A stretch of 64,000 nucleotides of DNA from Escherichia phage PNJ1902: sequence record OK254197.1; one strand, written 5' to 3'. The translations under genes were made by a program, and so were the position numbers. The notes under the pieces were generated by a model, which saw only the letters and a list, made by a program, of their open reading frames with translations, was not told where the DNA came from and searched no databases. Numbering within the stretch: the first letter of the stretch is position 1; every line of letters begins with the position of its first letter. Shown in pieces: positions 1-64,000 of this stretch.

Positions 1-1317
1 ATGGAAGTATCAAGACCCTACGTTAATACGGTAGATGTTATTGATTTCGGAATAGATAAACGTTTCTTTCGTCTACCCGTTTCAGGAATATTAGCACAAG
101 AAGGTATTACACCTAATGGTCCTCAAATAGCAATTATTAATGCTCTAGAAGACCCTAGACATCGTTTTGTAACGGCGTGTGTATCACGCCGTGTGGGCAA
201 GTCCTTCATCGCATATACACTGGGGTTCCTAAAATTGCTGGAACCTAATGTGAAGGTGTTAGTAGTTGCCCCTAACTACTCACTGGCTAATATCGGATGG
301 TCTCAGATTCGTGGTCTCATTAAGAAGTATGGCCTACAAACCGAACGTGAGAACGCTAAAGATAAAGAGATTGAGCTGGCAAACGGCTCACTGTTTAAAC
401 TAGCTTCCGCGGCGCAGGCTGACTCAGCAGTCGGACGTTCATATGACTTTATCATCTTTGACGAGGCGGCAATTTCCGATGTAGGTGGTGATGCCTTCAG
501 AGTTCAGCTGCGTCCTACTCTAGATAAGCCTAATTCTAAGGCTCTATTTATCTCTACTCCTCGTGGGGGTAACTGGTTTAAAGAGTTTTATGCCTATGGA
601 TTTGATGATACATTACCTAACTGGGTATCTATTCATGGTACATATCGTGATAACCCACGTGCTGATCTGAATGATATCGAAGAAGCACGTCGTACAGTTA
701 GTAAAAACTACTTCCGTCAGGAATATGAGGCTGACTTCTCTGTATTCGAAGGTCAGATCTTTGATACCTTTAATGCTATTGATCATGTTAAAGACCTTAA
801 AGGTATGCGTCACTTCTTTAAAGATGATGAAGCATTCGAAACGTTGCTTGGCATTGACGTGGGTTATCGTGATCCTACAGCAGTTCTTACTATCAAGTAT
901 CACTATGATACGGATACTTACTATGTTTTAGAAGAGTACCAGCAGGCGGAGAAAACTACAGCTCAGCATGCTGCTTACATTCAGCACTGTATAGATCGTT
1001 ATAAAGTTGATCGTGTTTTTGTTGACTCTGCCGCAGCTCAATTCCGCCAGGATTTAGCTTATGAACATGAAATTGCATCAGCTCCAGCTAAAAAGTCTGT
1101 CCTAGACGGTCTAGCATGTTTACAGGCGTTATTCCAGCAGGGTAAGATTATTGTAGATGCTTCATGCTCTTCATTAATCCATGCATTGCAGAACTATAAG
1201 TGGGATTTCCAAGAAGGCGAAGAAAAATTATCACGTGAAAAACCACGTCATGATGCTAACTCTCACCTCTGTGATGCTCTGCGCTATGGAATTTACTCTA
1301 TTTCCCGTGGTAAATAA
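1..1317 (+). CDS. Terminase large subunit (ATPase/nuclease); ORF begins at window edge, N-terminus may be complete or truncated
   Basis: 438 aa; Walker A-like VSRRVGKS near N-terminus, Walker B-like FIIFDEAA, C-terminal nuclease-like acidic motifs; lies upstream of portal. Confidence 0.88.
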   Translation: MEVSRPYVNTVDVIDFGIDKRFFRLPVSGILAQEGITPNGPQIAIINALEDPRHRFVTACVSRRVGKSFIAYTLGFLKLLEPNVKVLVVAPNYSLANIGWSQIRGLIKKYGLQTERENAKDKEIELANGSLFKLASAAQADSAVGRSYDFIIFDEAAISDVGGDAFRVQLRPTLDKPNSKALFISTPRGGNWFKEFYAYGFDDTLPNWVSIHGTYRDNPRADLNDIEEARRTVSKNYFRQEYEADFSVFEGQIFDTFNAIDHVKDLKGMRHFFKDDEAFETLLGIDVGYRDPTAVLTIKYHYDTDTYYVLEEYQQAEKTTAQHAAYIQHCIDRYKVDRVFVDSAAAQFRQDLAYEHEIASAPAKKSVLDGLACLQALFQQGKIIVDASCSSLIHALQNYKWDFQEGEEKLSREKPRHDANSHLCDALRYGIYSISRGK

Positions 1318-1325
1318 ATAAGTAT

Positions 1326-1360
1326 AGGATGGGATACTACTCAGTTGGTATCCCATTCCT
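1326..1360 (+). terminator. Stable stem-loop just after terminase stop (possible attenuator/terminator or processing site)
   Basis: About 11 bp stem GGATGGGATAC/GTATCCCATTCC with 10 nt loop; weak U-tract after it. Confidence 0.3.
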
Positions 1361-1488
1361 GCATTTTAAAATCCCCTTTACAAATTCGATACGATTATGT
1401 ATACTATATTCATTGATCGGGAGAACTTCTCCCATAATAGAACGTAAACAAGAAAAATTAGTGCTCTACATGGGGTGTAGGAGATTCT

Positions 1489-2181
1489 ATGGGTCGACAA
1501 AAGCTAACAATAAAAGATATAAATACTAGATTAGCTGATCGTGGAATCCGAATTGTCGGTGAATATGTAAACCAACGTACAAAAACATTATTTATGTGCC
1601 AAAGAGCACACGTTTGGGAAGCAACGCCGCATTCTATACTTCATATGGGAAGGAGTTGCCCACATTGCGCTCCTAATAATATATCGCTAGATGAAGTTAA
1701 TAATAGGGTATCCAGTATAGGGTATACACTATTAAATAACTATACTAATGCAAAAACAAAACTGCATCTACGCTGTAACAATGGTCATGAATGCTATATT
1801 ACCTTAGATGGGTTGACGCAGGGTAGAAGATGTCCTTATTGCTCCCTTAAATGGGATAATGGTGGATTTCTCTATATCATGTCCTCCTCTATGGGTACTA
1901 AAGTAGGTATAAGTTTATACCCCGAGAAGCGGTTGAACGAGGTTAAAAGAGAGTCTGGATTTTCAGATTTATACTTGTTTACCACATATCATCTACCTGA
2001 TAGAGAAACTGCTCTAGATTTAGAAAAAGAAGTCCATAGAGAGTACTATAATAAAAACTGTGGGTTTTCAAAATTTACAGGAAGCACAGAATTTTTTAAT
2101 GTTGCTCCAGAGGATATAGTAGTCTTTCTAAGTAACTTTGGATTGGAGGAACATGGCCACCAATGTAAAATTCAAACGTGA
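1489..2181 (+). CDS. Putative endonuclease: two N-terminal zinc-ribbon-like motifs plus C-terminal T5orf172/GIY-YIG-superfamily-like domain
   Basis: 230 aa; repeated H...GRSCPHC / GRRCPYC motifs; GFLYIM..KVGIS..EKRLNE resembles a GIY-YIG core; C-terminal GSTEFF resembles the T5orf172 signature. Confidence 0.5.
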   Translation: MGRQKLTIKDINTRLADRGIRIVGEYVNQRTKTLFMCQRAHVWEATPHSILHMGRSCPHCAPNNISLDEVNNRVSSIGYTLLNNYTNAKTKLHLRCNNGHECYITLDGLTQGRRCPYCSLKWDNGGFLYIMSSSMGTKVGISLYPEKRLNEVKRESGFSDLYLFTTYHLPDRETALDLEKEVHREYYNKNCGFSKFTGSTEFFNVAPEDIVVFLSNFGLEEHGHQCKIQT

Positions 2182-2590
2182 CGCCATATCGATTATGCGT
2201 GACGGCATTAAATCTAGGTATAGGAGGGGTGATTGCTGTGCAATCTGTGGTAGTAATGATGACCTAGAGTTACATCATTATTTTACTATTTCTCAATTAG
2301 TTAAAAAATTCGCTAAAGAAAATCAATTAGATTTCACTGATGAGGAGATTACCCTATCTAATAGGGAAGCATTCTATAAGCAATATGAGCGAGAGCTAAT
2401 TGAAGAAGTAGTAACACTCTGCCAGCATCACCACCAACTATTACATAAGGTTTACACAAAAGAACCTCCTTTATTTTCTGCTAATAAGCAAAAAGTGTGG
2501 GTTCAAAAGCAGAAAGACAAATTACAGAATCCTCAAGAAAAGACACAAGTCAAGACTGAAACAAAATCAGGATTCGCAAGGTTCTTATAA
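2138..2590 (+). CDS. HNH endonuclease
   Basis: CCAIC...ELHH...CQHHHQLLH gives a classic HNH zinc-finger/catalytic motif; overlaps the previous ORF by 44 nt in another frame (alternative ATG at 2153); stop overlaps portal ATG (TAATG). Confidence 0.75.
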   Translation: MDWRNMATNVKFKRDAISIMRDGIKSRYRRGDCCAICGSNDDLELHHYFTISQLVKKFAKENQLDFTDEEITLSNREAFYKQYERELIEEVVTLCQHHHQLLHKVYTKEPPLFSANKQKVWVQKQKDKLQNPQEKTQVKTETKSGFARFL

Positions 2591-3807
2591 TGGGTTTTAA
2601 AAGCTGGATTACTGAAAAGCTAAATCCGGGTCAACGTATTATAAGAGACATGGAACCAGTTAGTCATCGCACTAACCGTAAGCCTTTTACCACTGGACAA
2701 GCCTACAGTAAAATTGAGATTCTCAATAGAACTGCTAATATGGTTATAGATAGTGCGGCGGAGTGTTCTTATACTGTCGGAGATAAATATAATATTGTCA
2801 CGTATGCTAACGGCATCAAGACAAAGACTCTAGACACTCTCTTAAATGTACGACCTAATCCATTCATGGATATAAGCACATTCCGTAGACTTGTAGTCAC
2901 TGACCTACTTTTTGAAGGTTGTGCATACATCTATTGGGATGGCACAGCACTTTATCATGTCCCGGCTGCTCTTATGCAGGTCGAGGCAGATGCCAATAAG
3001 TTTATCAAAAAATTTATATTTAATAATCAGATAAACTATCGCGTAGATGAGATTATCTTTATAAAGGATAACAGTTACGTGTGTGGCACAAACTCTCAAA
3101 TTTCTGGACAATCTCGTGTTGCCACTGTTATTGATTCTCTTGAGAAGCGTTCCAAGATGCTTAACTTTAAAGAGAAGTTCCTAGATAACGGAACCGTGAT
3201 TGGTCTTATTCTTGAGACGGATGAAATCCTGAACAAGAAATTGCGTGAGCGTAAACAAGAAGAATTACAACTAGATTATAATCCTAGTACTGGTCAGTCA
3301 TCTGTCCTGATTCTAGATGGTGGTATGAAAGCTAAACCGTACTCCCAAATATCCTCTTTTAAAGATCTAGACTTTAAGGAAGACATTGAAGGATTTAATA
3401 AATCCATCTGTCTAGCCTTTGGTGTTCCGCAAGTGTTACTTGATGGCGGTAATAATGCGAACATTCGACCAAATATCGAACTGTTCTATTACATGACTAT
3501 CATCCCTATGCTGAACAAGCTGACTAGTTCTCTTACTTTCTTTTTTGGTTATAAGATTACTCCTAATACTAAGGAAGTAGCTGCACTAACACCAGATAAA
3601 GAAGCTGAGGCTAAACATTTAACCTCATTGGTTAATAATGGTATTATGACTGGTAACGAAGCTCGTTTAGAGCTGAACCTTGAACCTTTAGATGATGAGC
3701 AGATGAATAAAATTCGTATTCCTGCCAACGTTGCTGGTTCTGCAACAGGGGTATCTGGTCAAGAAGGTGGCAGACCTCAAGGTTCCACCGAGGGAGATAA
3801 AGAATGA
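2590..3807 (+). CDS. Portal protein (pb7-like)
   Basis: 405 aa ORF between terminase and head genes; size matches my recollection of the T5 portal; overlaps downstream gene start (ATGA). Confidence 0.8.
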   Translation: MGFKSWITEKLNPGQRIIRDMEPVSHRTNRKPFTTGQAYSKIEILNRTANMVIDSAAECSYTVGDKYNIVTYANGIKTKTLDTLLNVRPNPFMDISTFRRLVVTDLLFEGCAYIYWDGTALYHVPAALMQVEADANKFIKKFIFNNQINYRVDEIIFIKDNSYVCGTNSQISGQSRVATVIDSLEKRSKMLNFKEKFLDNGTVIGLILETDEILNKKLRERKQEELQLDYNPSTGQSSVLILDGGMKAKPYSQISSFKDLDFKEDIEGFNKSICLAFGVPQVLLDGGNNANIRPNIELFYYMTIIPMLNKLTSSLTFFFGYKITPNTKEVAALTPDKEAEAKHLTSLVNNGIMTGNEARLELNLEPLDDEQMNKIRIPANVAGSATGVSGQEGGRPQGSTEGDKE

Positions 3808-4289
3808 TTGATTATAATGGTCTAAAGACCATTTTTGGTGAAAAACTACCAGAATCTCATATCTTCTTTGCTACGGTTGCTGCGCATAAATATGTTCCTA
3901 GCTATGCTTTTCTGCGTAGAGAACTAGGACTTTCATCTGCGCATACTAACCGTAAAGTATGGAAGAAATTTGTAGAGGCTTATGGTAAAGCAGTTCCACC
4001 GGCTCCACCATTAACTCTTTCTAAAGATTTAACTGCTAGCATGTCAGTTGAAGAGGGAGCAGCATTAACACTTTCTGTTACTGCAACTGGTGGTACTGGT
4101 CCATATACTTATGCATGGACTAAAGATGGTTCTCCTATTCCTGGTGCTTCAGGAGCTACCTATACTAAGCCTGCAGCAGCTACAGAGGATTCTGGAGCCT
4201 ATAAAGTAACTGTAACAGATAGTAAGCAAGTAAGCAAGGACTCTGCTACATGTGCTGTGACAGTTAATCCTACTGTTCCTGGAGGCTAA
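3804..4289 (+). CDS. Head decoration protein with C-terminal Ig-like domain (pb10-like)
   Basis: 161 aa; C-terminal GGTGPYTYAWTKDGSPIPGASGATYT...DSGAYKVTVTD is an Ig-like (I-set) signature; sits between portal and protease. Confidence 0.7.
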   Translation: MIDYNGLKTIFGEKLPESHIFFATVAAHKYVPSYAFLRRELGLSSAHTNRKVWKKFVEAYGKAVPPAPPLTLSKDLTASMSVEEGAALTLSVTATGGTGPYTYAWTKDGSPIPGASGATYTKPAAATEDSGAYKVTVTDSKQVSKDSATCAVTVNPTVPGG

Positions 4290-4292
4290 TAA

Positions 4293-4925
4293 ATGACACA
4301 AGCTGCTATTGACTATAACAAGTTAAAATCAGCACCCGTTCATTTAGATGCTTATATTAAATCTATTGATAGCGAATCCAAAGAGGGCGTTGTAAAAATC
4401 CGTGGATTCGCTAATACAATTAGTAAAGATCGCGCTGGTGATGTAATTCCTGCTTCTGCGTGGAAAACATCTAATGCACTTACTAACTATATGAAAAACC
4501 CGATTATTCTTTTCGGACACGATCATCGTCGTCCAATCGGTAAGTGTATTGATCTTAACCCTACTGAAATGGGTCTCGAAATCGAATGCGAGATCTATGA
4601 AAGTTCTGACCCGGCTATCTTTTCACTAATTAAAAACGGTGTACTGAAAACTTTTAGTATCGGATTCCGCTGCCTAGATGCAGAGTGGGATGAAGCTACT
4701 GATATATTTATTATTAAAGATTTAGAACTATACGAAGTTTCGGTAGTTTCTGTACCTTGTAATCAGGACTCAACGTTCAATCTCGCTAAGAGCATGAATG
4801 GTCATGATTATACTGAATGGCGTAAATCTTTTACTGCAATAAGTTCTAAAGCTGTCCCAGCTCAAGAACGTAATCTTTCTGAACTAGAAAAACTTGCGAT
4901 AGCTTTAGGCTACGTTAAAGAATAA
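4293..4925 (+). CDS. Prohead maturation protease (pb11-like, HK97-type)
   Basis: 210 aa ORF immediately upstream of major capsid gene; position and size as in T5. Confidence 0.75.
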   Translation: MTQAAIDYNKLKSAPVHLDAYIKSIDSESKEGVVKIRGFANTISKDRAGDVIPASAWKTSNALTNYMKNPIILFGHDHRRPIGKCIDLNPTEMGLEIECEIYESSDPAIFSLIKNGVLKTFSIGFRCLDAEWDEATDIFIIKDLELYEVSVVSVPCNQDSTFNLAKSMNGHDYTEWRKSFTAISSKAVPAQERNLSELEKLAIALGYVKE

Positions 4926-4942
4926 CGGAGAATTATTTAAAA

Positions 4943-6319
4943 ATGACTATTGATATTAATAAGCTGAAAGAAGAACTTGGTCTGGGTGATCTGGCTAAAT
5001 CTCTGGAAGGTCTGACCGCTGCTCAGAAAGCTGCTGAAGCTGAACGTATGCGTAAAGAGCAGGAAGAAAAAGAACTGGCTCGTATGAATGATCTGGTTTC
5101 TAAAGCAGTTGGCGAAGATCGTCAGAAACTGGAACAAGCTCTGGAACTGGTTAAGTCCCTTGATGAAAAATCTAAAAAGAGTGCAGAACTGTTTGCACAG
5201 ACTGTAGAAAAACAGCAGGAAACTATTGTTGGTCTTCAGGACGAAATCAAATCTCTGCTAGCAGCTCGTGAAGGACGTTCCTTCGTTGGTGATAGTGTAG
5301 CTAAAGCACTGTATGGTACTCAAGAAAACTTTGAAGACGAAGTGGAGAAACTGGTTCTTCTGTCCTACGTGATGGAAAAAGGTGTATTTGATACTGAACA
5401 TGGCCAGAGACACCTGAAAGCTGTAAACCAGTCCTCTTCAGTAGAAGTTTCTAGTGAAAGCTATGAAACTATTTTCTCTCAGCGTATTATTCGTGATCTG
5501 CAGAAAGAACTGGTAGTTGGTGCACTGTTTGAAGAATTGCCGATGTCCAGCAAAATTCTTACTATGCTGGTTGAACCAGATGCTGGTAAAGCTACTTGGG
5601 TAGATGCTGCTACTTACGGTACTGATGCTACTACTGGTGATGAAGTTAAAGGCGCTCTTAAAGAGATCAGCTTCAAAACTTACAAACTGGCTGCTAAATC
5701 CTTTATCACTGATGAAACTGAAGAAGATGCAATCTTCTCTCTGCTGCCTCTGCTGCGTAAACGTCTGATTGAAGCACATGCTGTTTCTATCGAAGAAGCG
5801 TTTATGACTGGTGATGGTTCCGGTAAGCCGAAAGGCCTGTTGACTCTTGCTAGCGAAGATGGTGCTAAAGTTACTACTGAAGCTAAAGCTGATGGTTCTG
5901 TTCTGGTAACTGCTAAAACTATCTCTAAACTGCGTCGTAAACTGGGCCGTCATGGTCTGAAACTGAGCAAACTGGTACTGATTGTATCTATGGATGCTTA
6001 TTACGATCTGCTGGAAGATGAAGAATGGCAGGATGTTGCACAGGTTGGTAACGATGCTGTTAAACTGCAAGGTCAGGTTGGTCGTATTTATGGTCTGCCG
6101 GTTGTAGTTTCTGAATACTTCCCGGCTAAAGCAGTAGATAAAGAGTTCGCAGTTATTGTTTATAAAGATAACTTCGTAATGCCGCGTCAGCGTGCTGTTA
6201 CTGTTGAACGTGAGCGCCAAGCTGGTAAACAGCGTGACGCGTACTACGTCACTCAGCGTGTTAACCTGCAACGTTACTTTGCAAATGGCGTTGTATCCGG
6301 TGCTTACGCTGCATCTTAA
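4943..6319 (+). CDS. Major capsid protein precursor (pb8-like, HK97 fold with N-terminal scaffolding domain)
   Basis: 458 aa; N-terminal coiled-coil-like delta domain MTIDINKLKEELGLGDLAKSLEGL... recognised as T5 major head protein; codon usage is host-optimal (CTG/CGT/GGT rich). Confidence 0.95.
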   Translation: MTIDINKLKEELGLGDLAKSLEGLTAAQKAAEAERMRKEQEEKELARMNDLVSKAVGEDRQKLEQALELVKSLDEKSKKSAELFAQTVEKQQETIVGLQDEIKSLLAAREGRSFVGDSVAKALYGTQENFEDEVEKLVLLSYVMEKGVFDTEHGQRHLKAVNQSSSVEVSSESYETIFSQRIIRDLQKELVVGALFEELPMSSKILTMLVEPDAGKATWVDAATYGTDATTGDEVKGALKEISFKTYKLAAKSFITDETEEDAIFSLLPLLRKRLIEAHAVSIEEAFMTGDGSGKPKGLLTLASEDGAKVTTEAKADGSVLVTAKTISKLRRKLGRHGLKLSKLVLIVSMDAYYDLLEDEEWQDVAQVGNDAVKLQGQVGRIYGLPVVVSEYFPAKAVDKEFAVIVYKDNFVMPRQRAVTVERERQAGKQRDAYYVTQRVNLQRYFANGVVSGAYAAS

Positions 6320-6340
6320 TACAGGCTTTTCAGCCGATAA

Positions 6341-6366
6341 GGAGAGCTTCGGCTCTCCTTTTTTAT
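6341..6366 (+). terminator. Rho-independent terminator after capsid gene
   Basis: GGAGAGC-TTCG-GCTCTCC hairpin followed by TTTTTTATT. Confidence 0.75.
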
Positions 6367-6378
6367 TGGGAAAAATAA

Positions 6379-6891
6379 ATGCAAATCATCACAGCCGAAG
6401 ATTATAGATTATACGGTAGTTTAAAACGACCTGAATTAGAGTCTGGTGTAGAAATGATGATTACTGCTGCCAATGCGCTGATTACGAGCCTTCTAGGCAT
6501 GGATGATGCTGATGCGGTAGACCAGTTAATCAATACAAAACCTACACGTAGGAAATATTTTCTGAGCTCACCATCTGCTACCTCCGTAACTAAAGTGACG
6601 ATTAACGATAATGAGATTGACCCAGAGCAGTATAAGTTATACTCTGACGGTATTATCCTTCTCAAATTTAATCCTCCGGAAGGTTATATGGATGTAGCAT
6701 ATACACAAGGTGGATTCAATCCAATACCTGAAGATCTCAAACTTGCAGCGTGTATGCTAGTAGATCATTGGCATAAACAAGATTACCGCCAAGCTAAAAC
6801 AATTGGTGGTGAAACAGTAACCTTCAATAGCACTAAGTCTGGTATCCCAGAGCATATTCGTACTATTATTGAAGTATATAGGAGAGTATAA
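6379..6891 (+). CDS. Putative head completion / head-tail adaptor protein
   Basis: 170 aa ORF directly after capsid terminator; position in morphogenesis operon; stop overlaps next ATG. Confidence 0.5.
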   Translation: MQIITAEDYRLYGSLKRPELESGVEMMITAANALITSLLGMDDADAVDQLINTKPTRRKYFLSSPSATSVTKVTINDNEIDPEQYKLYSDGIILLKFNPPEGYMDVAYTQGGFNPIPEDLKLAACMLVDHWHKQDYRQAKTIGGETVTFNSTKSGIPEHIRTIIEVYRRV

Positions 6892-7658
6892 TGTCTCTTT
6901 CCGATCTAGCTAAACAAATTATTAAAGAGCAGCTAGATACTGCAGGACGATCTGAAAATAATAAGAATACTGTTGTATACTCTGTTGAAACAGGGTTAAA
7001 AGATCCTACCAGAGATGGTACTGTTGCTCAAGTATCTTTTAAGTTTTCAAAACCTGTATCCCAAAATCTTCTTGATGTTAGAACAGCCTCTATACTAAAA
7101 GCTGTATCCTCTAGTCTAGATCTTTCGGGAGATTTAGGTGCTCTAGAAAATCTTATACAGGCAACTGCTGGCAAAAAATCTGCTGTAGGTAAAAAACGTT
7201 CTACAGGCAGAGTAGAGGTAAACTTTGGGGATCCTAGAGACGTAGAGGATGGATACTCAGGTGCAATAACAGGTGCTTCCGGACGCTTCGTGTCTAATAG
7301 CAATATGAAGGTTATACTAGAGATAGTTGCTAAAGAATACTTAATAAAGGATATGAAGAAGACAGGAGCACCACTAAAATTTAGAACAGGTCGCTTTGCA
7401 AACTCTTTAAAAATTAAAGATGTTATGCTCCGTGATTCTGAGGCTAGTAAAGGCTCCCCTGAATTGAACGTAACATATAATTATATGACTCGTCCATATT
7501 CTGTGTTCAACCCTGCAGTATCTACCTACAGGAGACTATCTCTACGACCTTATCCTGGTGCTAGAAACCCCCAAAAACTTATTGGTGAGGCTATAGCAAA
7601 AGCTGCAAGAGACCTGATTCACTCTAGATATAAAATCAAGGTTAATCAAGGAACATAA
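6891..7658 (+). CDS. Putative neck / tail completion structural protein
   Basis: 255 aa ORF, translationally coupled, between head completion and tail terminator candidates. Confidence 0.4.
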   Translation: MSLSDLAKQIIKEQLDTAGRSENNKNTVVYSVETGLKDPTRDGTVAQVSFKFSKPVSQNLLDVRTASILKAVSSSLDLSGDLGALENLIQATAGKKSAVGKKRSTGRVEVNFGDPRDVEDGYSGAITGASGRFVSNSNMKVILEIVAKEYLIKDMKKTGAPLKFRTGRFANSLKIKDVMLRDSEASKGSPELNVTYNYMTRPYSVFNPAVSTYRRLSLRPYPGARNPQKLIGEAIAKAARDLIHSRYKIKVNQGT

Positions 7659-7661
7659 TAA

Positions 7662-8147
7662 ATGGATCATAGAACAAGTATTGCACAAGCTCTGGTTGAC
7701 CGTATATCTAAACAGTTGGATGGCTCTCAACCTGACGAATATTTTAATAACCTATATGGAAACGTTTCTCGTCAAACTTATAAATTTGAGGAAATACGAG
7801 AGTTTCCTTATGTGGCAGTTCATATCGGAACTGAAACTGGGCAGTATCTTCCTTCGGGCCAACAGTGGATGTTTTTAGAACTTCCAATCCTGGTGTATGA
7901 TAAAGAGAAAACAGACATTCAAGAGCAACTTGAAAAACTCGTAGCGGATATAAAAACCGTTATTGACACAGGTGGAAATTTAGAATATACTGTTAGTAAA
8001 CCTAATGGATCGACCTTCCCATGTGAGGCAACTGATATGATCATTACATCAGTTAGTACAGATGAGGGTCTACTGGCCCCATATGGTTTAGCAGAAATAA
8101 ATGTAACAGTGAGGTATCAGCCTCCACGTAGGTCACTTCGCAGATAA
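7662..8147 (+). CDS. Putative tail terminator / tail completion protein (p142-like)
   Basis: 161 aa ORF immediately upstream of tail tube gene. Confidence 0.45.
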   Translation: MDHRTSIAQALVDRISKQLDGSQPDEYFNNLYGNVSRQTYKFEEIREFPYVAVHIGTETGQYLPSGQQWMFLELPILVYDKEKTDIQEQLEKLVADIKTVIDTGGNLEYTVSKPNGSTFPCEATDMIITSVSTDEGLLAPYGLAEINVTVRYQPPRRSLRR

Positions 8148-8173
8148 GTTACAGATTAGGAGAAAATAATTAA

Positions 8174-9568
8174 ATGTCTTTACAACTATTACGTAATACT
8201 CGAATCTTCGTGTCTACGGTTAAGACTGGTCATGATAAGACCAACACGCAAGAGATTCTAGTTCAGGATGATATTTCTTGGGGTCAGGACAGTAACTCAA
8301 CAGATATTACTGTTAATGAAGCTGGTCCGCGTCCAACTCGTGGTTCTAAACGTTTTAATGACTCTTTAAACGCGGCTGAGTGGAGTTTCTCTACTTATAT
8401 CCTGCCATACAAAGATAAAACTACTAATAAACAGATTGTTCCTGACTATATGTTATGGCACGCTCTTTCTAGTGGTAAAGCTCTTAACCTGGAAGGTGAT
8501 ACAGGGGCACATAATAACGAAACCAATTTTATGGTTAACTTTAAAGATAACGCGTACCACGAGCTGGCAATGCTGCATATCTACATCCTGACTGACAAAG
8601 CATGGAGTTATATCGATTCCTGTCAGATTAATCAGGCAGAAGTTAACGTTGATATTGAGGATATTGGTCGTGTAACTTGGTCTGGTAATGGTAACCAGCT
8701 TATTCCTCTGGATGCGCAACCATTTGATCCAGATGAGGTAGGTATTGATGATGAAACTTATATGACTATTCAGAGTTCTTATATCAAGAACAAATTGACT
8801 ATCCTGAAAATTAAGGATATGGATTCTGATAAGGCATATGATATCCCTATTACTGGTGGTACTTTCACCATTAATAATAACATCACGTATCTAACCCCGA
8901 ATATTATGTCCCGTGTAAATATTCCGATCGGTTCATTTACTGGCGCATTTGAACTAACTGGTTCATTAACTGCTTATCTGAATGATAAATCTCTTGGTTC
9001 TATGGAGCTGTACAAAGATCTTATCAAAACCCTGAAGGTAGTTAACCGCTTCGAAATTGCTCTAGTACTTGGTGGTGAATACGATGAAGAACGTCCTGCG
9101 GCTATTCTGGTAGCTAAACAAGCACACGTTAATATTCCTACTATTGAAACTGATGATGTACTTGGTACTTCAGTAGAGTTTAAAGCTATTCCATCTGATC
9201 TGGATGCTGGTGATGAAGGTTACTTAGGCTTCTCTAGTAAATATACCAAAACAACTATTAATAACTTGATTGTTAATGGTGATGGTGCTACTAATGCTGT
9301 AACCGCAATTACTGTTAAATCTGCTGGTGATGCTACTACAGTAAACAACTCGGCTACTCTTCAAATGAGTGTTGAAGTTACTCCTTCTTCCGCAAAGAAT
9401 AAGGAAGTTACTTGGGCTATCACTGCCGGTGATGCAGCTACTATCAGTGCAACCGGACTGTTAACAGCAGATGCTATTAAAACTGGTGCAGTTACTGTAG
9501 AAGCTACTGCTAAAGATGGTTCTGGAGTTAAAGGTACTAAACAGATTACTGTAACAGCAGGTGGCTAA
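8174..9568 (+). CDS. Tail tube protein (pb6-like) with C-terminal Big_2-type Ig-like domain
   Basis: 464 aa; C-terminal ITVKSAGDATTVNNSATLQMSVEVTP...VTVEATAKDGSGVKGTKQITV Ig-like domain; host-optimal codon usage; size equals T5 pb6. Confidence 0.85.
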   Translation: MSLQLLRNTRIFVSTVKTGHDKTNTQEILVQDDISWGQDSNSTDITVNEAGPRPTRGSKRFNDSLNAAEWSFSTYILPYKDKTTNKQIVPDYMLWHALSSGKALNLEGDTGAHNNETNFMVNFKDNAYHELAMLHIYILTDKAWSYIDSCQINQAEVNVDIEDIGRVTWSGNGNQLIPLDAQPFDPDEVGIDDETYMTIQSSYIKNKLTILKIKDMDSDKAYDIPITGGTFTINNNITYLTPNIMSRVNIPIGSFTGAFELTGSLTAYLNDKSLGSMELYKDLIKTLKVVNRFEIALVLGGEYDEERPAAILVAKQAHVNIPTIETDDVLGTSVEFKAIPSDLDAGDEGYLGFSSKYTKTTINNLIVNGDGATNAVTAITVKSAGDATTVNNSATLQMSVEVTPSSAKNKEVTWAITAGDAATISATGLLTADAIKTGAVTVEATAKDGSGVKGTKQITVTAGG

Positions 9569-9572
9569 TTAA

Positions 9573-10472
9573 ATGTACTACTCTCTAATGAGAGAGTCAA
9601 AAGTTATAGTTGAGTATGATGGTAGGGCATTTCATTTTGATGCCCTATCAAACTATGATATACAGACTTCCTACGAGGAATTCAAGACTCTTCGTAGGAC
9701 TGTTCATCGTAGAACTAACTATGCAGACTCTATTATAAATGCTCAAACTCCCTCTTCTATCTCTCTAGCAGTAAATTTCAGCAATACTCTTACGGAGGCT
9801 AACTTCTTTGAATGGTTAGGTTTTGATAGAAAAGGTAATACTTTCTTACTCCCACTATATAGTAATAATATTGAACCTATTATGTTCAATATCTATATAG
9901 TAAACAAAGATAATAACTGTGTATATTTTGAAAACTGCTATGTATCTACAGTAGATTTTTCTTTAGATAAGAATATACCAATTCTTAATGTTGGTATTGA
10001 ATCGGGGAAATTTTCCGAAGTATCTACATATAGAGAAGCAGCTTCTATTATACAGGGTGAAGTAATGTCTTATAGCCCAGTAGTAGCTTCTACTAATGGT
10101 AGCATCTTACCCGGTCTTATCTCTGCCTCTTTATCTTTCCAGCAGCAGTGCTCTTGGAGAGAAGATAAGAGTGTTTTTGATATAAATAAAATTTATAATA
10201 ATAAAAGAGCTTATGTAACCGAAATGAATGCTTCGGCAACCATTTCTCTATACTACTTAAAACGTTTTGCAGGAGATATGGTTTATAATATAGAACCGGA
10301 GATAGATGTACCTTTAACGATAAGAAATAATAATATTTCTATAGATTTTCCTTCAGCACGTATTACAAAACGCCTAGAGTTCTCAGATGTGTATAGAGTT
10401 GAGTGGGATATTATACCTACTACTTCTTCAGACCCAGTGAGAATAGATTTCTTTGGAGAAATTAAAAAATGA
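9573..10472 (+). CDS. Putative tail protein (p140-like, tube-associated/collar)
   Basis: 299 aa ORF after tail tube; AT-rich codon usage; synteny with T5. Confidence 0.45.
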   Translation: MYYSLMRESKVIVEYDGRAFHFDALSNYDIQTSYEEFKTLRRTVHRRTNYADSIINAQTPSSISLAVNFSNTLTEANFFEWLGFDRKGNTFLLPLYSNNIEPIMFNIYIVNKDNNCVYFENCYVSTVDFSLDKNIPILNVGIESGKFSEVSTYREAASIIQGEVMSYSPVVASTNGSILPGLISASLSFQQQCSWREDKSVFDINKIYNNKRAYVTEMNASATISLYYLKRFAGDMVYNIEPEIDVPLTIRNNNISIDFPSARITKRLEFSDVYRVEWDIIPTTSSDPVRIDFFGEIKK

Positions 10473-10873
10473 TTAATTTAAAAGATATTACTCTTGATAC
10501 TCGTACTATTACTCTTTCCTACCCAGGTATGCCGAACTTTAAACTAGAACTTAACTATATGTCTCGTGCTACCTCTAAACGTGTTATTTCTTCTGCTAAA
10601 CGCGATGAATGGGTTAACGGTACTTTGGTTCAGGTACAGGATGATGATAAGTTTATTGAAGCTTTCGTCGATGCTGCGATTAAAGGTTGGACTGGTTTGA
10701 CTGTAGGTGACGTTGAAAAACTGATGCTGATTGAAACAGATGCTGATCCTGAGACTGAAGTTCCTTTTAGTCGCGATAATGCTGTAATGCTTATGCAGAA
10801 CTCTGCTGCGTTTGATTCTTGGATCAACCAGACAGTGTTCCACTTAGACACTTTTCGTAGCCCAAAAGCGTAA
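10469..10873 (+). CDS. Putative tail assembly chaperone
   Basis: 134 aa acidic ORF upstream of tape measure gene; ATGA overlap with previous gene. Confidence 0.35.
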   Translation: MINLKDITLDTRTITLSYPGMPNFKLELNYMSRATSKRVISSAKRDEWVNGTLVQVQDDDKFIEAFVDAAIKGWTGLTVGDVEKLMLIETDADPETEVPFSRDNAVMLMQNSAAFDSWINQTVFHLDTFRSPKA

Positions 10874-10934
10874 AGAACTTCTAGATGCTGTTGCTGATTT
10901 TGCAGATAAATGTATTAAAAGCTCAGCATCTAAA

Positions 10935-11303
10935 ATGACTAAACAACAATATTTAATACTTTGCGAGTCAATGGGTATAGAGCCTGATCCTAAGGCTATG
11001 CCCGTTGAACTCGAAGATTTTCCACCTATTGTATCTATTAGTATGAATATTTATAATAGTCTAATTGACTGTTTCATACCTGGTGACTTTCCTATTTTTA
11101 TAGGCAAGGATAAGGCTGCATTAGGTGTTTTATTTGATATTTATGGGATTACTGATCCTATAGAAAAAGAATTTGTTCTACACATTATCAATATATTTGA
11201 TGCTAAAGCTGTAGATGCTGCACGTAAACGTGCTGAGAAGCATAAACCGCAAAACGGGAGGATTCCTAACGTTAAGCCACATGCTAGATCTCGTGCACGG
11301 TAA
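10935..11303 (+). CDS. Hypothetical protein (possible second tail assembly chaperone)
   Basis: 122 aa ORF between chaperone candidate and tape measure gene. Confidence 0.3.
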   Translation: MTKQQYLILCESMGIEPDPKAMPVELEDFPPIVSISMNIYNSLIDCFIPGDFPIFIGKDKAALGVLFDIYGITDPIEKEFVLHIINIFDAKAVDAARKRAEKHKPQNGRIPNVKPHARSRAR

Positions 11304-11338
11304 AAGTTTCCTCCAATGGGCGTTCCACGATGAGGCTT

Positions 11339-11370
11339 GGCTCTGGGTGATTTGCCCAGAGCCTTTTTTA
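11339..11370 (+). terminator. Rho-independent terminator upstream of tape measure gene
   Basis: GGCTCTGGG-loop-CCCAGAGCC hairpin plus TTTTTTA; followed by the same TTATTGGGAAAATAAA motif seen after the capsid terminator. Confidence 0.7.
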
Positions 11371-11385
11371 TTGGGAAAATAAAAC

Positions 11386-14300
11386 ATGACTGATAAGCTA
11401 ATACGAGAATTACTAATAGACGTTAAACAGAAGGGGGCAACTCGTACTGCAAAGTCTATTGAAAACGTATCTGATGCGTTAGAAAACGCTGCTGCTGCTT
11501 CCGAACTGACAAATGAGCAGTTAGGTAAAATGCCCAAAACCCTTTACTCCATTGAGAGGGCAGCAGATAGAGCAGCAAAAAGTCTTACTAAAATGCAAGC
11601 AAGCCGAGGTATGCTTAGTGTTACTAAATCTATAAATGATATAGGGGCTAAGTTAGATGACCTTGCTATCCAACTTATTGAAGTAACAGATAAACTAGAG
11701 ATGGGATTCGATGGAGTTTCTAGATCTGTTAAAGCAATGGGTAATGATGTTGCAGCTGCAACAGAGAAAGTTCAAGATAGATTATATGATACTAATAGAG
11801 CATTAGGTGGCACATCTAGGGGTTTTAATGATACTGCTGGTGCCGCTGGTAGAGCTTCTAGAGCTATTGGTAATACTTCTGGTTCAGCACGTGGCGCCAC
11901 TCGTGATTTTGCAGCAATGGCTAAGATCGGTGGTGGTTTACCTATACTATATGCAGCTATTGCTTCCAACATCTACGTTTTACAATCTGCATTCGAACAA
12001 CTTAAACTAGGTGATCAGCTAAACAGATTGGAACAGTTTGGTGTTATAGTAGGTACTCAGACAGGTACTCCTGTTCAGTCCCTTGCTAGATCGCTACAAG
12101 AAGCTGCTGGATATGCAATCTCTTTTGAAGAAGCTATGCGTCAAGCATCTACTGCCTCCGCTTATGGATTTGACAATGAACAACTGGAGCAGTTTGGTTT
12201 GATAGCACGTCGTGCGGCTGCTGTTCTTGGTGTTGATATGACTGATGCACTTAACCGTGTAATTAAGGGTATATCTAAACAAGAAATCGAACTTATGGAT
12301 GAACTTGGTATTACTATTCGTCTTAACGATGCTTATGCTGACTATGTTAAACAGCTAAATGCTGCTAACACGGGTATAACTTATAACATTAATAGTCTTA
12401 CTACTTTCCAGAAACAGCAGGCATACGCTAAGGCTGCTATAGCAGAATCTACTAAACAATTCGGGTATCTAGATGAAGTTCTGCGTGCTACTCCGTGGGA
12501 GCAGTTTGCTGCTAACGCAGATGCTGCACTAAGAACAATACAACAAGCTGCTGCTAAGTATTTAGGGCCAGTAGTCGATGCCATCAATACGGTATTCTAT
12601 ATATCTCAGGCTTCTATATCTGCTGAAGCAGCTAGAGCTCAAGAAAAAACTAATAAACAGATAGATCCTACCAACGTTGGTGCTGTTGCTTTAAGTTTAT
12701 CTGCTTCTGAAGAGGGGTATAATAAAGCTCTGGATATGTATAGAGAGTCTCTGGATAAACGTAACAAACTAAAGGCCGAGTTTGATAAACGTATGTCCCA
12801 AGCAGATGCTAGTACTGCAGCCGCTATTAGATTGGTGGGTGAGGGAATGCCTGTTGGGTTAGCTGCTGGAGGATTTGAAGTAGGAGGAGTGCGCATAGGT
12901 TCTTCCGAAGCTAACAAACAATTTGTAGCAGAAACTGCCGCTATGGGACTACAAGTAGCACGCTTAGATAAAGAAGTTGCAGATTCTACTGAAAACCTTA
13001 ATGCTTGGAAATCAGCGTTTCAAACTGCCGGAGCTGCTGTTGCAAAAGCTAATCCAGAGTTCCAGAAACAGATTAATCTACAGAAAGATGCTACGGATCC
13101 TGATGCTGTATATGACTTTAACTCTGCTGCTCTAAAGGGTCTAGTAGAGCAACAAAAAGCATATAATCAAACTAAGAAAACTTCTGGTGATTTAGCTAAT
13201 GACTTTCAAAATATAGCTAGTAGCACAGATACTGCTGCTAAAACTAGTGCAACTTTTGAAGAGGTAATTAGAAATGTAGAATCTCTCTCCGCAGGAACTG
13301 GTAAGAGTGCTGATGAGTACGTTAAAAGTCTCAACTTAGGGTTTAACACTCTATCTGAAATGAAAACTGCATCCCAGGCGCTATCTGAATACGTTAAATT
13401 AACTGGTAATGAAACTAAAAATCAGTTAGCAGTCCAACAGAAGATAGCTGACGTATACAACCAAACTAAAGATAAAGAAAAGGCACAGGAAGCCGGTAGG
13501 CATTTAGAACTCCAACAGTTAGAAGAGCGAGAAGCTGCTTTACGCCGTGTTCTTCAAACAAACCAGGGAAATAAAGCTGTTGAGAAAGAAATTGAAAAAG
13601 TTCAGCTGGAGAAACTTAAACTTACTAACCAGGATATGGAAGCTAAGAAGAAAGTTAAGGACTATACGGATAAAATTCTTGGTGTTGATCGTGAGATAGC
13701 TCTTCTGAATGACCGTACTATGACTACTACTCAGTATCGTTTGGCGCAGTTAAGACTAGAGCTACAGTTAGAGCAGGAAAAAACGGAATTATACTCTAAA
13801 CAAGCGGATGGCCAAGCTAAAGCAGAACAGTCTAGACGTGCTCAAGCGCAAATAAGTAGAGAACTATGGGAAGCGGAGAAACAAGCTACTGCCTCGCATG
13901 TGTCAGCTCTCATGGATGCCTTAGAGGTTAGCCAAACGCAGAGAAATGTCACTGGTCAGTCCCAGATTCTCACTGAAAGGTTATCTATTCTGCAGCAACA
14001 GCTGGAGCTATCTAAAGATAATACTGAAGAAGAAATTAAATATCGTAATGAGATTTATAAAACTTCAGCAGCCTTAGAACAGCTTAAAAAGCAAAGAGAG
14101 GATCAAAAGTACAAATCAGTCGTATCCTCACTAGGGGGTACCTTCACTCCTACCTATGGATTATCTGGTGCTGATAAGGAGTTTGCTGATTTTGAGAATA
14201 GAATGTCTATGTATGATCAGGCTATAGCTAAGATGTCAGAAGTAGATTCTGCTTCTACAGCACTGGCTAACAGCATAGGTAATTTCTCCTTAGCAGTGGT

Positions 14301-15093
14301 GGCTAATGCACAAGATAGCTTGGATAGTATAACAACCATATCTGCAGGTATGCAGATGGTGGGACAGATGATGGCATATTCCGCTAACCAGCAAATAAGT
14401 GCAATAGACCAGGCTATTGCAGCAGAACAGAAGCGTGATGGTAAATCTGAGGAATCTAAAGCTAAAATCAAGAAGTTGGAGGCAGAAAAGACTAAGATAC
14501 AGCAGCGAGAAGCTAAAAAGCAAATAATCATATCTACAGCCGTAGCTATGATGAACGCTGCAGCTACCCGTCCGTTCTTACCATTAGGGTTAACGATGAT
14601 GGCCACTGCGGCTGCTGCAGGTGCACTATCCTTAGCCTCTGCTTCTAGTGCATCCTCTATACCCTCTGTGGATTCTGGAGCAAATACAACTAGTTACTTA
14701 ACCTTAGGAGAGCGCCAAAAGAATATAGATGTGTCTATGTCTGCTAATGCTGGTGAATTATCTTATATTCGTGGCGATAAAGGCATAGGCGGTGCTAACT
14801 CTTTCGTTCCTCGTGCTGAGGGTGGTAATATGTACCCTGGGGTTAGCTATCAAATGGGTGAACATGGTACAGAAGTAGTTACCCCTATGGTTCCTATGAA
14901 AGCTACACCTAATGATGAGCTAAAAACTTCATCTAACTCAACTTCAGGAAGACCTATCATCCTGAATATTAGTGCTATGGATGCTGCAAGTTTTAGAGAG
15001 TTTGCTTCTAGTAATAGTGGTGCTCTAAGAGACGCAGTAGAATTAGCTCTGAATGAGAACGGTGCTAGTCTGAAAACATTGGGAAATTCTTAA
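11386..15093 (+). CDS. Tail tape measure protein (pb2-like)
   Basis: 1235 aa; long alanine/glutamine-rich coiled-coil regions, C-terminal hydrophobic segment; position before distal tail protein. Confidence 0.9.
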   Translation: MTDKLIRELLIDVKQKGATRTAKSIENVSDALENAAAASELTNEQLGKMPKTLYSIERAADRAAKSLTKMQASRGMLSVTKSINDIGAKLDDLAIQLIEVTDKLEMGFDGVSRSVKAMGNDVAAATEKVQDRLYDTNRALGGTSRGFNDTAGAAGRASRAIGNTSGSARGATRDFAAMAKIGGGLPILYAAIASNIYVLQSAFEQLKLGDQLNRLEQFGVIVGTQTGTPVQSLARSLQEAAGYAISFEEAMRQASTASAYGFDNEQLEQFGLIARRAAAVLGVDMTDALNRVIKGISKQEIELMDELGITIRLNDAYADYVKQLNAANTGITYNINSLTTFQKQQAYAKAAIAESTKQFGYLDEVLRATPWEQFAANADAALRTIQQAAAKYLGPVVDAINTVFYISQASISAEAARAQEKTNKQIDPTNVGAVALSLSASEEGYNKALDMYRESLDKRNKLKAEFDKRMSQADASTAAAIRLVGEGMPVGLAAGGFEVGGVRIGSSEANKQFVAETAAMGLQVARLDKEVADSTENLNAWKSAFQTAGAAVAKANPEFQKQINLQKDATDPDAVYDFNSAALKGLVEQQKAYNQTKKTSGDLANDFQNIASSTDTAAKTSATFEEVIRNVESLSAGTGKSADEYVKSLNLGFNTLSEMKTASQALSEYVKLTGNETKNQLAVQQKIADVYNQTKDKEKAQEAGRHLELQQLEEREAALRRVLQTNQGNKAVEKEIEKVQLEKLKLTNQDMEAKKKVKDYTDKILGVDREIALLNDRTMTTTQYRLAQLRLELQLEQEKTELYSKQADGQAKAEQSRRAQAQISRELWEAEKQATASHVSALMDALEVSQTQRNVTGQSQILTERLSILQQQLELSKDNTEEEIKYRNEIYKTSAALEQLKKQREDQKYKSVVSSLGGTFTPTYGLSGADKEFADFENRMSMYDQAIAKMSEVDSASTALANSIGNFSLAVVANAQDSLDSITTISAGMQMVGQMMAYSANQQISAIDQAIAAEQKRDGKSEESKAKIKKLEAEKTKIQQREAKKQIIISTAVAMMNAAATRPFLPLGLTMMATAAAAGALSLASASSASSIPSVDSGANTTSYLTLGERQKNIDVSMSANAGELSYIRGDKGIGGANSFVPRAEGGNMYPGVSYQMGEHGTEVVTPMVPMKATPNDELKTSSNSTSGRPIILNISAMDAASFREFASSNSGALRDAVELALNENGASLKTLGNS

Positions 15094-15098
15094 AACTG

Positions 15099-15128
15099 GA
15101 GGAGGACTTTGAGTCCTCCTTTTCTTTA
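15099..15128 (+). terminator. Rho-independent terminator after tape measure gene
   Basis: GGAGGAC-TTTGA-GTCCTCC hairpin followed by TTTTCTTTAT. Confidence 0.7.
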
Positions 15129-15146
15129 TGGAAAAATAAAAATTTC

Positions 15147-15175
15147 TTGATAAAATTTTCTAATACTATTATAAT
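15147..15175 (+). promoter_or_regulatory. Sigma70-like promoter upstream of distal tail protein gene
   Basis: TTGATA - 17 bp - TATAAT, followed by strong RBS AAAGAGGAGAAA. Confidence 0.5.
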
Positions 15176-15202
15176 ATTGTTATTAAAGAGGAGAAATTAA
15201 CT

Positions 15203-15817
15203 ATGAGATTACCAGACCCATACACGAATCCAGAACTTTCAGGCTTAGGATTCGAAAGTGTTAACCTGATTGATAATGACCCAGTAATTCGTGATGAGTT
15301 ACCAAATGGTAAAGTTAACGAAGTTAAGGTATCTGCTCAATACTGGGGTATAAATATTTCTTATCCAGAATTATTTCCAGATGAATATAGTGTTCTAGAT
15401 GCTTTTATTCTAGAATACAAAAGGACTGGTGGTTATATTGATGTTATACTACCACAATACGAAGCTTTTAGAGTTAGAGGTAATACTAGTCTAGTAAGTA
15501 TACCTGCTGGACAGAAGGGTTCTAATATAACTATGGATACAAAAGGACTTCTTACAGGTACTCCAAAACCTGGTGACCTGTTTAAGCTGTCCAACCACCC
15601 AAAAGTATATAAAATAACATCATTCAGTAAATCAGGCAATACGTGGTCTATGAACTTATACCCTGATTTATTTATAACTACTACTGGAGCAGAGAAGCCA
15701 GTATTTAATGGAATACTATTTAGAACAAAACTTATGAATGGTGATGCTTTTGGATCTACACTAAATAATAATGGAACATACTCCAACATCTCATTAAACT
15801 TACGGGAAAGTCTATGA
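15203..15817 (+). CDS. Distal tail protein (pb9-like)
   Basis: 204 aa, same length as T5 pb9; directly after tape measure; ATGA overlap with next gene. Confidence 0.8.
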   Translation: MRLPDPYTNPELSGLGFESVNLIDNDPVIRDELPNGKVNEVKVSAQYWGINISYPELFPDEYSVLDAFILEYKRTGGYIDVILPQYEAFRVRGNTSLVSIPAGQKGSNITMDTKGLLTGTPKPGDLFKLSNHPKVYKITSFSKSGNTWSMNLYPDLFITTTGAEKPVFNGILFRTKLMNGDAFGSTLNNNGTYSNISLNLRESL

Positions 15818-18663
15818 AAAAAATATTAGATAGTGCTAGAAGCTACTTAAAAACTAACAGCAGAATAAAAACTGCTAGTCTAATTTCTCTAGAGTTGCCT
15901 AGCTCTACTGGTACTAGTACTGCTTTTATTTATTTAACTGATTATTTTAGAGATGTACTATATAATGGTATTTTGTATCAGGCTGGTAAAGTTAAATCTA
16001 TTAGCGCACATAAACAAAACAGAGATTTATCTATTGGCAGTCTATCTTTTACTATTACGGGTACAGCGCAGGATGAAGTACTGAAATTAGTGCAGAATGG
16101 TGTGTCCTTTTTAGATAGAACAGTATCAATCCACCAAGCAATTATTACAGAGGATGGTTCTATTTTACCTGTAGACCCAGACACAAACGGGCCTTTATTA
16201 TACTTTAGAGGTAGAATTACTGGTGGAGGTATTAAGGATAATATTAGTACTTCGGGAGTTGGAACCTCCACAATTACTTGGAATTGTTCTAACCAATTCT
16301 ATGATTTTGATAGGGTTAATGGTAGATTTACTGACGATGCTTCTCACAGAGGGCTTGAAGTTGTGGCAGGACAATTAGTTCCATCTAACGGGGCTAAAAG
16401 ACTTGAATATCAAGAAGATTATGGGTTCTTTCATGCTAATAAAAGTATCTCTATTTTAGCAAAATATCAGGTACAGGAAGAAAGATACAAGCTAAAGTCT
16501 AAGAAAAAGCTATTTGGCTTATCTAGAAGCTATAGTCTTAAAAAGTATTATGAGACTGTTACTAAAGAAGTAGATATAGATTTTAACCTTGCTGCTAAAT
16601 ATATACCAGTAGTTTATGGTGTACAGAAAATACCTGGAATACCTATTTTTGCGGATACGGAATTACATAATCCTAATATAGTTTACGTAGTATATGCTTT
16701 TGCTGAAGGAGAGATAGACGGTTTTCTTGACTTTTCCTTTGGTGATAATCCTATGATTTGTATGGACTCTAATGATAGCTCTGCTAGAACCTGCTTCGGT
16801 GTTAAAAAAGTAGCAGGAGACACCATGCAAAGAATAGCATCAGGAATATCTTCTAGTAGTCCTTCTGTGCATGGCCAGGAATATAAATATAACGATGGTA
16901 ATGGTGATATAAGGATTTGGACTTATCATGGAAAAGCCGATCAAACTGCTTCTGAAGTATTAGTAAATATAGCGAAGGAGCGTGGGTTCTATCTCCAAAG
17001 TATGAACGGTAATGGACCTGAGTACTGGGATGCTAGATATAAACTATTAGATACTGCATACGCGGTAGTACGCTTTACTATTAATGAAAATAGAACTGAG
17101 ATCCCAGAAGTTAGTGCTGAGATTCAGGGTAAGAAGATAAAAATCTATCATTCTGATGGTAGAGTAACTGCTAATAGCACTAGTTTAAATGGTATCTGGC
17201 AAACACTTGATTACTTAACTTCAGATAGATACGGTGCCAACATTACTATTGATCAGTTCCCTCTTCAACAATTGATACAAGAAGCTGCTATCCTAGATAT
17301 TATAGATGAATCTTACCAAGTATCCTGGCAGCCATACTGGAGATATGTTGGGTGGACTGATCCATTAGCAGAAAATAGACAAATAGTACAAATGAATACT
17401 ATTCTAGATACATCTGAATCTGTATTTAAAAACGTGCAAGGTTTACTAGAGTCCTACGGTGGGGCTATTAACAACTTATCTGGTCAATATAGAATTACTG
17501 TAGAAAAATATTCTAATACTCCATTAGAGATTAATTTTCCGGATACTTATGGTGATTTAGAGCTATCAGATACTACTGGTAGAAATAAATTCAACTCAGT
17601 TCAAGCATCTATCGTAGACCCGGCTCTTAGCTGGAAGACTAACTCTATTACCTTTTACAACTCTAAATATAAAGAGCAAGATAAAAATTTAGACAAAAAA
17701 TTACAATTATCTTTTGCAAATATAACTAACTACTATACTGCTAGAAGTTTTGCAGACAGAGAACTTAAGAAATCTAGGTATTCTAGAACCCTCTCATTTT
17801 CTTTACCATATCAATTCATTGGTATTGAACCTAACGATGCTATTGCATTTACATACGACCGTTACGGATGGGATAAGAAGTACTTTTTAGTAGATGAAGT
17901 CGAAAACTCTAGGGAAGGAAAGATAAATGTTACTTTACAGGAGTATGGGGAAGATGTATTTATCAACTCTGATCAAGTAGATAATAGTGGTAATGATATA
18001 CCAGATATTAGTAACAATGTTCTTCCTCCTAGAGATTTTAAATATACCCCTACACCCGGTGGTTTAGTTGGTTCTATAGGAAAAAATGGTGAGTTATCTT
18101 GGCTTCCAAGCTTAACTAATAATGTAGTTTATTACTCTATCGTGCATTCCGGTCATGCTGAGCCTTATATTGTGCAGCAACTAGAAACAAATCCCAATGA
18201 ACGCATGATCCAAGAGATAATTGGAGAGCCTGCAGGTTTAGCAATATTTGAAATAAGGGCTGTGGATATAAATGGTAGGAGAAGTTCTCCAGTAACATTA
18301 TCTATAGAACTTAACTCTGCTAAAAACCTAAGCGTAGTATCTAATTTTAGGGTAACTAATACGGCTTCTGGGGATGTAACTGAGTTTGTAGGCCCAGATG
18401 TAAAACTAGCTTGGGATAGGATACCAGAAGAAGATATAATAGAAAGTATATTCTATACTCTGGAGATCTATGATTCTCAGAATAGAATGCTAAGAAGTGT
18501 ACGTATTGAAAATCAGTATACTTATGACTATTTATTAATGTATAATAAGGCAGATTTTGCTCTTCATAACAGCGATGCTCTAGGAATCAATAGAAAACTA
18601 TATTTTCGTATTAGAGCAGAAGGAGATGATGGAGAACAGTCTGTGGAGTGGGCATCCATTTAA
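15814..18663 (+). CDS. Baseplate hub / tail tip protein (pb3-like)
   Basis: 949 aa, same length as T5 pb3; synteny. Confidence 0.85.
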   Translation: MKKILDSARSYLKTNSRIKTASLISLELPSSTGTSTAFIYLTDYFRDVLYNGILYQAGKVKSISAHKQNRDLSIGSLSFTITGTAQDEVLKLVQNGVSFLDRTVSIHQAIITEDGSILPVDPDTNGPLLYFRGRITGGGIKDNISTSGVGTSTITWNCSNQFYDFDRVNGRFTDDASHRGLEVVAGQLVPSNGAKRLEYQEDYGFFHANKSISILAKYQVQEERYKLKSKKKLFGLSRSYSLKKYYETVTKEVDIDFNLAAKYIPVVYGVQKIPGIPIFADTELHNPNIVYVVYAFAEGEIDGFLDFSFGDNPMICMDSNDSSARTCFGVKKVAGDTMQRIASGISSSSPSVHGQEYKYNDGNGDIRIWTYHGKADQTASEVLVNIAKERGFYLQSMNGNGPEYWDARYKLLDTAYAVVRFTINENRTEIPEVSAEIQGKKIKIYHSDGRVTANSTSLNGIWQTLDYLTSDRYGANITIDQFPLQQLIQEAAILDIIDESYQVSWQPYWRYVGWTDPLAENRQIVQMNTILDTSESVFKNVQGLLESYGGAINNLSGQYRITVEKYSNTPLEINFPDTYGDLELSDTTGRNKFNSVQASIVDPALSWKTNSITFYNSKYKEQDKNLDKKLQLSFANITNYYTARSFADRELKKSRYSRTLSFSLPYQFIGIEPNDAIAFTYDRYGWDKKYFLVDEVENSREGKINVTLQEYGEDVFINSDQVDNSGNDIPDISNNVLPPRDFKYTPTPGGLVGSIGKNGELSWLPSLTNNVVYYSIVHSGHAEPYIVQQLETNPNERMIQEIIGEPAGLAIFEIRAVDINGRRSSPVTLSIELNSAKNLSVVSNFRVTNTASGDVTEFVGPDVKLAWDRIPEEDIIESIFYTLEIYDSQNRMLRSVRIENQYTYDYLLMYNKADFALHNSDALGINRKLYFRIRAEGDDGEQSVEWASI

Positions 18664-20720
18664 TGATTTCGAATAATGCACCAGCCAAAATGGTCTTAAA
18701 TAGTATAATGACTGGATATACAATGGCATATGTCCAGCACTCTATATATACTGACTATGACGTTATTGGTAGATCTTTTTGGTTAAAGACAGGAGAAAGT
18801 ATAGATAGACGTGATTATACTGGTATAGATACTTTCTTCGTAATGATTAATAACCTGACCCCTTCAACCTCTTATGAGATTCAAGGGGCTTTCTACGACT
18901 CTATTATTGATTCTGAACTGCTAGAGGCTAAGATTGGTATCAATCTCTCTAATGAGACTAACTTTAGGACAAAAGAGAAGCCAACAATTGTTGCAGCAAG
19001 ATCCGAGTCAGAACCTGTGGATGTTGGGGTAGGTGCACCGATAGTTGTTGTAGAAACAACTGGTGAAGCAAGCTACTGTACTATTGAGTTAAAAAGTACA
19101 GCTACTGAAGACAGTCCTTGGACTAAGTATTACATTGGTGCTTTAGGTTCTACTATTAAATTTGGTGGAGTTCCTATCGGAGATTATAAGATCAGAATAT
19201 CTGGTCAAGTAACTATGCCTGATGGTGTTACAGTTGATTCTTCTGGGTACTATGAATTCCCTAATATTTTAACAGTAGCTTATAATTTTGTTCCTCCTAC
19301 CGCACCGATTAATATTATTTTTAAAGCTGCACGAATTGCTGATGGTAAAGAACGCTATGATGTTAGAATTGAGTGGGATTGGGAACGCGGTGGTGGTGCT
19401 AATGTTCGTGAGTTCTTAGTTACATATATAAATTCTGAAGAATACGCTAAGACTGGCTGGGCTAAAGCTCAAAAGATAAACGTTGGTGCTGCCAGAGCTG
19501 CAACAATTATATCCTTTCCATGGAAAGTTGAGCATACTTTTAAGGTATCATCAATTGCCTGGGGACCAAATAAGCAGGACATAACAGAATCAGCTCCTGT
19601 AACATTTATATTGAATGAAGATACTCCTCTAGATAACAGCTTTGTCAATGAGACTGGTATTGATGTTAACTATGCCTTTATTAAGGGCAGTATGAAAGAT
19701 GGAGAAATCTGGAGACAGACATTCTTAATCGATGCAGCTACTGGTGCTATTAACATTGGTCTGCTAGATGAAGAAGGAAAAGCACCTATTTCTTTTGATC
19801 CTATAAACCGGGTTGTTAACGTTGATGGTAAAGTAATTACTAGAGATATTAATGCTGCGAACTTTATCATGACTAACTTATCTGGTAAGGATAATCCAGC
19901 AATTTACACTCAGGGTAAATCTTGGGGAGATAATAACTCCGGTATTTGGATGGGCATGGATAATACCTCTGCCAAAGCAAAACTAGACATTGGTAATGCC
20001 ACACAATGGATTCGTTATGATGGTGATACTCTTCGTATCTCTAGTGGAGTTGTTATTGGAACTCCTAATGGTGACGTAGATATTGGTACTGGGATGCAGG
20101 GTAAACAAACAGTATTTGTTTATAAGTTAGCAACATCTCTACCCGCTAAACCACTAGAACAAGATTATCCGCCTCCTGGTTGGTCAAAAACTCCACCTAA
20201 TCGTACAGATATGACACAAAATATCTATGCGACTACGGGTACACTTGATCCAGTTACTAATAAACTTCTTGCAGGTACTAGCTGGTCTGATGTAGTTCAA
20301 TGGAGTGGTACTGAAGGTACTATCGGTGCAGATGGGCAAAGAGGTCCTGGCATGTATTCCTTAGGTATTCCAGGTCTTGGAGGCTGGGATGACGGGCAAG
20401 CTAACGCCTTCTTCCAGAATAACTTTGGTAGTCCACCAGTTAGATATGATGTATTGACTGAGTTTAATAGTAATGCTCCGCAATCCGCATTTACAAGGCA
20501 ATGGAATGGATCTGGTTGGGTTAACCCTGCAATGGTTCTACACGGAAACATGATTGTTAATGGAACGGTGACGGCAGATAAAATTGTAGCAGGAAATGCT
20601 TTCTTATCTCAGATCGGTGTTAACATCATTTATGATAGGAACGCTGCGTTATCAGGAAATCCTGAGGCATACTACAAGATGAAGATAGACCTGAATAGTG
20701 GGTATATCCATATAAGGTAA
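18663..20720 (+). CDS. Tail tip central fibre protein (pb4-like)
   Basis: About 685 aa from ATG at 18663 (TAATG overlap with pb3 stop); alternative GTG start at 18648; synteny with T5 pb4. Confidence 0.8.
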   Translation: MISNNAPAKMVLNSIMTGYTMAYVQHSIYTDYDVIGRSFWLKTGESIDRRDYTGIDTFFVMINNLTPSTSYEIQGAFYDSIIDSELLEAKIGINLSNETNFRTKEKPTIVAARSESEPVDVGVGAPIVVVETTGEASYCTIELKSTATEDSPWTKYYIGALGSTIKFGGVPIGDYKIRISGQVTMPDGVTVDSSGYYEFPNILTVAYNFVPPTAPINIIFKAARIADGKERYDVRIEWDWERGGGANVREFLVTYINSEEYAKTGWAKAQKINVGAARAATIISFPWKVEHTFKVSSIAWGPNKQDITESAPVTFILNEDTPLDNSFVNETGIDVNYAFIKGSMKDGEIWRQTFLIDAATGAINIGLLDEEGKAPISFDPINRVVNVDGKVITRDINAANFIMTNLSGKDNPAIYTQGKSWGDNNSGIWMGMDNTSAKAKLDIGNATQWIRYDGDTLRISSGVVIGTPNGDVDIGTGMQGKQTVFVYKLATSLPAKPLEQDYPPPGWSKTPPNRTDMTQNIYATTGTLDPVTNKLLAGTSWSDVVQWSGTEGTIGADGQRGPGMYSLGIPGLGGWDDGQANAFFQNNFGSPPVRYDVLTEFNSNAPQSAFTRQWNGSGWVNPAMVLHGNMIVNGTVTADKIVAGNAFLSQIGVNIIYDRNAALSGNPEAYYKMKIDLNSGYIHIR

Positions 20721-20726
20721 TAAATA

Positions 20727-21149
20727 ATGAGTACTGAAAATAGAGTTATAGACTTAGTGATAGATGAGAAAGTACCTTATGGTCTAATGATGCAATTCTT
20801 AGATGTTGATGATAGTACTTATCCACCTACAAATACCCCTGTTAATTTAACAGGGTATTCCCTAAGGGGTACTATAAAGGCCGGGCTTGATGAGAACGCG
20901 GAAACTTTGGCATCTTTTACTACTAAAATTATTGATGCTGCTCAAGGTGCTATAGCTATAAGTTTACCTGTAGAGGCGGTAGATAATATTGGCGAAAAAG
21001 CTACCAAAGAGAGAGATAAGTATAACCCTCGCCAACGTTTTGCAGGATACTATGATATAATTATGACACGAGACGTCATAGGATCAGCTATTAGTTCTTT
21101 TCGTATAATGGAGGGTAAAGTATTTATCAGTGATGGGGTAACTAAATAA
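20727..21149 (+). CDS. Collar protein (p132-like)
   Basis: 140 aa ORF between pb4-like and tail fibre genes; size matches T5 p132. Confidence 0.6.
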
Positions 21150-23839
21150 TGGCAGTAACTACTAAAATTATTGTGCAACAAATACTAAATATAGATGATA
21201 CGAAAGCTACTGCTAGTAAATTTCCTAGATACACAGTAACTCTTGGAAATTCTATTAGCTCTATTACTGCTAATGAGTTAGTATCCTCTATAGATGCCGC
21301 TGCTAAGTCTGCCGCGGCTGCAAAAGATTCTGAAATAGCTGCTAAGACTTCAGAGCTTAATGCTAAGAATTCTGAACAGGAAGCTGCGATTTCCGCGGAA
21401 GCTTCTGAAGCATCGGCTACCCAATCAGCTACCTCTGCTACTCAGTCGGCAACGTCAGCCAATAAGTCTGCAGAATCCGCTGCCGCAGCTAAAACATCCG
21501 AGACTAACTCGAAGACTAGTGAAGCTAATGCAAAGACTAGCGAAACTAATGCAAAGACAAGTGAAACTAACGCTAACGCATCAGCTGCTGTTGCAAAAAT
21601 TAGTGAGACTAATGCAAAGACAAGTGAGACTAATGCAGCTCAATCAGCTGTTGCTGCAAAACTTAGCGAGGGTAGTGCAAAGGTCAGTGAGACTAATGCA
21701 GCTCAATCAGCTGCTGATTCTAGCGGTTTTAGGAATGAGGCGGAAATATTCTCTGGGCAAGCTGCTGCATCAGCAGCTGATGCAAAAACCTCTGAAACTA
21801 ATGCAAAAGCCTCTGAGACAAAAGCTAAGGCTAGTGAAACTAATGCTGCAGGGTCTGCAACTTCCGCCAACCAATCTGTAACTACTATTCAAGGACTTAA
21901 ATCAGATGTTGAACAGTTAAAATCTGATACCCAAGCCATTAAAAATAGTGCTGTAACAGAGACAACAGCTTTAAAAGCAGATGTTGAACAGTTAAAATCT
22001 GATACCCAAGCCATTAAAAATAGTGCTGTAACAGAGACAACAGCTTTAAAAGCAGATGTTGAGCAATTAAAAACAGATACACAAGGTATTAAGGATAGCG
22101 CGGTATCTGAGACAACAACTTTAAAAGACCAAGCTGCTGCTTCTGCTACACAAGCGGGTAATAGTGCTGTTGAGGCTGGGCAACAAGCTAGCAATGCTGC
22201 TAGTAGCGCACAAAGCGCATCTACCTACGCTGGACGTGCAGAAGTGGCTGCTGGAAAAGCTGAAGGTATTATTGGTAAATCATTACTAAAAGAAAATAAT
22301 CTTTCGGATCTTTTTAACGTAGAAATCTCCAGAAAAAATATTCGTGTAGACAGGTTAGAGCAGTATCCTAATGAAACTGTGTTATTCTCTCCCGGAAGAG
22401 GAAAATACCTAACAATAAGTGAATCGTCATGGGGTGTTTATTCAACGGAAGAAGGTAATGTTGGATTTATTCCACTTCCTATATCTTCAGGTGGTACTGG
22501 CGCCGTTAATATAACTGCCGCTAAGAAAAATCTGGAGATTGCATCATTCAAAAGTGCAGACGAACAAAGTTTAATGTACTCCCCTGATACTTCCAAATAT
22601 GCAATTTTTATAAAGGATAATGGCGATTGGGGTTGCCTTACAGTGTCTGACGGAGAAAGACATCCTTTAGCTATCAACGCTGGCGGTACAGGTGCAACAA
22701 CGCCAGATGGAGTAAGGCACAATTTAGGGCTTGCGACAAATCATATTCCTGTGTTCTTGGGTGTACATCTTGATGGAAACAACGGTGAAAACTCCGGCAT
22801 TCTTTACCTTAGAAACAAGAACGCAGAAGGTGTGCAACTTTCATACTCAAGGATCTACAATGAAATTCTAGGTGGTACTGCTTATGCAACAATACAGGTA
22901 ACAAGAGAAGGTGGAGACACAAATTATTATCAATTTGACGAAAGCGGAAACGCCATAAATTACAATACAATAGCAATTGGTAGAGGCATTATAAATTCAC
23001 TTGGGACTAATTCGTTAGCTATAGGTGATAGCCGCACTGGATTTAAGCAAGGTGGTAACGGAGTATTGCAGGTTTTTTGTAATGGTACAAATGTTGCATC
23101 ATTTGATCATCAAAACCTTCATCTTAACGGTCTTTTAAACATATGGCCTATTGATAATAATGCAAATGGCATTAGAGTTTCAGGATCTAGAACTGGTGGC
23201 GGCAATGCTCTAATTGGCGGTCAAGTATCTGGAGGTGCTTTTGTTGATTGGAGGGACCGAGCGGCTGGTCTTCTTGTTGAGTTGCCAAGCGATGGTGCAG
23301 CATCAAACGTCTTTAAGGCCGTTCGGTGGGGTTATGATTGGGTTGCTGGTCTTGATGTTGTCAGATTTAACACTGGAGCTTGCGAGGCTCGTTTTAATGT
23401 AAGGGGTGCGATTTACTCATTTAATGAAGCTGGTTACGCCTCATGTGTTCAATGGGTCAGTACGTCAGATATTAGACTGAAAGCAAACTTGAAGGAGATT
23501 AAGAGCGCTAGAGAAAAAGTGAAGTCAATCAAGGGTTACACTTACTTTAAGCGCAGTAATCTTTATGAAGATGAACATTCTGTATATTCGGAGGAGGCTG
23601 GTGTAATCGCTCAAGATGTGCAAACAGTTCTGCCGGAAGCGGTTTACAAGGTTTCAGATTCTGAATATTTAGGTGTTAGCTATGGCGGGGTTACTGCTCT
23701 TTTGGTTAACGCATTCAACGAAATGAGCGATCAAGTTGACAAGCAACAAGAGGAGATCGAAACACTGAAATCTGAAATTGCAGATCTTAAGGCGGCGGTA
23801 GCGGCGTTACTCAACAAACCAACAACGCTGGAAAGTTAA
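21149..23839 (+). CDS. L-shaped (side) tail fibre protein with C-terminal intramolecular chaperone domain
   Basis: 896 aa; N-terminal repeat-rich stalk; C-terminal ...DIRLKANLKEIKSAREKVKSIKGYTY...GVIAQDVQTVLPEAV... resembles the autoproteolytic chaperone of tail fibres and endosialidases. Confidence 0.85.
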   Translation: MAVTTKIIVQQILNIDDTKATASKFPRYTVTLGNSISSITANELVSSIDAAAKSAAAAKDSEIAAKTSELNAKNSEQEAAISAEASEASATQSATSATQSATSANKSAESAAAAKTSETNSKTSEANAKTSETNAKTSETNANASAAVAKISETNAKTSETNAAQSAVAAKLSEGSAKVSETNAAQSAADSSGFRNEAEIFSGQAAASAADAKTSETNAKASETKAKASETNAAGSATSANQSVTTIQGLKSDVEQLKSDTQAIKNSAVTETTALKADVEQLKSDTQAIKNSAVTETTALKADVEQLKTDTQGIKDSAVSETTTLKDQAAASATQAGNSAVEAGQQASNAASSAQSASTYAGRAEVAAGKAEGIIGKSLLKENNLSDLFNVEISRKNIRVDRLEQYPNETVLFSPGRGKYLTISESSWGVYSTEEGNVGFIPLPISSGGTGAVNITAAKKNLEIASFKSADEQSLMYSPDTSKYAIFIKDNGDWGCLTVSDGERHPLAINAGGTGATTPDGVRHNLGLATNHIPVFLGVHLDGNNGENSGILYLRNKNAEGVQLSYSRIYNEILGGTAYATIQVTREGGDTNYYQFDESGNAINYNTIAIGRGIINSLGTNSLAIGDSRTGFKQGGNGVLQVFCNGTNVASFDHQNLHLNGLLNIWPIDNNANGIRVSGSRTGGGNALIGGQVSGGAFVDWRDRAAGLLVELPSDGAASNVFKAVRWGYDWVAGLDVVRFNTGACEARFNVRGAIYSFNEAGYASCVQWVSTSDIRLKANLKEIKSAREKVKSIKGYTYFKRSNLYEDEHSVYSEEAGVIAQDVQTVLPEAVYKVSDSEYLGVSYGGVTALLVNAFNEMSDQVDKQQEEIETLKSEIADLKAAVAALLNKPTTLES
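21490..21860 (+). repeat. Imperfect 21-nt (7-aa, TSETNAK-type) tandem repeats within tail fibre gene
   Basis: Repeated ACTAATGCAAAGAC(A/T)AGTGA(A/G) units encoding ...KTSETNAKTSETNAKTSETNA... Confidence 0.8.
21898..22125 (+). repeat. Three tandem copies of a 75-bp (25-aa) unit within tail fibre gene
   Basis: ATGTTGAACA recurs at 21906 and 21981 (75 bp apart), third diverged copy at about 22056; encodes LKADVEQLKSDTQAIKNSAVTETTA x3. Confidence 0.85.
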
Positions 23840-23854
23840 CAAAAAATAATCACA

Positions 23855-23882
23855 AGGCGCGTCTTCGAGCGTGCTTTTTATT
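23855..23882 (+). terminator. Putative terminator after tail fibre gene
   Basis: GCGCGU/GCGUGC hairpin (includes G-U pairs) followed by TTTTTATT. Confidence 0.45.
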
Positions 23883-24218
23883 GGCTGTCAACCCTAATTT
23901 ACAAAATCTTTACATATGGATCATTGTAAAAACCATGTTAAGGGGTATGCTTACTTCGTAACCCGTTGATTACATTCGCTTAACAAGCCCATATATGGGA
24001 TTTTTCCATATCTGAGATAATTCTTTACCTCTAGTAAAGGTGAGGCTGGTTTTGGGGGTCGCAGCACCATAGCCCAACCCCTCAGTAAACAAACATAAGA
24101 TTTTAGGGTAAAAGTAGCCGTGCTAAAAGTACTACAAAACCCACTCAAGTAGGGGGCAAACTTGAAGCAGAAGTTAAAGAACTAAAAATATTAGCCAATA
24201 AGCTAATATCATAATAAG

Positions 24219-24252
24219 AAACCCCAGTGGACAAAATCCACTGGGGTTTTTC
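24219..24252. terminator. Bidirectional rho-independent terminator between convergent late (+) and early (-) units
   Basis: CCCCAGTGG-ACAAAAT-CCACTGGGG hairpin flanked by A-run upstream and T-run downstream. Confidence 0.6.
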
Positions 24253-24254
24253 TA

Positions 24255-24518
24255 TTATTCGCTTCTACAACCTTCTATAATACCAAGATTATAAATAGTT
24301 AGTAGTAATTTTAACTGCTCATTATCTGTATTAGTACAAAGCTCTACAAAACCTTCAGGATCCCAGAAGGTAACATTACCCTCTTTATCTGTTTTTAGCA
24401 CAAACGTTTCTGGTTCAGTAGTTTTAATCTGGTAAGTTAATGTATTAGTATCAACACCTACCGTATTAGGATCAGTAAAATTATTTGCTTCCTGAACTTC
24501 CAAATCCACCTTCCCCAC
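24255..24518 (-). CDS. Hypothetical protein
   Basis: 87 aa ORF with GTG start preceded by GGGAGA RBS; overlaps dUTPase 3' end. Confidence 0.45.
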   Translation of the reverse strand: MGKVDLEVQEANNFTDPNTVGVDTNTLTYQIKTTEPETFVLKTDKEGNVTFWDPEGFVELCTNTDNEQLKLLLTIYNLGIIEGCRSE

Positions 24519-24927
24519 GATTAGTCTCCCCTAGTTCGTCAACGATTTCAAAATTATGAGTTGAGTAGTGTGGTACTACTACTAGCTGACAAAGTCTTTC
24601 AAAATTTTCCAGAGTTTGAATTTCAGAACCATAGTTATAAAGGTTCATCTTAATAGTTCCACGATAGTCTGAGTCAATCACTCCTGCGGTGTTTGCAATC
24701 ATCAGATGACGCTTACCTAAGGAGCTACGAGGAACTACCAAACCGAACCAACCTCGCGGAATTTCTACCGCGACACCGGTGTCAATCATAAGAGATTTGC
24801 CTGGTGCAATAGCACGTAAATCTGCAGCAGGGTTAGTACCAAAGAACGCTCGCAGATCCATACCTGCGGCATCTTCAGAGCCAATCTTAGGCATACAATC
24901 TGGATGAGTTAATTTAATTTTAATCAT
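24481..24927 (-). CDS. dut: dUTPase
   Basis: 148 aa; dUTPase motifs AGMDLRA, PRSSLG, GVIDSDYRG, RGEGGFGSSG. Confidence 0.9.
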   Translation of the reverse strand: MIKIKLTHPDCMPKIGSEDAAGMDLRAFFGTNPAADLRAIAPGKSLMIDTGVAVEIPRGWFGLVVPRSSLGKRHLMIANTAGVIDSDYRGTIKMNLYNYGSEIQTLENFERLCQLVVVPHYSTHNFEIVDELGETNRGEGGFGSSGSK

Positions 24928-25799
24928 TGTTCTGCAATCTCCAAAATATCTTTTGTAAATTTATCTAATACATCTTGACCTACAGCAGCAATAGCATCCA
25001 CACAGTAGGTAGGTAAATCAACCAGAATTAGGTTTCGATAAAGCAATTCTTCCGAAGCATTTAAATTCTGTATATATTTCTGTTTTCCAGGCAATGGAAG
25101 CTGATCAATAATATCCAGAACGTTACCAAATTCACGAATAATATTATACCCGCGTTTTGCCCCAATACCTTCAACACCTCGGATATTATCCCCTAAATCA
25201 CCCATAATTGCTTTCAGAGAGATAAACTGCTCTACATCGTCAACATTATGATGCTCATACATATCACGAAGATGATATTCACGACGTGTTGTGAAAGAGA
25301 AGCGAGAAACTTTATCAGTTAATAAAGTATCCCAGTCACCATCAGTAGAAATCAGCCAAACGTGGTCATATAGATGCCCAATGAGCTTAACAATATAAGC
25401 TGCCATATCATCTGCTTCTACCCCACGAATAGTGAAAGTTGGGAATGTAGTTTCACATAATTCGAAAGCATCTTTCAAATACTCGAAGAACTGCTCATCT
25501 AACATTTTCTCCTCTTCCGTACGCTGCGAGTATTTCTCATCTCGGTTCCCTTTATACTCGGGGAGATGCTCCAGGCGGAATGCAGACTTCCCTTTATCTC
25601 CTAAAACTATTGTAGTTCTAGCAGAATAAGATTTTGCAAGAGACTGAATAGTGGAAACATAACTTGAGGCAAATGGTTTTTTACTATTGTTATGCTTGAA
25701 GCGAAAGCCTAAGTTAGTTCCATCGACAATCATTAGGTTACGACGGGAAGCCATTTCAGCTTCCTCTTCTTCAATAAATTTTCCCCAGGATTTACTCAT
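24924..25799 (-). CDS. Flap endonuclease / 5'-3' exonuclease (T5 D15-like)
   Basis: 291 aa; acidic metal-binding clusters (IVDGTNL, GVEADDMAAY, STDGDWDTL) and H3TH-like region typical of 5' nucleases. Confidence 0.88.
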   Translation of the reverse strand: MSKSWGKFIEEEEAEMASRRNLMIVDGTNLGFRFKHNNSKKPFASSYVSTIQSLAKSYSARTTIVLGDKGKSAFRLEHLPEYKGNRDEKYSQRTEEEKMLDEQFFEYLKDAFELCETTFPTFTIRGVEADDMAAYIVKLIGHLYDHVWLISTDGDWDTLLTDKVSRFSFTTRREYHLRDMYEHHNVDDVEQFISLKAIMGDLGDNIRGVEGIGAKRGYNIIREFGNVLDIIDQLPLPGKQKYIQNLNASEELLYRNLILVDLPTYCVDAIAAVGQDVLDKFTKDILEIAEQ

Positions 25800-26281
25800 T
25801 ATTTAATTAAGTCCTCAACAGATGCATGATGTAGCCACGGCTCAAATAAACCAATTACGATTTCCATGTCTTTCTTATTTAACACCATATGGGTACGACT
25901 CATTAAGTTGTCAACCATCGGGTCTGAGCTATCCAAAGCTATTAACCACTGTCCTCTGTCTTTTTTGAATATTAATGCAGGCTTGGAGTTCATCTGCTCA
26001 CCTTCACGTGAGCACTGCTGCCACCACTTCTCTAGAGTGGATTCACCAACATTAAATAAATTACTTGATATATTATCATCTTTATACCACTTAACTTCGA
26101 AGCAGTATTTACTAATGTGTCCGCTTTGTGGTGGAAGGTAGATGTCACCCTTCAGTCCATGGCTCTGGCCAAAAGCACCAGAACCAGGAACACGTTCCCA
26201 CTCAAGACCTGTACGCTCGCGTAGAATATCTCTTACCTGATATTCACCACGTTTACCTTTCTCTCTACTATCTACAGCCAT
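25799..26281 (-). CDS. D14-like protein, putative PD-(D/E)xK-type nuclease
   Basis: 160 aa; E..G...E...GSG...KGDI...E.K pattern resembles restriction-endonuclease-like fold; sits in recombination-gene cluster. Confidence 0.45.
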   Translation of the reverse strand: MAVDSREKGKRGEYQVRDILRERTGLEWERVPGSGAFGQSHGLKGDIYLPPQSGHISKYCFEVKWYKDDNISSNLFNVGESTLEKWWQQCSREGEQMNSKPALIFKKDRGQWLIALDSSDPMVDNLMSRTHMVLNKKDMEIVIGLFEPWLHHASVEDLIK

Positions 26282-26284
26282 GTT

Positions 26285-28123
26285 TTATTCTAGGTAGGAA
26301 AATCCTTCTGCATCTTTTTTGACAGTAATCTTATGAGCCAATGGATGCGTATGCCCATGAGAAACAATGATAGAGTTTAGACTTTCTTCCTCATTTAATA
26401 ATTCAACAAGAGTGTCAAGTCCTTTCGTATCAATAAAGCTAATTACTTCATCAAGGAATAGAAGATTAATATTAACTTTACTGATAGATGTTAGTAGCAT
26501 TCGAATAGCTAACAGAGTTGCTAGGTTGATTCTACTTTGCTGACCAGTAGAGCAGTTCTCCATACTGGTACGGTTTCCATCATTGAAGATTACTACTTGT
26601 AATTTCGTTTCATCAAGCTCAAATCCAAGTGCGAACTTACCACCAGTCATAATGGAAAGGTATTTATTGATAAGCTCTTCAAATACTTTCACACTATGCT
26701 CTAGCTTATATCCTACCAGATTCTTTAATGCAGCGATCAGAATATCGAGATCAGCAACAGCTTCTGATACCTCATCCAGTTTGGAAGTAATCTCAGACAT
26801 TTCTGCCTCAGCTTTCTCAATCTGTTCTAGTTTCGCTTTATATTTTGCATTGGCTAATTCGACATTTGCATTATGCTCTTTGGCAATTGCAACCTTAGAA
26901 CGGCCATCAGCTATTTCCTGTTCTAGTTGTCGGATTTGCACCTGTAGGATTTGCACATTGAGTTCTTCAAAAGAAGCATCACTCATTGAATTTTTGAACT
27001 CGTCTCTAGCTACCACTGCTTTATCCAAAGCATCCTTTGCTCTAATATACGCAGTGTATTCAAGTTGTTCTTTCTTCAGCTGTTCTAGCTTAGCTTCAAG
27101 AGATTGCTTCTCTTTGAACAGAGGATCATATTCTGTTCTAGCCATATCCATTGCTTTTTGAGCAGCAGTTGTATCCAGATGAGTACCACAAGTAGGACAT
27201 TCAGTATTTGAAGCCTCTTGCTTGAACTTCTGATAACGTTTCTTGACTTCGCCCGCACGTGAGGTCACAATCGTTAGGTCACGCGTAACACTTGAGATCT
27301 CTTCGTTTTGGTCAGTGGGCGCAGGCAAATTTTTGAAAGGCTCGAAAGATTGTTCGGCAACTTGTACAGCTTTGTCCAAATTACGCAATTTAGTAATATT
27401 AGCCTCTTGAGACTTGGCTAATGCCGCCTTAATTTTCGATTCAGTAAGTTCTTGTGCTAATGGCTCTTCATCAAACTCAGGCACTTCTACAGGTTCCTGC
27501 AAAGTTCCCAGATTATTCTTTCCATTAAGGATTTTCGTAATTACAGCCATTTGGCCCTGCAAATTATTCAAGGTATTTGCTATTTCTTTACGGTCAGCCT
27601 TAATAGTTTCCGACATTTCTTTATACTGTTCTTGATTGAACAAGTTAACAAGAAAAGCCTTACGTGTCGCATCTGTTGCTTTTAGGAAGTCTAGATTTGA
27701 ACCCACTGATTGATAGATTAGTTTAGTGAATGTTTGGAAGTCACCGCCCATAATCTCTTCAATCATCTTGTACGTTTGGGTTGCCGTGTGTCCACTAATA
27801 TCTTCTCCATTCTTAATAAGAGTTACTTTAGCAGTTGACTTAACTACTTTATGCAGTTCGTACTCATCTTCATCTTTCGAGAAGTAAGCGTGCATATCAT
27901 ACTCTTTTTTCGGAGAAGACCAAGAGAACAGAGCATCCTTCTTAATACCACGTGAGTTCTTATTATAGAATAGTTCTTCAATAACAGTGGCGATGGTGGA
28001 TTTCCCTAGCCCGTTGCCACCAATTAGTTGAGTAACTGGATTCTTATCGAAATGAATTACGATGTCCTTACCGTAAGACATAACGTTACTAAATTTTAGT
28101 GTCTTAATTGTAATCTTTGACAT
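26285..28123 (-). CDS. SbcC/Rad50-like recombination ATPase (D13-like)
   Basis: Walker A GGNGLGKST near N-terminus, long coiled-coil middle, CPTCG zinc hook, C-terminal signature region; start moved to internal ATG (MSKITIKTL...). Confidence 0.85.
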   Translation of the reverse strand: MSKITIKTLKFSNVMSYGKDIVIHFDKNPVTQLIGGNGLGKSTIATVIEELFYNKNSRGIKKDALFSWSSPKKEYDMHAYFSKDEDEYELHKVVKSTAKVTLIKNGEDISGHTATQTYKMIEEIMGGDFQTFTKLIYQSVGSNLDFLKATDATRKAFLVNLFNQEQYKEMSETIKADRKEIANTLNNLQGQMAVITKILNGKNNLGTLQEPVEVPEFDEEPLAQELTESKIKAALAKSQEANITKLRNLDKAVQVAEQSFEPFKNLPAPTDQNEEISSVTRDLTIVTSRAGEVKKRYQKFKQEASNTECPTCGTHLDTTAAQKAMDMARTEYDPLFKEKQSLEAKLEQLKKEQLEYTAYIRAKDALDKAVVARDEFKNSMSDASFEELNVQILQVQIRQLEQEIADGRSKVAIAKEHNANVELANAKYKAKLEQIEKAEAEMSEITSKLDEVSEAVADLDILIAALKNLVGYKLEHSVKVFEELINKYLSIMTGGKFALGFELDETKLQVVIFNDGNRTSMENCSTGQQSRINLATLLAIRMLLTSISKVNINLLFLDEVISFIDTKGLDTLVELLNEEESLNSIIVSHGHTHPLAHKITVKKDAEGFSYLE

Positions 28124-29081
28124 ATTTCGCAGCTCTAGCCAAGATTCTATCAATGTCGCCTTGAGATAGCTTCTCGACTTCACGGAAGTAAAGTTCAAGT
28201 TCACCTAACATATCAAGATCAACAAGATTTAACTTAGCGTCTTTAGTAACTCGATGGTTAATCTTCTTATCTAATAAATCAGAGTCTTTGATCGACTTTA
28301 ATTGAACAACGTCACCGGTAACTTCATAGACTACACGATCATAATCACTAGGTTCCATCTCTTCACCAGCCCCGATTGTTTTACGAATCAGTTGTGGTAA
28401 ATCACCGAGTTCAATCCACTCTACTTTTAATGTATCGGTATCAACGATAAAGCAACCATTTGTACCTTTTGTGCGTTCTCTATGGAACGATGTAGTTAAT
28501 GGAGACCCGGGGTAGAGGAGTCTAGTAGATCCGATAGTCTGGCTATTAGTATAAGAATGTAAATCGCCAGCAATTACAGTATCATAACAGTTGTACTTAG
28601 TTAGATCAATTTCTGGTTTTACATGTGGAGGGATTTCACCACGAACATGCGTGAAACATAGTTTTGATTCAGATGGTTTCCACTTAGACTTATGGATCTC
28701 ATCATACGGAACAATATCAAATTCAGGGGAACGATATGGTTTGGTAACTACTTCCCACTTCCCACTCGTTACTTTATTAATAACTCCTGCATAATGATAT
28801 AGGCATGAAATGGTTTTAGTTAACATTTCATGATTTCCAGTAAAGATTTTGCCTGGATGGTCAAGTCTTGACATGAACTGTTCAAGCAGTTCTATTTCTT
28901 CTGACGACGGGTCGGCAACATCAAGTATATCACCACCAGCAATATGAAGATCACAGTTATGATTATGGAATATATCATTTAACCGTTCTCCTAGCATCAG
29001 GAAGCGACGCTTCTGCCATTCCTTTGGAACTTTATCTTGTCCTAGTTTGATATGATGATCAGCACTAAATAATATTCTCAT
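28104..29081 (-). CDS. SbcD/Mre11-like nuclease (D12-like)
   Basis: 325 aa; calcineurin-like phosphoesterase motifs DHH, GDILD, GNHE. Confidence 0.85.
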   Translation of the reverse strand: MRILFSADHHIKLGQDKVPKEWQKRRFLMLGERLNDIFHNHNCDLHIAGGDILDVADPSSEEIELLEQFMSRLDHPGKIFTGNHEMLTKTISCLYHYAGVINKVTSGKWEVVTKPYRSPEFDIVPYDEIHKSKWKPSESKLCFTHVRGEIPPHVKPEIDLTKYNCYDTVIAGDLHSYTNSQTIGSTRLLYPGSPLTTSFHRERTKGTNGCFIVDTDTLKVEWIELGDLPQLIRKTIGAGEEMEPSDYDRVVYEVTGDVVQLKSIKDSDLLDKKINHRVTKDAKLNLVDLDMLGELELYFREVEKLSQGDIDRILARAAKYVKDYN

Positions 29082-29082
29082 T

Positions 29083-29110
29083 GGTTAAAAAGAAAGGGGC
29101 CGAAGCCCCT
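29083..29110 (-). terminator. Stem-loop terminator/attenuator between D11-like and SbcD-like genes
   Basis: AGGGGC-CGAA-GCCCCT tetraloop hairpin followed on the minus strand by TTCTTTTT. Confidence 0.45.
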
Positions 29111-29117
29111 CTATTTA

Positions 29118-29891
29118 TTAGTCGTCCAGATCGCTTGCAGCTTCTGTGTCAATACCTTTCTGGGAACCTGCATTGCTATTACCAGATTTGGCATCATCAT
29201 CTTTATTCTCACGACCCTCCATGAAGGCTAGAATTGCTTCTTTCTGCTCTTCATAGGTAGGAACCGGATAGGTTTGTTCCAGAGAAGGAACTTTTTCGAA
29301 CTTAATGATGTCGCCATCTTCATCACACATAGCTTCACCGATCAGATCTACATCCGCAGCATACTGCTTGGATTCCGCACTGTTAGGATCTTGCAGCTTA
29401 ATCTGGAACTGCATAGCAGCAATCTGCTGTACATCATACTCAGTATCGAAACCTTTACCTTTTTTCTCGATAGAAATATCAATATCAAACGGAGTTGCCA
29501 GACTCAACTGCTTCATGATAGACTGGATGCCTTTCAGAATAGTAGCCTTGACTTCCATTACTTTCAGTTTGTTATCAGAACGGTCGATAACAAAAGCGAT
29601 ATAGTTTTTCTTCGGTTTCAGCGGAACACGATTACCATCTTTATCCAGCTCTTTCTCGAAGAAGCCCATCTCATGAACCGGATCAGCTTTACCACGAACA
29701 AAGCTCTCTTTGTCACGGTTAAAACGGAGACATTCGAAAGGAGCTGCGTTACCATCTTTATTAGTCAGCCAATAGACATAACGTGGAAGAACACCAGAAA
29801 CGATACGGACACGAGTGATACCGTTGTTGAACTTCAGGAATTCGATTTTATCGTTAGAACCGCCAGTAGTTTCGCCCCAAGACTTAGCCAT
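29118..29891 (-). CDS. D11-like protein; possible ssDNA-binding protein (acidic C-terminal tail)
   Basis: 257 aa; RBS AGAGGA; C-terminal ...DTEAASDLDD acidic tail; host-optimal codon usage. Confidence 0.5.
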   Translation of the reverse strand: MAKSWGETTGGSNDKIEFLKFNNGITRVRIVSGVLPRYVYWLTNKDGNAAPFECLRFNRDKESFVRGKADPVHEMGFFEKELDKDGNRVPLKPKKNYIAFVIDRSDNKLKVMEVKATILKGIQSIMKQLSLATPFDIDISIEKKGKGFDTEYDVQQIAAMQFQIKLQDPNSAESKQYAADVDLIGEAMCDEDGDIIKFEKVPSLEQTYPVPTYEEQKEAILAFMEGRENKDDDAKSGNSNAGSQKGIDTEAASDLDD

Positions 29892-30269
29892 ATTTTATTT
29901 CCTCTTTAAAGATTAATTTTGATTTGTTAATTGCGATTAGTGGGTTAGTGTCGATTACTAAACGTGGTATCCATACTGGAACATATTGTATGTCCAAACT
30001 AGGATCGTTTGTAAACTTGTATTCGGCATAATTTCGTAGACTTAAAATTCCTAGATATTCTGCCAGTTGTCTATTAGACAATTTATTTGGATTATCAACT
30101 ATTGTTGATTCATTCAAAATGAATGAGGAACCGACCAATAATTGGTGAGCATCAGGCTCTGTAAGAATTCTTTTGAATAACTTAATAATTAGGTCGGAAT
30201 TTCCTCTAGCTAGTAAGTATAGCTTTTCATAATCGAAGAATTTAATTTTTGTTTTCTCCTCGAATTTAT

Positions 30270-30306
30270 GTATATATTATACTAGATTTCGAGAGAATTT
30301 AGCAAC
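30270..30306 (-). promoter_or_regulatory. Early promoter (minus strand)
   Basis: TTGCTA - 18 bp - TATAAT followed by ATATACATAAATT box typical of this promoter family. Confidence 0.55.
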
Positions 30307-30375
30307 TAAAATTTTTATTTTTCTGCTTCGGACTTTCTTATCAATCCGAAACTTTCTCTCTCAAATTTATGTATA

Positions 30376-30406
30376 TATTATACATCATTTATGAGCTGTT
30401 GCCAAA
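30376..30406 (-). promoter_or_regulatory. Second tandem early promoter (minus strand)
   Basis: TTGGCA - 17 bp - TATAAT plus CATAAATTTGAGAGAG discriminator, nearly identical to the neighbouring promoter. Confidence 0.4.
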
Positions 30407-31741
30407 TGCAATTTTAGCTAATTGAACTGCTTTCTCCGGAGTCATAGTAATAGTTTTCCACCCATTATTACGATATACTGCCATACGTCCAGAAGCCTGT
30501 CTTAGTCCAGTGCCGCCTTTCATAATTAGATCTACAACAATAGGGTCGAGTTTACCCTCGACAATACGTTGAACACGTCCTGCAAGCTGTTCGATGAGAG
30601 ACTCATTATTAATAAGACTTCCCATTATTAAACAAGACAACTCATTAAGAGAAATACCTTCAGAGAAGATACTTTGAGCTGCTGCAAGTACACAGGGTCC
30701 ACCTTTTGCTATATCTTCCTGAATTTTTAATCGGTCATCTAAGTGGGTTGCCCCTATAATTTCATATGTTGTAACACCACGCTGTGTAAGAGCTTCTAGT
30801 ACTGTTTGGATTAACTCTGTTCTATCACTTACAATGAGTACTTTATGCCCCATATTCACGTATAAATGTGCCAGGTTTATAATAGTCTCTCGATATTCAG
30901 GATGATTATACACATCGTTAGCACGTAATGCCCACGGTACGTTTTGGTTTCCTGATAACTCAACAGGCACGGAGTACCTATGGATTGTAGGTGCAACAGT
31001 ATTATTAACCGGCGGACTAAAGATCTTATATCCAAAGAAATCTTTGAACATAACTTGTAGACCATCTTTCCGTTTTAATGTTCCAGATAGTCCAATCTTA
31101 TAGCGAGCGCATGATATTTCTAGGAAGTTAGTGAAAGTTGTAGCCACACAATGGTGAACTTCATCAACTATAACAGTACCGAATACTTTAGAAAGATTAT
31201 TCGCATGTTTATTCACTGTTTGAATATTACTGACCACAATTGGCGGATCAATATTGTACTTCCCAGAACCTATGATGCCTGGTTCAAACCCAAACCATTT
31301 ACGAACTTCTGCTGCCCACATCTCACGAATGGATGTATTCGTACATATTACCAGAGTTTTCTGGCCAAATTTATATGCAAGTGCAAGAGCTAGGATAGTT
31401 TTGCCAAATCCGGGCTTACCATTAATAATACAGGTATCATCACACTCTTCATATATTGGGAGCTGGTCTTCTTCACGCAGTTTGAACTTAGGTTTTGGTA
31501 TATCTACCGGGGCTAATGTGCGTTTATCAACTAATTCGTATTTTACTCCTTTAGCATCTAGTAAATCCAGACGCGTGATAGGAATCCACTTAATCTCTTT
31601 AGCAACAACACCACTATTCTTATACATAATAGGGTATTTACTAGTCATTGTCTCTATGTGATAAGTGGTTTGCTTACTACAATAATCCCAAAGTTCATCA
31701 TCGGGCTTGAAATAGGCTTTATTAGATATAACAACCTTCAT
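30389..31741 (-). CDS. SF2-type DNA helicase (D10-like)
   Basis: 450 aa; Walker A GKPGFGKT, DEVHH box. Confidence 0.8.
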   Translation of the reverse strand: MKVVISNKAYFKPDDELWDYCSKQTTYHIETMTSKYPIMYKNSGVVAKEIKWIPITRLDLLDAKGVKYELVDKRTLAPVDIPKPKFKLREEDQLPIYEECDDTCIINGKPGFGKTILALALAYKFGQKTLVICTNTSIREMWAAEVRKWFGFEPGIIGSGKYNIDPPIVVSNIQTVNKHANNLSKVFGTVIVDEVHHCVATTFTNFLEISCARYKIGLSGTLKRKDGLQVMFKDFFGYKIFSPPVNNTVAPTIHRYSVPVELSGNQNVPWALRANDVYNHPEYRETIINLAHLYVNMGHKVLIVSDRTELIQTVLEALTQRGVTTYEIIGATHLDDRLKIQEDIAKGGPCVLAAAQSIFSEGISLNELSCLIMGSLINNESLIEQLAGRVQRIVEGKLDPIVVDLIMKGGTGLRQASGRMAVYRNNGWKTITMTPEKAVQLAKIAFGNSS

Positions 31742-32235
31742 AATTTTATTCTAAGTCTAGGAATTTCAGGCTCCTCTTGATGGACTTGATAAATAACAGG
31801 GCTATTATTTACCAGAATATAGCTTATATAAGCTGGAACATAGGATAATACAAATGGGTATGGAACTTTAGCTACATAGCATTGGTATTTTCCGTTATAA
31901 ATTCTAGCTGAATGCAAAACTTTAGAGGTGACAACATCATAGAACGTAGTTTTCTTCCAGTTAATAAGATTTCCATCAGAATCTATAAATTGGCTACGCT
32001 TTGACCCAACTAATTGAGACAACATTGATATTCTACCTCTAATAGGATAGAGCTTGTATGGTAATTCTTTCCGTTTCTCAAATAGAATAAGTCTACGTTG
32101 AGAAAACGTGCCAGGCAACTTCCTGTTATCTAGCACATATTTATTATACCTTGTTGTAATTACGGAATAATCACCTTCTTGCTCAATTGATACAAACGCC
32201 CGTAAAGCATATACGGGCAATTTGAAATCAAGCAC
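31738..32235 (-). CDS. Hypothetical protein
   Basis: 165 aa ORF between DNA polymerase and helicase, overlapping both. Confidence 0.5.
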   Translation of the reverse strand: MLDFKLPVYALRAFVSIEQEGDYSVITTRYNKYVLDNRKLPGTFSQRRLILFEKRKELPYKLYPIRGRISMLSQLVGSKRSQFIDSDGNLINWKKTTFYDVVTSKVLHSARIYNGKYQCYVAKVPYPFVLSYVPAYISYILVNNSPVIYQVHQEEPEIPRLRIKL

Positions 32236-34795
32236 CGAGAATCCTTCTCACGTTATCCAAATCTTTACATACAGCAATAAACTTATCATCCTTGTATTTG
32301 CTATGATCTGGATGCTCTTTATCCATTGCAGCTAGTTTCTTATACTCGAACTCTGCATCAAGTAATACACCCTTGACATAACGAGTATATTCATCATCAT
32401 CAATACAAGCGATTGATGGGTGCTGTTTCTTCATCTTACCACAAGAGTAGTCACGAGAACCTCCAGCTTCAGAATCTGAATCAATACCAATCGGACAGCC
32501 AGGAATACTGATACCACGGTCTTTCTGAATATTACGAATCAGGATTTCATTGTATTGATCAATCAAGTCTTCACGAACAATAGCAACCACGGAGTCGTGA
32601 ACCAGCATAACAATCTTCATCTCTTGTTCTAGGCCAAGAGAAATGATCTCATTATCTGCGTCTACAGCACCTAAAAGGAGACTATCAGAAGAAGCAGACT
32701 GAATGATTGCGTTAAATCCAGAACGAATTTCTTCACCCTGAACACCACGGTCTTCGGAATGAATATTATGCAGACGACGCTTACGACCAAAGTGGCTATA
32801 GATAAATCCATGATTCTTGATCTGATCGTGGCACTTATCAATCCAACGCTTAAGCTGTGGGAACTGACCGAAGTAAGTTTCAATGTACTCTTTAGCATCT
32901 GCAACAGTACACTCTACAAACGGTTCGCCTGTCTTAGCAGCCTGCTCCAGAAGAGCTTCGTTAACAGAATGAGCTACTTTAGCTGGGCCAGAACCATATA
33001 GAATACCAAAGGTGATTGCTTTAGCTGCTTGACGCAGAGCTGGGAATAACTTTTTAACATCACGAGGCTCGCATTGGAGTTTAAATACCATGTGTGCGAT
33101 GTTAGAGTGGAAGTCAGGGTATTTATCAGGTTCATTTCTCATGTTGATAAATACTTGTTGCATATTTCTATCACCAGATAGAACAGCAGCATAATAAACT
33201 TCCGCAGTTGTTAAGTCCCATGCGATTACACGATACCCAGGAGGAGCTACTACACAACCCTTGATAATAGATTCATCACGAGGTAACTGTTGCAGGTTCA
33301 GTTTACCAGAAGAACTCAGACGACCAGAAGTAGTCATATGTTCGTGGAAACCAGTACGAATGCAACCATCAGCATCAATACTCAGAAGAATTTTCTCAAC
33401 GTAAGTAGAGATCAGCTTAGTCAGCTTACGAATCTCTAGTAGAGTCTTAGCAATTGGATGCTGCGTAGACAATTCGTTCAGAGCTTCTGCATCTGTAGAG
33501 TCTGCTCCAGTATCCGTCAATTTACCTGTTGGAGTTAAGCCAACATAGTCAAACAGAAGAACACGGAGTTGTTTAACAGAGTTTGGGTTAAACGCTTCGT
33601 TCTGATCCTTCTCTAGCTGAACGACTTCTGGATAAGTATACAGCTTCTCACGAGCTTTATTCAGATTATGGGTTAACTGGTACTGAGCTTCTTTTAAACG
33701 ATCAATAGAAATAGGTACACCACGATCCTCAACACGCTGGAGAAATACGCAACCAGGCATTAGAACATCATAATACAGACTGCAAAGTTTTTCATTCTTC
33801 TCAATTTTTGGTAAGAAGAAGTTGTGCAAACGTATAGTGGCATCGGTATCTTTTGCAGCGTAAGGCCACATAATATCAAACGGAATTAAATCATAGGTGA
33901 AATCTTCTTTCTTGATTTTATGTGTTTTGCAGTAATCATCCTTGAACTTATCTAGTTCAAAGTCATAGTCACCCATATCGGTATACTTCATTGCTAAAGA
34001 TTTCAAGCCATGAGTACCACGACGCTCATCTAGAACATAATGCTGCAACATGGTATCATGGAGCCTACGTTCTTTATGTGCTTTATCAAAAGTAAGTCCC
34101 AGATGGTACTTATAAAAGTGCATATCAAACTTCAAGTTGTGAAAAACAATAATGTGGTTTTCACTATCCAGAATTTTCTGGAGATAATATACTGCAACCT
34201 CTGTGAGACAATCAGAATCGATATATACACCCTGATACTCTTGGTGAGACATAGAAACACCAAGCAGATAACCATCTCGACAGTATAGTGCTGAGGTTTC
34301 GGAGTCGAATGCGACAGGTCCGATAACCATATTATACACCATCTTGATATATTCTTCCGCCTCATCGGGGTCAGTAATAGGACGGTAATCACCAGCTTTT
34401 GCAATCTTCTCACGACCATTGATAATATCGTGGATACTCTCTACTGTTGCATCAAAAACTGGTTTCATTTCAGGCTTAAAGTGTAACTGGGCTGGGCTGA
34501 TACTCGCAATCCAGTTAGCATATCCATTATACTCTACACGTTTACCAGTATAGTCACCGATACCTTTCTTACCTGCAAAATATAGGAAAGGTTCAGCACC
34601 TACTAGTATAACAAAATCATAATCATTCGGATCAAATGGGTTTTCTGGTGTTCCAATAGTAATATGTTTTTTAAGCAAACGACCAGATAACTTCTCGTTA
34701 CACATATGGAATACATCAACTTCCTCGCCATATAGCTGGAAATGTTTATCGTAACGAGTGTTATTTAGAGCTTTATCAACTACTGCGATTTTCAA
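32228..34795 (-). CDS. DNA polymerase (family A, with 3'-5' exonuclease domain); TTG start codon
   Basis: 855 aa (same as T5 polymerase); exo motifs and polymerase motifs (e.g. KAITFGILYG-like); strong RBS AGAGGAGA 6 nt upstream of TTG. Confidence 0.93.
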   Translation of the reverse strand: MKIAVVDKALNNTRYDKHFQLYGEEVDVFHMCNEKLSGRLLKKHITIGTPENPFDPNDYDFVILVGAEPFLYFAGKKGIGDYTGKRVEYNGYANWIASISPAQLHFKPEMKPVFDATVESIHDIINGREKIAKAGDYRPITDPDEAEEYIKMVYNMVIGPVAFDSETSALYCRDGYLLGVSMSHQEYQGVYIDSDCLTEVAVYYLQKILDSENHIIVFHNLKFDMHFYKYHLGLTFDKAHKERRLHDTMLQHYVLDERRGTHGLKSLAMKYTDMGDYDFELDKFKDDYCKTHKIKKEDFTYDLIPFDIMWPYAAKDTDATIRLHNFFLPKIEKNEKLCSLYYDVLMPGCVFLQRVEDRGVPISIDRLKEAQYQLTHNLNKAREKLYTYPEVVQLEKDQNEAFNPNSVKQLRVLLFDYVGLTPTGKLTDTGADSTDAEALNELSTQHPIAKTLLEIRKLTKLISTYVEKILLSIDADGCIRTGFHEHMTTSGRLSSSGKLNLQQLPRDESIIKGCVVAPPGYRVIAWDLTTAEVYYAAVLSGDRNMQQVFINMRNEPDKYPDFHSNIAHMVFKLQCEPRDVKKLFPALRQAAKAITFGILYGSGPAKVAHSVNEALLEQAAKTGEPFVECTVADAKEYIETYFGQFPQLKRWIDKCHDQIKNHGFIYSHFGRKRRLHNIHSEDRGVQGEEIRSGFNAIIQSASSDSLLLGAVDADNEIISLGLEQEMKIVMLVHDSVVAIVREDLIDQYNEILIRNIQKDRGISIPGCPIGIDSDSEAGGSRDYSCGKMKKQHPSIACIDDDEYTRYVKGVLLDAEFEYKKLAAMDKEHPDHSKYKDDKFIAVCKDLDNVRRILGA

Positions 34796-34856
34796 ATTTA
34801 ATCTCCTCTTGGTAAGTAAGTATAACTTCAGTGTTTCTTCTCTAACTTACCAATAT

Positions 34857-34886
34857 ATTATACCAAATCTTTAAGCGATTCAGCAA
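34857..34886 (-). promoter_or_regulatory. Early promoter for DNA polymerase gene
   Basis: TTGCTG - 18 bp - TATAAT overlapping the 3' end of the primase ORF. Confidence 0.5.
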
Positions 34887-35748
34887 CTAAAATTTCAATA
34901 CGTTTTGCTAACATATCAATTTCATCTTTGTTTAAATCACCTGGATCTTTGCCTTCAGGCAGGAGAAAGTTAGCAACTACAGGTGTTAAACGCGTTTTTG
35001 TACGAATTAGCTTGGCCAACGCTTGTGCAGCTTTATTACCAGAAGCATCATTATCTAGTAAGATAACAACAACTTTTACACCAGCAATAATATAAGGACT
35101 GAACTTATCTGCAATGTTATCTGAAGTGAACTGATGTGTACCAAAGCAGCAAGAAGCATAGTCTATACCATTATCCTCTAGGTTCAGCATATCAAAGATA
35201 CCTTCAACTAGAATAAGAACTGGAGTATTATATCGTACAGGGAAAATCGGTGGTGAAACTTGTTTTGGTTTTACTAAGTATTTAGGAGGGGCAGAACTGT
35301 TTATAGAACGACCCAAAAATAGGATATTGCGTCCAACAGCATCTGTGATTGGGAATACAATTCTGCCTTCCCAGTCTGCTTGGTGTTGGAAAGCAAAATA
35401 TTTCTTCAAGGTCTTAGAACTTATACCTCGGAAATCACCTTCGAAAAGGTAAGCAGATTCAGGAATTGCAAGATTTGTAGATCCATTCCTAATCTCTGAA
35501 ATCTTTTTACGTACCTGCGATAGTCTTGGGGACTGTCGGTACTGAGTCTCATTAAAATAATGGTAAATGCTCGGTATACCTTTACCGAAGCCACAACTCA
35601 AGCAGTGCATAATACCTGTTTCAGGATCAATACGCAAACTTGGGTGTTTATCGTCATGATCTGGATTGAGACAACAGATGAGGATGTCCCCACCTGTGTC
35701 TTTATATTCAATGCCTTTCAGATCAAGTAGTTCTGTTATTCTACTCAT
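34858..35748 (-). CDS. DNA primase (DnaG-like, zinc finger + TOPRIM)
   Basis: 296 aa; zinc motif CCLNPDH...HCLSCGFGKG; TOPRIM-like LVEGIFDMLNL and ILLDNDASGNKAA. Confidence 0.8.
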   Translation of the reverse strand: MSRITELLDLKGIEYKDTGGDILICCLNPDHDDKHPSLRIDPETGIMHCLSCGFGKGIPSIYHYFNETQYRQSPRLSQVRKKISEIRNGSTNLAIPESAYLFEGDFRGISSKTLKKYFAFQHQADWEGRIVFPITDAVGRNILFLGRSINSSAPPKYLVKPKQVSPPIFPVRYNTPVLILVEGIFDMLNLEDNGIDYASCCFGTHQFTSDNIADKFSPYIIAGVKVVVILLDNDASGNKAAQALAKLIRTKTRLTPVVANFLLPEGKDPGDLNKDEIDMLAKRIEILVAESLKDLV

Positions 35749-37217
35749 ATATCGCTGGCCTGTTCACCTGTTGAATTTTCAGTTTTGTCTTTCTTAGCAC
35801 GTTTAGGTTGAGCTGGCTTATCCTTCTCAATAGGGATAACGAACTCAGCTTCCATTTGAGATATATCTTCCATTGCTAGGTTGGTAGTGTTATCCATTCG
35901 CAGAGTTTCCCAGTTCATTTTAGGCATAAACTTCACGCTATCAGAAGAACGAGTCTTAACGAAGTCAAACATAATAGCACCTTGACCATTATCAGCTTTT
36001 GCAGCATTAAGATTAGCAGCCATGTCAGCGGAATCAAGAATCCCCTTTGACATACGTGTTCTACCGTCTTGATCGATCTGGTAAGGAGCTACACCAGCCA
36101 CGTTATGTTTCTGGCAGATAGATTTGAAAGACGAGCTAACAACCATCTGTTCTTTCCAGTCATACATATCAATGGTTTTAGAGTCTGGAAGTCGGGTTTG
36201 GTTAATATAGTCCAGTAAAGCTACTGTAACTTTATCTCCATATCTAGCAACTAATTTATTTAGTTCTACGTCAACTGTTGTAATAGACAGCTCAGGGTCA
36301 TAAACAATAATCATAGGAGTATGTAGTTCATATCCCTCTATTAGCTTACTCTCCATATCGTAGAAATCGCTCATCTTAGCCATTGTGTACTGTTTAACGA
36401 AGCTATCGAAAAGCTCTTCACCTCCATTAAACATTCTAGCTCTAGTTCTGGCCAATCTCAACAGAGCTGCACCTTCTAGAGTATTATTACGCATTGCTAA
36501 TGCTGATACACCAGCTAACATGGCTAGATTACGTCTAAATACTTCATGTTCTTTCATCTCAATTGAGAAGTATGGAGCAATATCTCCATTCAAATATTGC
36601 TGAACCTGTATGTTTGAACAGATAATGGATTTACCAGTACCACGCCAACCACCAAGCAGTAACGTTTCTGTGCGAGCTAAACCAATTTGAGCGTCGAACT
36701 CATTACAAATACCAAGAGCGATTAAGTTCAGTTTGGTATCTTCTTCTCTCTGGAAAATACGCATGTTATCTGCGTTGAATACTTTTCCAGTATTCGTTAC
36801 TTTCTCTTCTAATTTTAAGTGAAGGGAGGCAACTCGGTTGAGAATTTCTCCCTGATCCAGCATTGTTAAATCTTGAAGCACGTCTGTTTCTAGAAGCTTC
36901 AGGAATAAATCCTGCGTATATTCGGCTTCTAGGACTTCAAGTGCCTGTTCCATGCTCACTTCTGGAATTTGAGTGTTAGCTAAGACGACTAGAGCTTGAG
37001 AAAGGCGGGCGTTCCTATTAGCTTCAAGCATAAGTGCGTCAATGGACGGCATTGTGTTATATTTTTTATAATAATTCTGGACGGCTTGGTAAATTGAGGA
37101 GAAAGCGTCATTAAAATGATCTTTATGCAGTTTTGAGAATGTTTCCAATGCTATTTGCTTCTGTTCGGAAGCTAGAAGCATCTTCAACACTACAGCTTGC
37201 ACGTTAAACAAGGTCAT
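35745..37217 (-). CDS. DnaB-like replicative helicase
   Basis: Walker A GGWRGTGKS followed by FSIEM; start placed at internal ATG (MTLFNV...) preceded by AAGGAG, because a terminator hairpin overlaps the longer ORF. Confidence 0.75.
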   Translation of the reverse strand: MTLFNVQAVVLKMLLASEQKQIALETFSKLHKDHFNDAFSSIYQAVQNYYKKYNTMPSIDALMLEANRNARLSQALVVLANTQIPEVSMEQALEVLEAEYTQDLFLKLLETDVLQDLTMLDQGEILNRVASLHLKLEEKVTNTGKVFNADNMRIFQREEDTKLNLIALGICNEFDAQIGLARTETLLLGGWRGTGKSIICSNIQVQQYLNGDIAPYFSIEMKEHEVFRRNLAMLAGVSALAMRNNTLEGAALLRLARTRARMFNGGEELFDSFVKQYTMAKMSDFYDMESKLIEGYELHTPMIIVYDPELSITTVDVELNKLVARYGDKVTVALLDYINQTRLPDSKTIDMYDWKEQMVVSSSFKSICQKHNVAGVAPYQIDQDGRTRMSKGILDSADMAANLNAAKADNGQGAIMFDFVKTRSSDSVKFMPKMNWETLRMDNTTNLAMEDISQMEAEFVIPIEKDKPAQPKRAKKDKTENSTGEQASDI

Positions 37218-37243
37218 TCTCCTTTGCACGCTTTCGTGCCTTC

Positions 37244-37281
37244 TAAATGCAAAAAGGGGAAGGAGCATAGCCCCCTCCCCT
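37244..37281 (-). terminator. Rho-independent terminator (minus strand) after DNA-binding protein gene
   Basis: GGGGAGGG/CCTTCCCC hairpin followed by TTTTTGCATTT on minus strand. Confidence 0.5.
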
Positions 37282-37299
37282 TAGGTTTAATTTACCAGA

Positions 37300-38067
37300 T
37301 TATTCAGCAGCCGCAGCTTTTGCATCCAGTTTAGCACGCTTAGCGGCACCATCATAGTCCTTAGCAACCAGACCACGACGAGACAGCATAGATTTAACAC
37401 CGCGCTCAGACTTACCAGTTTTCTCAGCGATCTCAGCAACAGTCATGTTAACCAGATCCAGACCTTCTAACAGATCTTCACGAGTTTTAGCACTTGAAGT
37501 TTCCTGTACCGGCATAGCAGCGATACGACCTTCACGAAGCAGGCTCAGAGCTTTACCACGGATCTGCTTGATATTACGACCGAAGTGAGCAGCGATAGCT
37601 TCAATAGTAGCACCAGCAACAACCTGATTAACAAAATCAGTTTCTTCATCCGGAGTAAAGGAACGAACAGCGGCAGCTTTTTCGGTTGGCTTAACAGAAG
37701 CGGTCATTTCCAGACTCAGGATCTTACCCTGTACCTGTTTAGCACCGAACTGACCACCAGCTACAGCAGCAGCGATTTCAGCATAGGTATACTGACCAGC
37801 ATGAGCGTTCAGGAAATCAACCAGTTCAGCTTCCTGCTCAGGAGTCCACGGGGATTTCTGTACTTCGTTAGCTTTTTGTACTTCAAAACCTTCTTTACGC
37901 AGTTTAGAGCCAACAGAGCGAGCAGTAACATCTTTGCCAGTTTCAGCAGCCAGTTCAGCAGCGATAGCAGCTACTTGTTCTTGAGAGATTACAGCAACAC
38001 CCAGAGCAGTGGCTTTTGCTTTCAGAGACTCAGTTACACCTTCTACGTTCCAGTTCAGTTTAGACAT
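37300..38067 (-). CDS. Putative DNA-binding protein with four tandem HTH-like modules
   Basis: 255 aa; four internal repeats of about 35 aa (e.g. ...IAAELAAETGKDVTARSVGSKLRKEG... / ...IEAIAAHFGRNIKQIRGKALSLLREG...); host-optimal codon usage. Confidence 0.5.
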   Translation of the reverse strand: MSKLNWNVEGVTESLKAKATALGVAVISQEQVAAIAAELAAETGKDVTARSVGSKLRKEGFEVQKANEVQKSPWTPEQEAELVDFLNAHAGQYTYAEIAAAVAGGQFGAKQVQGKILSLEMTASVKPTEKAAAVRSFTPDEETDFVNQVVAGATIEAIAAHFGRNIKQIRGKALSLLREGRIAAMPVQETSSAKTREDLLEGLDLVNMTVAEIAEKTGKSERGVKSMLSRRGLVAKDYDGAAKRAKLDAKAAAAE

Positions 38068-38842
38068 TATTATTTTTCTCCAATAGTTCTTTAATCGACA
38101 GGATTTCTATCCCATTCGTTTCGGCTTTCTTATAAGATGAGGAAGAACGTTTTGATTCATCCTCACAGATTAGGTATTTGACGTCTTTAGTAACGGATTT
38201 CTTAACCGTATACCCTAGACTTTCTAAATAGTTTGTTGCATCCGTTCTATTTGCAAAATCTTGCAAAGATCCGGTAATACATACCGCGATTCCTTTTGGC
38301 TGGGCAACTAATTCATCTGTAATGATGATATTAGCTTTTGCACCTCTGATACCTGTTGAGAATTTCCACGGTAGTTCGATAACATCCTTGCCTTGTGGGG
38401 AATTTAGCCAGGCTTTATAGTTTTCTCCAGCCTTACCGTCAGCCTTCACATCGTGGAAGCTAGTGCAATTTTGGGATAATTTCTTTGCTGCAACCTCTCC
38501 AATTAGAGGGATTCCTAAAGAACCGAGAACTGAACCAAAGTCAATGTCTCCGCGAACTTTAGTATTTAATTCGCTAATTAACTTAGCGGCAACCTTGCTA
38601 CCCACGGCTCTAACCAAATCTTCTTCGGTTAGGTAAAATAGTTCTGAAATCTTCGTCAGCTCCAGCTTCTCAATAGTTTTTGGGCCAAAGCCCTTTAACT
38701 TCATTTTTGAACAGAAGTTCTCAATTAACTTACTTGATTGCGCTGGACAGTTGGACTTATTCCGACAGAATAATTGTCCGTTGACAAGATCTAGCTTAGA
38801 ACCACAAGAGGGACATTGTGTTGGAATTTCGATTTTCATCAA
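38060..38842 (-). CDS. NAD-dependent DNA ligase, C-terminal part (Zn finger, HhH, BRCT)
   Basis: 260 aa; CPSCGSKL...CRNKSNC zinc finger, HhH-like GIPLIGEVAAKKL, BRCT-like C-terminus. Confidence 0.8.
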   Translation of the reverse strand: MMKIEIPTQCPSCGSKLDLVNGQLFCRNKSNCPAQSSKLIENFCSKMKLKGFGPKTIEKLELTKISELFYLTEEDLVRAVGSKVAAKLISELNTKVRGDIDFGSVLGSLGIPLIGEVAAKKLSQNCTSFHDVKADGKAGENYKAWLNSPQGKDVIELPWKFSTGIRGAKANIIITDELVAQPKGIAVCITGSLQDFANRTDATNYLESLGYTVKKSVTKDVKYLICEDESKRSSSSYKKAETNGIEILSIKELLEKNNNV

Positions 38843-38869
38843 ATTTCTTCCTTATCAATTTATATAAAT

Positions 38870-38898
38870 ATTATAGCAAGTATTTAAGCATTTAGCAA
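38870..38898 (-). promoter_or_regulatory. Early promoter within ligase spacer
   Basis: TTGCTA - 17 bp - TATAAT then ATTTATATAAATT, followed by RBS AAGGAA. Confidence 0.6.
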
Positions 38899-38962
38899 CT
38901 ACAATTTTAACTAACTTTGCTTACCCTCGCCATAACTTTCTATCCCTCAACTGAATGATAAT

Positions 38963-38991
38963 AGTATATACCTAAGCGGCGAAAATGTCAA
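38963..38991 (-). promoter_or_regulatory. Second promoter within ligase spacer
   Basis: TTGACA - 17 bp - TATACT. Confidence 0.4.
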
Positions 38992-39041
38992 TAACCACTT
39001 TATAATTCCGATATGGTAGATGGGTAGCAAAGGGTTATGTA

Positions 39042-40013
39042 TTAATCGTATACTCGCTCTACGATGCACGGGATTACACCACCAGCACGAATTACTCGAA
39101 TCTGGCAACCGATCTCTAGATCGAGAGAGTTAATATAATCAACGTTATTAAGAGTCGCTTTAACAATTGTAGCATCATCAATAATTACCGGTTCGAAATA
39201 ACCAACTGGAGTTACTTTACCAGAAGCCCCTACCTGCCATTCAACTTTAGTAAGAGTTGTAATCTCGCCTTCTTCATCCTCTTTAATAGCGAATGCTCCA
39301 CGAGGAAATTTATTAGTCCAGCCTTCACGGAAGAATTTGTTGTTGTCATTAATACGAACAACTTTACCATCCGTCGGAATCCATTTAAAGAAGGAACGCA
39401 CATTAACAACTGTTAAGAAGTCCTCATTCTCTAGCCAGAGCATATCTTTTAAATACGATTCTGTAATACCTACAGATTCAGCAGAACACTGGATACCGTA
39501 TGCAACGAAGATTAGACCACCTTCTCCGATACGTTGTACGAAATCATCACTATCTTTGAGGTTAATAGCACCAGAGGCAAAGTTACGTTTATTTTCTACT
39601 TCTTTTGTAATTAGAACTTCACCAGTGATTTGAGTAGGTACTTTTTGGGAAATCTTTTTAGGGATGTTCAGCAATCTTACGTTGCTTGTGACATCATTCC
39701 CTAGAATGCCATTACCACGAGTTAGTGCTTGAACAAATTCGCCATTAATATATAACAGAGAAATCGCACAACCATCTAACTTATCAGTTTCTACCTGACC
39801 TAATGGATTAAACGGAGGTTTATCTCCACGATTATAATAAACTTTCTGTAAAGAATACATACGATACAGATGTGGAATATCTCCCTTAGGCCCAATCTCT
39901 TCTTCTAACGGAAATCTTTTAATCAGACGATCATATTCTTCGTCAGAGATTAAAGACATGCCTTGATAATATGCTTCTTGACAGCGTTTAATAAATTCTT
40001 TTACATTAGTCAT
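39042..40013 (-). CDS. NAD-dependent DNA ligase, N-terminal part (adenylation + OB domain)
   Basis: 323 aa; KxDG adenylation motif (ETDKLDGCAIS), NAD-ligase-like N-terminus. Confidence 0.8.
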   Translation of the reverse strand: MTNVKEFIKRCQEAYYQGMSLISDEEYDRLIKRFPLEEEIGPKGDIPHLYRMYSLQKVYYNRGDKPPFNPLGQVETDKLDGCAISLLYINGEFVQALTRGNGILGNDVTSNVRLLNIPKKISQKVPTQITGEVLITKEVENKRNFASGAINLKDSDDFVQRIGEGGLIFVAYGIQCSAESVGITESYLKDMLWLENEDFLTVVNVRSFFKWIPTDGKVVRINDNNKFFREGWTNKFPRGAFAIKEDEEGEITTLTKVEWQVGASGKVTPVGYFEPVIIDDATIVKATLNNVDYINSLDLEIGCQIRVIRAGGVIPCIVERVYD

Positions 40014-40044
40014 TTATTTATATCTCTCATCAATTTATATAAAT

Positions 40045-40073
40045 ATTATATAATAAAACTGAGTTGAAAGCAA
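40045..40073 (-). promoter_or_regulatory. Early promoter for ligase N-terminal gene
   Basis: TTGCTT - 17 bp - TATAAT, ATTTATATAAATTGA discriminator. Confidence 0.6.
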
Positions 40074-40084
40074 ATACATTTATA

Positions 40085-40117
40085 AAGAAAAAGCCAAGAA
40101 CTAGGCATTCTTGGCTT
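40085..40117 (-). terminator. Rho-independent terminator (minus strand)
   Basis: AGCCAAGAA-loop-TTCTTGGCT hairpin followed by TTTTTCTTT on minus strand. Confidence 0.55.
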
Positions 40118-40409
40118 TGAGTTCTTCAGCTCGTTTCTGTACTTCATGTAAAACCTCAGATTCACTAAGAATCTGTGTAAACGCATAGAAAAGCTGTGAT
40201 GTTGTTTCTAGGGTGTAAGGAAAAGAGAAGCCAGATTTCGTTGGAAACCATTCATCATTAATATCAAGAAGCCAGTAACGAATACCCATGTATAGATTCC
40301 CACGAAATTCAGATACTGTTAATCTTACTTGTTCTCCCTCCTTCTCCCAGAGTATGATGGACTGGTCATCAACGTGTCCTTCATAGTTTTGATTTACCTG
40401 TTCGCTCAT
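40101..40409 (-). CDS. Hypothetical protein
   Basis: 102 aa ORF, acidic. Confidence 0.5.
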   Translation of the reverse strand: MSEQVNQNYEGHVDDQSIILWEKEGEQVRLTVSEFRGNLYMGIRYWLLDINDEWFPTKSGFSFPYTLETTSQLFYAFTQILSESEVLHEVQKRAEELKAKNA

Positions 40410-40423
40410 TTACATATCCCAAA

Positions 40424-40449
40424 TACACAAAAAGCCCCATATAGGGGCT
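40424..40449 (-). terminator. Rho-independent terminator (minus strand)
   Basis: AGCCCC-TATAT-GGGGCT hairpin followed by TTTTTGTG on minus strand. Confidence 0.5.
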
Positions 40450-40459
40450 AATTGGTTTC

Positions 40460-40756
40460 TTATCGGCCTACTGGAGAAGCACGATCTAACTCTGATTGGA
40501 GGCTAGTCACACGACGGACTTTCTCGACAGGAATAAAACGGAAGCTATCATTAGTACGAGAGAAGACAAGGATCTCATCATCTTTCGCTTTACGAATACG
40601 TTCACGTTTAATACGCTCAGCCAGATATTTATCTTGGGCTGGATCAAATTCCATCGTACCCTGAAGGTACGTGGTTCCTTTCTGACGAAGTTTCTCGTAA
40701 TGAAGATAAAACTCACCAAATTTTTCACATTGTGCGATAATTTCAGCTTTGGTCAT
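40460..40756 (-). CDS. Hypothetical protein
   Basis: 98 aa ORF. Confidence 0.5.
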   Translation of the reverse strand: MTKAEIIAQCEKFGEFYLHYEKLRQKGTTYLQGTMEFDPAQDKYLAERIKRERIRKAKDDEILVFSRTNDSFRFIPVEKVRRVTSLQSELDRASPVGR

Positions 40757-40792
40757 AACTGTGTTCCTTTTGTTGGTGGATTTATCTAAAAA

Positions 40793-41203
40793 TTACTTAG
40801 TGATAGCTCGGATTGCTTCTGCCAGATGAGCGGCTGCTTTACCGGTCAGTTTGTCGATAATTGCATCATCCAGAAAATCTGGTGCTAGGCCAGCATCAGA
40901 GAATGCTGAACGAAGATCGGCATGAGCTTGGGCTTTGGAAGTACGAGAACCACCAGAAGCTTTTTCTCCAGTAGATGCGCTAGATTTAGAAGCAGAGCCA
41001 GCAGCTTTCTTGATATACAAACCTGCTTTAGTCAGCTTCATACGAAAACCGTTCGGAGTTACACCATTTTCCTGGGCAATTTCGCTAACAATTTCCATGC
41101 TAACACCCGGACGTTCATCCTCTGGGAATTGCTCCATACGAGCAACGTATTCGGAAGACATTTTTTCGAACAGTTCATCAGTCCACTGAGTTGGAGTAGT
41201 CAT
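40793..41203 (-). CDS. Hypothetical protein with one HTH-like module and low-complexity Ser/Ala-rich region
   Basis: 136 aa; ...EIVSEIAQENGVTPNGFRMKLTKAGL... resembles the modules in the 37300-38067 protein. Confidence 0.5.
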   Translation of the reverse strand: MTTPTQWTDELFEKMSSEYVARMEQFPEDERPGVSMEIVSEIAQENGVTPNGFRMKLTKAGLYIKKAAGSASKSSASTGEKASGGSRTSKAQAHADLRSAFSDAGLAPDFLDDAIIDKLTGKAAAHLAEAIRAITK

Positions 41204-41260
41204 ATTTTATATTTCCTTAATTAAGAATTAAACAGAATAGTTCTTTCAAACTATGAGAAT

Positions 41261-41289
41261 ATTATATCAAGAATTATAGGATTAAGCAA
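41261..41289 (-). promoter_or_regulatory. Early promoter
   Basis: TTGCTT - 17 bp - TATAAT. Confidence 0.6.
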
Positions 41290-41309
41290 CTGAAATTTTT
41301 CGGTAACTG

Positions 41310-41564
41310 CTACACATCTAGCTCAACAATCTCCCAATCATCCGCTAGAGCTTCTTCTAGAGTAAGGTTTACTTGACGGATAAGTGGGGATTCCATACCG
41401 TTCTCCCACACATGTTCAGTCACTGTACCCTGCTCTACGTTAAATTCTAAAACCACTGTAAAGTGTTTATTATTTTCCCAGCAATCTCGCTGGAGATATT
41501 TTACGTCCCCAGCTTTCAGCAAATCTGTTAGCTTACTCACGGCGTTTTCCTTTTTCTTTATCAA
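41310..41564 (-). CDS. Hypothetical protein
   Basis: 84 aa ORF. Confidence 0.45.
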   Translation of the reverse strand: MIKKKENAVSKLTDLLKAGDVKYLQRDCWENNKHFTVVLEFNVEQGTVTEHVWENGMESPLIRQVNLTLEEALADDWEIVELDV

Positions 41565-42237
41565 ATTTCAAGGCAGCCTTAACAGCTTCATTAATTAATG
41601 AAATTACTTCTTCACGAGTCCACTTGTACCCTAGAGATTTTACGTCAACCCCTAATTTTTCCAGATGTTTAACAGAAGCCAGCTCGTAATTCATATAATG
41701 GACGTTCTGTTGTTTGCCTTCTGATAGAAGCCATACACGATAGCAACCAACAGGATTATCCATTGCTTTTTTGATTTCACCAATACACTGGTATCCAGGA
41801 ACCCAAACAAGCTCACCAACTGCAAATTCTTCTGCTACAGCATCATCAGGAATAATTGGAGGATTCAATGGATCTACAATATCGTTCAAACGAAGTAGAG
41901 CACCATATCGTTCCAGAACAGATTTAACCATTGCTACAGAGCGGTAATTACGATCGGCAATTTCTTCGAAAGAATCACCAGATAAATACTGCTCAATAAC
42001 GTTAGCTAACTCAATGCCTTCAATGAGTGTGCCACGTTTCTTTTTCTTCATTTCGGCAACTTGAATCTGGCGGTCTTGCCATTCTTCAATCATCCTTTCC
42101 ATAGTTGGATTGGATGATACGCCGAGCATTTCACATGCTGCTTTCTTAGTACCACCGTTCTCCAGATGCTCTATAACCTTTTTAAAGACTTCATCCGGGA
42201 TTTCATGGATATGTTTCTTTCTACGAGAACCAGCCAT
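41533..42237 (-). CDS. Putative HTH DNA-binding protein (possible regulator)
   Basis: 234 aa; N-terminal HTH-like GGTKKAACEMLGVSSNPTMERMI; immediately downstream of a PN25-like promoter. Confidence 0.55.
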   Translation of the reverse strand: MAGSRRKKHIHEIPDEVFKKVIEHLENGGTKKAACEMLGVSSNPTMERMIEEWQDRQIQVAEMKKKKRGTLIEGIELANVIEQYLSGDSFEEIADRNYRSVAMVKSVLERYGALLRLNDIVDPLNPPIIPDDAVAEEFAVGELVWVPGYQCIGEIKKAMDNPVGCYRVWLLSEGKQQNVHYMNYELASVKHLEKLGVDVKSLGYKWTREEVISLINEAVKAALKFDKEKGKRRE

Positions 42238-42268
42238 ATTTAAACTCCTCTCTCAAATTTATGAATCT

Positions 42269-42297
42269 ATTATACAGAAAAATTTTCCTGAAAGCAA
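42269..42297 (-). promoter_or_regulatory. Strong early promoter, near-identical to the classical T5 PN25 promoter
   Basis: Minus strand reads AAAATTTATTTGCTTTCAGGAAAATTTTTCTGTATAATAGATTCATAAATTTGAGAGAGGAG: A-rich UP region, TTGCTT, 17 bp, TATAAT. Confidence 0.8.
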
Positions 42298-42305
42298 ATA
42301 AATTT

Positions 42306-42548
42306 TTACGATTCCTTGAGCAAAGAAGCAAGTTCAGCATAGACTTTATCTAACTCAAAGCCGATGCGAAGAGACACGTTTGTTTTCCGTTGTTTAAGTA
42401 ACCACTCGGATATGTTAGGGATGCCAGCTAATCTATGTGGTACCACCCTACATAGCTTCTCCGAAGTGTCGTAAACAGGAACTTTACGCTCTTTTACTGG
42501 GAACTTCCTTGTTTCCCATTTTTTATTCTTCACTGTCATTTCTAGCAC
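42306..42548 (-). CDS. Hypothetical protein
   Basis: 80 aa ORF. Confidence 0.45.
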   Translation of the reverse strand: MLEMTVKNKKWETRKFPVKERKVPVYDTSEKLCRVVPHRLAGIPNISEWLLKQRKTNVSLRIGFELDKVYAELASLLKES

Positions 42549-45312
42549 CTAGCTCTGCCATTGCTTCATCATGCATATGTTTCTCCTCATCAGTCATAAA
42601 CTTATATGGGATTGGCATACACTCGATTTTACAATAGGTTCTGTACCAGTCTACAATATTCTCCGTGTTCATATCCTTACCAATACCCATCATACCAAGA
42701 TACATTCTCGCATATTTTGGGTTAGCACTCTGACCTGTTTTAAGGAAGAAATCTTTCTTCTTACCTTTCAGAGCTTCTATGAATGGTTTGATAGTGACAT
42801 TTGAACACTTCTTAATATCTTCCCAGAACATCTCGTGCATTTTATGGAAGAATGCCGCTCGATCATTCGGTTTATCTTTGATATATTGTTCAACGTGCTC
42901 AACTGTTACATCTTTAATAGACTCAAGATGATAGTAGCGAACAAGAAGTAGTTTAGCCTCATACGCATCTGCATGGCGTGGAGCACAATAATCAGGAGTT
43001 GAATACAAAATGGCTTTGATTCGCTCTTCCGTATACTCTTTTCCTGCACCTTCGATAGTTCCCCAGCTTTCACTGAAAATATCAATAGTTGCACCCTGAT
43101 CAAGCAAGTAATAACGTAAGGTACTAGTATAGTTTCTAGATTCCAGCTCTCTACGACGTGCGTATAATTGCTGTGCTAACTCCAGCCAACCTTCATCAAT
43201 GTTATATTGTTCAGAACCTGCGGAGAATCCACTCGTAGATTTATCAATAAAATAATAAATGTTCTGAGCGCCACGGTCGCGCCTGATTGCTTGGAAACGC
43301 ATGTTTGGCGCTTGGTTACTGGTTCTAGTAATAACGAATACGTTATCAAAGTAGTTGAAGTCAACGCCACTCGTTACGGATGGACTACATAATAAGCAAT
43401 CAATTTGTTGATCAATTAGCTCATTAGTTGTGTAATCCAGAATACGTCGAATATCTACATCAGACGTAGAATTTGAGTGGATTTCCTTAACTAGGGCACC
43501 TGTATTACGACGTAATGCCATACCCTTCTCATTCAGTTCATCCGGCCCACAGTCAGATACTAGGATAGATTTCTCACCCATCTCTAGAGAAGTCTGAAGT
43601 GCAACCCAAATACTGGATTCATCCGGGAACTCATAAGCATGAGCTTTTGACAGCATCTTACGGTGATGGTTGTAAAATGCAACCGGTTTATCAAAATCAA
43701 TTAGAGAACCGTAGGCTTCAATCGTCTCAGCACTAATATCACCATCAGATAAGATTACAGTTTTAGCTGTCATGAGGATGTCACGTAGAACTTGAATACA
43801 TTCGCGACGTTGTTTAACAACGGGGGCGAATAATAGATCATTCATTACAGCGTCACATTCATCAATAAAAATGGTGTCTATTTGACCAATAAAACTCTTG
43901 AACTTATGCAAAGAGTGAATAGTTGTGGACATACGGTCAATAGCGCCACGCTTAAAATTAAGCATATCTACAGACTTATCATATTGTCCTGCACTAAATT
44001 TCTTAGCATTTGAAGATACCAGCGCTCTAGTATTTGTAACTGCTAAAAAGTTGCCAGGAAGAACACCTGCGTCCAGCCATTTAGTTACTGCCGTAGTTTT
44101 ACCAGTACCAAGACTTGCCTTAACAAATGTTATATGGCCTTTTGGGGGCACAATGTTAATCTTCAGGTATGGAACTTCTGGTGGAGAATCCACTTCTAAT
44201 TTCTTGAGTGGAACACCTTTCAGATTTAATGGAATCTCACGTTTAGAATTATTAACAAACGCTTTGAGAGCCTGCTTGCGACCGTTATTAAAGTAATCTT
44301 GAATATTACGACTATTATCTTTAGTTGCAATATATTCAGATAAAGCGGGTTTAATCTCACGTTCTAGCCATGCGAAATCAACACCATCCTCTAATGCTCT
44401 ATGGTATAGTTTGGGGATAATACGCAAGTACACCCCATCCTCAGCTTCTTCCAATTCGCTGATGGTTTCTTCTACTTTATCAGACGCGATCTTTTTGCCT
44501 TTAATTTGGTCAAGTAAGGAATAGAATTCCTCTTTAAACTCTCCTCTAGTTGTTTCATAATCAACCAGATTATTGGGCAAATTTACCTTCGAACCTTTAA
44601 CATACACCAGACGTGGCTTACTCTCCGCTTTAAACGGATCTACAATACCATCGCTAAATAAAGGGTCGGCAAAATAGTGAAGCTGGACAGATGAATAATA
44701 AGCTAAGTCGGCAATGTCAAAACCGAATTTTTGCTTACTACTATCGTTGATGGATGTAAATAAGAACTTTAGCTGACCCTGAGTTACCTTGACGTTAGAT
44801 TCTAGCATTAAGTGCATTCGGATACCTGGTTTTAGGCCAGCCGAAGATGATGCATGAGCAATAAACCCTGCATCAAGAGGAAACATGTCCTCACTAATAC
44901 TATTCAACATCTTAATAATGTGGCGGGCCATGCCTACAAGATTAAACTTGTCGTACCCACCGGTATCTAGGATACCATCCACGTCCATAGCAATAATATT
45001 GCTGGGGTTGGATACATTAAAGTTACCTTTCTTACGCCGCACGTTATTTTTAGGTGCAAGACATCGACCTCGTACCGCAACGATATGAGGATCAGACGTT
45101 AAACGTCTCATAAGTGGTAACATTTCGGCAAGGCTTTGCGGGTCATGCTCTTCTATTACATCAAATTTGAAGGGCATAGAGGCTGGTTTACCTTCTGGAT
45201 GCTCTTTCGAGAATCGCTTGGCAAAGGTATAATCCTCCGCTTTGATTTCTCGCCAAATACCTGTTGCTAAATCACGAGAAAATCCGGCGTGACCTTGAAG
45301 AATAGAAAACAC
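42523..45312 (-). CDS. Large P-loop NTPase, putative replication-associated helicase / origin-binding-type protein; GTG start
   Basis: 929 aa; Walker A ASLGTGKTT and Walker B IFIDECD; RBS AGGAG 7 nt upstream of GTG. Confidence 0.75.
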   Translation of the reverse strand: MFSILQGHAGFSRDLATGIWREIKAEDYTFAKRFSKEHPEGKPASMPFKFDVIEEHDPQSLAEMLPLMRRLTSDPHIVAVRGRCLAPKNNVRRKKGNFNVSNPSNIIAMDVDGILDTGGYDKFNLVGMARHIIKMLNSISEDMFPLDAGFIAHASSSAGLKPGIRMHLMLESNVKVTQGQLKFLFTSINDSSKQKFGFDIADLAYYSSVQLHYFADPLFSDGIVDPFKAESKPRLVYVKGSKVNLPNNLVDYETTRGEFKEEFYSLLDQIKGKKIASDKVEETISELEEAEDGVYLRIIPKLYHRALEDGVDFAWLEREIKPALSEYIATKDNSRNIQDYFNNGRKQALKAFVNNSKREIPLNLKGVPLKKLEVDSPPEVPYLKINIVPPKGHITFVKASLGTGKTTAVTKWLDAGVLPGNFLAVTNTRALVSSNAKKFSAGQYDKSVDMLNFKRGAIDRMSTTIHSLHKFKSFIGQIDTIFIDECDAVMNDLLFAPVVKQRRECIQVLRDILMTAKTVILSDGDISAETIEAYGSLIDFDKPVAFYNHHRKMLSKAHAYEFPDESSIWVALQTSLEMGEKSILVSDCGPDELNEKGMALRRNTGALVKEIHSNSTSDVDIRRILDYTTNELIDQQIDCLLCSPSVTSGVDFNYFDNVFVITRTSNQAPNMRFQAIRRDRGAQNIYYFIDKSTSGFSAGSEQYNIDEGWLELAQQLYARRRELESRNYTSTLRYYLLDQGATIDIFSESWGTIEGAGKEYTEERIKAILYSTPDYCAPRHADAYEAKLLLVRYYHLESIKDVTVEHVEQYIKDKPNDRAAFFHKMHEMFWEDIKKCSNVTIKPFIEALKGKKKDFFLKTGQSANPKYARMYLGMMGIGKDMNTENIVDWYRTYCKIECMPIPYKFMTDEEKHMHDEAMAELGARNDSEE

Positions 45313-45810
45313 AACAATACTCCTGTGTTGGTTAATCGAAAATCTTTTCTTTAGGACTATTCAGAAAGAATAGAACAACTATTACTACTGTTTACGTAAA
45401 CATCAATTATCATCAAGCAATATGAATAAGTTATCATATCTCAGTGCTGTGCTCTCTTCGCTCATATACAGAATAGAACCTAGGTCATTGGCCGCTAAGC
45501 CGATTCTATTTGTCCTCACTATCCTATTGGTAGGTGACTACTGTACGTGCCGCCATTCGCTGCTCTTTTCGTTCGCACCCCCATATAAAGCTCTGCCTAT
45601 ATAACGAGCTAAATATGCACGGTTTGGATTTACCTTTCCGAATTCAGGGTACACAGATCACTTAATTGAAGATTAACTAATGCAATATAAACACTAGTAA
45701 TAGTTAAAACAACCCTTAATGGGGCAGCCTAACTGTTCCGTATCGCGGATTGTAAACAAGAAAAATTAGCAAAATCAATTTTTACTAATGTCTCTCAATT
45801 CAATATAAAT

Positions 45811-45839
45811 ATTATATCAAGATTTTGGGCATCCGGCAA
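45811..45839 (-). promoter_or_regulatory. Early promoter firing into an ORF-free leader of about 480 nt
   Basis: TTGCCG - 17 bp - TATAAT followed by ATTTATATTGAATTGAGAGA. Confidence 0.5.
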
Positions 45840-45933
45840 GTAAAATTTTCCGGATGGTGCTATCAGTGTCTTTGAGCATAGAGAAAACCGAGCCAAAATG
45901 ACTCGGTAATCAGAGTTCAGCTAATAAAAATCA

Positions 45934-46323
45934 TTAGTCATTTAATCCCGGAACATAGATCCCAACACGGCTTAACTGTTCTTTAGCTTCTGCGAGAATA
46001 TCTGGAGTGTACTCCCAAATATCATCTTCCACCTGTAAAAGATGGGGCGAACAACCGTCACCAGGCACACGACATATGGCCAAACCACGTGGATGGAATA
46101 TAGAGAAGTTTAGGGCAACAATTAAACCCATAGCGGACAATTCATTCCAGTCCATCTCCCACTCCCTGGCATATCCAGATAGGAAAACGCCAATGCATGG
46201 ATCATCTATTTGCTGCTCAGGAAAAGTGAAGGAGGCTTGTCTTACCCCCAACCAACGTTGTAGCAGCTTCTCCGCACGTTTCACCAAACTAGGGTCAATC
46301 TGACGCCAATATACTTGTTCCAT
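45934..46323 (-). CDS. Hypothetical protein (tandem paralog 2)
   Basis: 129 aa; shares PCIG..., EL.xMGL(I/V)(V/F)ALN(F/Y) and C-terminal (I/Y)(Y/M)(V/I)PGL motifs with upstream neighbour. Confidence 0.55.
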   Translation of the reverse strand: MEQVYWRQIDPSLVKRAEKLLQRWLGVRQASFTFPEQQIDDPCIGVFLSGYAREWEMDWNELSAMGLIVALNFSIFHPRGLAICRVPGDGCSPHLLQVEDDIWEYTPDILAEAKEQLSRVGIYVPGLND

Positions 46324-46332
46324 TCTGCCTCC

Positions 46333-46761
46333 TTAAGCAGTTAAACCTGGGATCATATACCCGAAACGGCGAAGTTTCTGAATCCCCTCATTTACTTCTT
46401 CCGGTGAGTAAGACCAACCATAACGTTCATTAACCTGAAAACCAGGAGATTCACTAGTTTTATAGTTAACAACGAGGCGATGCTTAACAGGCATAAACAG
46501 CTTATAATTTAACGCAAAAACTAAGCCCATTTCGTCTAACTCTTTCCAGCCGACAATCTCTTCAAGACCCTCCTCTACCTGAACAATTAAACCAATACAG
46601 GGAGCCTCATCAATATCATCTTTAAAAGCAAAGGAGATTTCGTTATTCTCACACCATATTTTCAAGGAATTAATAGCCTCATTATACAGGCTAGAGGGGA
46701 GAGTACGCCAAAAGTTAACTAAAATTGGGTTAACTTCTTTAGAGAAGACATTATTGAACAT
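46333..46761 (-). CDS. Hypothetical protein (tandem paralog 1)
   Basis: 142 aa; paralogous motifs as above. Confidence 0.55.
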   Translation of the reverse strand: MFNNVFSKEVNPILVNFWRTLPSSLYNEAINSLKIWCENNEISFAFKDDIDEAPCIGLIVQVEEGLEEIVGWKELDEMGLVFALNYKLFMPVKHRLVVNYKTSESPGFQVNERYGWSYSPEEVNEGIQKLRRFGYMIPGLTA

Positions 46762-46763
46762 AT

Positions 46764-47270
46764 TTACACCTTAAATTGTTGTAAGGATTTACACATTTCA
46801 AGATCTGGGCTAAATTCTAGCATATAGCTAACAGCTTTTAAATCTTGAAGATTTATCCCAGTCCTACCGTTGACTATAACCGTTGGATACTGATACATCA
46901 TAGCACCCGCATCATCAAGCACACACCAATGTTTGAGCTTATGATTTTCAACAAAGCGAAGAACAGAATTACCCCTAGATAATCCACCCCCAGTAAAATC
47001 CGTTGTACCAAGAAAACGATCGATAAGACCTAATCTGGTCATAATCTGAACGTTCTCCATTTCATTTCTGACAGAAAACCAAGATGATACTCCAACAATC
47101 ATTATCGGAGAAGGACGAATAAAGTCCTGAAAAGCCTTGAGAAGCGGTTTGAAAACCCAATCACTTCCAAAGAAAATCTTTTCATCATCAGGTGCATGAT
47201 GGTGGGAGATGCTCGAATTGAGCACCCCATCAATATCTAGAAAAATAATTGGAGTATTACTTATTTCCAT
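46764..47270 (-). CDS. HAD-superfamily phosphatase-like protein
   Basis: 168 aa; motif I IFLDIDGVLN (DxDGx), later VLDDAG acidic motif. Confidence 0.6.
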   Translation of the reverse strand: MEISNTPIIFLDIDGVLNSSISHHHAPDDEKIFFGSDWVFKPLLKAFQDFIRPSPIMIVGVSSWFSVRNEMENVQIMTRLGLIDRFLGTTDFTGGGLSRGNSVLRFVENHKLKHWCVLDDAGAMMYQYPTVIVNGRTGINLQDLKAVSYMLEFSPDLEMCKSLQQFKV

Positions 47271-47439
47271 TTTTGTTCCTTTCTAAGAACGTATCATACT
47301 CAACCGTATCAACATATATAACACCATAGTCATCGGATTTATAGTCCATTTCCCACAGCTCACAGCGATAGCACCAACTACCATCCGCCCACACAAATAT
47401 ATCATCGGGATGTGTATACACAGGTTTAACTATGGACAT
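47257..47439 (-). CDS. Small hypothetical protein
   Basis: About 60 aa from internal ATG (MSIVKPVY...); overlaps neighbours in operon. Confidence 0.35.
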   Translation of the reverse strand: MSIVKPVYTHPDDIFVWADGSWCYRCELWEMDYKSDDYGVIYVDTVEYDTFLERNKNGNK

Positions 47440-48262
47440 ATCTGTTTCCCTTGCTTCTCGACACATAAGGTCTACCCTCTAAATGAGCTTCTACACGAGC
47501 AATAAAATTAGGGTCACTAAAAGCATCTACCGCACCTTTACTCCAGTAGGGGATACCACGTTCTTCTAGCTGGTACATCTCACTACGAGTCATACCTTGA
47601 TAGCCCGGTTCCGCCGCTAGGGCACTATCATAGTAGTTAACAACCATAAGTTTCGCAGCAGTCAAATTAAGAACAGGAAATAATTCCCAGTAGAAGTTAA
47701 TTACTTGGTTAGAGCAACCAACCACAATGATCATATCTTGACTGGTAATACCATCAAAAACATTATACATTTCTGCGTATGCAGGAGCATGCTCCCCAAA
47801 GAAGATTACATTAGGTTTAACCCATTTATAATCATCTGGGTCAATAGAATTGTATCCTACATCAATAATCCGTTTATTGCTACTATTGTAGCTATCAGCT
47901 ACAACAACCTCTTTTAAATATCCGTGAATGTGCAGAATGTCACTATGTGGAACGCCAGCACGCTCAATAAGGTCATCAACGTTGGTAGTCAAGTTTACTA
48001 CTTGACCTGGATATTGTTTATACCATTCACCAATACGCAAATGCGCAAGATTGGGTTCAACAGTTTTTAGCTCTTCACGACGCTTGTTGTAAAACATATG
48101 GGTTTTATGGTAAAAATTACCACGAAAGGCATGAATATTACATACTTCTTCTAGGTCATAATCATCCCACAGTGCTTTACCACTAGCAGTATCAGTACGA
48201 AAAGCTCGTACACCACTTTCAACACTCAAACCTGCACCGCTAATAATAATTAATCTACGCAT
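47426..48262 (-). CDS. Sir2-family (sirtuin-like) NAD-dependent enzyme, apparently lacking the zinc ribbon
   Basis: 278 aa; GAGLSVESGVRAFR (cf. sirtuin GAGISxxSGIPxFR), NLTTNVDDLIERAG (cf. TQNIDxLHxxAG), catalytic HG in ILHIHGYL, PNVIFFGE, VVGCSNQV; no CxxC pairs. Confidence 0.75.
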   Translation of the reverse strand: MRRLIIISGAGLSVESGVRAFRTDTASGKALWDDYDLEEVCNIHAFRGNFYHKTHMFYNKRREELKTVEPNLAHLRIGEWYKQYPGQVVNLTTNVDDLIERAGVPHSDILHIHGYLKEVVVADSYNSSNKRIIDVGYNSIDPDDYKWVKPNVIFFGEHAPAYAEMYNVFDGITSQDMIIVVGCSNQVINFYWELFPVLNLTAAKLMVVNYYDSALAAEPGYQGMTRSEMYQLEERGIPYWSKGAVDAFSDPNFIARVEAHLEGRPYVSRSKGNRYVHS

Positions 48263-48458
48263 TTTTCACCTGTTCTCTGAAGTTTTGCCCAATACTGTCT
48301 AATAGCTCAGCTAATTCTTTATTGCCTTTCTCCATGAAGGTATTGGCAATAACTTCTAGCATAGTAGCGCAGGATTCAACACCATCCTTATAGCCAGTCT
48401 CCCAGTGCTGCATTAATGCGTTTTCCAAAGCGGAGTTTAAACCCTTATCTGGCAGCAT
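48255..48458 (-). CDS. Small hypothetical protein
   Basis: ORF in Sir2 operon; start uncertain (48476 or 48458). Confidence 0.4.
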   Translation of the reverse strand: MLPDKGLNSALENALMQHWETGYKDGVESCATMLEVIANTFMEKGNKELAELLDSIGQNFREQVKNA

Positions 48459-48648
48459 CAGCTTCGAGAATGCCATAAAGTTTCTCCTCTAGTTCCATAA
48501 CACGATTTTCATAAGAGGCACGCAACTTTTCAATTGCCAGCGCACGCACTGTAACCTCATTAGAATTAATAGCTAACTGGGCCAGGTCTTCTGTTTCCAT
48601 ACGTCCGTTGTAAATTAAGCGATATTTAAGATGTTTTACGTTTTTCAT
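48445..48648 (-). CDS. Small hypothetical protein
   Basis: 67 aa ORF in Sir2 operon. Confidence 0.4.
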   Translation of the reverse strand: MKNVKHLKYRLIYNGRMETEDLAQLAINSNEVTVRALAIEKLRASYENRVMELEEKLYGILEADAAR

Positions 48649-48657
48649 TCTTGTTCC

Positions 48658-48939
48658 TTAGTTCTGTACTGTAAACTCATTCTTATCACAGTGAGCATAA
48701 TAATACCCATACATACGATAAATTTTCACAGCCTTAGTAGACCCCTTCGATTCTTCATAATCAATCCAGAGCCACTTGTCTTTACCTACATAATGTACCC
48801 GAAACTTCTTAACTTTCTTATCATTCCATGTTGCAACAACACGACGATAATCAAATCCTCCCAACCAATCTAGAGCCTTACGTTCTTCGCTAGGCTCTCC
48901 AAAATGGGAGACATCTACTTTAGGAAGCAACTCACTCAT
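48658..48939 (-). CDS. Hypothetical protein (first gene of Sir2 operon)
   Basis: 93 aa; RBS GAGGAG downstream of PN25-like promoter. Confidence 0.5.
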   Translation of the reverse strand: MSELLPKVDVSHFGEPSEERKALDWLGGFDYRRVVATWNDKKVKKFRVHYVGKDKWLWIDYEESKGSTKAVKIYRMYGYYYAHCDKNEFTVQN

Positions 48940-48967
48940 AGCTTTCTCCTCTCAAATTTATAAATCT

Positions 48968-48996
48968 ATTATATATAAATTTTTGGCTGAAAGCAA
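48968..48996 (-). promoter_or_regulatory. Strong early promoter (PN25-like) driving the Sir2/HAD operon
   Basis: TTATTTGCTTTCAGCCAAAAATTTATATAATAGATTTATAAATTTGAGAGGAG on minus strand: TTGCTT - 17 - TATAAT. Confidence 0.7.
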
Positions 48997-49002
48997 ATAA
49001 AA

Positions 49003-49032
49003 TAAAAGCCAGGTCGACTAGCAACCCGGCTG
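49003..49032 (-). terminator. Putative terminator after nrdD (minus strand)
   Basis: GCCGGG-loop-CCTGGC hairpin followed by TTTTATTTT on minus strand. Confidence 0.45.
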
Positions 49033-49038
49033 ATTAGC

Positions 49039-50913
49039 TTATTTAGCTCGAATATCCTGATGTTTCACCCTGCCCATCACCTCGTGCTGTTTGCCGGGGT
49101 TAAATGGACGAGCACCCGGATTTCCAAGATACCCACAAACTCGACGAGTTACTTCAAGAGTTTCGGGGTCATGATTACCACAGATAGGGCACTTAAATCC
49201 ATCTTCGGATGCTATTGTTTCACCTAAGAATCCACATTTACCACAAGAATCCACTGGGGTATTAATACCGAAATAATGAACCTTACTAGCAGCATAATTA
49301 ATAACCCATTCCAGTGCATCTGGGAATCGTTTCATATCCGGTAGTTCTACATAGGAAATGCACCCACCAGAAGCAATAGGAGTAAAGTTAGATTCATAAT
49401 CAAATTTCACATTGGGAGCAACTTTACGTTCTACATCAAGGTGGTGCGAGTTAGTGTAGTATCCTTTGGACAGAATATCTTCATGCTCTGGGAAATATTC
49501 ACGGTCTAGACGACAAAAACGGTCACATAGGGATTCTGATGGTGTAGCATACAGGCTATAACCTAATTTAGTTTCTTCCTTCTTCTGATCGACTCTATCC
49601 CGCATGTATTGCAATACACGCTGAACAAACTTGATGCAGGTCTCGGACATTGTGTCTACCTCTTTGCCAAACATGAACTGTAGCATTTCATGGCAACCAA
49701 TATACCCTAGAGATACAGAAGCACGGTTATAGAAATGATCGAATACATATTCATCAGGCCCCAAGCGTAACCCAAAGGCTCCTGACATATAGAGGATAGG
49801 TGCAGCTTTAGCTTGAATGTATTTTAAGCGATCAACTCTCCATTCCAACGCTTTTAATGCTGTATCCACACGTAGCTCAAGCAAATCAAAGAATAGATCA
49901 ATATTTCCTTCAGCTTCGATAGCAATTCTAGGCAAGTTTACAGAAACAACACCTAAGTTATTACGACCGGCAGTTTCACCATCTTCTGTAGCAGCTAGGA
50001 ATGAACGGCAGCCCATAGAAACTTTGTAGTCTCCAGTAACCTCTACAACCTTGTCATAGCTGATATAATCTGGATACATACGTTCAGCAGTACATTTCAT
50101 AGCTAACTTCTTGATGTCATAATTAACATCTCCTGGTTTCATATTTACTCCATCACGAAGTACAAATACCAGTTTCGGGAAGATAGCTGTACGTTTATTG
50201 ATACCTAAACCATCCATGCGTACTTTCAGTATTGCTTTCTGTACTAGACGTGCTTCCCAAGAAGTTCCTAGACCAAAACCAAAGGTAATAAATGGACTCT
50301 GACCATTAGAGTTGAACATGGTATTGATTTCATATTCTAAACCCTGACAAGCGTCATAGACTTCTTTTTCAGTCATCTCCGTAGCCATTACGGATGCTTT
50401 GGCTTCATCCTTAGTCCAACGTTTTGCAAACGCATGATTTTTATCATAGGATTTACGTACATAAGGGGCTAATACTTCATCAAGGCGATCTACAGAAGTA
50501 CCACCATACTGATGGGAGCTAACCTGAGTGATAATCTGAGCAGTAATAGCCGCCGCAGTAGTGATAGAGTTTGGAGTGCTAATTTCAGCATTACCAACCT
50601 TCATACCATTCTTCAACATATCTTCCAGAGCTACCAGACAACAGTTAGTCATACCTAATGCAGCATAATCAGCATCATGGAAATGAATATCCCCAATCAT
50701 ATGAGCATTTCGAATCTGAATTGGCATTTCTTCTAGAATCAGATACTTACTCAATTCACCTGCAAGCATATCCCTTTGTGTAGGGAAACGTTCTGAGGGT
50801 TTATTAGCATTATTAAACAGCAGCTCTTCATCTGCTGACCCTTCGATAATCTCTTTGCAGTTTCTAATTAACGCCTGCATTTCTTTATACTTTAATTCTT
50901 CATTGCGATTCAT
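49039..50913 (-). CDS. nrdD: Anaerobic ribonucleoside-triphosphate reductase (class III, NrdD)
   Basis: 624 aa; C-terminal zinc ribbon CGKCGF...CPICG and glycyl-radical motif RVCGYLG; RBS AAGGAG. Confidence 0.9.
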   Translation of the reverse strand: MNRNEELKYKEMQALIRNCKEIIEGSADEELLFNNANKPSERFPTQRDMLAGELSKYLILEEMPIQIRNAHMIGDIHFHDADYAALGMTNCCLVALEDMLKNGMKVGNAEISTPNSITTAAAITAQIITQVSSHQYGGTSVDRLDEVLAPYVRKSYDKNHAFAKRWTKDEAKASVMATEMTEKEVYDACQGLEYEINTMFNSNGQSPFITFGFGLGTSWEARLVQKAILKVRMDGLGINKRTAIFPKLVFVLRDGVNMKPGDVNYDIKKLAMKCTAERMYPDYISYDKVVEVTGDYKVSMGCRSFLAATEDGETAGRNNLGVVSVNLPRIAIEAEGNIDLFFDLLELRVDTALKALEWRVDRLKYIQAKAAPILYMSGAFGLRLGPDEYVFDHFYNRASVSLGYIGCHEMLQFMFGKEVDTMSETCIKFVQRVLQYMRDRVDQKKEETKLGYSLYATPSESLCDRFCRLDREYFPEHEDILSKGYYTNSHHLDVERKVAPNVKFDYESNFTPIASGGCISYVELPDMKRFPDALEWVINYAASKVHYFGINTPVDSCGKCGFLGETIASEDGFKCPICGNHDPETLEVTRRVCGYLGNPGARPFNPGKQHEVMGRVKHQDIRAK

Positions 50914-50942
50914 TATACTCTCCTTCTCTAACTAAGACTACT

Positions 50943-50971
50943 ATTATAACTCATTCGAGGGCGGATGTCAA
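50943..50971 (-). promoter_or_regulatory. Consensus sigma70 promoter for nrdD
   Basis: Perfect TTGACA - 17 bp - TATAAT on minus strand about 30 nt upstream of nrdD ATG. Confidence 0.7.
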
Positions 50972-51163
50972 CAATATTTTACTATAAAGTTCTGTAACAT
51001 GATCTGAGTCAAAAAATTTTATTTGCCAATCTCTATTAAAAATTGTATAATCACGCACTCGTGCACGCGATATAAAATGATTATCTAGTATCACACATCT
51101 CACGTTAAAAGCAAGCAAATTTTTTATTTAAATGCAATATCATAGGCTTATTTAAAATTGTAG

Positions 51164-51192
51164 TTGCTTTTTACTGTATATATTGGTATAAT
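51164..51192 (+). promoter_or_regulatory. Early promoter for phoH unit
   Basis: TTGCTT - 17 bp - TATAAT. Confidence 0.6.
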
Positions 51193-51265
51193 ATATTTGT
51201 AAGTTGATAAACAAGATCTTTTTGTTGATCCTCTGTTAGCGAAGTACACTATAGGAGTGTTATTT

Positions 51266-52018
51266 ATGGGAAAAGCACGTCAAAAAAGAGAGAACCGCAA
51301 TGGTTCAAGAAAGCGTGGCAACAAATATGAGAACAACGTAATTCAGGCTGATTTTTCTAATGATTACGCTAATCCAGTTGCTAAATCCCTAGTAGGTAAA
51401 AACCGCGAGCAAAAATCATATATCAATATGATCAAGAACAACACAGTGACTGTGGGTATCGGTGAGCCGGGTACTGGTAAAACCTTTATTCCGTCCGTTC
51501 TTGCAGCTCAGGAACTCGTAGACATTCACTCAGATATTGAGCAAGTGATCCTCGTACGTCCTAATGAACCTCTAGGTAAGTCTCTTGGTATGCTTCCTGG
51601 TGATCTAGCGGAAAAGCTAGAGCCTTGGTTGGAACCAATAGCTGATGGTATGAAATGGGCCATCGGCGATCATGCATATAAGGGATATGTCGAACGTCAG
51701 AAAATTAAATTTTTGGCTATCGAACATGCTCGTGGCAGAACTTTCAACAACTCCTATGTAATTGTCGATGAAGCTCAGAATATTTCCGTTGAGGCAATGA
51801 TTTGTCTCCTAACTCGTGTAGGACAAGACTGCCGTTTAATTATCTGCGGAGATATAGCTCAGAAAGACATTAAAGGTGACTCAGGTCTAGCACTCCTTAT
51901 GGAAGTCTATGAAAAATACGAAAATGCCCCATTCTCAATGATCGAATTGATTGATAACGTTCGTTCTGCTGAGTCTAAAGCATTCTATGACATTTTTAAA
52001 GACATGGGGAAGGTGTAA
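51266..52018 (+). CDS. phoH: PhoH-like ATPase
   Basis: Walker A GEPGTGKT, Walker B VIVDEAQN; ATG at 51266 preceded by AGGAG. Confidence 0.85.
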   Translation: MGKARQKRENRNGSRKRGNKYENNVIQADFSNDYANPVAKSLVGKNREQKSYINMIKNNTVTVGIGEPGTGKTFIPSVLAAQELVDIHSDIEQVILVRPNEPLGKSLGMLPGDLAEKLEPWLEPIADGMKWAIGDHAYKGYVERQKIKFLAIEHARGRTFNNSYVIVDEAQNISVEAMICLLTRVGQDCRLIICGDIAQKDIKGDSGLALLMEVYEKYENAPFSMIELIDNVRSAESKAFYDIFKDMGKV

Positions 52019-52019
52019 T

Positions 52020-52262
52020 ATGGGAAACGTCGTTCATCTGAGCCGTAAAACTAAAATACATCGTACTTCACTGAGTGCTGCTAATATGATTACACGTAAG
52101 GAAGGGGAAGAAAGTCCTAAGACAACCCTAGCGTGGAAAATTGTAACCTCAAATCCAAATAAACCATTCAATTATAACGAGCTGAGCACCTCCATAGATA
52201 TTCTATTAAAAGAGGCAGCTAGAGCTAAAGTAATTGAACAAGCTAAAAAGCTAGACTGGTAA
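52020..52262 (+). CDS. Hypothetical protein
   Basis: 80 aa from ATG overlapping phoH stop region; RBS GGGAAGG. Confidence 0.45.
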   Translation: MGNVVHLSRKTKIHRTSLSAANMITRKEGEESPKTTLAWKIVTSNPNKPFNYNELSTSIDILLKEAARAKVIEQAKKLDW

Positions 52263-52268
52263 TATACA

Positions 52269-52300
52269 GGGCCTGGGTATGAAAATACCCGGGCCTTTTC
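52269..52300 (+). terminator. Rho-independent terminator
   Basis: GGCCTGGGTAT-GAAA-ATACCCGGGCC hairpin followed by TTTTCTAT. Confidence 0.7.
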
Positions 52301-52383
52301 TATCAGAAAATTTTATTTGCCTAATGACCGATAATAAAGTAGAATATTCCTTAAATCCTGATAACTATAAAAAGGAAAGCCAA

Positions 52384-54714
52384 ATGAGCCATCGCATTGA
52401 AAAAGTAATTAAACGTGACGGTACTGTAGAAGACTTTGCTCCCGAAAAAATCAATGGTTGGGCAGAGTATGGTTGCAAAACAGTTGATGTAAGTTGGTCA
52501 GCCATTACTATGGCTGCTCAAAAAACTCTGCCTAAAGGGGTTGTAGATTCCGACACTCTGATGGATGCATTAATTAAAGCTGCTGAAAGTCTTATTAAAG
52601 ATAATCCAGCATATGATGTGCCAGCAAAGGAATTACGTCTTGCGCAAATGCGTAAACGCCTTTATGATTCTTTCGAACCACCTTCTCTACGCTTCTTCCA
52701 TGATCACATGGTTAGCGTAGGTGCATGGGAAGACATGAGTGCATGGATTACCGATGAGCAATTTGAAGCTCTGAATCAAGTTATCGACCATGATCGTGAT
52801 CGTCTTTTTACTAGTGGTGGACTGAAACAGTTCTTTGATAAGTATTCCCGTCGTAACATAGCCACTGGTGAAATTTATGAAACTCCGCAGTTTGCCTACA
52901 TGGGTATGGCAATGGCGATGTTATCTCAACCTAACTGGACAATTCTAGATGCAATCGACCTCTACAACGCAATGTCACTCCACAAAATCAACGTTCCTAC
53001 GCCGCCACTGGTTGGTCTGCGCTCTAGTGACCGTGGATTTGCTAGTTGCTGTCTCGTGGATTCCACTGACACGTTGGATTCAATCGACACCGCCGAGCAC
53101 ATCGTCTTCAAAATGGTCGCAGCCAGAGCGGGAATCGGGTATCATCTTGAAAGCCGATCAATTGCTGATCCGGTGCGAAATGGGGCATTCCCGCATTCCG
53201 GAAAACTGCCATATTATCGACACATTGACCGCTCAGTAAAGGCCAATACTCAGCAAACTCGTGGTGGTTCTGCCACAGTGTCTTATCCGTACTTCGACCC
53301 TGAAATCATTCAATTGATGCAGGTTAAGCAACAACGTGCTACAGATGAGAATAAAATCGATAAGATGGATTATTCTCTGAGCTTTAACAATCTTTTGTTA
53401 AAACGTTATCTTAAAAACGAAGATATTACGCTAATGTCATACTTCTATGCTCCAGAAGTTCATGAAGCGTTTTATAGTGATGACGAGGCTAAATTTGAAG
53501 AAATCTACGTGGCAGCGGAGAAACGTGTGGCATCTCTTACAAAGATCGACCACGAAGGAAAAACAGTTCCTGCAGCTCCTAAAGTCTCTGCAAAAGAAAT
53601 CCTAGATACTTGGCTACGTATCCGAATGGAAACAGGACGTATGTATGCTCACCACATTGGGGAATCTAATCGTCACGGTAACTTCCTTGATCCGATCCGT
53701 ATGACAAACCTTTGTGTTGAAATTACTCAGCCTACACGCCCGTTCCATCACATTACAGAGCTGTACAAGACAAAAGAGCAGCTTGATCAAATGAAGCCGG
53801 AGGATATTGGTGAAGTATCTCTGTGTAACTTAGGTGGTGTTGTACTTGGACGCATGGAATCTCTGGCTGAGTGGGAAAAAACTTGCTACATCCTTCTGAA
53901 ATTCGTTGATACAATTATTGAAATTCAGGATTATCCGTTCCCAACTATGGAATATACGGCTAAGAAACGTCGTAATGTTGGTATTGGCCTGATGAACGCA
54001 GCAGGTGCAATGGCAGCAGAAGGTCTGGCTTACGAAGGTATTGAAGCTCGTAACTGGATTCACCGTGAGGCTGAAAAACTGTCTTACTTCCTGCATAAAG
54101 CCTCTGTACGCCTAGCTAAAGAACAGGGTGCATGTGAGTGGTTTGATCGTACTAAACCATCTAAAGGAATCCTGGTAATCGACACGTACAAGAAAACTGT
54201 TGATGAACTGGTATCCGTAGGTCTAGAAATGGATTGGGAGTCTCTGCGTGCAGATATTCTGAAATATGGTATGCGTAACTCTGTTCTGACTGCTCAGATG
54301 CCAGGAGAAAGTTCTTCTGTTCTGTTAGGTGTTACTAACTCTATCGAACCACCTCGTAAGATTGTATCTATCAAGGGTAGTGCAGTAAATAAAGTAATTG
54401 CAATTGCTCCAGGTGCAACCGATTGGGAAACGTTAATGAGCTATAAACTGGCTTATGATGTAGATCGTATCGAGTGGATCAAGTGGGTAGCAACTATGCA
54501 GAAATTCTTCAGTCAGTCTATCAGTACGAATATGTACTATGACTACACCAAGTTTGAGAATGAAATCATTCCTGGCCCAGTAGTAGTTCGTGATTTCATG
54601 ACTGCTGTTAAGTATGGATGGAAAACTTGGTATTATGCTAACTTCAATACCGCAAATGGTGGAGGTGCTGGAGAAGAAGCAGCCGGTTGTGCATCCGGTG
54701 GTTGTACTATTTAA
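52384..54714 (+). CDS. nrdA: Ribonucleotide reductase large subunit (class Ia, NrdA)
   Basis: ATP-cone VIKRDGTVEDF at N-terminus, active-site region NLCVEI, C-terminal CASGGC; start moved to ATG at 52384 with RBS AAGGAAA. Confidence 0.9.
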   Translation: MSHRIEKVIKRDGTVEDFAPEKINGWAEYGCKTVDVSWSAITMAAQKTLPKGVVDSDTLMDALIKAAESLIKDNPAYDVPAKELRLAQMRKRLYDSFEPPSLRFFHDHMVSVGAWEDMSAWITDEQFEALNQVIDHDRDRLFTSGGLKQFFDKYSRRNIATGEIYETPQFAYMGMAMAMLSQPNWTILDAIDLYNAMSLHKINVPTPPLVGLRSSDRGFASCCLVDSTDTLDSIDTAEHIVFKMVAARAGIGYHLESRSIADPVRNGAFPHSGKLPYYRHIDRSVKANTQQTRGGSATVSYPYFDPEIIQLMQVKQQRATDENKIDKMDYSLSFNNLLLKRYLKNEDITLMSYFYAPEVHEAFYSDDEAKFEEIYVAAEKRVASLTKIDHEGKTVPAAPKVSAKEILDTWLRIRMETGRMYAHHIGESNRHGNFLDPIRMTNLCVEITQPTRPFHHITELYKTKEQLDQMKPEDIGEVSLCNLGGVVLGRMESLAEWEKTCYILLKFVDTIIEIQDYPFPTMEYTAKKRRNVGIGLMNAAGAMAAEGLAYEGIEARNWIHREAEKLSYFLHKASVRLAKEQGACEWFDRTKPSKGILVIDTYKKTVDELVSVGLEMDWESLRADILKYGMRNSVLTAQMPGESSSVLLGVTNSIEPPRKIVSIKGSAVNKVIAIAPGATDWETLMSYKLAYDVDRIEWIKWVATMQKFFSQSISTNMYYDYTKFENEIIPGPVVVRDFMTAVKYGWKTWYYANFNTANGGGAGEEAAGCASGGCTI

Positions 54715-54723
54715 TAAAAACAA

Positions 54724-54747
54724 GGAGATCTTCGGGTCTCCTTTTTC
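54724..54747 (+). terminator. Rho-independent terminator after nrdA
   Basis: GGAGATC-TTCG-GGTCTCC hairpin followed by TTTTTCTTT. Confidence 0.7.
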
Positions 54748-54760
54748 TTTGAAATTTTAC

Positions 54761-54790
54761 TTGCTAATCGCTACCAGATTTGCTATAATA
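54761..54790 (+). promoter_or_regulatory. Early promoter for nrdB-frd-thyA unit
   Basis: TTGCTA - 18 bp - TATAAT. Confidence 0.65.
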
Positions 54791-54820
54791 TTCCTGAAAT
54801 AGTGAGAAAGAGGAAAATCA

Positions 54821-55966
54821 ATGACTACTTTACTAAACCTGAATTGGGATCATACTAACGCTGACCTTTTCCTGGGAGATTCTCTCGGTATCGCAGATTA
54901 TGTACGTGTAGCACACCCAGAACTAGAACGTCTAGCACTTTTGCAACGCTCTCAATTTTGGACTGAAACTGAAATCAGTCTAGAAGCAGATAAGAAACAA
55001 TGGCCTAATCTCCCACGTGAAATTCAGGAAATTACACTCCTGAACTTAGCATGGCAGACTCAAACTGATTCCTTTATCAGTCGTGCTCCTGAAGCAGCTA
55101 TTATGCCGCTTGTAAGTCGTCCAGAATTGGAAGGTATGCTCAAACAGTGGAGCTATTTTGAAGACCTGCATAGTCGTGCTTATAGCAATATTATTCGTAA
55201 TGTGCTAACTGATCCAGCAGAATTTATTGATTCTGTAACCAAAAACCAAGAAGCATTCGCACGCATCGCTGATTCTGTTGAACTATTCGATGAACTGTAC
55301 CAGTTAGGTCAGTATTTCATCGCAGTACGCGATCATCGTGGTGACAATACATATCCAGAAACTGAGTTCCCTGAAGTTAAACGTGAAACTCAGGCTAAAC
55401 TATTAGACGCTTACTTTGCGATCTACGGTCTGGAAGCAATGCAGTTTTACGCATCCTTTGCATGTACCTTTGCATTAGCAGAAAACGATATTCTGCAAGG
55501 TATTGCTAAAAATCTGCAATTAATCGCTAAAGATGAAGCTCTGCACACTCAGATGTCCAAAGCAATCATCCAGATTATGTTTCAACAATTTGACAAAGAT
55601 CTGGTAGAGGAAGCAGTGGCTAAAGCACCAGCACAGCTCCTGAAAACTCTGAAAACTGAAATTGAATGGGGTCATTTCATTTTCAAAGGTCGTAGTCTGA
55701 TTGGCTTGAATGCAGAACTTCTAGAAGAATATCTGTACTTTGTGGGGCGTAATGCATTTATGCACATCGGTGTAGAATGGCCAAGTAACCTGCCGGTAAT
55801 CACCAAGAACCCTATTCCATGGATCATGAACTGGTTGGATACCACTTCTTTACAGCCTGCTCCACAAGAAATCCAGATTGGTGCAGCATATCGTGTAGGT
55901 CAGGTAACTGAGACCTCTACTGATACTCTGAAAGATCTGGGCAATGAATTTGGAGATTTCTTATGA
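54821..55966 (+). CDS. nrdB: Ribonucleotide reductase small subunit (NrdB)
   Basis: 381 aa; di-iron ligand regions (E..H-type, e.g. DEALHTQ) in a ferritin-like helical protein; follows nrdA. Confidence 0.9.
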   Translation: MTTLLNLNWDHTNADLFLGDSLGIADYVRVAHPELERLALLQRSQFWTETEISLEADKKQWPNLPREIQEITLLNLAWQTQTDSFISRAPEAAIMPLVSRPELEGMLKQWSYFEDLHSRAYSNIIRNVLTDPAEFIDSVTKNQEAFARIADSVELFDELYQLGQYFIAVRDHRGDNTYPETEFPEVKRETQAKLLDAYFAIYGLEAMQFYASFACTFALAENDILQGIAKNLQLIAKDEALHTQMSKAIIQIMFQQFDKDLVEEAVAKAPAQLLKTLKTEIEWGHFIFKGRSLIGLNAELLEEYLYFVGRNAFMHIGVEWPSNLPVITKNPIPWIMNWLDTTSLQPAPQEIQIGAAYRVGQVTETSTDTLKDLGNEFGDFL

Positions 55967-56496
55967 TAACGGCATTATATGCAGTTGGGCCGAATGGGGA
56001 GTTCGGCCTCCGAGGTAAACTCCCCTGGGGTTCCTTCAAAGAAGAACTAGATGCTTTCTACTCTCAACTGGACGTGTTGAACCCAGATAACATCATCATT
56101 GGTGCGGGCACTTATTTAGCACTTCCAGAAGTTGTTCGGCAACGTATGATTGGAGAATCTGACCTCTTTATTCGTGCGGATCGTCCTCTGCCTGATGATA
56201 TTAAACATGGTATTTACACTCCAATTTCTAAGATTGGGGATACATTACCTACATTCTTAAAAGATCAACAGACAGTGGTTTTAGGTGGCGCAACATTATT
56301 GTACGAAATGTATATTCATGGACATATTGAAAGTGCTTTTGTATCCACAATCTTTAGTAATCAAAAACTAGAGGCAGATGTACATCTGGATAATACGATT
56401 CTAGATTACAACTATGAATCTACTCGTTTAGTTTACGCAACTGGCGCAAACAGTGATAACAGCCTGCGATTTGTACAGGAATTGGTTACTTATTAA
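55963..56496 (+). CDS. frd: Dihydrofolate reductase
   Basis: 177 aa; N-terminal [25 protein letters not shown]-like; overlaps nrdB stop and thyA start. Confidence 0.8.
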
Positions 56497-57350
56497 TGGA
56501 TCAGTATATCGAAGTTGGAAAACGTATTCTATCAGAGGGTCAGTGGGTAACGAATCCTAGAACAGGGGTTCGTTGCCTAACTATTATTGACGCAGATTTT
56601 ACTTTTAACGTAGGTGCAGGTGAATTCCCCCTTATTACTACCCGTAAGGCGTTTGCAAAACAAGCAATAATGGAAATGATTGGGTATCTACGTGGATATG
56701 ACTCAGCAGCACAATTCCGCGCTATTGGTGTTAACACATGGAATGCTAATGCAAATGAAAACTTAGCTTGGCTAGACAATCCATACCGTAAAGGTGAGGA
56801 TGATATGGGGCGAGTCTATGGTGTTCAAGGACGTCAGTGGACTAATTCCGATGGTCTTATGTTTGACCAACTAGCCAAGATTTATCATAATCTGAAGAAG
56901 GGCATTGATGATCGTGGGGAAATTCTAACATTCTGGAATCCGGGAGAGTTCTCAAAGGGTTGCTTACGTCCATGTATGCACACTCATCAGTTCTCTATTT
57001 TGGGAGATACATTATACCTGAACTCTTTCCAGAGATCTAATGACTTCCTGTTAGGCCAAGTATTTAACATGGTTCAGTGCTATACGCTTCTAGCATTAAT
57101 GGCACAGATTACAGGCCTTAAACCAGGAATTGCACGCCAGAAGATTATCAATCTTCATATCTATGAGGATCAGTATAATGTTTTGATGGAGCATAAGCAA
57201 TTCGATCGTGAACCTTTTGCACATCCTACTCTAGAAATCAATCCAAATATCCGAACTCTGGAGGATGTATTGACCTGGGTAAGTAAGGATGATTTTACTG
57301 TCCGTGGTTACGAACACCACCCTGCTATTGCATATCCATTCACTGTGTAA
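56496..57350 (+). CDS. thyA: Thymidylate synthase
   Basis: 284 aa; catalytic-Cys region [10 protein letters not shown], other ThyA conserved blocks. Confidence 0.9.
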
Positions 57351-57355
57351 TTTAA

Positions 57356-57380
57356 ATAGCCCTTCGGGGCTATTATATTT
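57356..57380 (+). terminator. Putative terminator after thyA
   Basis: ATAGCCC-TTCG-GGGCTAT hairpin followed by T/A-rich tract. Confidence 0.5.
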
Positions 57381-57389
57381 AAATTTCAT

Positions 57390-57419
57390 TTGCTTATTTA
57401 GTGAAATTTAAATATAATA
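57390..57419 (+). promoter_or_regulatory. Early promoter
   Basis: TTGCTT - 18 bp - TATAAT. Confidence 0.6.
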
Positions 57420-57443
57420 TATTTTATAAATTGGAGGCATATA

Positions 57444-57725
57444 ATGATCTCAGCCAAAGAAGCTCAAGAACTTGCAGGATTAACAGAAGTACCTGCATTT
57501 CTAAAGTTTATAGAAGAAAAGATCGTAGAAGCTGCTAAGTCTGGAAATACAGAAGTAATTATTCGAGATAATCCTTACGCTAGGTGGCTATATAATCCTA
57601 GAGAAATGCCAGGAGCAGCTAAATCGGTACTAAAAACCTTATCGGATAAGGGGTATCATATCTCTCAATACTACCGAGAAGCTGCCTTTGTAGACATGGG
57701 TCTTAAAATTAGTTGGGAGGTATAA
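57444..57725 (+). CDS. Hypothetical protein
   Basis: 93 aa; RBS GGAGG; stop overlaps RNase H start (TAATG). Confidence 0.5.
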   Translation: MISAKEAQELAGLTEVPAFLKFIEEKIVEAAKSGNTEVIIRDNPYARWLYNPREMPGAAKSVLKTLSDKGYHISQYYREAAFVDMGLKISWEV

Positions 57726-58201
57726 TGTCGGTTTTCCACATTTACACAGATGGTGCTTGTAAGTCTAACCCAGGTCCAGGTGCTTGGGGTTTTATTGTCT
57801 ATAATGATAACGACGATCGTTTAGGTTCTAAATCTGGTTATAATCCTAAAACTACAAATAATGAGATGGAACTCACAGCTATTGTAGAGGCTTTACGTTG
57901 GTCTGTTAAAAAAGATAATAGACCAATTGCTATCTATACTGACTCTGCTTATTGCAAAAATGGCATGGAAAGTTGGATGTTTTCTTGGCAAAGGAAAGGC
58001 TGGAAGAAAGCAGATGGTGAAGCTCCTCTTAATCTAGAACTTTGGCAGGAAGCATTTAAATTAACACAGCAGTATATCAACTTTCATAATACTAACCCTA
58101 CCTTTATTAAGGTTAAAGGACACTCTGGTATTAGTGGTAATGAAGCTGTAGATGCATTGTGTAATACAGTTATTACTGAAGCTGAAATGGCTGAGATGTA
58201 A
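57725..58201 (+). CDS. rnhA: Ribonuclease H (RNase HI type)
   Basis: DEDD-type acidic residues in YTDGAC, ELTAIVEAL, IYTDSAY, plus GHSGISGNEAVD; ATG at 57725 after GGGAGG. Confidence 0.85.
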   Translation: MSVFHIYTDGACKSNPGPGAWGFIVYNDNDDRLGSKSGYNPKTTNNEMELTAIVEALRWSVKKDNRPIAIYTDSAYCKNGMESWMFSWQRKGWKKADGEAPLNLELWQEAFKLTQQYINFHNTNPTFIKVKGHSGISGNEAVDALCNTVITEAEMAEM

Positions 58202-58221
58202 TAAATAAATTAAAAATTCAC

Positions 58222-58250
58222 TTGCTTAAAGCCCTCTAATTTAGTATAAT
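58222..58250 (+). promoter_or_regulatory. Early promoter flanked by a 9-bp inverted repeat
   Basis: TTGCTT - 17 bp - TATAAT; AAAGCCCTC at 58228-58236 and GAGGGCTTT at 58268-58276. Confidence 0.6.
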
Positions 58251-58277
58251 ATTCGTATTGAAAGTGAGGAGGGCTTT

Positions 58278-58562
58278 ATGCGGATTTATAACTCAAATTC
58301 ATTAGGATTTAAGCCATTGAGAAAACGTGCACAATCACCTCGTCAAATAAGAAAGGCTAATATTGGTGAGCCAGAAACACGTCTTCCACCTCCTCCAGAG
58401 CAACGTTTAGTTTATCTGGACGAAGAGTTAGCTGAACGCGAAAGAAAAGCTCAAGAAGAGATTGAGCGTAAGAAAATGTGTACTGCTCCAGCCTACTCCA
58501 AAGGAGCTTATCAGTATATCTATACAGCCGAGGAGGCTAAAGATGCGGGGCGTAAAAAATGA
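58278..58562 (+). CDS. Hypothetical protein
   Basis: 94 aa; RBS GAGGAGGG. Confidence 0.5.
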   Translation: MRIYNSNSLGFKPLRKRAQSPRQIRKANIGEPETRLPPPPEQRLVYLDEELAERERKAQEEIERKKMCTAPAYSKGAYQYIYTAEEAKDAGRKK

Positions 58563-59008
58563 AGATTACCGAATTTAAAGGTACTTATAGTTTCTTATCT
58601 AACTTTTATTTATCACCAATTACTTTCGAATACCTAAACGAGATATGGCATGCTGATACTGTAGAACATGCTTTTCAGGCTATGAAATCCGACCAAAAAG
58701 ATGATGTAGCTCATGTACTGCGCTCCCTAAATGCAGGAGTTGCCAAACGTAGAGGACGTAAATTAACTCTACGCTCTGACTGGGATAAGGTAAAAGATGA
58801 TGTAATGCTAGAGCTTTTACGGTTAAAGTTTGCAATCCCTGATTTGAGAGACAAACTGTTAGCAACAAAAAATGCAACTTTGATCGAAGGAAATACCTGG
58901 GGAGATACATATTGGGGTGTTTGCCGAGGCATCGGGGATAATACTCTAGGTGTTCTTTTGATGCAGGTAAGGTCTGAAATTAAAAGAAGCTTACAGTTAA
59001 TAAATTAA
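58559..59008 (+). CDS. NADAR (YbiA-like) domain protein
   Basis: 149 aa; FLSNF, EHAFQA, AKRRGRK, WDKVKDDVMLELLRLKF, GNTWGDTYWG, GDNTLGVLLMQVR line up with E. coli YbiA blocks (FSNF, EHYFQA, ARMGR..., NDAYWG, LGYLLMELR) as I recall them. Confidence 0.75.
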   Translation: MKITEFKGTYSFLSNFYLSPITFEYLNEIWHADTVEHAFQAMKSDQKDDVAHVLRSLNAGVAKRRGRKLTLRSDWDKVKDDVMLELLRLKFAIPDLRDKLLATKNATLIEGNTWGDTYWGVCRGIGDNTLGVLLMQVRSEIKRSLQLIN

Positions 59009-59016
59009 AAATTCAT

Positions 59017-59045
59017 TTGCTAAATGCTTCAAATTCTCGTATAAT
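59017..59045 (+). promoter_or_regulatory. Early promoter
   Basis: TTGCTA - 17 bp - TATAAT then ATACTTCATAAATTGA. Confidence 0.65.
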
Positions 59046-59083
59046 ATACTTCATAAATTGATAAACAAAAAGGAAAACAAATA

Positions 59084-59599
59084 ATGGCTAAGCAGAAAAA
59101 CGCAAAAACTCAAGCAGCTCCGGCAGTTAAAACTTTCCCGCAGACCGAGGCTAATCGCAAAGCTCGCCTGGAACGTCACCTGCGTAAGCATCCTACCGAT
59201 ACCCAGGCTGCGCAAGCACTGAATAATCCGGCTCCGATTCGTCAGAAGCCTAAAGCTAAAAATGCCACCCGTAAATCCTACAAAATGGTTATGTATGTAG
59301 AAAATTACGGCCACAAATCTGTCCCAGTTTCCCTGAGCTTTAACGCTGGGGCTGAATTGTTCTCTCGTAATGGTATGTCTATGAAAGACTATGAGAAGGC
59401 AGTTAACCAGAAGCGTAAACCAACAGCAGATGTATTGCGCGATACTCGTGGACAGTTTGGTTCTGTTAAGCCAAATATCTTTGGCGTAGAGTATAGTAAA
59501 GATAATGTTCGTGCTCTGTGTTACGGTGTAGGCATTAAGTTCACGGGTGATTCTGCTTGTAAATCTGCTAAACCAGCTCGTAAGCGTAAAGCGAAGTAA
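59084..59599 (+). CDS. Hypothetical highly basic protein (possible nucleic-acid-binding, highly expressed)
   Basis: 171 aa, Lys/Arg-rich termini; strongly host-optimal codon usage; own promoter and RBS AAAGGAAAA. Confidence 0.55.
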   Translation: MAKQKNAKTQAAPAVKTFPQTEANRKARLERHLRKHPTDTQAAQALNNPAPIRQKPKAKNATRKSYKMVMYVENYGHKSVPVSLSFNAGAELFSRNGMSMKDYEKAVNQKRKPTADVLRDTRGQFGSVKPNIFGVEYSKDNVRALCYGVGIKFTGDSACKSAKPARKRKAK

Positions 59600-59608
59600 T
59601 AGATAAAT

Positions 59609-59630
59609 AGGGGCGAAAGCCCCTACAATC
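59609..59630 (+). terminator. GC-rich tetraloop stem-loop (weak terminator or processing site)
   Basis: AGGGGC-GAAA-GCCCCT; downstream tract not strongly U-rich. Confidence 0.4.
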
Positions 59631-59663
59631 GATTAATTCTCTAACTAATCAAGGATATTTTTT

Positions 59664-59879
59664 ATGTTCTCTAAGAAACCACGTTCTGTTACTGAAATTG
59701 TTGCTTCCTTTACCACTATCACTGATGAGCTTCAAGCTCGTATTGAGGCTGATCAAAAAATCGCAGCTGATATTCAGAAACAGCAGGAAGAACTCGCTTT
59801 AAAGTTGGCTGAAACTAACAAGAGTGAAAAATCTGCCCAAACTATTATGGAAAATATCCTTAAACTGCTGGGCAAGTGA
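59664..59879 (+). CDS. Hypothetical protein
   Basis: 71 aa ORF bracketed by stem-loops. Confidence 0.5.
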   Translation: MFSKKPRSVTEIVASFTTITDELQARIEADQKIAADIQKQQEELALKLAETNKSEKSAQTIMENILKLLGK

Positions 59880-59886
59880 TTTAAAT

Positions 59887-59912
59887 CAGGGGGCAAAAGC
59901 CCCTCTTATTTG
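59887..59912 (+). terminator. Putative terminator
   Basis: AGGGGC-AAAA-GCCCCT followed by CTTATTTGG. Confidence 0.5.
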
Positions 59913-59920
59913 GAGAAACT

Positions 59921-60142
59921 ATGCGTAATTTTGTAGCAAAGAATGATTTTAACCGTGCTAGCACCCATAAGTCAGCTAGGGATTATACACGACTTTCTAG
60001 TCATGAGGTAATGGATTTAGCAGTGGATGAGTTAGACTTAGATGACCCCTATATGGAAGAGAACTGGGATGTCAGTGAGGATATGCTTCCTGGTTTTAAA
60101 GACCCCAAGAAGTGGGAGTCTATTAAAGAGACAGCTCTTTAA
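59921..60142 (+). CDS. Hypothetical protein
   Basis: 73 aa acidic ORF. Confidence 0.5.
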   Translation: MRNFVAKNDFNRASTHKSARDYTRLSSHEVMDLAVDELDLDDPYMEENWDVSEDMLPGFKDPKKWESIKETAL

Positions 60143-60170
60143 TAGTTTTCTACACAATAAAGGATAAGTT

Positions 60171-60872
60171 ATGAAAGTAAAACCATTTGGTATGCTAGAT
60201 ATTGAATCTCTAGGAACTCCAGGAGATTGTGGTACTACTCATATCGCAATGCCTTCTTTCGCTTTTGTGGCTATGCATGGAATTGATAAAGACCCTGATC
60301 TAGTATTTGTTACTTTGGATGTGCAAGATCAACTTAATTCTGGTGCCAAAGTTACAGCATCTACTCTAGCATTCTGGATGGATCAAGCTAAAAATAGTCC
60401 GTCTGCTATCCACATTATGGAAGCTATGAAGGAACGTAATCCAAAACTGATTGCCTTCCAAAATGGTAAACATCATTGCACTAATAAATTAGGCTCAAAC
60501 TATGCTGCCTTCTCTATGGCTCAAAATATTATGGAGTTGGCTCTAGGCGAAAATGCTTTGTATTATGGCAATGGCCCAGAGTTTGATATGACTATCTACT
60601 CTGCAAATACGTTCCATGCTGGAACCAATGAAGAGGTAGTTCCGTGGAAATTCTGGAATTTGGGCAATGTTCGATCTCTTCGTAATCTCTGGATGCAAGC
60701 TGGATACAGTTATAAAGCTCTAGAGACCGAAGGTATTAGCTGGGCAATAGCTAAAATGGAGAAGATGGACACTATTCGTTATGGGATCTATCCGGTTAAG
60801 CACGACCCAGCATTCGATGCCTTAGTTGAGAGCTATTGTGTTGCAGCTATGATCGAAAAAATGAAAATTTGA
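60171..60872 (+). CDS. Putative DEDDh-family 3'-5' exonuclease (DnaQ-like fold)
   Basis: 233 aa; exo I-like MLDIESLG and exo III-like HDPAFDA motifs. Confidence 0.55.
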   Translation: MKVKPFGMLDIESLGTPGDCGTTHIAMPSFAFVAMHGIDKDPDLVFVTLDVQDQLNSGAKVTASTLAFWMDQAKNSPSAIHIMEAMKERNPKLIAFQNGKHHCTNKLGSNYAAFSMAQNIMELALGENALYYGNGPEFDMTIYSANTFHAGTNEEVVPWKFWNLGNVRSLRNLWMQAGYSYKALETEGISWAIAKMEKMDTIRYGIYPVKHDPAFDALVESYCVAAMIEKMKI

Positions 60873-60873
60873 T

Positions 60874-60902
60874 TTGCTTCCGGCTCCAAAATTCTGTATA
60901 AT
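60874..60902 (+). promoter_or_regulatory. Early promoter
   Basis: TTGCTT - 17 bp - TATAAT then ATATTCATAAATTTGAGA. Confidence 0.65.
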
Positions 60903-60942
60903 ATATTCATAAATTTGAGAAAACAATAAAAGGAAAACAAAT

Positions 60943-61125
60943 ATGCCAGTATCTAAAAATGTTCGTAAAAATGGTAAGAAAGCTACTCGTGATCTGGGTA
61001 TCCGTCGTATGGCTGAACGTCAATCAGGTATCCAGAAAATCTTTAATCTACTAAATCGTGCTAATCCTAAAATTGATAACAGTAACGATACTGTTCTGCG
61101 CACTCTGCTGGCAATTGGTCTGTAA
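60943..61125 (+). CDS. Small basic hypothetical protein
   Basis: 60 aa; RBS AAAGGAAAA; own promoter. Confidence 0.45.
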   Translation: MPVSKNVRKNGKKATRDLGIRRMAERQSGIQKIFNLLNRANPKIDNSNDTVLRTLLAIGL

Positions 61126-61178
61126 TAGACCAAATTTAAACAAATTCAAATCTCAAACTTCATATAAGGAAGCAAATA

Positions 61179-61817
61179 ATGACTACTCGTATTTCTAAAA
61201 CTCGTGCTCTGGCAACTATCAAATCTCTGGAAGCTAAAATCCGTAAAGCTACTGAACAGCAGCTTCTGATCGCTGTTGGTGAAGGTAAGGATAAAAACCA
61301 GGTTGTAGTTGGCGCTGCAATCGAAGTAGCCGATCTGTCTACTCGTATTAAGACTGATTTCCAGTCTCTGCTGGATATGATGTCTAAGCGTGATAGTATC
61401 AAATCTGCTCTGATTAAGAGCAATGCAGAAACAATCGTTGAGATTGGTTCTCGTAAGATGACTGTTGCGGAAGCAATTGAAGCTAAGCGTTCTATGGAGC
61501 TTAAAGCTCAGCTGCTGGCTAACATGCGTAAGCAGTTCCATGCCGCTACGGTTAAGTTTAATACGCAGAAAGCACAGTTTGACGCTAAATATGAGCGTTT
61601 GCAGGATAGCATGGCTACCCGCGATAAGAAAACTTCCGAAGATGAAGTTAAAATGCAGCTCAACCTGCTGGAACTCAAGAATACTCCATTCTTGATTGAT
61701 CCGCTGGAACTGGAGAAGCTGATTAAGCAGCATGACGAGGAATACCAGGACTTTGCAACAAATGTTGACTTTGTTCTGTCCGAGTCTAACGCCTCTACCT
61801 TCATTGAAGTAGAGTAA
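61179..61817 (+). CDS. Hypothetical protein (highly expressed early protein)
   Basis: 212 aa; host-optimal codon usage; RBS AAGGAAG. Confidence 0.6.
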   Translation: MTTRISKTRALATIKSLEAKIRKATEQQLLIAVGEGKDKNQVVVGAAIEVADLSTRIKTDFQSLLDMMSKRDSIKSALIKSNAETIVEIGSRKMTVAEAIEAKRSMELKAQLLANMRKQFHAATVKFNTQKAQFDAKYERLQDSMATRDKKTSEDEVKMQLNLLELKNTPFLIDPLELEKLIKQHDEEYQDFATNVDFVLSESNASTFIEVE

Positions 61818-62200
61818 TAATTTAAAAGCTAGTAAATCGGTAGACGAAAGCCTAAGCATCTTACCTCGCAGCAGCGGTTGAAATACGAGGTTAAATAAGA
61901 CCGCTGACCATACTATAAAGTATAATCTATTGGAGATTATGTTTATTACACCAGCCTTTTAAGCTGACACGTAAGAACAAAGCGTCGTTGATATTACCGA
62001 CACAACTTCAAAGATCAACATTTAAGTATGAAAGCTGAAAAGTTTAAAGAACTCAAACTTCTAAACTTCTAAAGCTAAAAGATGCAAAGTATTCGTTGAT
62101 GATTCAAACCCTAGATCAAAGGTACATGGCTCATAAGATATGGCCTGTGGCGCCTCTAGGCTGTTTATCGGTTTACTAGTTTCACAATTTAAAAATGTAT

Positions 62201-62229
62201 TTGCTAATCTACTAAATTATATGTATAAT
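62201..62229 (+). promoter_or_regulatory. Early promoter
   Basis: TTGCTA - 17 bp - TATAAT. Confidence 0.65.
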
Positions 62230-62259
62230 ATATTTTTAAATTGATGAAACGAGGCTATT

Positions 62260-62577
62260 ATGACTTTTCATATTTTGATTGATGATGTGCGTAATCTTCA
62301 CGGAATGGACATTATCATTCGAACCCCAGAAGCCGCTGTAGAGTTTCTGAATAAAACTGATACCACAGGCCATTTTGTTTATATGGATAATGACTTGGCT
62401 GTAGATGGTATGGAAGGTTATCAAATTCTTCGTTTACTCTTAGAATTTGGGCAGAGACCAAAGAAAGTGGTACTAGTAACCTCGAACCCAGTAGCTAAGC
62501 AAAATATGCGTAATGATTTGCTTGACTTAGGGTATAAAGAAAATCCCAATCGTGTTGAATATGATTGGCAGGAGTAA
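62260..62577 (+). CDS. Hypothetical protein
   Basis: 105 aa ORF with RBS; overlaps downstream gene. Confidence 0.5.
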   Translation: MTFHILIDDVRNLHGMDIIIRTPEAAVEFLNKTDTTGHFVYMDNDLAVDGMEGYQILRLLLEFGQRPKKVVLVTSNPVAKQNMRNDLLDLGYKENPNRVEYDWQE

Positions 62578-63032
62578 AAAGAATGAAGGCAGCTTTGCTT
62601 TTAGTAGCTGCCCTTACCTTCAGCTTTAGTAGTCAGGCATCGCACGATGCAAAAGAAATAGATTGCATTGCTAAAAATATCTATTTCGAGAGTCGTGGTG
62701 AGGGCATAAAGGGAATGACGGCGATTGCACATGTTACTAAAAACCGTGTAAACTCCGGTAAATTCCCAGATTCCTACTGTAAAGTAGTATATCAGTCTAA
62801 CCAGTTCTCTTGGGTATCTAAGAGACCAAAAGTTGATAAAACCGATGAGGCTTGGCAAACAGCCAAGAATTTAGCTAGAGTGATATACTACGTTGATTTA
62901 CCACAAGATCCTACACATGGAGCACTATACTTCCATAGTGGTAAAGATAAACCTTATTGGACAAAGAAGTTTAAGAAAACAACTAAGATTAAGGGACATA
63001 CGTTTTATAAACCTGTTGTCACTAAAACTTAA
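62565..63032 (+). CDS. Secreted cell-wall hydrolase-like protein (SleB / Hydrolase_2-like) with signal peptide
   Basis: N-terminal MKAALLLVAALTFSFSSQA signal-like segment; CIAKNIYFESRGEG...VTKNRV and SNQFSWV motifs. Confidence 0.6.
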   Translation: MAGVKRMKAALLLVAALTFSFSSQASHDAKEIDCIAKNIYFESRGEGIKGMTAIAHVTKNRVNSGKFPDSYCKVVYQSNQFSWVSKRPKVDKTDEAWQTAKNLARVIYYVDLPQDPTHGALYFHSGKDKPYWTKKFKKTTKIKGHTFYKPVVTKT

Positions 63033-63040
63033 AAATTTAC

Positions 63041-63069
63041 TTGCTTAAATACTTAAATTTCTGTATAAT
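63041..63069 (+). promoter_or_regulatory. Early promoter
   Basis: TTGCTT - 17 bp - TATAAT. Confidence 0.65.
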
Positions 63070-63100
63070 ACTTCCATAAACTAATGAGAGGAAGCGAAAT

Positions 63101-63271
63101 ATGAAATCAGTTGTAATTATTGGTGTTAACACTCGCGGTATTCGTACTACGAAAACTGTTAAAACATCTAACGTGGCTGAAATTACTACTAACCCTAAAA
63201 AGTTTGATTTCGCCAAAGTCTCGGCAGTTATGACAGAACAATCTTTTAACCAAGCGTTAGGAATGAAATAA
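63101..63271 (+). CDS. Small hypothetical protein (56 aa, below ORF-track threshold)
   Basis: ATG preceded by GAGAGGAAG RBS and a dedicated promoter; MKSVVIIGVNTRGIRTTK...; stop overlaps next ATG (TAATG). Confidence 0.35.
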   Translation: MKSVVIIGVNTRGIRTTKTVKTSNVAEITTNPKKFDFAKVSAVMTEQSFNQALGMK

Positions 63272-63714
63272 TGGAAGAGAATATTTTAGATGTTTTGCGT
63301 AGAGCTTTGCAGGATTCTAAGTTTAATGGTTCTGATAAAGAAGTCGCTAAAAGCTACCAGACCATAATCGGGGATCTTCAGCGTATTGATAAAGATTTCA
63401 TCACTTCTGAACAATTTGTGTCTTATCTCAAAGCTCAACTAAAAAGCATTAACCAGATGAAAGCTAAACTTCATGGTCAAGATCTTGATAGTTATAGCTT
63501 GCAGTCTGCTCAGTATGAGTACATTCTAAATAAATGGTTGCAGGAGTATCTGCCTCCTCAGTTATCTGATACTGAGATTCGTAAATACTTTGCAGAATTA
63601 GTTAAGCTAAACCCTGGAATTACAAAGGGTATGCTGATGAAAGCGATTAAGGAAGAATTTCCTGGGCGTTATGATGGCGGTACTGCTGCTCAGATTGCTG
63701 GCGAATTTAATTAA
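63271..63714 (+). CDS. GatB/YqeY-domain-like protein
   Basis: 147 aa; C-terminal ...PGITKGMLMKAIKEEFPGRYDGGTAAQIAGE resembles the YqeY family. Confidence 0.45.
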   Translation: MEENILDVLRRALQDSKFNGSDKEVAKSYQTIIGDLQRIDKDFITSEQFVSYLKAQLKSINQMKAKLHGQDLDSYSLQSAQYEYILNKWLQEYLPPQLSDTEIRKYFAELVKLNPGITKGMLMKAIKEEFPGRYDGGTAAQIAGEFN

Positions 63715-63722
63715 AAATTTAT

Positions 63723-63751
63723 TTGCTAAATGCCTTTAAATTCTGTATAAT
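63723..63751 (+). promoter_or_regulatory. Early promoter firing into ORF-free region at window end
   Basis: TTGCTA - 17 bp - TATAAT then ATATTCATAAATTAGGG; almost identical to the promoters at 59017 and 60874. Confidence 0.65.
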
Positions 63752-64000
63752 ATATTCATAAATTAGGGAACAGCGAGCCGATTACGCTGAGTGCAGAATC
63801 CCAACCGGAGCGCATTGAATAGAGTCGGTGGGTTAGTTGTAAAACTAGTACACAGGGGGCGGCAATCCCGGTTAGTGGCTAGAACGTGTAAAATGAGGCG
63901 TCTGAAACCTCTCCCCTAAACTCTTCTCTAATTTATAAATAGTGGGGTGTGGAAATCACTTATGTAGTAACACTGCCGTCCTAGTATAATTGGTATTATC

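Follow-up and report, generated by a model that had tools for sequence, protein, structure and literature searches.

Results

Organization of the ligase locus

We analysed a stretch of 64,000 nucleotides from Escherichia phage PNJ1902 (OK254197.1), referred to below as the window. The source genome is a Tequintavirus with approximately 98% identity to many T5-like phages. At 38060..40013 the minus strand of the window carries two neighbouring genes, which we take, with a probability of about 0.92, to be the two-gene NAD+-dependent DNA ligase (ligA/ligB) typical of T5-like phages (Demerecviridae). The initial annotation had described two separate open reading frames at this location, and both were present. 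Their coordinates, together with those of the surrounding signals, are given in Table 1. The gene order specific to the T5-type ligase, with ligA, ligB, and D5 following one another on one strand, was found here.

Table 1. Genes and transcription signals at the split ligase locus, in window coordinates.
Feature	Position	Strand	Basis
Intrinsic-terminator-like hairpin, 13 pairs then T run, directly after D5	37254..37282	-	Terminator scan
D5 gene (DNA-binding protein / early-late regulator)	37300..38067	-	phrog_323 D5-like, 1.5e-71
ligB (T5.117 homologue), ligase subunit B, 259 aa from ATG	38060..38839	-	ORF list, Pfam, PHROGs, PDB match
Intergenic spacer, 202 bp (199 bp if TTG start used)	38840..39041	-	
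AAGGAAG ribosome-binding site of ligB	38853..38847	-	Sequence
Promoter P-K 28a	38844..38918	-	T5 RefSeq annotation, coordinates transferred from NC_005859
Promoter P-K 28b	38937..39011	-	T5 RefSeq annotation, coordinates transferred from NC_005859
ligA (T5.116 homologue), ligase subunit A, 323 aa	39042..40013	-	ORF list, Pfam, PHROGs, PDB match
Promoter 5' of ligA, TTGCTT-17-TATAAT	40019..40093	-	Annotated, unnamed, in T5 RefSeq
Terminator-like hairpin 5' of ligA promoter, closing the preceding transcription unit	40090..40118	-	Terminator scan

After a short N-terminus resembling Ia (AYY..ISDEEYD), LigA carries a nucleotidyltransferase domain and an OB fold. LigB carries a Cys4 zinc finger, a BRCT domain, and between them an HhH region that is shortened. 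Pfam searches matched LigA to DNA_ligase_aden (PF01653, 2e-23) and DNA_ligase_OB (PF03120, 3.6e-22, residues 252-321), and LigB to BRCT (PF00533, 5e-8, 33.5 bits vs. a cut-off of 21.3); the HhH matches of LigB were weak (PF12826, 24.5 bits, under the cut-off of 27). The active-site lysine of the KLDG motif in LigA is K78, aligned with K115 of E. coli LigA, and the zinc-finger cysteines C9, C12, C25, and C31 of LigB align with C408, C411, C426, and C432 of the E. coli enzyme. The putative Ia region (AYYqg..ISDEEYDrL), the part that in LigA enzymes provides NAD+ specificity, is shortened, and its alignment with the Thermus and E. coli counterparts is confined to stretches that are individually not significant.

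Two full-length LigA profiles were tiled by the halves: TIGR00575 by LigA at positions 63-378 and LigB at positions 388-651, and phrog_3869 at positions 9-381 and 388-654, respectively, leaving 6-9 positions uncovered. In PHROGs each half has a separate family that it matches end to end, phrog_3359 for LigA (4.8e-176, residues 1-323 on positions 1-325 of 325) and phrog_3498 for LigB (7.1e-137, residues 1-258 on positions 1-255 of 256). In the PDB, LigA matched chain 9hu3_A (E = 8.6e-104) and LigB chain 9hu3_B (E = 6.1e-81). Profile searches with Pfam, TIGR00575, and PHROGs all recovered the ligase motifs. Neither half reached the NCBIfam LigA equivalog cut-off (TIGR00575, 444.45 bits), the scores being 175.8 and 109.7 bits. 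In motif IV an arginine (R220) replaces the lysine of E. coli (K290), and the enzyme is therefore a divergent LigA. Judged by its sequence, the locus is a divergent, split LigA homologue and not an "equivalog".

The T5 products of ligA (AAU05253) and ligB (AAU05254) are called ligase subunits in a published T5 paper (PMC3632103). Literature searches on the split ligase and on PDB 9hu3 returned no relevant paper.

Break point and spacer

When aligned to bacterial LigA, the two subunits are divided in the linker that joins the OB fold to the zinc finger, at approximately E. coli residues 393/402. The initial annotation had placed the split between these two domains, and this was confirmed. The identical break point was found in 12/12 Demerecviridae loci, where subunit A ends in ..GG[VI]IPxIVxRVY[DE] and subunit B starts with MKIxIPxxCPxCGS. 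The lineages compared were Tequintavirus, Epseptimavirus, Sugarlandvirus, Priunavirus, Novosibvirus, the Vibrio Ermolyevavirinae, and Aeromonas Shenzhenvirus, and since all of them have the same break point, the earlier suggestion that the split is ancestral for the phage group was borne out.

The spacer length of 199 bp given initially holds if ligB starts at TTG (38060..38842, 260 aa in the ORF list). In all annotated relatives and in PDB chain 9hu3_B the start is the ATG one codon further on (MKIEIP...), and with this start the spacer is 202 bp. The ATG lies 7 nt past the AAGGAAG Shine-Dalgarno sequence, so the good ribosome-binding site claimed for the second half was confirmed. Stop codons occur in all three frames of the spacer, and the frame of ligB differs from that of ligA (202 mod 3 = 1); hence no reading frame bridges the gap.

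Conservation divides the spacer in two. The 37 bp beside ligA are variable among relatives and the 165 bp beside ligB are near-invariant, with identities of 100% vs. 95.6-98.2%, 98.8% vs. 88-93%, and 77.6% vs. 68.5% when compared with the flanking coding DNA. This conserved part is wholly covered by two annotated 75-nt promoter segments.

Several other candidates for the content of the spacer were rejected. A split intein or trans-splicing was discarded: subunit A ends in VYD, subunit B starts with MKIEIP, and because the two halves together leave just 6-9 positions of the LigA profiles uncovered, neither has additional sequence that could be an intein. A mini-ORF (MARVSKVS, ATG at 38932) is not kept in the Klebsiella phage. 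A 53-aa ORF (38947..39108) overlaps the 3' end of ligA and P-K 28b and lacks support, although one relative has it annotated as a hypothetical protein of 40 aa. The predicted fold of the P-K 28b leader was more stable than that of shuffled sequences (-27 kcal/mol, z = -3.3). A conserved RNA structure was nevertheless rejected: the 3' arm is the -10 region of P-K 28a, Rfam finds nothing, and in an alignment read by eye three leader pairs are broken in the Klebsiella phage spacer with no compensating change.

Promoters and transcription unit

Both promoter-like elements proposed initially lie on the right strand and equal the promoters annotated in T5. P-K 28b (TTGACA-17-TATACT) matches the consensus at 11/12 positions, with the -35 at 38991..38986 and the -10 at 38968..38963, and transcription from it would start near 38956. 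P-K 28a (TTGCTA-17-TATAAT) matches at 10/12 positions, with the -35 at 38898..38893 and an extended -10 (TGcTATAAT) at 38878..38870, and its start site is predicted near 38863. The P28 promoter names presumably go back to Gentz & Bujard 1985. In a promoter scan of 4.1 kb these two were the best matches; the scan gave 7 promoter-like matches vs. 9 ± 3 in shuffled sequences, and since this total is not above expectation the scan alone proves nothing. The case for the putative promoters is carried by conservation and by the T5 RefSeq annotation of the identical bases. At least one near-consensus sigma-70 promoter was found just 5' of ligB in 12/12 gaps examined, including gaps of 59-75 nt in uncultured relatives.

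Downstream, the start of D5 and the stop of ligB share 8 nt (ATGTCTAA); the two genes are therefore co-transcribed and probably translationally coupled. The hairpin directly after D5 is likely to be the 3' end of this ligB-D5 transcription unit. Given the overlap and the terminator that follows, the gap between ligA and ligB is a transcription-unit boundary, neither junk nor scar. The promoter 5' of ligA has an exact 22-nt stretch (40029..40050) in common with P-K 28a (38854..38875). No terminator after ligA was detected in a scan of the window's spacer, and the ligA transcript therefore probably reads through too. As for the hairpin 5' of the ligA promoter, the T5 record also has an annotated terminator in this region, but at a different position, after T5.114, which corresponds to a site near 40429..40448 of the window.

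Discussion

A two-subunit ligase

The NAD-binding/adenylation module lies in subunit A together with the OB fold, and the zinc finger, the helix-hairpin-helix (HhH) DNA-binding region, and the BRCT domain lie in subunit B. Made as separate chains, the two subunits would assemble non-covalently into the equivalent of the single-chain bacterial LigA. That LigA and LigB of this phage form a heterodimer is suggested by analogy with their 54%-identical homologues of Providencia phage PR1, which were deposited as two chains. P-K 28b and P-K 28a, early promoters in tandem with a Shine-Dalgarno sequence after them, would be read by host RNA polymerase carrying sigma-70 and launch a ligB-D5 message ending at the terminator after D5, with ligA using its own promoter. 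Going by their database annotation, the spacer promoters presumably fire in this phage, in which case ligB would be transcribed more heavily than ligA.

Could the two reading frames instead be a single ligase gene interrupted by a sequencing or assembly frameshift, or a pseudogene? Most NAD-dependent ligases are single-chain, and nothing further speaks for this explanation, which we regard as extremely improbable. No evidence of a frameshift was found: the halves are 202 bp apart with stops in every frame, unlike a frameshift, and the diagnostic residues are all kept in both halves. The same arrangement is shared by hundreds of independently sequenced genomes; it occurs in approximately 1,050 phage records where at least 80% of the joined query is covered at one place, and in a 60-row sample of that ranking every T5-family row was matched in at least two pieces. 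Moreover, the two separate chains of a homologue were deposited together as a structure (PDB 9hu3). The initial annotation had also considered the split a possible scar of an excised intron or homing element. On this explanation, a group I intron or free-standing homing endonuclease gene would have interrupted an intact ligase gene, as in "genes in pieces", and its later loss would have left the spacer. A fission must have happened at some point, because uncultured T5-like genomes contain unsplit ligases that are collinear with the two halves, and the gap does take accessory genes: a GIY-YIG ORF (213 aa, Pfam 1.1e-5) in Salmonella phage SP3, NADAR in Proteus phage Stubb, and DprA-like genes in Vibrio phages. 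The 3' end of ligA beside the SP3 insert is unusually diverged (ligA 91% vs. ligB 97.6% nucleotide identity). However, the conserved part of the spacer consists entirely of promoter segments, stops occur in all frames, and no endonuclease remnant was found in it. An Rfam search at E≤1 gave no intron, the only hit being a chance snoRNA match outside the spacer. The inserted genes vary by lineage, whereas break point and promoter are constant. GIY-YIG genes were present in only two distinct phages of the collection (three records, two of them SP3 copies), too few for us to retain this endonuclease as the ancestral cause of the split. They always lie between the ligA stop and the promoters and are therefore recent arrivals in a pre-existing gap. 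We thus did not uphold the scar explanation and consider it quite improbable.

A further explanation is that LigB is semi-independent. Produced in excess with D5 from strong tandem promoters, it would act by itself in DNA binding or scaffolding (e.g. BRCT/HhH-mediated recruitment to the fork with D5), and LigA would use it part-time. This would fit a ligB that heads a separate transcription unit with D5, probably with translational coupling, and a promoter before ligB that is kept family-wide, even in gaps of 59-75 nt. Approximately 100 clusters of stand-alone LigB-like proteins in metagenomes point in the same direction. Yet ligB was directly downstream of ligA in every locus examined, and the unsplit relatives show both parts working as one protein. 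We find this role for LigB unlikely.

Returning to the two-subunit ligase, we tentatively suggest that its fission was tied to promoter placement, a possibility we hold to be real but rather doubtful. An ancestral compact single-chain ligase, of the kind that uncultured T5-like phages still have, would have been broken in the OB-Zn linker as a strong sigma-70 promoter for ligB-D5 became fixed there; the boundary would then have been kept across cultured Demerecviridae and would now serve as a landing site for GIY-YIG endonuclease, NADAR, and DprA-like genes. If true, the locus would document how regulatory architecture can select for a split enzyme.

Both the split of the ligase and the promoters in the gap are already known, having been part of the T5 genome annotation for approximately two decades; the observation is real but ordinary. 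With that annotation and a homologous two-chain PDB structure in existence, it carries little weight as a discovery. For annotation, we recommend the names ligase subunit A and ligase subunit B for the two reading frames, in place of a frameshift or pseudogene flag, and an entry of the spacer as the P-K 28b/P-K 28a promoter pair. The promoter in every gap examined, the 59-75 nt gaps, the unsplit relatives in T5-like synteny, and the gap insertions add modestly to what is known and could be the starting point of an evolutionary study on a small scale.

Comparison with known systems

Phage T5 (NC_005859) has the same genes in the same order (ligA, T5.116, AAU05253/YP_006944; ligB, T5.117, AAU05254/YP_006945), the same flanks (T5.115 upstream, D5 and D6/dnaB downstream), and the same protein lengths (323 + 259 aa). 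Its spacer, in which both promoters are annotated, is 100% identical to the one described here. The coding DNA differs slightly, with nucleotide identities of 95.6% for ligA and 95.9% for ligB, and the source phage is therefore another Tequintavirus and not T5 itself.

In Providencia phage vB_PreS_PR1, of a different genus (Priunavirus), the homologues are found in PDB 9hu3/9i5i as chain A (339 aa) and chain B (248 aa, "DNA ligase subunit B"). These proteins are 54% (A) and 54.5% (B) identical to LigA and LigB of the window over their full length, with the same two-chain layout and break point, and the PR1 gap likewise has a tandem promoter pair. The PR1 record differs in having a terminator right after ligA, where the scan found none here.

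The domain order NTase, OB, Zn, HhH, BRCT, preceded by a putative Ia region, is that of E. coli LigA, a single-chain bacterial enzyme (PDB 2owo; TIGR00575). Kept here are the KxDG lysine (K78 = K115), the motif V lysine (equivalent to K314), and the Cys4 finger. The phage enzyme differs from it in being two chains with a total of 582 aa vs. 671, in the shortened Ia and HhH regions, and in the change of Lys290 to Arg.

Relatives with intact or intron-containing ligases had been named as worth checking. Intact forms exist: uncultured T5-like phages (P0032, P0053, P0104, and seven more clusters) encode unsplit ligases of 555-578 aa, collinear with LigA + LigB, at 35-42% identity to A and 30-37% to B. 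No intron was found in the Rfam search of the spacer. The unsplit genes lie at the same syntenic position, flanked by T5.113-115-like genes on one side and D5-like/DnaB/primase genes on the other. Each is a single ORF with a linker of 5-15 residues where the T5-like gap falls (in P0032 ...GVEIKPLSRTVINLDINCPSC...) and has no promoter at the junction. In a neighbour-joining tree of LigB-equivalent regions, drawn without support values, some of the unsplit forms were basal and others were scattered among the split ones.

T4-like phages reportedly contain "genes in pieces" that arose by homing-endonuclease insertion, such as the split nrdA of Aeromonas phage Aeh1 and the T4 topoisomerase genes 39/60. 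As in those cases, an essential DNA-metabolism enzyme is encoded by two adjacent genes, whose products would here too reassemble. Unlike in those cases, where a homing endonuclease gene lies in the gap, the ligase gap holds promoters only, and endonuclease inserts are rare and secondary.

Results

Many Tequintavirus (T5-like) genomes shared approximately 98% identity with the ligase region of PNJ1902. The T5 RefSeq record (NC_005859) contains ligA (T5.116) and ligB (T5.117), which are called ligase subunits in a published T5 paper (PMC3632103), and the T5 spacer was 100% identical to that of the window over all 199 bases. Two features of the T5 spacer, the promoters P-K 28b and P-K 28a, are typed "regulatory". 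A homologue has also been solved. In each of the PDB entries 9hu3 and 9i5i, a chain of 339 aa named "DNA ligase (NAD(+))" is accompanied by one of 248 aa named "DNA ligase subunit B". Rebuilt from the alignment, chain A matched the ligase gene of Providencia phage vB_PreS_PR1 (PR1), a member of the same phage family, at 100% identity, and the PR1 locus encodes the matching subunit B gene as well. A literature search found no paper describing the two entries. A split ligase with promoters in its gap is already known.

Pfam searches assigned an adenylation domain of NAD-dependent ligases (2e-23) and a ligase OB fold (3.6e-22) to the ligA product, and a BRCT domain (5e-8) plus weak helix-hairpin-helix (HhH) matches to the ligB product. 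Together the two proteins tiled the full-length LigA profile TIGR00575 nearly without gaps (positions 63-378, then 388-651), as they did phrog_3869 (9-381 and 388-654), and each half matched a PHROGs family of its own end to end. In LigA the adenylation lysine is K78, within KLDG, and the motif V lysine is kept; R220 (39353..39355) replaces the motif IV lysine, K290 of E. coli (DGKVVR vs DGVVIK). The zinc-finger cysteines C9, C12, C25 and C31 of LigB aligned to E. coli C408, C411, C426 and C432. Profiles, break point, synteny and promoters all agree, and these sequence characters place the ligase in the T5-type two-subunit family. The motif IV arginine was also seen in PR1 and in those unsplit compact relatives whose sequences were read (for example DGTVSR, DGIVER and DGFVYR in protein clusters P0032, P0053 and P0087), and appears to be a signature of this phage ligase clade.

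The initial annotation had placed the split between the OB and zinc-finger domains, and alignment to E. coli LigA agreed. The last aligned residue of LigA, 320, pairs with E. coli residue 390, with the C-terminus near 393, and LigB residue 3 (ATG numbering) pairs with residue 402; the break (~393/402) therefore lies in the OB-zinc finger linker. The 199-bp spacer reported initially exists, but its length was counted from a TTG codon. Translation of ligB almost certainly begins at the next codon, an ATG, which makes the gap 202 bp. This ATG is the ligB start in all annotated relatives, agrees with the N-terminus of the solved homologue, and lies 7 nt downstream of the Shine-Dalgarno sequence AAGGAAG, the good ribosome binding site proposed for the second half.

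Features of the ligase locus (window coordinates)
Feature	Position	Strand	Remark
ligA ORF	39042..40013	-	323 aa
ligB ORF	38060..38842	-	260 aa, counted from TTG
D5 (DNA-binding protein / early-late regulator)	37300..38067	-	3' of ligB
ligA promoter	40019..40093	-	upstream of ligA; transferred from T5 RefSeq
Promoter P-K 28b	38937..39011	-	transferred from T5 RefSeq
Promoter P-K 28a	38844..38918	-	transferred from T5 RefSeq
22-nt repeat, copy in P-K 28a	38854..38875	-	exact
22-nt repeat, copy in ligA promoter	40029..40050	-	exact
22-nt repeat, third copy	62224..62245	+	3 mismatches
Hairpin preceding ligA promoter	40118..40090	-	
Terminator-like hairpin after D5	37282..37254	-	13 pairs

Both promoter-like elements previously noticed in the spacer proved to be the cores of the annotated T5 promoters P-K 28b and P-K 28a. 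The cores (TTGACA-17-TATACT, and TTGCTA-17-TATAAT with an extended -10 TG) were the top scorers in a local scan, which showed no enrichment of promoter hits over shuffles (7 hits vs 9 ± 3). The ligA-ligB gap is a transcription-unit boundary. The 8-nt overlap of ligB with the D5 start (ATGTCTAA) and the flanking hairpins give the layout terminator, ligA promoter, ligA, P-K 28b, P-K 28a, ligB-D5, terminator. A hairpin scan detected no terminator 3' of ligA in the window, and transcripts from the ligA promoter are therefore likely to run on into ligB; three promoters would then serve ligB and D5, and one would serve ligA. P-K 28a and the ligA promoter have an exact 22-nt repeat in common, TATAATATTTATATAAATTGAT, which reaches from the -10 element into transcribed sequence; no such repeat is expected by chance, and ligA and ligB may be regulated in common. 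A degenerate third copy lies elsewhere in the window. The predicted P-K 28b leader forms a long hairpin (38830..38960, minus strand; -27 kcal/mol, z = -3.3), with the P-K 28a -10 region as its 3' arm. It was rejected as a conserved structure and is probably incidental, since the pairing is lost in the Klebsiella phage spacer.

In tblastn searches with both proteins joined as the query, approximately 1,050 phage records had one place covering at least 80% of the query. Within a 60-row sample of the ranking all T5-family rows matched in at least two pieces, with identities of 95-99% in Tequintavirus, 72% in Klebsiella Sugarlandvirus, 57% in Proteus Novosibvirus, 47-52% in Vibrio Ermolyevavirinae and 44% in Aeromonas phage Akh-2; non-family matches were single pieces of at most 30% identity. 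The break point was the same in all 12 loci compared closely, LigA ending in GG[VI]IPxIVxRVY[DE] and LigB starting with MKIxIPxxCPxCGS. The 165 bp of spacer adjoining ligB, which coincide with both annotated promoter segments, were more conserved than the surrounding genes: 100% in close Tequintavirus relatives including T5 (ligA/ligB coding DNA 95.6-98.2%), 98.8% in Epseptimavirus phage smaug (ligA 88%, ligB 93%) and 77.6% in a Klebsiella phage (68.5%). Tandem promoters approximately 94 nt apart were seen in T5-like, Klebsiella, Proteus, Providencia, Aeromonas and some Vibrio phages. The ligase is split in uncultured IMG/VR relatives too, with gaps of only 59-75 nt that retain a consensus TTGAC[AT]-17-TATAAT promoter.

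The 37 bp on the ligA side of the spacer varied among relatives, and insertions fall there. A check of relatives for intact or intron-containing versions, as proposed in the initial annotation, did find inserted genes, each of them 3' of the ligA stop and 5' of the promoters: a 213-aa GIY-YIG endonuclease gene in Salmonella phage SP3 (MG387042, L005:1565-2206), a NADAR-domain gene in Proteus phage Stubb (L006:1592-2209; Pfam 1.6e-31), a DprA-like gene (phrog_768) with small ORFs in Vibrio phages JSF10 (L007:1816-2388) and River4 (L008:2212-2772), and a 64-aa ORF in Salmonella phage smaug. The gap behaves as an insertion hotspot. It is curious to find a NADAR gene inside the locus of an NAD-dependent ligase. 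Directly 5' of ligA, some close relatives (HMD-P3, HK6 and others) carry an extra ORF of 62 or 90 aa that overlaps or abuts the ligA start and is absent from the window and T5 (window 40014..40100 vs L001:3507-3695 and L004:3515-3787); this indel accounts for two-piece megablast matches.

Several public records contain oddities. The SP3 record mislabels the GIY-YIG gene "ligase subunit A", the real ligA "hypothetical protein" and D5 "portal vertex protein". Escherichia phage vB_EcoS_I14 (PP892525, L002) is T5-like and shares 97.7% identity with the window over the ligase locus; its taxonomy line reads Ounavirinae; Felixounavirus, and it looks misclassified. In the unrelated Serratia jumbo phage 2050HW (NC_048668, L014:1106-3090) the NAD-dependent ligase is annotated as three consecutive ORFs (65, 59 and 535 aa). 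This fragmentation differs, being located at the N-terminus, and may reflect a genuine split, an intron or faulty sequencing.

Discussion

An exhaustive LigB search of 1.84 billion representative proteins returned approximately 100 clusters of stand-alone LigB-like proteins (240-265 aa) and ten clusters of unsplit 555-578-aa proteins that run collinear with both subunits (identity 35-42% to LigA and 30-37% to LigB), three of which were followed to contigs. By tblastn or Pfam, the ligase neighbours in P0032 and P0104 match the T5 neighbourhood: T5.113-115-like genes precede the ligase, and D5-like, DnaB and primase genes follow it. Judged by layout, P0053 looks similar in gene order and sizes, with a 247-aa gene after the ligase; its ligase neighbours gave no diagnostic Pfam hits. 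None of the three had a promoter at the LigA/LigB junction. Unsplit ligases in T5-like neighbourhoods establish that a compact single-chain form exists within the broader T5-like group, and it is plausible that this form is ancestral. In a rough neighbour-joining tree of LigB-equivalent regions, built without support values, the unsplit forms fell partly at the base and partly among the split ones, a picture compatible with one fission or with more.

Stop codons interrupt each of the three frames of the gap, and ligA and ligB are read in different frames, which excludes a simple frameshift; a pseudogene is excluded as well. The initial annotation had suggested the scar of an excised intron or homing element. 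Against an intron, the spacer gave no Rfam match, each half carries stop or start signals of its own, and the homologue was solved as two chains; a split intein was rejected as the ends of the ligase halves carry no spare sequence. A homing element that left its scar in the distant past has a low probability, and no feature of the spacer speaks for it. Only two distinct phages of the collection (three records) carry the GIY-YIG gene, which is therefore a recent arrival and not the cause of the split.

LigA and LigB are translated separately and would then associate as the equivalent of a single-chain LigA, LigA providing NAD+-dependent self-adenylation and the OB fold, and LigB the zinc finger, the HhH DNA clamp and the BRCT domain. 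We infer their association in the window phage from the co-deposition of the two homologous chains in the PDB. Our additions to the known system are small (the promoter-in-gap rule across the family, minimal gaps, unsplit relatives and the gap as an insertion site) and could perhaps justify a brief comparative note. LigA and LigB of the window share 54% and 54.5% identity with the respective PR1 subunits. Compared with canonical LigA, the window's ligase is a compact, divergent and split homologue that stays under the NCBIfam equivalog cut-off; its Ia and HhH regions are shortened, and arginine stands in for the motif IV lysine.

Follow-up and report, generated by a model that had tools for sequence, protein, structure and literature searches.

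Four helix-turn-helix domains of two types predicted in D5, the early DNA-binding protein of T5-type phages, with a related domain in its neighbor D3

In the sequence record of T5.118, the D5 protein of phage T5, the note describes a DNA-binding protein on which DNA replication and late transcription depend and which has a role in expression shutoff. In the passage of PMC12630848 that cites it, McCorquodale 1979 is given as the source for duplex-DNA binding by D5 and for the need for D5 in replication and late transcription. D5 was also among the most abundant proteins in virion preparations of phage phiR2-01, although the virion proteins of T5 do not include it (PMC8624392). A preprint on retron-Kva2 reported that D5 is a 26-kDa monomer which is toxic to E. 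coli when expressed alone, and described its motifs only as “a helix-turn-helix motif” (bioRxiv 10.64898/2026.07.11.737809).

Other systems resemble D5 in part. Region 4 of sigma-70 has a helix-turn-helix (HTH) core like that of the fourth D5 module (M4), but D5 lacks region 2 as well as any sigma-family signature. The R repeats of c-Myb and B-Myb, the Tc3 and Mos1 transposases, Drosophila Pipsqueak with its four Psq HTH repeats, and Sulfolobus Cbp1, a tandem HTH array, all carry several three-helix HTH units per chain with a recognition helix on the duplex, as we propose for D5. These arrays read specific sequences; D5 mixes two module types. The viral histone-like protein p6 of phage phi29, which is very abundant, covers the phage genome, activates the initiation of replication, and modulates the switch from early to late transcription (PMC4974454), which is the logic we propose for D5. 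We found no relation in sequence or fold between the two and expect none; p6 is small and oligomerizes, while D5 is a monomer with four HTH domains for which we infer coating.

We analyzed a 64,000-nucleotide stretch of Escherichia phage PNJ1902 DNA (the window). The DNA around D5 is ~98.5% identical to that of many T5-like Salmonella and Escherichia phages, and the window belongs to a T5-like phage. On the minus strand, the open reading frame (ORF) at 37300..38067 encodes a protein of 255 amino acids (27.0 kDa, pI 6.8) that has the same length as T5 D5/T5.118 (YP_006946) and is identical to it at 254 of 255 residues, the sole difference being A25D. PHROG 323 (“transcriptional regulator, D5-like”) matched residues 1-253 with an E value of 1.5e-71. 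Judged by this identity, the ORF is the early duplex-DNA-binding protein D5 of T5-type phages, already named and biochemically studied; it is a known protein and not a new kind of system. The initial annotation, which had proposed a multi-HTH early coating or switch factor comparable to DNA-binding proteins of T5-type phages, is supported in this respect. What we add for D5 is a map of four domains of two types, the paralogy of the D3 N-terminal domain with two of them, the variable number of modules, and the codon-bias rank.

The gene order around D5 places it in a minus-strand block that matches phage T5 gene for gene, from the primase (34858-35748) and the DnaB-like helicase D6 (35745-37268) through D5, ligB (38060-38842), ligA (39042-40013), a PC4-like protein (40101-40409), T5.114 (40460-40756), D3 (40793-41203; 136 amino acids), T5.112 (41310-41564), and a 234-amino-acid HTH protein (41533-42237) to a 929-amino-acid origin-binding/helicase protein (42523-45312). 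For the 234-amino-acid protein, a helicase assignment was considered and rejected, and we list it as an HTH protein. T5 carries the same D5 protein at the same place, between ligB and the D6 helicase gene. This position is also the same in phage I14 and Vibrio phage River4, and the order ligB-D5-helicase-primase-polymerase is kept in River4, which belongs to another Demerecviridae subfamily and has a D5 that is 48% identical. Homologues were found in 902 phage records (895 at at least 80% coverage). The hosts of these phages include enterobacteria as well as Vibrio, Proteus, and Aeromonas. In NCBIfam, neither D5 nor D3 has a family.

An AlphaFold2 (AF2) model of D5, made from a 54-sequence alignment of homologues down to 50% identity, had a pLDDT of 94.2 and showed four units of three helices each, followed by a basic helix at the C terminus. 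M1 (residues 1-68, 37864..38067) has helices at 11-22, 29-43, and 49-58. M2 (residues 69-130, 37678..37863) has helices at 76-88, 95-101, and 109-118, and M3 (residues 131-190, 37498..37677) at 139-150, 155-162, and 166-178. M4 (residues 191-239, 37351..37497) consists of a short helix at 205-207, helices at 210-217 and 221-231, and a beta hairpin at 234-239. The basic C-terminal helix (residues 240-255, 37303..37350, GAAKRAKLDAKAAAAE) was modeled as a helix over 240-254; all of these coordinates are on the minus strand. The wing strands of M4 lie at 234-235 and 238-239, while M1 has only single-residue bridges. A pTM of 0.56 implies that the domains are confident and the arrangement between them is not. 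AF2, the HTH models of Pfam, and conservation all predict a three-helix HTH with a conserved helix 3 in each of the four modules. The D5 monomer is therefore predicted to consist of four three-helix HTH domains in series, joined by short linkers and followed by a basic C-terminal helix, in which M1 and M4 would form winged-type ends (type A) and M2 and M3 a Myb/homeodomain-like middle (type B).

The two types differ in sequence. Over their whole length, M2 and M3 follow the common pattern [WFY]-[TS]-x-[DE]-x-E ... [TS]-h-x-x-I-A ... [QS]-[VI]-x-G-K-x-L-S-L, starting with W74-T-P-E-Q-E and ending with KQVQGKILSL in M2, and running from F137-T-P-D-E-E to KQIRGKALSL in M3; in their joint alignment “GK.LS” is invariant or nearly so. 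In M1, M4, and the D3 N-terminal domain, the common pattern is h-x-x-I-A ... G ... K-L-x-[KR]-x-G-h, with a strand after it. Helix 3 reads ARSVGSKLRK in M1 and ERGVKSMLSRR in M4, where the beta hairpin comes next. The initial annotation had described four repeats of about 35 residues with the pattern hydrophobic-IA..-G-(8-10)-K..L-small-G. Four real modules are indeed found by AF2 and hhalign, yet they are of two types and not four equal repeats. The repeat length has to be revised, as each module is a three-helix domain of ~55 to 65 residues, of which ~35 residues make up only the helix2-turn-helix3 core; the proposed pattern fits only loosely.

Statistical comparison of the modules upheld internal repetition. 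Using hhalign on the module sub-alignments, we obtained a P value of 3.4e-9 (probability 96%) for M2-M3, followed by M3-M4 (9e-5), M1-M4 (3e-4), M1-M3 (4e-4), M1-M2 (6e-4), and M2-M4 (1e-2). Profile scores of all real module pairs were 16 to 44, compared to 7.6 to 12.7 for reversed profiles and a maximum of 15.0 for column-shuffled ones (ten shuffles per pair). As negative controls, three non-HTH neighbor proteins gave P values of 0.03 to 0.8 against the module profiles, and the second HTH of the 234-amino-acid neighbor gave 7e-4. We read P values of ~1e-3 to 1e-4 as generic HTH likeness, and M2-M3 as well as the D3 N-terminal domain with M1/M4 as specific paralogies. In single-sequence Smith-Waterman comparisons within D5, only M2-M3 was significant (z = 7.0, 0/500 shuffles). 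From their sequences, M2 and M3 clearly appear to have arisen by internal duplication.

The same comparisons bear on a skeptical reading, namely that the repeats are a chance impression from the Ala/Lys/Glu-rich helical composition of D5 and that the protein has a single real HTH. Such a reading could draw on a self-BLAST of D5 that gave no internal match, on four of the six module pairs having z values of ~2 or less in the single-sequence comparisons, and on an HMM built from M2 and M3 that reached M1 and M4 only at E values of ~0.02 to 0.03. The weak reach of that HMM implies that M1 and M4 are another subtype than M2 and M3. Every profile pair scored above the reversed, column-shuffled, and non-HTH neighbor controls, however, and AF2 predicted four separate three-helix units with pLDDT values of >90. 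In addition, a different HTH model of Pfam fell on each of the four regions, and the number of modules varies among relatives. The chance reading is largely refuted by these results, and we regard it as highly improbable.

The Pfam matches on D5 were HTH_33 on residues 32-68, Myb on 71-100, HTH_23 on 151-184, and Sigma70_r4_2 on 204-230. Across the 54 homologues, Sigma70_r4_2 matched in 48, HTH_23 in 30, and Myb in 15. The Myb match (PF00249, Myb_DNA-binding) scored 17.6 bits on the window D5, which is under the cutoff of 24.4, and its 15 homologues were counted at an E value of ≤0.01 with a best of 8.6e-7. Weak profile or fold matches of D5 included MYB21, B-MYB, Tc3, Mos1, a psq-type viral protein, and a Cbp1 structure. 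Searching the PDB with a joint M2/M3 profile gave weak matches to MYB21, B-MYB, TraR, Timeless, and GcrA. M1 matched the engrailed homeodomain variant 1y66 (E = 9e-4), and PDB searches with the M1 and M4 profiles yielded no useful matches apart from engrailed homeodomain variants. With the whole D5 model as the query, Foldseek found no PDB structure matching the entire chain (best E = 0.08), a result that is probably explained by the small size of the domains and their loose mutual arrangement.

We searched 1.84 billion representative proteins for relatives of D5 and found 572, 77 of them at E values of ≤1e-30. The order M1-M2-M3-M4 is kept in ~48 clusters (50% identity level) of full-length relatives. 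The number of modules varies: P0173 has five, the middle-type module is present in three copies in a variant of 309 amino acids, and divergent relatives of 280 to 294 amino acids have five modules in other arrangements. In long proteins, as many as ten stretches matched the D5 profile, and several had matches of the M2/M3-type module. This variation in module number independently supports the modules as real units of evolution.

The initial annotation had also noted one similar module in the protein at 40793-41203, and here it proved right. This protein is identical to T5 D3/T5.113, which is annotated as “DNA binding protein,” at 134 of 136 residues, and PHROG 1725 (“DNA binding protein”) matched it with an E value of 4.7e-50. 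D3 residues 2-68 aligned with residues 1-67 of D5 M1 in hhalign (P = 5e-6), AF2 gave the same helix pattern, and the D3 N-terminal domain compared to M4 gave P values of 7e-6 to 7e-5. Single-sequence Smith-Waterman comparisons of the D3 N terminus yielded z = 8.9 against M4 and z = 5.5 against M1. The AF2 model of D3 (pLDDT 74) has helices at 9-24, 28-45, 50-59, 90-103, 113-118, and 121-135. It divides into a type-A HTH module (residues ~1-66, 41006-41203, minus strand), a disordered Ser/Ala/Gly linker (residues 67-86), and a conserved three-helix C-terminal domain with an invariant KLTGKAA (residues 87-136). Foldseek with the D3 model gave only weak HTH or homeodomain matches in the PDB. M1 and M4 have their closest relative in the D3 N-terminal domain, and the two genes lie 2.7 kb apart within one early replication block; D3 has one module compared to four in D5, and its linker and C-terminal domain have no D5 counterpart. 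The syntenic protein of River4, gp67, shares 35% identity with D3, and both D3 and D5 keep their places in the block of that phage. D3 is probably a smaller paralogous DNA-binding partner of D5, with one M1/M4-type module and a C-terminal domain of its own.

Conservation within D5 points to the third helices. Helix 3 is the most conserved helix of every module, with a mean identity of 0.85, 0.86, 0.74, and 0.81 in M1 to M4 compared to 0.48 to 0.68 for helix 1 (0.48 being that of M1), and the invariant alignment columns cluster in the third helices. Each helix 3 has two to four positions that are Lys or Arg in at least 80% of sequences: R50/K55/R57/K58 (all conserved in M1), K110/K115, R170/K172/R178, and R222/K225/R230/R231. 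In the C-terminal helix, K243, R244, and K246 are conserved. With four third helices bearing Lys or Arg, one D5 molecule would make several duplex contacts with little sequence preference. The overall charge is balanced (pI 6.8, 34 K+R and 34 D+E); M2 is acidic (pI 5.1), and M4, here taken as residues 191-255, is the only clearly basic module (pI 9.1). Given the neutral pI and these module charges, M2 and M3 could serve protein rather than DNA contacts.

We think that D5 is an abundant early duplex-DNA coat protein, a monomer with four HTH contacts, and put the probability of this at roughly 0.6. In this proposal, each HTH domain would present its conserved, Lys/Arg-bearing helix 3 to the duplex, and many D5 molecules would coat the phage DNA as an architectural, histone-like layer. 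The coat would be needed for replication of the phage DNA, and its build-up would help to turn early promoters off and let late transcription proceed. In papers from 1979 to 1983 (McCorquodale 1979, Rice/Moyer 1979, and Fujimura & Roop 1983), binding by D5 is said to be cooperative and without sequence specificity. Contact of all four domains with DNA, as well as the coating and timer mechanism, is what we infer.

Codon usage supports a protein made in large amounts. With an E. coli codon adaptation index of 0.715, an approximate value that depends on the reference weights used, D5 ranked highest of the 75 ORFs in the window (mean 0.278, standard deviation [SD] 0.115). Its effective number of codons, which is independent of reference weights, was 30.3 and the lowest in the window (mean 44.0, SD 5.7). 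By both measures, D5 lies at or beyond the major head protein. The next most codon-biased ORFs were the major head protein, a tail fiber protein, the single-stranded DNA-binding protein (SSB), and D3. This extreme bias favors an abundant DNA-coating protein over a rare site-specific regulator. The published findings on D5, namely its amount in phiR2-01 virion preparations, its toxicity, and its binding of the retron-Kva2 msDNA, are also in keeping with high abundance and a general affinity for DNA.

Upstream of ligB (38870..38991, minus strand), a consensus scan found two sigma-70 promoter-like sequences, TTGCTA-17-TATAAT with a TG (38898..38870) and TTGACA-17-TATACT (38991..38963). The scan as a whole gave no excess, with 8 sites compared to 10.5 expected in shuffled sequence. 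At the same spot before ligB, T5 is annotated with two promoters, P-K 28a and 28b, and both sites are members of the repeated T5 promoter family; they probably drive a ligB-D5 transcript. Between ligB and D5 there is an overlap of 8 nt at the stop codon of the former and the start codon of the latter (38060..38067, minus strand, ATGTCTAA); translational coupling of the two genes is possible. When we looked in the window for repeated DNA motifs as candidate D5 operators, nothing turned up besides coding repeats and the promoter family already known from T5, a result that weighs neither for nor against specific sites.

The Sigma70_r4_2 match raises the alternative that D5 is a site-specific transcription factor or sigma appropriator, in which M4 would sit on the promoter -35 element or the beta flap while the other HTHs read adjacent DNA, directly switching host polymerase from early to late genes. 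The match on M4 scored 28.7 bits, above the cutoff of 25.7, and recurs in the 48 homologues given above; GcrA and LuxR/TraR-type regulators are among the weak matches, and late transcription requires D5 according to the T5 annotation. All T5 promoter classes use the unmodified sigma-70 holoenzyme (PMC7472727), and D5 is among the few genes known to be required for the early-to-late switch. The sigma match, however, covers only profile positions 23-49 of 54, which is the HTH core. Region 2 was not found (TIGR02937 scored 12.6 bits against a cutoff of 42.9), and a sigma-factor assignment for D5 was rejected for this reason. RNA polymerase from T5-infected cells carried A1, T5.026, and the head protein but not D5 (PMC7472727). 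The codon bias and the DNA-replication phenotype also fit a stoichiometric DNA binder better, and we consider a specific factor of this kind unlikely. With the domain map and the evidence for high expression, coating and a specific factor can be directly tested against each other.

Directly 3' of D5 is a terminator-like hairpin (37254..37282, minus strand) with a 13-bp stem followed by a T run. Its 5' arm contains the Shine-Dalgarno-like AAGGGGAGGGGG, and its loop contains the ATG annotated for the D6 DnaB-like helicase. The predicted RNA fold has an energy of -25.6 kcal/mol (z = -3.0, 0/200 shuffles as good), and the sequence is identical in T5. This hairpin bears on another alternative, that D5 is mainly a replisome accessory, either a loader or recruiter for the D6 helicase or an origin- or nick-remodeling factor, with its transcription effects secondary to replication failure. 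D5 does lie between the genes for ligase and for the DnaB-like helicase, primase, and polymerase, overlaps ligB, and keeps this position across Demerecviridae. DNA replication requires D5 in the T5 annotation, and no annotated helicase loader is present in the block. A strong terminator-like hairpin between D5 and the helicase gene nevertheless points to very different expression levels for the two, and a loader would be needed in catalytic amounts, as opposed to a codon bias above that of the major head protein. Known loader families in Pfam, PHROGs, and NCBIfam gave no match to D5. It is gene position that suggests a helicase-loader role, and we find the replisome alternative improbable, less likely still than a site-specific factor.

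Returning to the coat protein, a more detailed version can be proposed tentatively. Rising coat density on replicating T5 DNA may act as a timer, shutting down early sigma-70 promoters and opening late ones. The four HTH domains of each D5 would extend over several duplex turns, D3 could modulate or cap the coat, and host defenses such as retron-Kva2 could sense it.

In the retron-Kva2 preprint, D5 triggers the retron, with its HTH fold binding the msDNA stem-loop, and a root mean square deviation of 1.3 Å to the retron winged-helix protein was reported (bioRxiv 10.64898/2026.07.11.737809). Mutations that escape the retron were found in D5, D3, and a gene that the preprint calls D2; those in D5 included G53D, G232D, and, in a viable escaper, W74* (bioRxiv 10.64898/2026.07.11.737809). 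The domain map supplies a structural frame for triggering and for these escape mutations. W74* falls at the first residue of the M2 motif, and a viable escaper with this change is difficult to reconcile with D5 as an essential protein of four domains. G53 is within helix 3 of M1 and G232 is just after helix 3 of M4, which places both changes at helix 3 of the two modules predicted to be winged.

The number of helix-turn-helix (HTH) modules differed among the relatives of the DNA-binding protein D5 recovered by our representative-protein search (P0173, P0246, P0306, P0309, P0299, and P0310). P0173 had five modules, with the middle type (the Myb/homeodomain-like M2 and M3 of D5) present three times, and a group of relatives of 280 to 294 aa had five modules ordered otherwise. 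P0309 (599 aa) consisted of HTH units arranged in a long tandem series, and eight stretches of it matched the D5 profile. Both P0299 and P0310 had a sigma-region-4-like N terminus joined to an HTH array.

The D5 gene is essential in the classical view. Among the T5 mutants escaping retron-Kva2, a viable phage is reported to carry a premature stop at D5 W74 (bioRxiv 10.64898/2026.07.11.737809), which would leave only the first module, M1. D3, the protein with a single N-terminal HTH module, was also mutated in escapers (E30Q and G85D) in that study, and both of these sites are nearly invariant positions. The “D2 E76Q” of the same preprint is ambiguous due to a naming conflict. The small 234-aa protein at 41533-42237 (minus strand) is named “D2 / helicase” in NC_005859 and PHROG 3611, but Pfam identified two HTH motifs and no NTPase match in it. 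The ORF of the biochemically characterized T5 D2 bipolar helicase is 2787 bp long and carries a Walker A motif (PMC3632103); its counterpart in the window is 42523-45312 (minus strand). The label “helicase” on the 234-aa protein looks like an error passed along between records.

Ranking by codon bias placed D5 at the top, with SSB and D3 close after and the major head protein in the same group, while the enzymes in the same operons were far below all four. The four ORFs are 37300-38067 (D5), 40793-41203 (D3), 29118-29891, and 4943-6319. D5, SSB, and D3 are predicted to be stoichiometric DNA-binding proteins.

Immediately 3' of D5, we identified a terminator-like hairpin (37254-37282, minus strand) with a 13-bp stem followed by a T run. 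Its 5' arm contains the Shine-Dalgarno-like AAGGGGAGGGGG, and its loop contains the annotated ATG (37268) of the D6 DnaB-like helicase. The hairpin could both dampen read-through out of D5, a highly expressed gene, and hide the helicase start. T5 has an identical sequence, and its annotation lists no terminator at this position.

Upstream on the minus strand, the NAD-dependent DNA ligase (38060-40013) is encoded by two ORFs, ligA (39042-40013) and ligB (38060-38842), separated by promoter-like sites, as in T5. The segment between ligA and D3 encodes an ssDNA-binding-type protein resembling PC4 (transcriptional coactivator p15; 40101-40409, minus strand; Pfam PC4, E = 8e-8), which matches PHROG 4053, “transcriptional regulator.”

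Sigma-70 promoters that closely resemble one another, with the pattern AAAAATTxAxTTGCT, 17 nt, and TATAATAT, form a family with many sites across 30253-63770 on both strands (e.g., 58203-58252, 63704-63753, and 42250-42302); they are the strong promoters already known from T5. Tandem coding repeats of 21-nt units (about 21467-21884) and three 75-nt units (21899-22123) lie within 21467-22123 (plus strand) and are probably a repetitive segment of a structural (fiber-like) protein.

Follow-up and report, generated by a model that had tools for sequence, protein, structure and literature searches.

The window analyzed here, a 64,000-nt stretch of Escherichia phage PNJ1902 (OK254197.1), contains repeated sites with a TTGCT-type -35 hexamer, a TATAAT -10 hexamer and a short box further downstream. 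What are these sites, what does the box do, and do the copies also serve recombination? The phage is a Tequintavirus (T5-like) with about 97% identity to slur09 and SSP1, and the window is the reverse complement relative to T5. With a probability of about 0.93, the sites are the classical early-class sigma-70 promoters of a T5-like phage, and as such already known and ordinary. This supported the main reading of the initial annotation, in which the sites were early promoters, the copy at 42269 was PN25 and the box suggested a shared initial transcribed sequence. PN25 is a T5-type strong early promoter employed in expression vectors.

A motif family confined to the early region

The pattern TTGCTW-N16-19-TATAAT was found 15 times in the whole window (0.41 expected), and none of 100 shuffles reached 15. 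TATAAT-N5-9-ATAAAYT gave 11 matches (0.15 expected). A generic sigma-70 scan of the window was not enriched (54 found, 57 expected). This indicated that the signal was specific to the TTGCTW/TATAAT/box family.

A position matrix placed 19 sites in the window, with scores well above the best shuffled-sequence score and all within 30,257-63,770. No family member was detected by the matrix in 1-30,000, and the late region was likewise empty. The sites lie on the minus strand up to 50,971 and on the plus strand from 51,164, in agreement with the divergent gene blocks, and every one is co-oriented with the early genes.

The family proposed in the initial annotation was thus real, and the six coordinates cited there were all exact matches. 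Its range, 42,241-63,760, was too narrow; the family begins about 12 kb earlier, with six more members on the minus strand in 30,257-41,289. Within that range the exact -35/spacer/-10 pattern gave 11 sites and the matrix 13, the extra ones being 45816 (TTGCCG) and 50948 (TTGACA), both minus. The strict form of the box, ATAAA(T/C)T, was present in only 7 of the 13; elsewhere it was degenerate, for example TTAAATTGATGA or GTAAGTTGATAA.

At the head of each unit, immediately 5' of the -35, is a UP-like block rich in A/T, AAAATTT(T)A. This is followed by TTGCTW and by a 17-nt spacer in which GC and AAATT have preferred positions. Next come TATAAT without a mismatch, the A/T-rich discriminator, ATAT(T)C, and the initial transcribed sequence A(+1)TAAATTGAGA. 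Of the 15 exact sites, 14 had a spacer of 17 nt and one a spacer of 18 nt. Information content was 10.0 bits for the UP-like block, 6.8 bits for the -35 block (seven positions, the hexamer and the base before it), 8.7 bits for the -10 hexamer, 4.4 bits for the discriminator and 9.2 bits for the box at +1 to +13.

The copies had been called near-identical, some of them 45-bp near-duplicates. Both descriptions were overstated. Pairwise identity over the 55-nt core averaged 60% (background 26%; best pair 80%), and the longest exact runs common to copies were 27, 22 and 20 nt; usually copies had fewer than 15 nt of exact sequence in common.

Correspondence with T5 promoters

The early promoters of T5 were studied in the Bujard and Ksenzenko laboratories in the 1980s. 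In 1985, Gentz and Bujard reportedly recognized in T5 promoters an A/T-rich upstream block, a TTGCTW -35, a consensus -10 and a conserved transcribed region. The comparison with published T5 promoters, suggested in the initial annotation as a check, bore it out: 17 of the 19 sites matched promoter features annotated in GenBank for T5 or BF23. Sixteen aligned to T5 st0 features, among them the named P-N25, P-N26, P-K28a, P-H207 and P-D/E33, and one further site was BF23 P16-17. Eleven of the matched T5 features are recorded as 'putative' promoters. The T5 early promoters (P-N25, P-N26, P-K28a/b, P-H207, P-D/E33; AY692264) have the same positions, neighbour genes and architecture here. This phage is a separate isolate, diverged from T5 by about 3-6% and without some of the T5 homing-endonuclease insertions adjoining promoters. 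The PN25 core was identical, P-K28a 100% and the other orthologues 91-100%. The sites at 30382 (minus) and 57413 (plus) were without annotated T5 counterpart.

The copy at 42269-42297 proved to be PN25. This P-N25 orthologue (42250..42297, minus) has its -35, TTGCTT, at 42297-42292, its -10, TATAAT, at 42274-42269 and a predicted +1 at 42262, and stands 5' of a 234-aa gene (41533..42237). It aligned to T5 st0 54979-55064, overlapping the annotated P-N 25 (54987-55061), with 96.5% identity over 86 nt; it differed only upstream, with full identity between about -37 and +18.

The other minus-strand sites before it included the P-N26 orthologue (41242..41289), with a degenerate box, CATAGTTTGAAAG, and 98.6% identity to T5 st0 56022-56090 (annotated P-N 26, 56013-56087). 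The promoter 5' of ligA (40026..40073), directly abutted by a terminator hairpin (40118-40090), matched the T5 'putative promoter' 57237-57304. The P-K28a orthologue, 5' of ligB (38851..38898), was 100% identical to T5 st0 58397-58481. A TTGACA-17-TATACT sequence lies at 38991-38963, the position to which coordinate transfer brings T5 P-K28b. The promoter 5' of the DNA polymerase gene (34838..34886; TTGCTG, 18-nt spacer, TATAAT, weak box) matched 'putative promoter' 62954-63022, and in BF23 an additional gene cassette interrupts its counterpart, with junctions at the -10 hexamer. The member at the 3' end of the D10 helicase gene (30358..30405; TTGGCA-17-TATAAT plus ATAAATTTGAGAGAG) has counterparts that the T5 st0 (AY692264) and BF23 (OR083247) records do not annotate as promoters. 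A tandem second promoter (30257..30305; TTGCTA, 18-nt spacer) lies 101 nt downstream and matched 'putative promoter' 67535-67603.

Beyond P-N25, the minus-strand member at 45792..45839 (-35 TTGCCG; T5 'putative promoter' 50951-51018) is followed 3' by about 500 nt without ORFs and then by the origin-binding helicase gene. The promoter at 48949..48996 (minus; 'putative promoter' 47660-47727) comes immediately behind the terminator hairpin of nrdD (49031-49007). The divergent region holds the nrdD promoter (50924..50971, minus; 'putative promoter' 45686-45752), which has TTGACA-17-TATAAT with a degenerate box and is the weakest member of the family. It also holds the promoter for the phoH/nrdA operon (51164..51211, plus), 100% identical to T5 st0 45429-45513 ('putative promoter' 45431-45497).

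The remaining sites are on the plus strand. The promoter for nrdB-frd-thyA (54761..54808) directly follows a terminator hairpin (54722-54743), and in relatives HNH homing endonuclease genes are inserted there at -31 or +7 from the first -10 hexamer base. The promoter 5' of a 93-aa ORF and rnhA (57390..57437) is preceded by the hairpin AATAGCCCTTCGGGGCTATT; its sequence counterpart was not found in T5 st0, and SP01 and KookSpook have orthologues. The site at 58222..58269, with the degenerate box ATTGAAAGTGAGGAGG, matched 'putative promoter' 38131-38197. The P-H207 orthologue (59017..59064) was 98.5% identical to T5 st0 37778-37845 (annotated P-H 207, 37781-37855). The promoter at 60874..60921 matched 'putative promoter' 36186-36253 and shares the 27-nt exact run with the 63723 copy. 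The one 5' of a 105-aa ORF and the gene for the cell-wall hydrolase (62201..62248) matched 'putative promoter' 34860-34927, and the P-D/E33 orthologue (63041..63088) was 95% identical to T5 st0 34019-34100 (annotated P-D/E 33, 34022-34096). Downstream of the BF23 P16-17 orthologue (63723..63770), identified by sequence match to the BF23 promoter feature, lies the stable non-coding RNAX in place of an ORF; T5 st0 has this region deleted.

Applied to T5, the matrix scored 34-59 bits in 9 of 12 annotated early-left-arm promoters and 42 bits at the llp promoter. Pre-early promoters scored -11 to -34, and the late promoters 10.9 (P-G25) and -32 (P-J5). Among orthologues, the discriminator and box were conserved at 93-94% versus 81-85% for the flanks, in a profile partly biased by the use of the -35 to -10 block to find the orthologues. 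The complete motif with its box also occurs in a distant Klebsiella Sugarlandvirus with only about 70% identity in coding DNA. Matches of the exact composite pattern in IMG/VR were mostly to contigs of 104-128 kb, often several per contig.

By analogy with T5, the sites of this phage would initiate transcription, strongly and early. In T5 itself, in vivo primer-extension products were obtained for only 11 of the 19 in-vitro promoters tested (Klimuk et al., PMC7472727).

Promoter cores and recombination

The copies had also been proposed as dispersed recombination sites. It is doubtful that the promoter cores act as linkers between which gene cassettes are gained, lost and swapped, in the manner of the PeSL (promoter-early stem-loop) cassettes of T4-type phages, where PeSL-mediated shuffling is a precedent (PMC2839356, PMC4122927). 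When the window was compared with 10 relatives, 10 of 53 homology-breakpoint clusters fell inside promoter footprints, which make up 4% of the region (p = 5e-5 versus uniform placement). Breakpoints were present at 12 of 14 promoter-bearing gene junctions versus 12 of 23 promoterless ones; this tally, made by hand, gave a one-sided Fisher p of 0.04, but only 0.07 two-sided. The extra BF23 gene BF23_00138 is flanked by -10 hexamers on both sides, giving two hybrid promoters, and its flanking alignments overlap by 12 nt. In relatives, the core at 48973 (minus) precedes five different genes, and three different contexts occur upstream of the PN25 core.

On the other hand, only one clean promoter-to-promoter junction was found among the relatives compared, and the copies have little exact sequence in common (at most 27 nt). 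Most promoter-adjacent indels are homing endonuclease genes, by annotations and by Pfam and PHROG matches, with an insertion mechanism of their own. Many indels lie at promoterless gene junctions and have microhomologies of their own, and the deletion site in T5 st0 is not a promoter. Selection alone would leave surviving breakpoints at functional promoter edges.

The likeness to PeSL lies in repeated strong early sigma-70-type promoters in accessory-gene-rich regions, in upstream terminator hairpins fused at 40050 and 48973 (minus) and 54784 and 57413 (plus), and in the location of some sites at indel boundaries between related genomes. Unlike PeSL, most copies here are without a stem-loop (present in only 5-6 of the 19 sites) and identity among them is modest; homing endonucleases account for most adjacent indels.

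The downstream box as initial transcribed sequence

Published N25 numbering places TATAATAGATTCAT at -12 to +2 (PMC7472727). This put the box, ATAAATTTGAGAG, at +1 to +13 of the transcript, as expected from the shared initial transcribed sequence of the initial annotation. The distance of the box to the -10 is fixed, its distance to the start codon ranges between about 22 and about 500 nt, and it is kept before the non-coding RNAX.

The box corresponds to +1 to +13 of AUAAAUUUGAGAGAGGAG, the N25 initial transcribed sequence or 'downstream sequence region' (Kammerer et al. 1986; Hsu laboratory). Replacement of N25 +3 to +20 lowered full-length RNA about 10-fold and slowed escape (PMC12464699; PMC5961368), and this segment governs productive transcription about 10-fold (PMC12464699; PMC5961368, citing Kammerer et al. 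1986). Those experiments concerned N25 only; here the same preference extends over a family of about 19 promoters and to a second genus. By this analogy, the box would favour promoter escape in this phage as well. It is a preference, not a requirement, since several members (41266 and 50948, minus; 54784 and 58245, plus) have only a degenerate box.

It is unlikely that the discriminator and box are mainly a class-specific target through which a phage factor, directly or via polymerase, would stop early transcription at the onset of late transcription. Candidates for such a factor would be the polymerase-binding gpT5.026, the D5 DNA-binding protein or some repressor. T5 early and late promoters differ mainly in the discriminator (ATATT), and gpT5.026 weakens polymerase contact with the -5/+2 segment and lowers early transcripts (Klimuk et al., PMC7472727). 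The discriminator and initial-transcribed-sequence sub-scores were positive in most T5 early-class promoters, the latter was negative in all T5 pre-early promoters and in late P-J5, and conservation of the box extends to a distant genus. These are consistent with a regulatory target, but the box is degenerate in about half of the members, no palindrome or repeat like those of repressor operators is visible in it, and promoter escape, already demonstrated for the N25 sequence (PMC12464699), is a sufficient function.

A role of the box in RNA, as a common A/U-rich 5' leader aiding ribosome loading or early-mRNA stability, is very improbable. A/U-rich leaders are known translation enhancers, and many copies have a Shine-Dalgarno sequence (GAGG or GGAG) a few bases on (ATAAATTTGAGAGAGGAG at 42262, ATAAATTTGAGAGGAG at 48961). 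However, the box is tied to the -10 and not to the start codon, the RNAX promoter has it too, with the annotated RNA starting about 8 nt past the predicted +1, beyond most of the box, and the N25 effects occur in ribosome-free purified transcription assays (PMC12464699).

In the preferred reading, that of early promoters with a conserved initial transcribed sequence, the UP block and consensus -10 would give very tight binding of host RNA polymerase, and the initial transcribed sequence would allow quick escape of the polymerase into elongation. The outcome would be many strong co-oriented starts, driving the early-region genes for nucleotide metabolism, replication and tRNA/stable RNA.

Early promoters of the window and their T5 counterparts

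A 4-kb piece around the first site cited in the initial annotation matched 530 phage records, all from T5-like Demerecviridae. The best matches were Escherichia phage slur09 and Shigella phage SSP1, at 97% identity. Compared with T5 st0 (AY692264), the standard T5 orientation is the reverse complement of the window. The T5 early region corresponds to window positions ~24,250-64,000, running from D15/dUTPase to polymerase, ligase, the origin-binding helicase and the nrd genes, and then towards the tRNA region. The late tail genes lie below position ~24,200. At the convergent boundary of the early and late blocks is a strong bidirectional terminator hairpin (24217-24251), with a 14-15 bp stem and T-runs on both strands. 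The late tail-fibre region at 21545-22062 contained direct repeats, including an exact 85-nt pair (21903-21987 and 21978-22062) and shorter repeats of 20-28 nt about 63 nt apart. ARAGORN detected no tRNA within the window.

The pattern TTGCTW-N16-19-TATAAT occurred 15 times in the window, versus 0.41 expected from dinucleotide shuffles; the spacer in the family is 17 (18) nt. The pattern TATAAT-N5-9-ATAAAYT, which includes the strict downstream box, occurred 11 times versus 0.15 expected, and the remaining sites carried a degenerate box. Generic sigma-70 consensus scans of the window showed no enrichment (54 versus 57 expected, and 53 versus 60 expected). This indicated that the signal was specific to this promoter family. 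Beyond the 15 exact matches were four members whose -35 hexamer deviated at one or two positions.

A position matrix was built from the sites. Members scored 36-70 bits, and the best shuffled score was ~1-3 bits. By this matrix there were 19 convincing members, all within 30,257-63,770; none was found in 1-30,000, including the late region. A weak match of 19 bits inside nrdA (+52340, handles giving the strand and the position at the -10 hexamer), with TAGAAT, was set aside as probably no promoter. Minus-strand sites lay at or below 50,971 and plus-strand sites at or above 51,164, which fits two divergent early gene blocks. All 19 sites were co-oriented with the early genes. The promoter family is real and highly non-random.

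The initial annotation had placed at least a dozen such promoters at 42241-63760 and gave six coordinates, every one of which was exact. That range contained 13 members. Eleven had exact -35 and -10 hexamers, the strict box was present in only seven and degenerate in the others, and the stated count was overstated. The range itself was too narrow, missing six members at 30,257-41,289.

Sixteen of the 19 sites aligned to promoter features in the T5 st0 GenBank record. Five of these features are named: P-N25 (42274), P-N26 (41266), P-K28a (38875, 100% identical), P-H207 (59040) and P-D/E33 (63064). They aligned at 95-100% and at syntenic positions. The copy correctly named as PN25 in the initial annotation was identical to that of T5 from about -37 to +18, with differences only further upstream. 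Eleven further sites aligned to 'putative promoter' features of T5 st0. The site at 63746, in sequence that T5 st0 lacks through a deletion, corresponded to P16-17, a promoter of the BF23 tRNA region. 'Hypothetical early promoters' are annotated at these positions in the 2023 BF23 genome as well (PMC10644984). Experimental initiation data cover some of the T5 orthologues only (PMC7472727). For the site -30382, neither the T5 st0 nor the BF23 record examined annotates a promoter. The site +57413 had no sequence counterpart in T5, and orthologues of it were present in SP01 and KookSpook.

From their placement in the early region, their architecture and their alignment to named T5 promoters, we assigned the sites to the T5 early-class sigma-70 promoters, at which host sigma-70 holoenzyme would initiate with early kinetics. 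The main interpretation of the initial annotation was correct.

In BF23, P16-17 is followed by RNAX, a 784-nt stable non-coding RNA, and then by tRNA-Arg. The plus strand downstream of the last promoter in the window (63758-64000) matched 'RNAX, stable RNA with unknown functions', with no ORF and no match to Rfam families; the window ends inside it. On the minus strand, a leader of about 500 nt (45313-45810) separates the promoter -45816 from the beginning of the gene for the origin-binding helicase. It contained no ORF of more than 43 aa, no Rfam match, and a long-range inverted repeat of 18 nt (45377-45394 and 45688-45705, 94% complementary). T5 has the same ORF-free gap upstream of this gene. 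Possible roles of the segment are those of a structured leader, a small RNA or a site involved in replication.

Architecture of the promoter unit

The sites were aligned on the -10 hexamer to derive a consensus and its information content. The consensus was ttAAAAtTttA-tTTGCTw-(17 nt)-TATAAT-ATaTtt-aTAAAtTgagA, where the 17-nt spacer favoured GC near -30 and aAatTT around -20. The A/T block directly upstream of -35 (ttAAAAtTttA, UP-like, the '-43 region') contained 10.0 bits over 16 positions, the -35 block 6.8 bits over seven positions (the hexamer and the base before it), the -10 hexamer 8.7 bits and the discriminator 4.4 bits. The downstream box contained 9.2 bits over the 13 positions after the discriminator (+1 to +13), and was thus comparable in information to a core hexamer. 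For T5 early promoters, Gentz and Bujard (1985) reportedly described homologies both near -43 and within the transcribed region.

In N25, TATAATAGATTCAT represents -12 to +2 (Klimuk et al., PMC7472727). By this numbering the box ATAAATTTGAGAG corresponds to +1 to +13 of the transcript, in agreement with the shared initial transcribed sequence that the initial annotation proposed alongside a regulator-binding site. The distance from the box to the -10 hexamer was fixed, and that from the box to the start codon ranged from ~22 to ~500 nt. The box was also retained upstream of the non-coding RNAX. In purified transcription from N25, replacement of +3 to +20 lowered full-length RNA about ten-fold and made escape much slower (PMC12464699, and the passage of PMC5961368 that cites Kammerer et al. 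1986). Hsu and Han concluded that the native N25 sequence evolved for faster escape, the promoter itself binding polymerase extremely tightly (PMC12464699). The fixed distance, the retention before RNAX and the effects in the purified system together locate the action of the box at the promoter rather than at the ribosome-binding site. Searching 28,000-64,000 against Rfam at gathering thresholds gave no match, so the downstream box belongs to no known RNA family.

The copies had been described as near-identical, and several of them as near-duplicates of about 45 bp. The mean pairwise identity over the 55-nt core was 60% (background, 26%), and the best pair reached 80%. These values ruled out long near-identical repeats. 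The longest exact runs common to copies were 27 nt (60889-60915 and 63738-63764), 22 nt and 20 nt. The sites are a conserved motif family, and not a set of 45-bp near-duplicates.

The matrix derived from the window was run on every promoter feature of T5 st0. Nine of the 12 annotated early-left-arm promoters scored 34-59 bits, and the llp gene promoter scored 42 bits. On the other hand, the pre-early promoters scored -11 to -34, and the late promoters P-G25 and P-J5 scored 10.9 and -32, respectively. The sub-score of the initial transcribed sequence showed the same split between early and pre-early/late promoters. According to Klimuk et al., the main difference between early and late promoters is in the discriminator, where ATATT is the early hallmark (PMC7472727). 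The separation by class agreed with this difference.

In orthologues from ten relatives, the discriminator and box were 93-94% conserved, versus 81-85% for the flanks; the orthologues were located via the -35 to -10 block, so the conservation value of that block is biased upward. In Klebsiella phage pKMKP103 (Sugarlandvirus), ten sites fitted the matrix, several with ATAAATTTGAGAGAGG, and the coding DNA was only ~66-72% identical. Among the IMG/VR matches listed for the exact composite pattern, most were on contigs of 104-128 kb, often several per contig.

Promoter cores and possible gene-cassette exchange

The initial annotation had also raised the possibility that the copies act as dispersed recombination sites. 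The window was compared with T5, BF23, EPS7, DT57C, phC17, YZU-L1, MSP1, SP01 and KookSpook. Ten of the 53 breakpoint clusters lay between -50 and +25 relative to a -10 hexamer; such footprints make up 4% of the region (p = 5e-5 versus a uniform null). A comparison by junction type was fairer, because breakpoints generally occurred at gene junctions. Breakpoints were present at 12 of the 14 promoter-bearing junctions versus 12 of the 23 without a promoter (hand tally; Fisher one-sided p = 0.04, two-sided 0.07). The excess of breakpoints at promoters was strong against the uniform null and marginal against the gene-junction null.

Across the genomes compared, a given promoter core often had different neighbours: five different genes were found downstream of the core of -48973, and three different contexts upstream of the PN25 core. 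Most of the promoter-adjacent insertions were homing endonuclease genes. At the nrdB promoter, HNH genes were inserted at -31 or +7, and other endonuclease genes adjoined PN25 on its upstream side and the RNAX promoter on its downstream side. SPN7C_034 of MSP1, considered as a second promoter-to-promoter cassette, was rejected as a GIY-YIG/T5orf172-type homing endonuclease (domains DUF4379, CapR, MUG113 and T5orf172).

BF23_00138 (109 aa, phrog_35630) lies between primase and polymerase with TATAAT on both sides, which results in two hybrid promoters. The locus (6400-6900 in BF23) corresponded to 34856-34867 of the window, where the flanking alignments overlapped by 12 nt. This arrangement has the signature of a promoter-to-promoter exchange without an endonuclease, and was the only clean junction of this kind found. 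A deletion in T5 st0 was also considered as an event at a promoter repeat, and was rejected, as its annotated 10-bp recombination site is in ordinary sequence.

We propose tentatively that early-promoter cores of Demerecviridae (~-45 to +15) may also be portable junctions for the exchange of gene cassettes. We regard this as unlikely, at roughly one chance in five. The cassette unit would consist of discriminator, leader, gene and the next promoter up to its -10. Exchange between the -10/discriminator regions of two promoters, either neighbouring or heterologous, would add or remove such units. We know of no description of such an exchange for T5-like phages.

The proposed exchange would resemble the shuffling of promoter-early stem-loop (PeSL) hairpin cassettes in T4-type phages (PMC2839356, PMC4122927). 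In contrast to PeSL, a convincing terminator hairpin adjoined only 5-6 of the 19 members (-40050, -48973, +54784, +57413, -45816 and possibly -30281), and the composite of a strong early promoter with an adjacent terminator stem-loop did not hold across the 19. One clean cassette speaks for the suggestion of dispersed recombination sites, and the short shared runs and the predominance of endonuclease genes speak against it. Promoter-mediated shuffling is possible but minor and unproven.

Other differences among relatives were observed near the promoters. In DT57C (~19560-19620), the orthologue of +60897 contained a short tandem duplication (aaattctgTATAATatattcat repeated), producing two tandem -10 boxes. 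Two accessory genes adjoining promoters on the plus strand were absent from T5 and BF23. One (58559-59008), annotated YbiA-like, encodes a protein of 149 aa with a NADAR domain (Pfam E = 6e-22) and was present in SP01. The other (57444-57725) encodes a 93-aa protein (phrog_5321), whose promoter and gene start had orthologues in SP01 and KookSpook. The thyA allele of the window grouped with EPS7-type phages, not with T5.

Significance for T5-like phages

Work on the T5 early promoters, including their unusual strength and what the transcribed region does, goes back to the 1980s, and expression vectors routinely use PN25 as a standard part. Everything essential is already known from the literature and the GenBank annotation of T5 and BF23, and these sites leave the current understanding of T5 transcription unchanged. 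Their practical value is in annotation: together they define the phage's early transcription units, and for two of the 19 (-30382 and +57413) T5 has no annotated promoter counterpart. Since the family matrix separates early-class from pre-early and late promoters, it could serve to annotate the hundreds of T5-like genomes in databases. The only point of wider interest is the possible role of promoter cores in shuffling accessory genes among T5-like phages.
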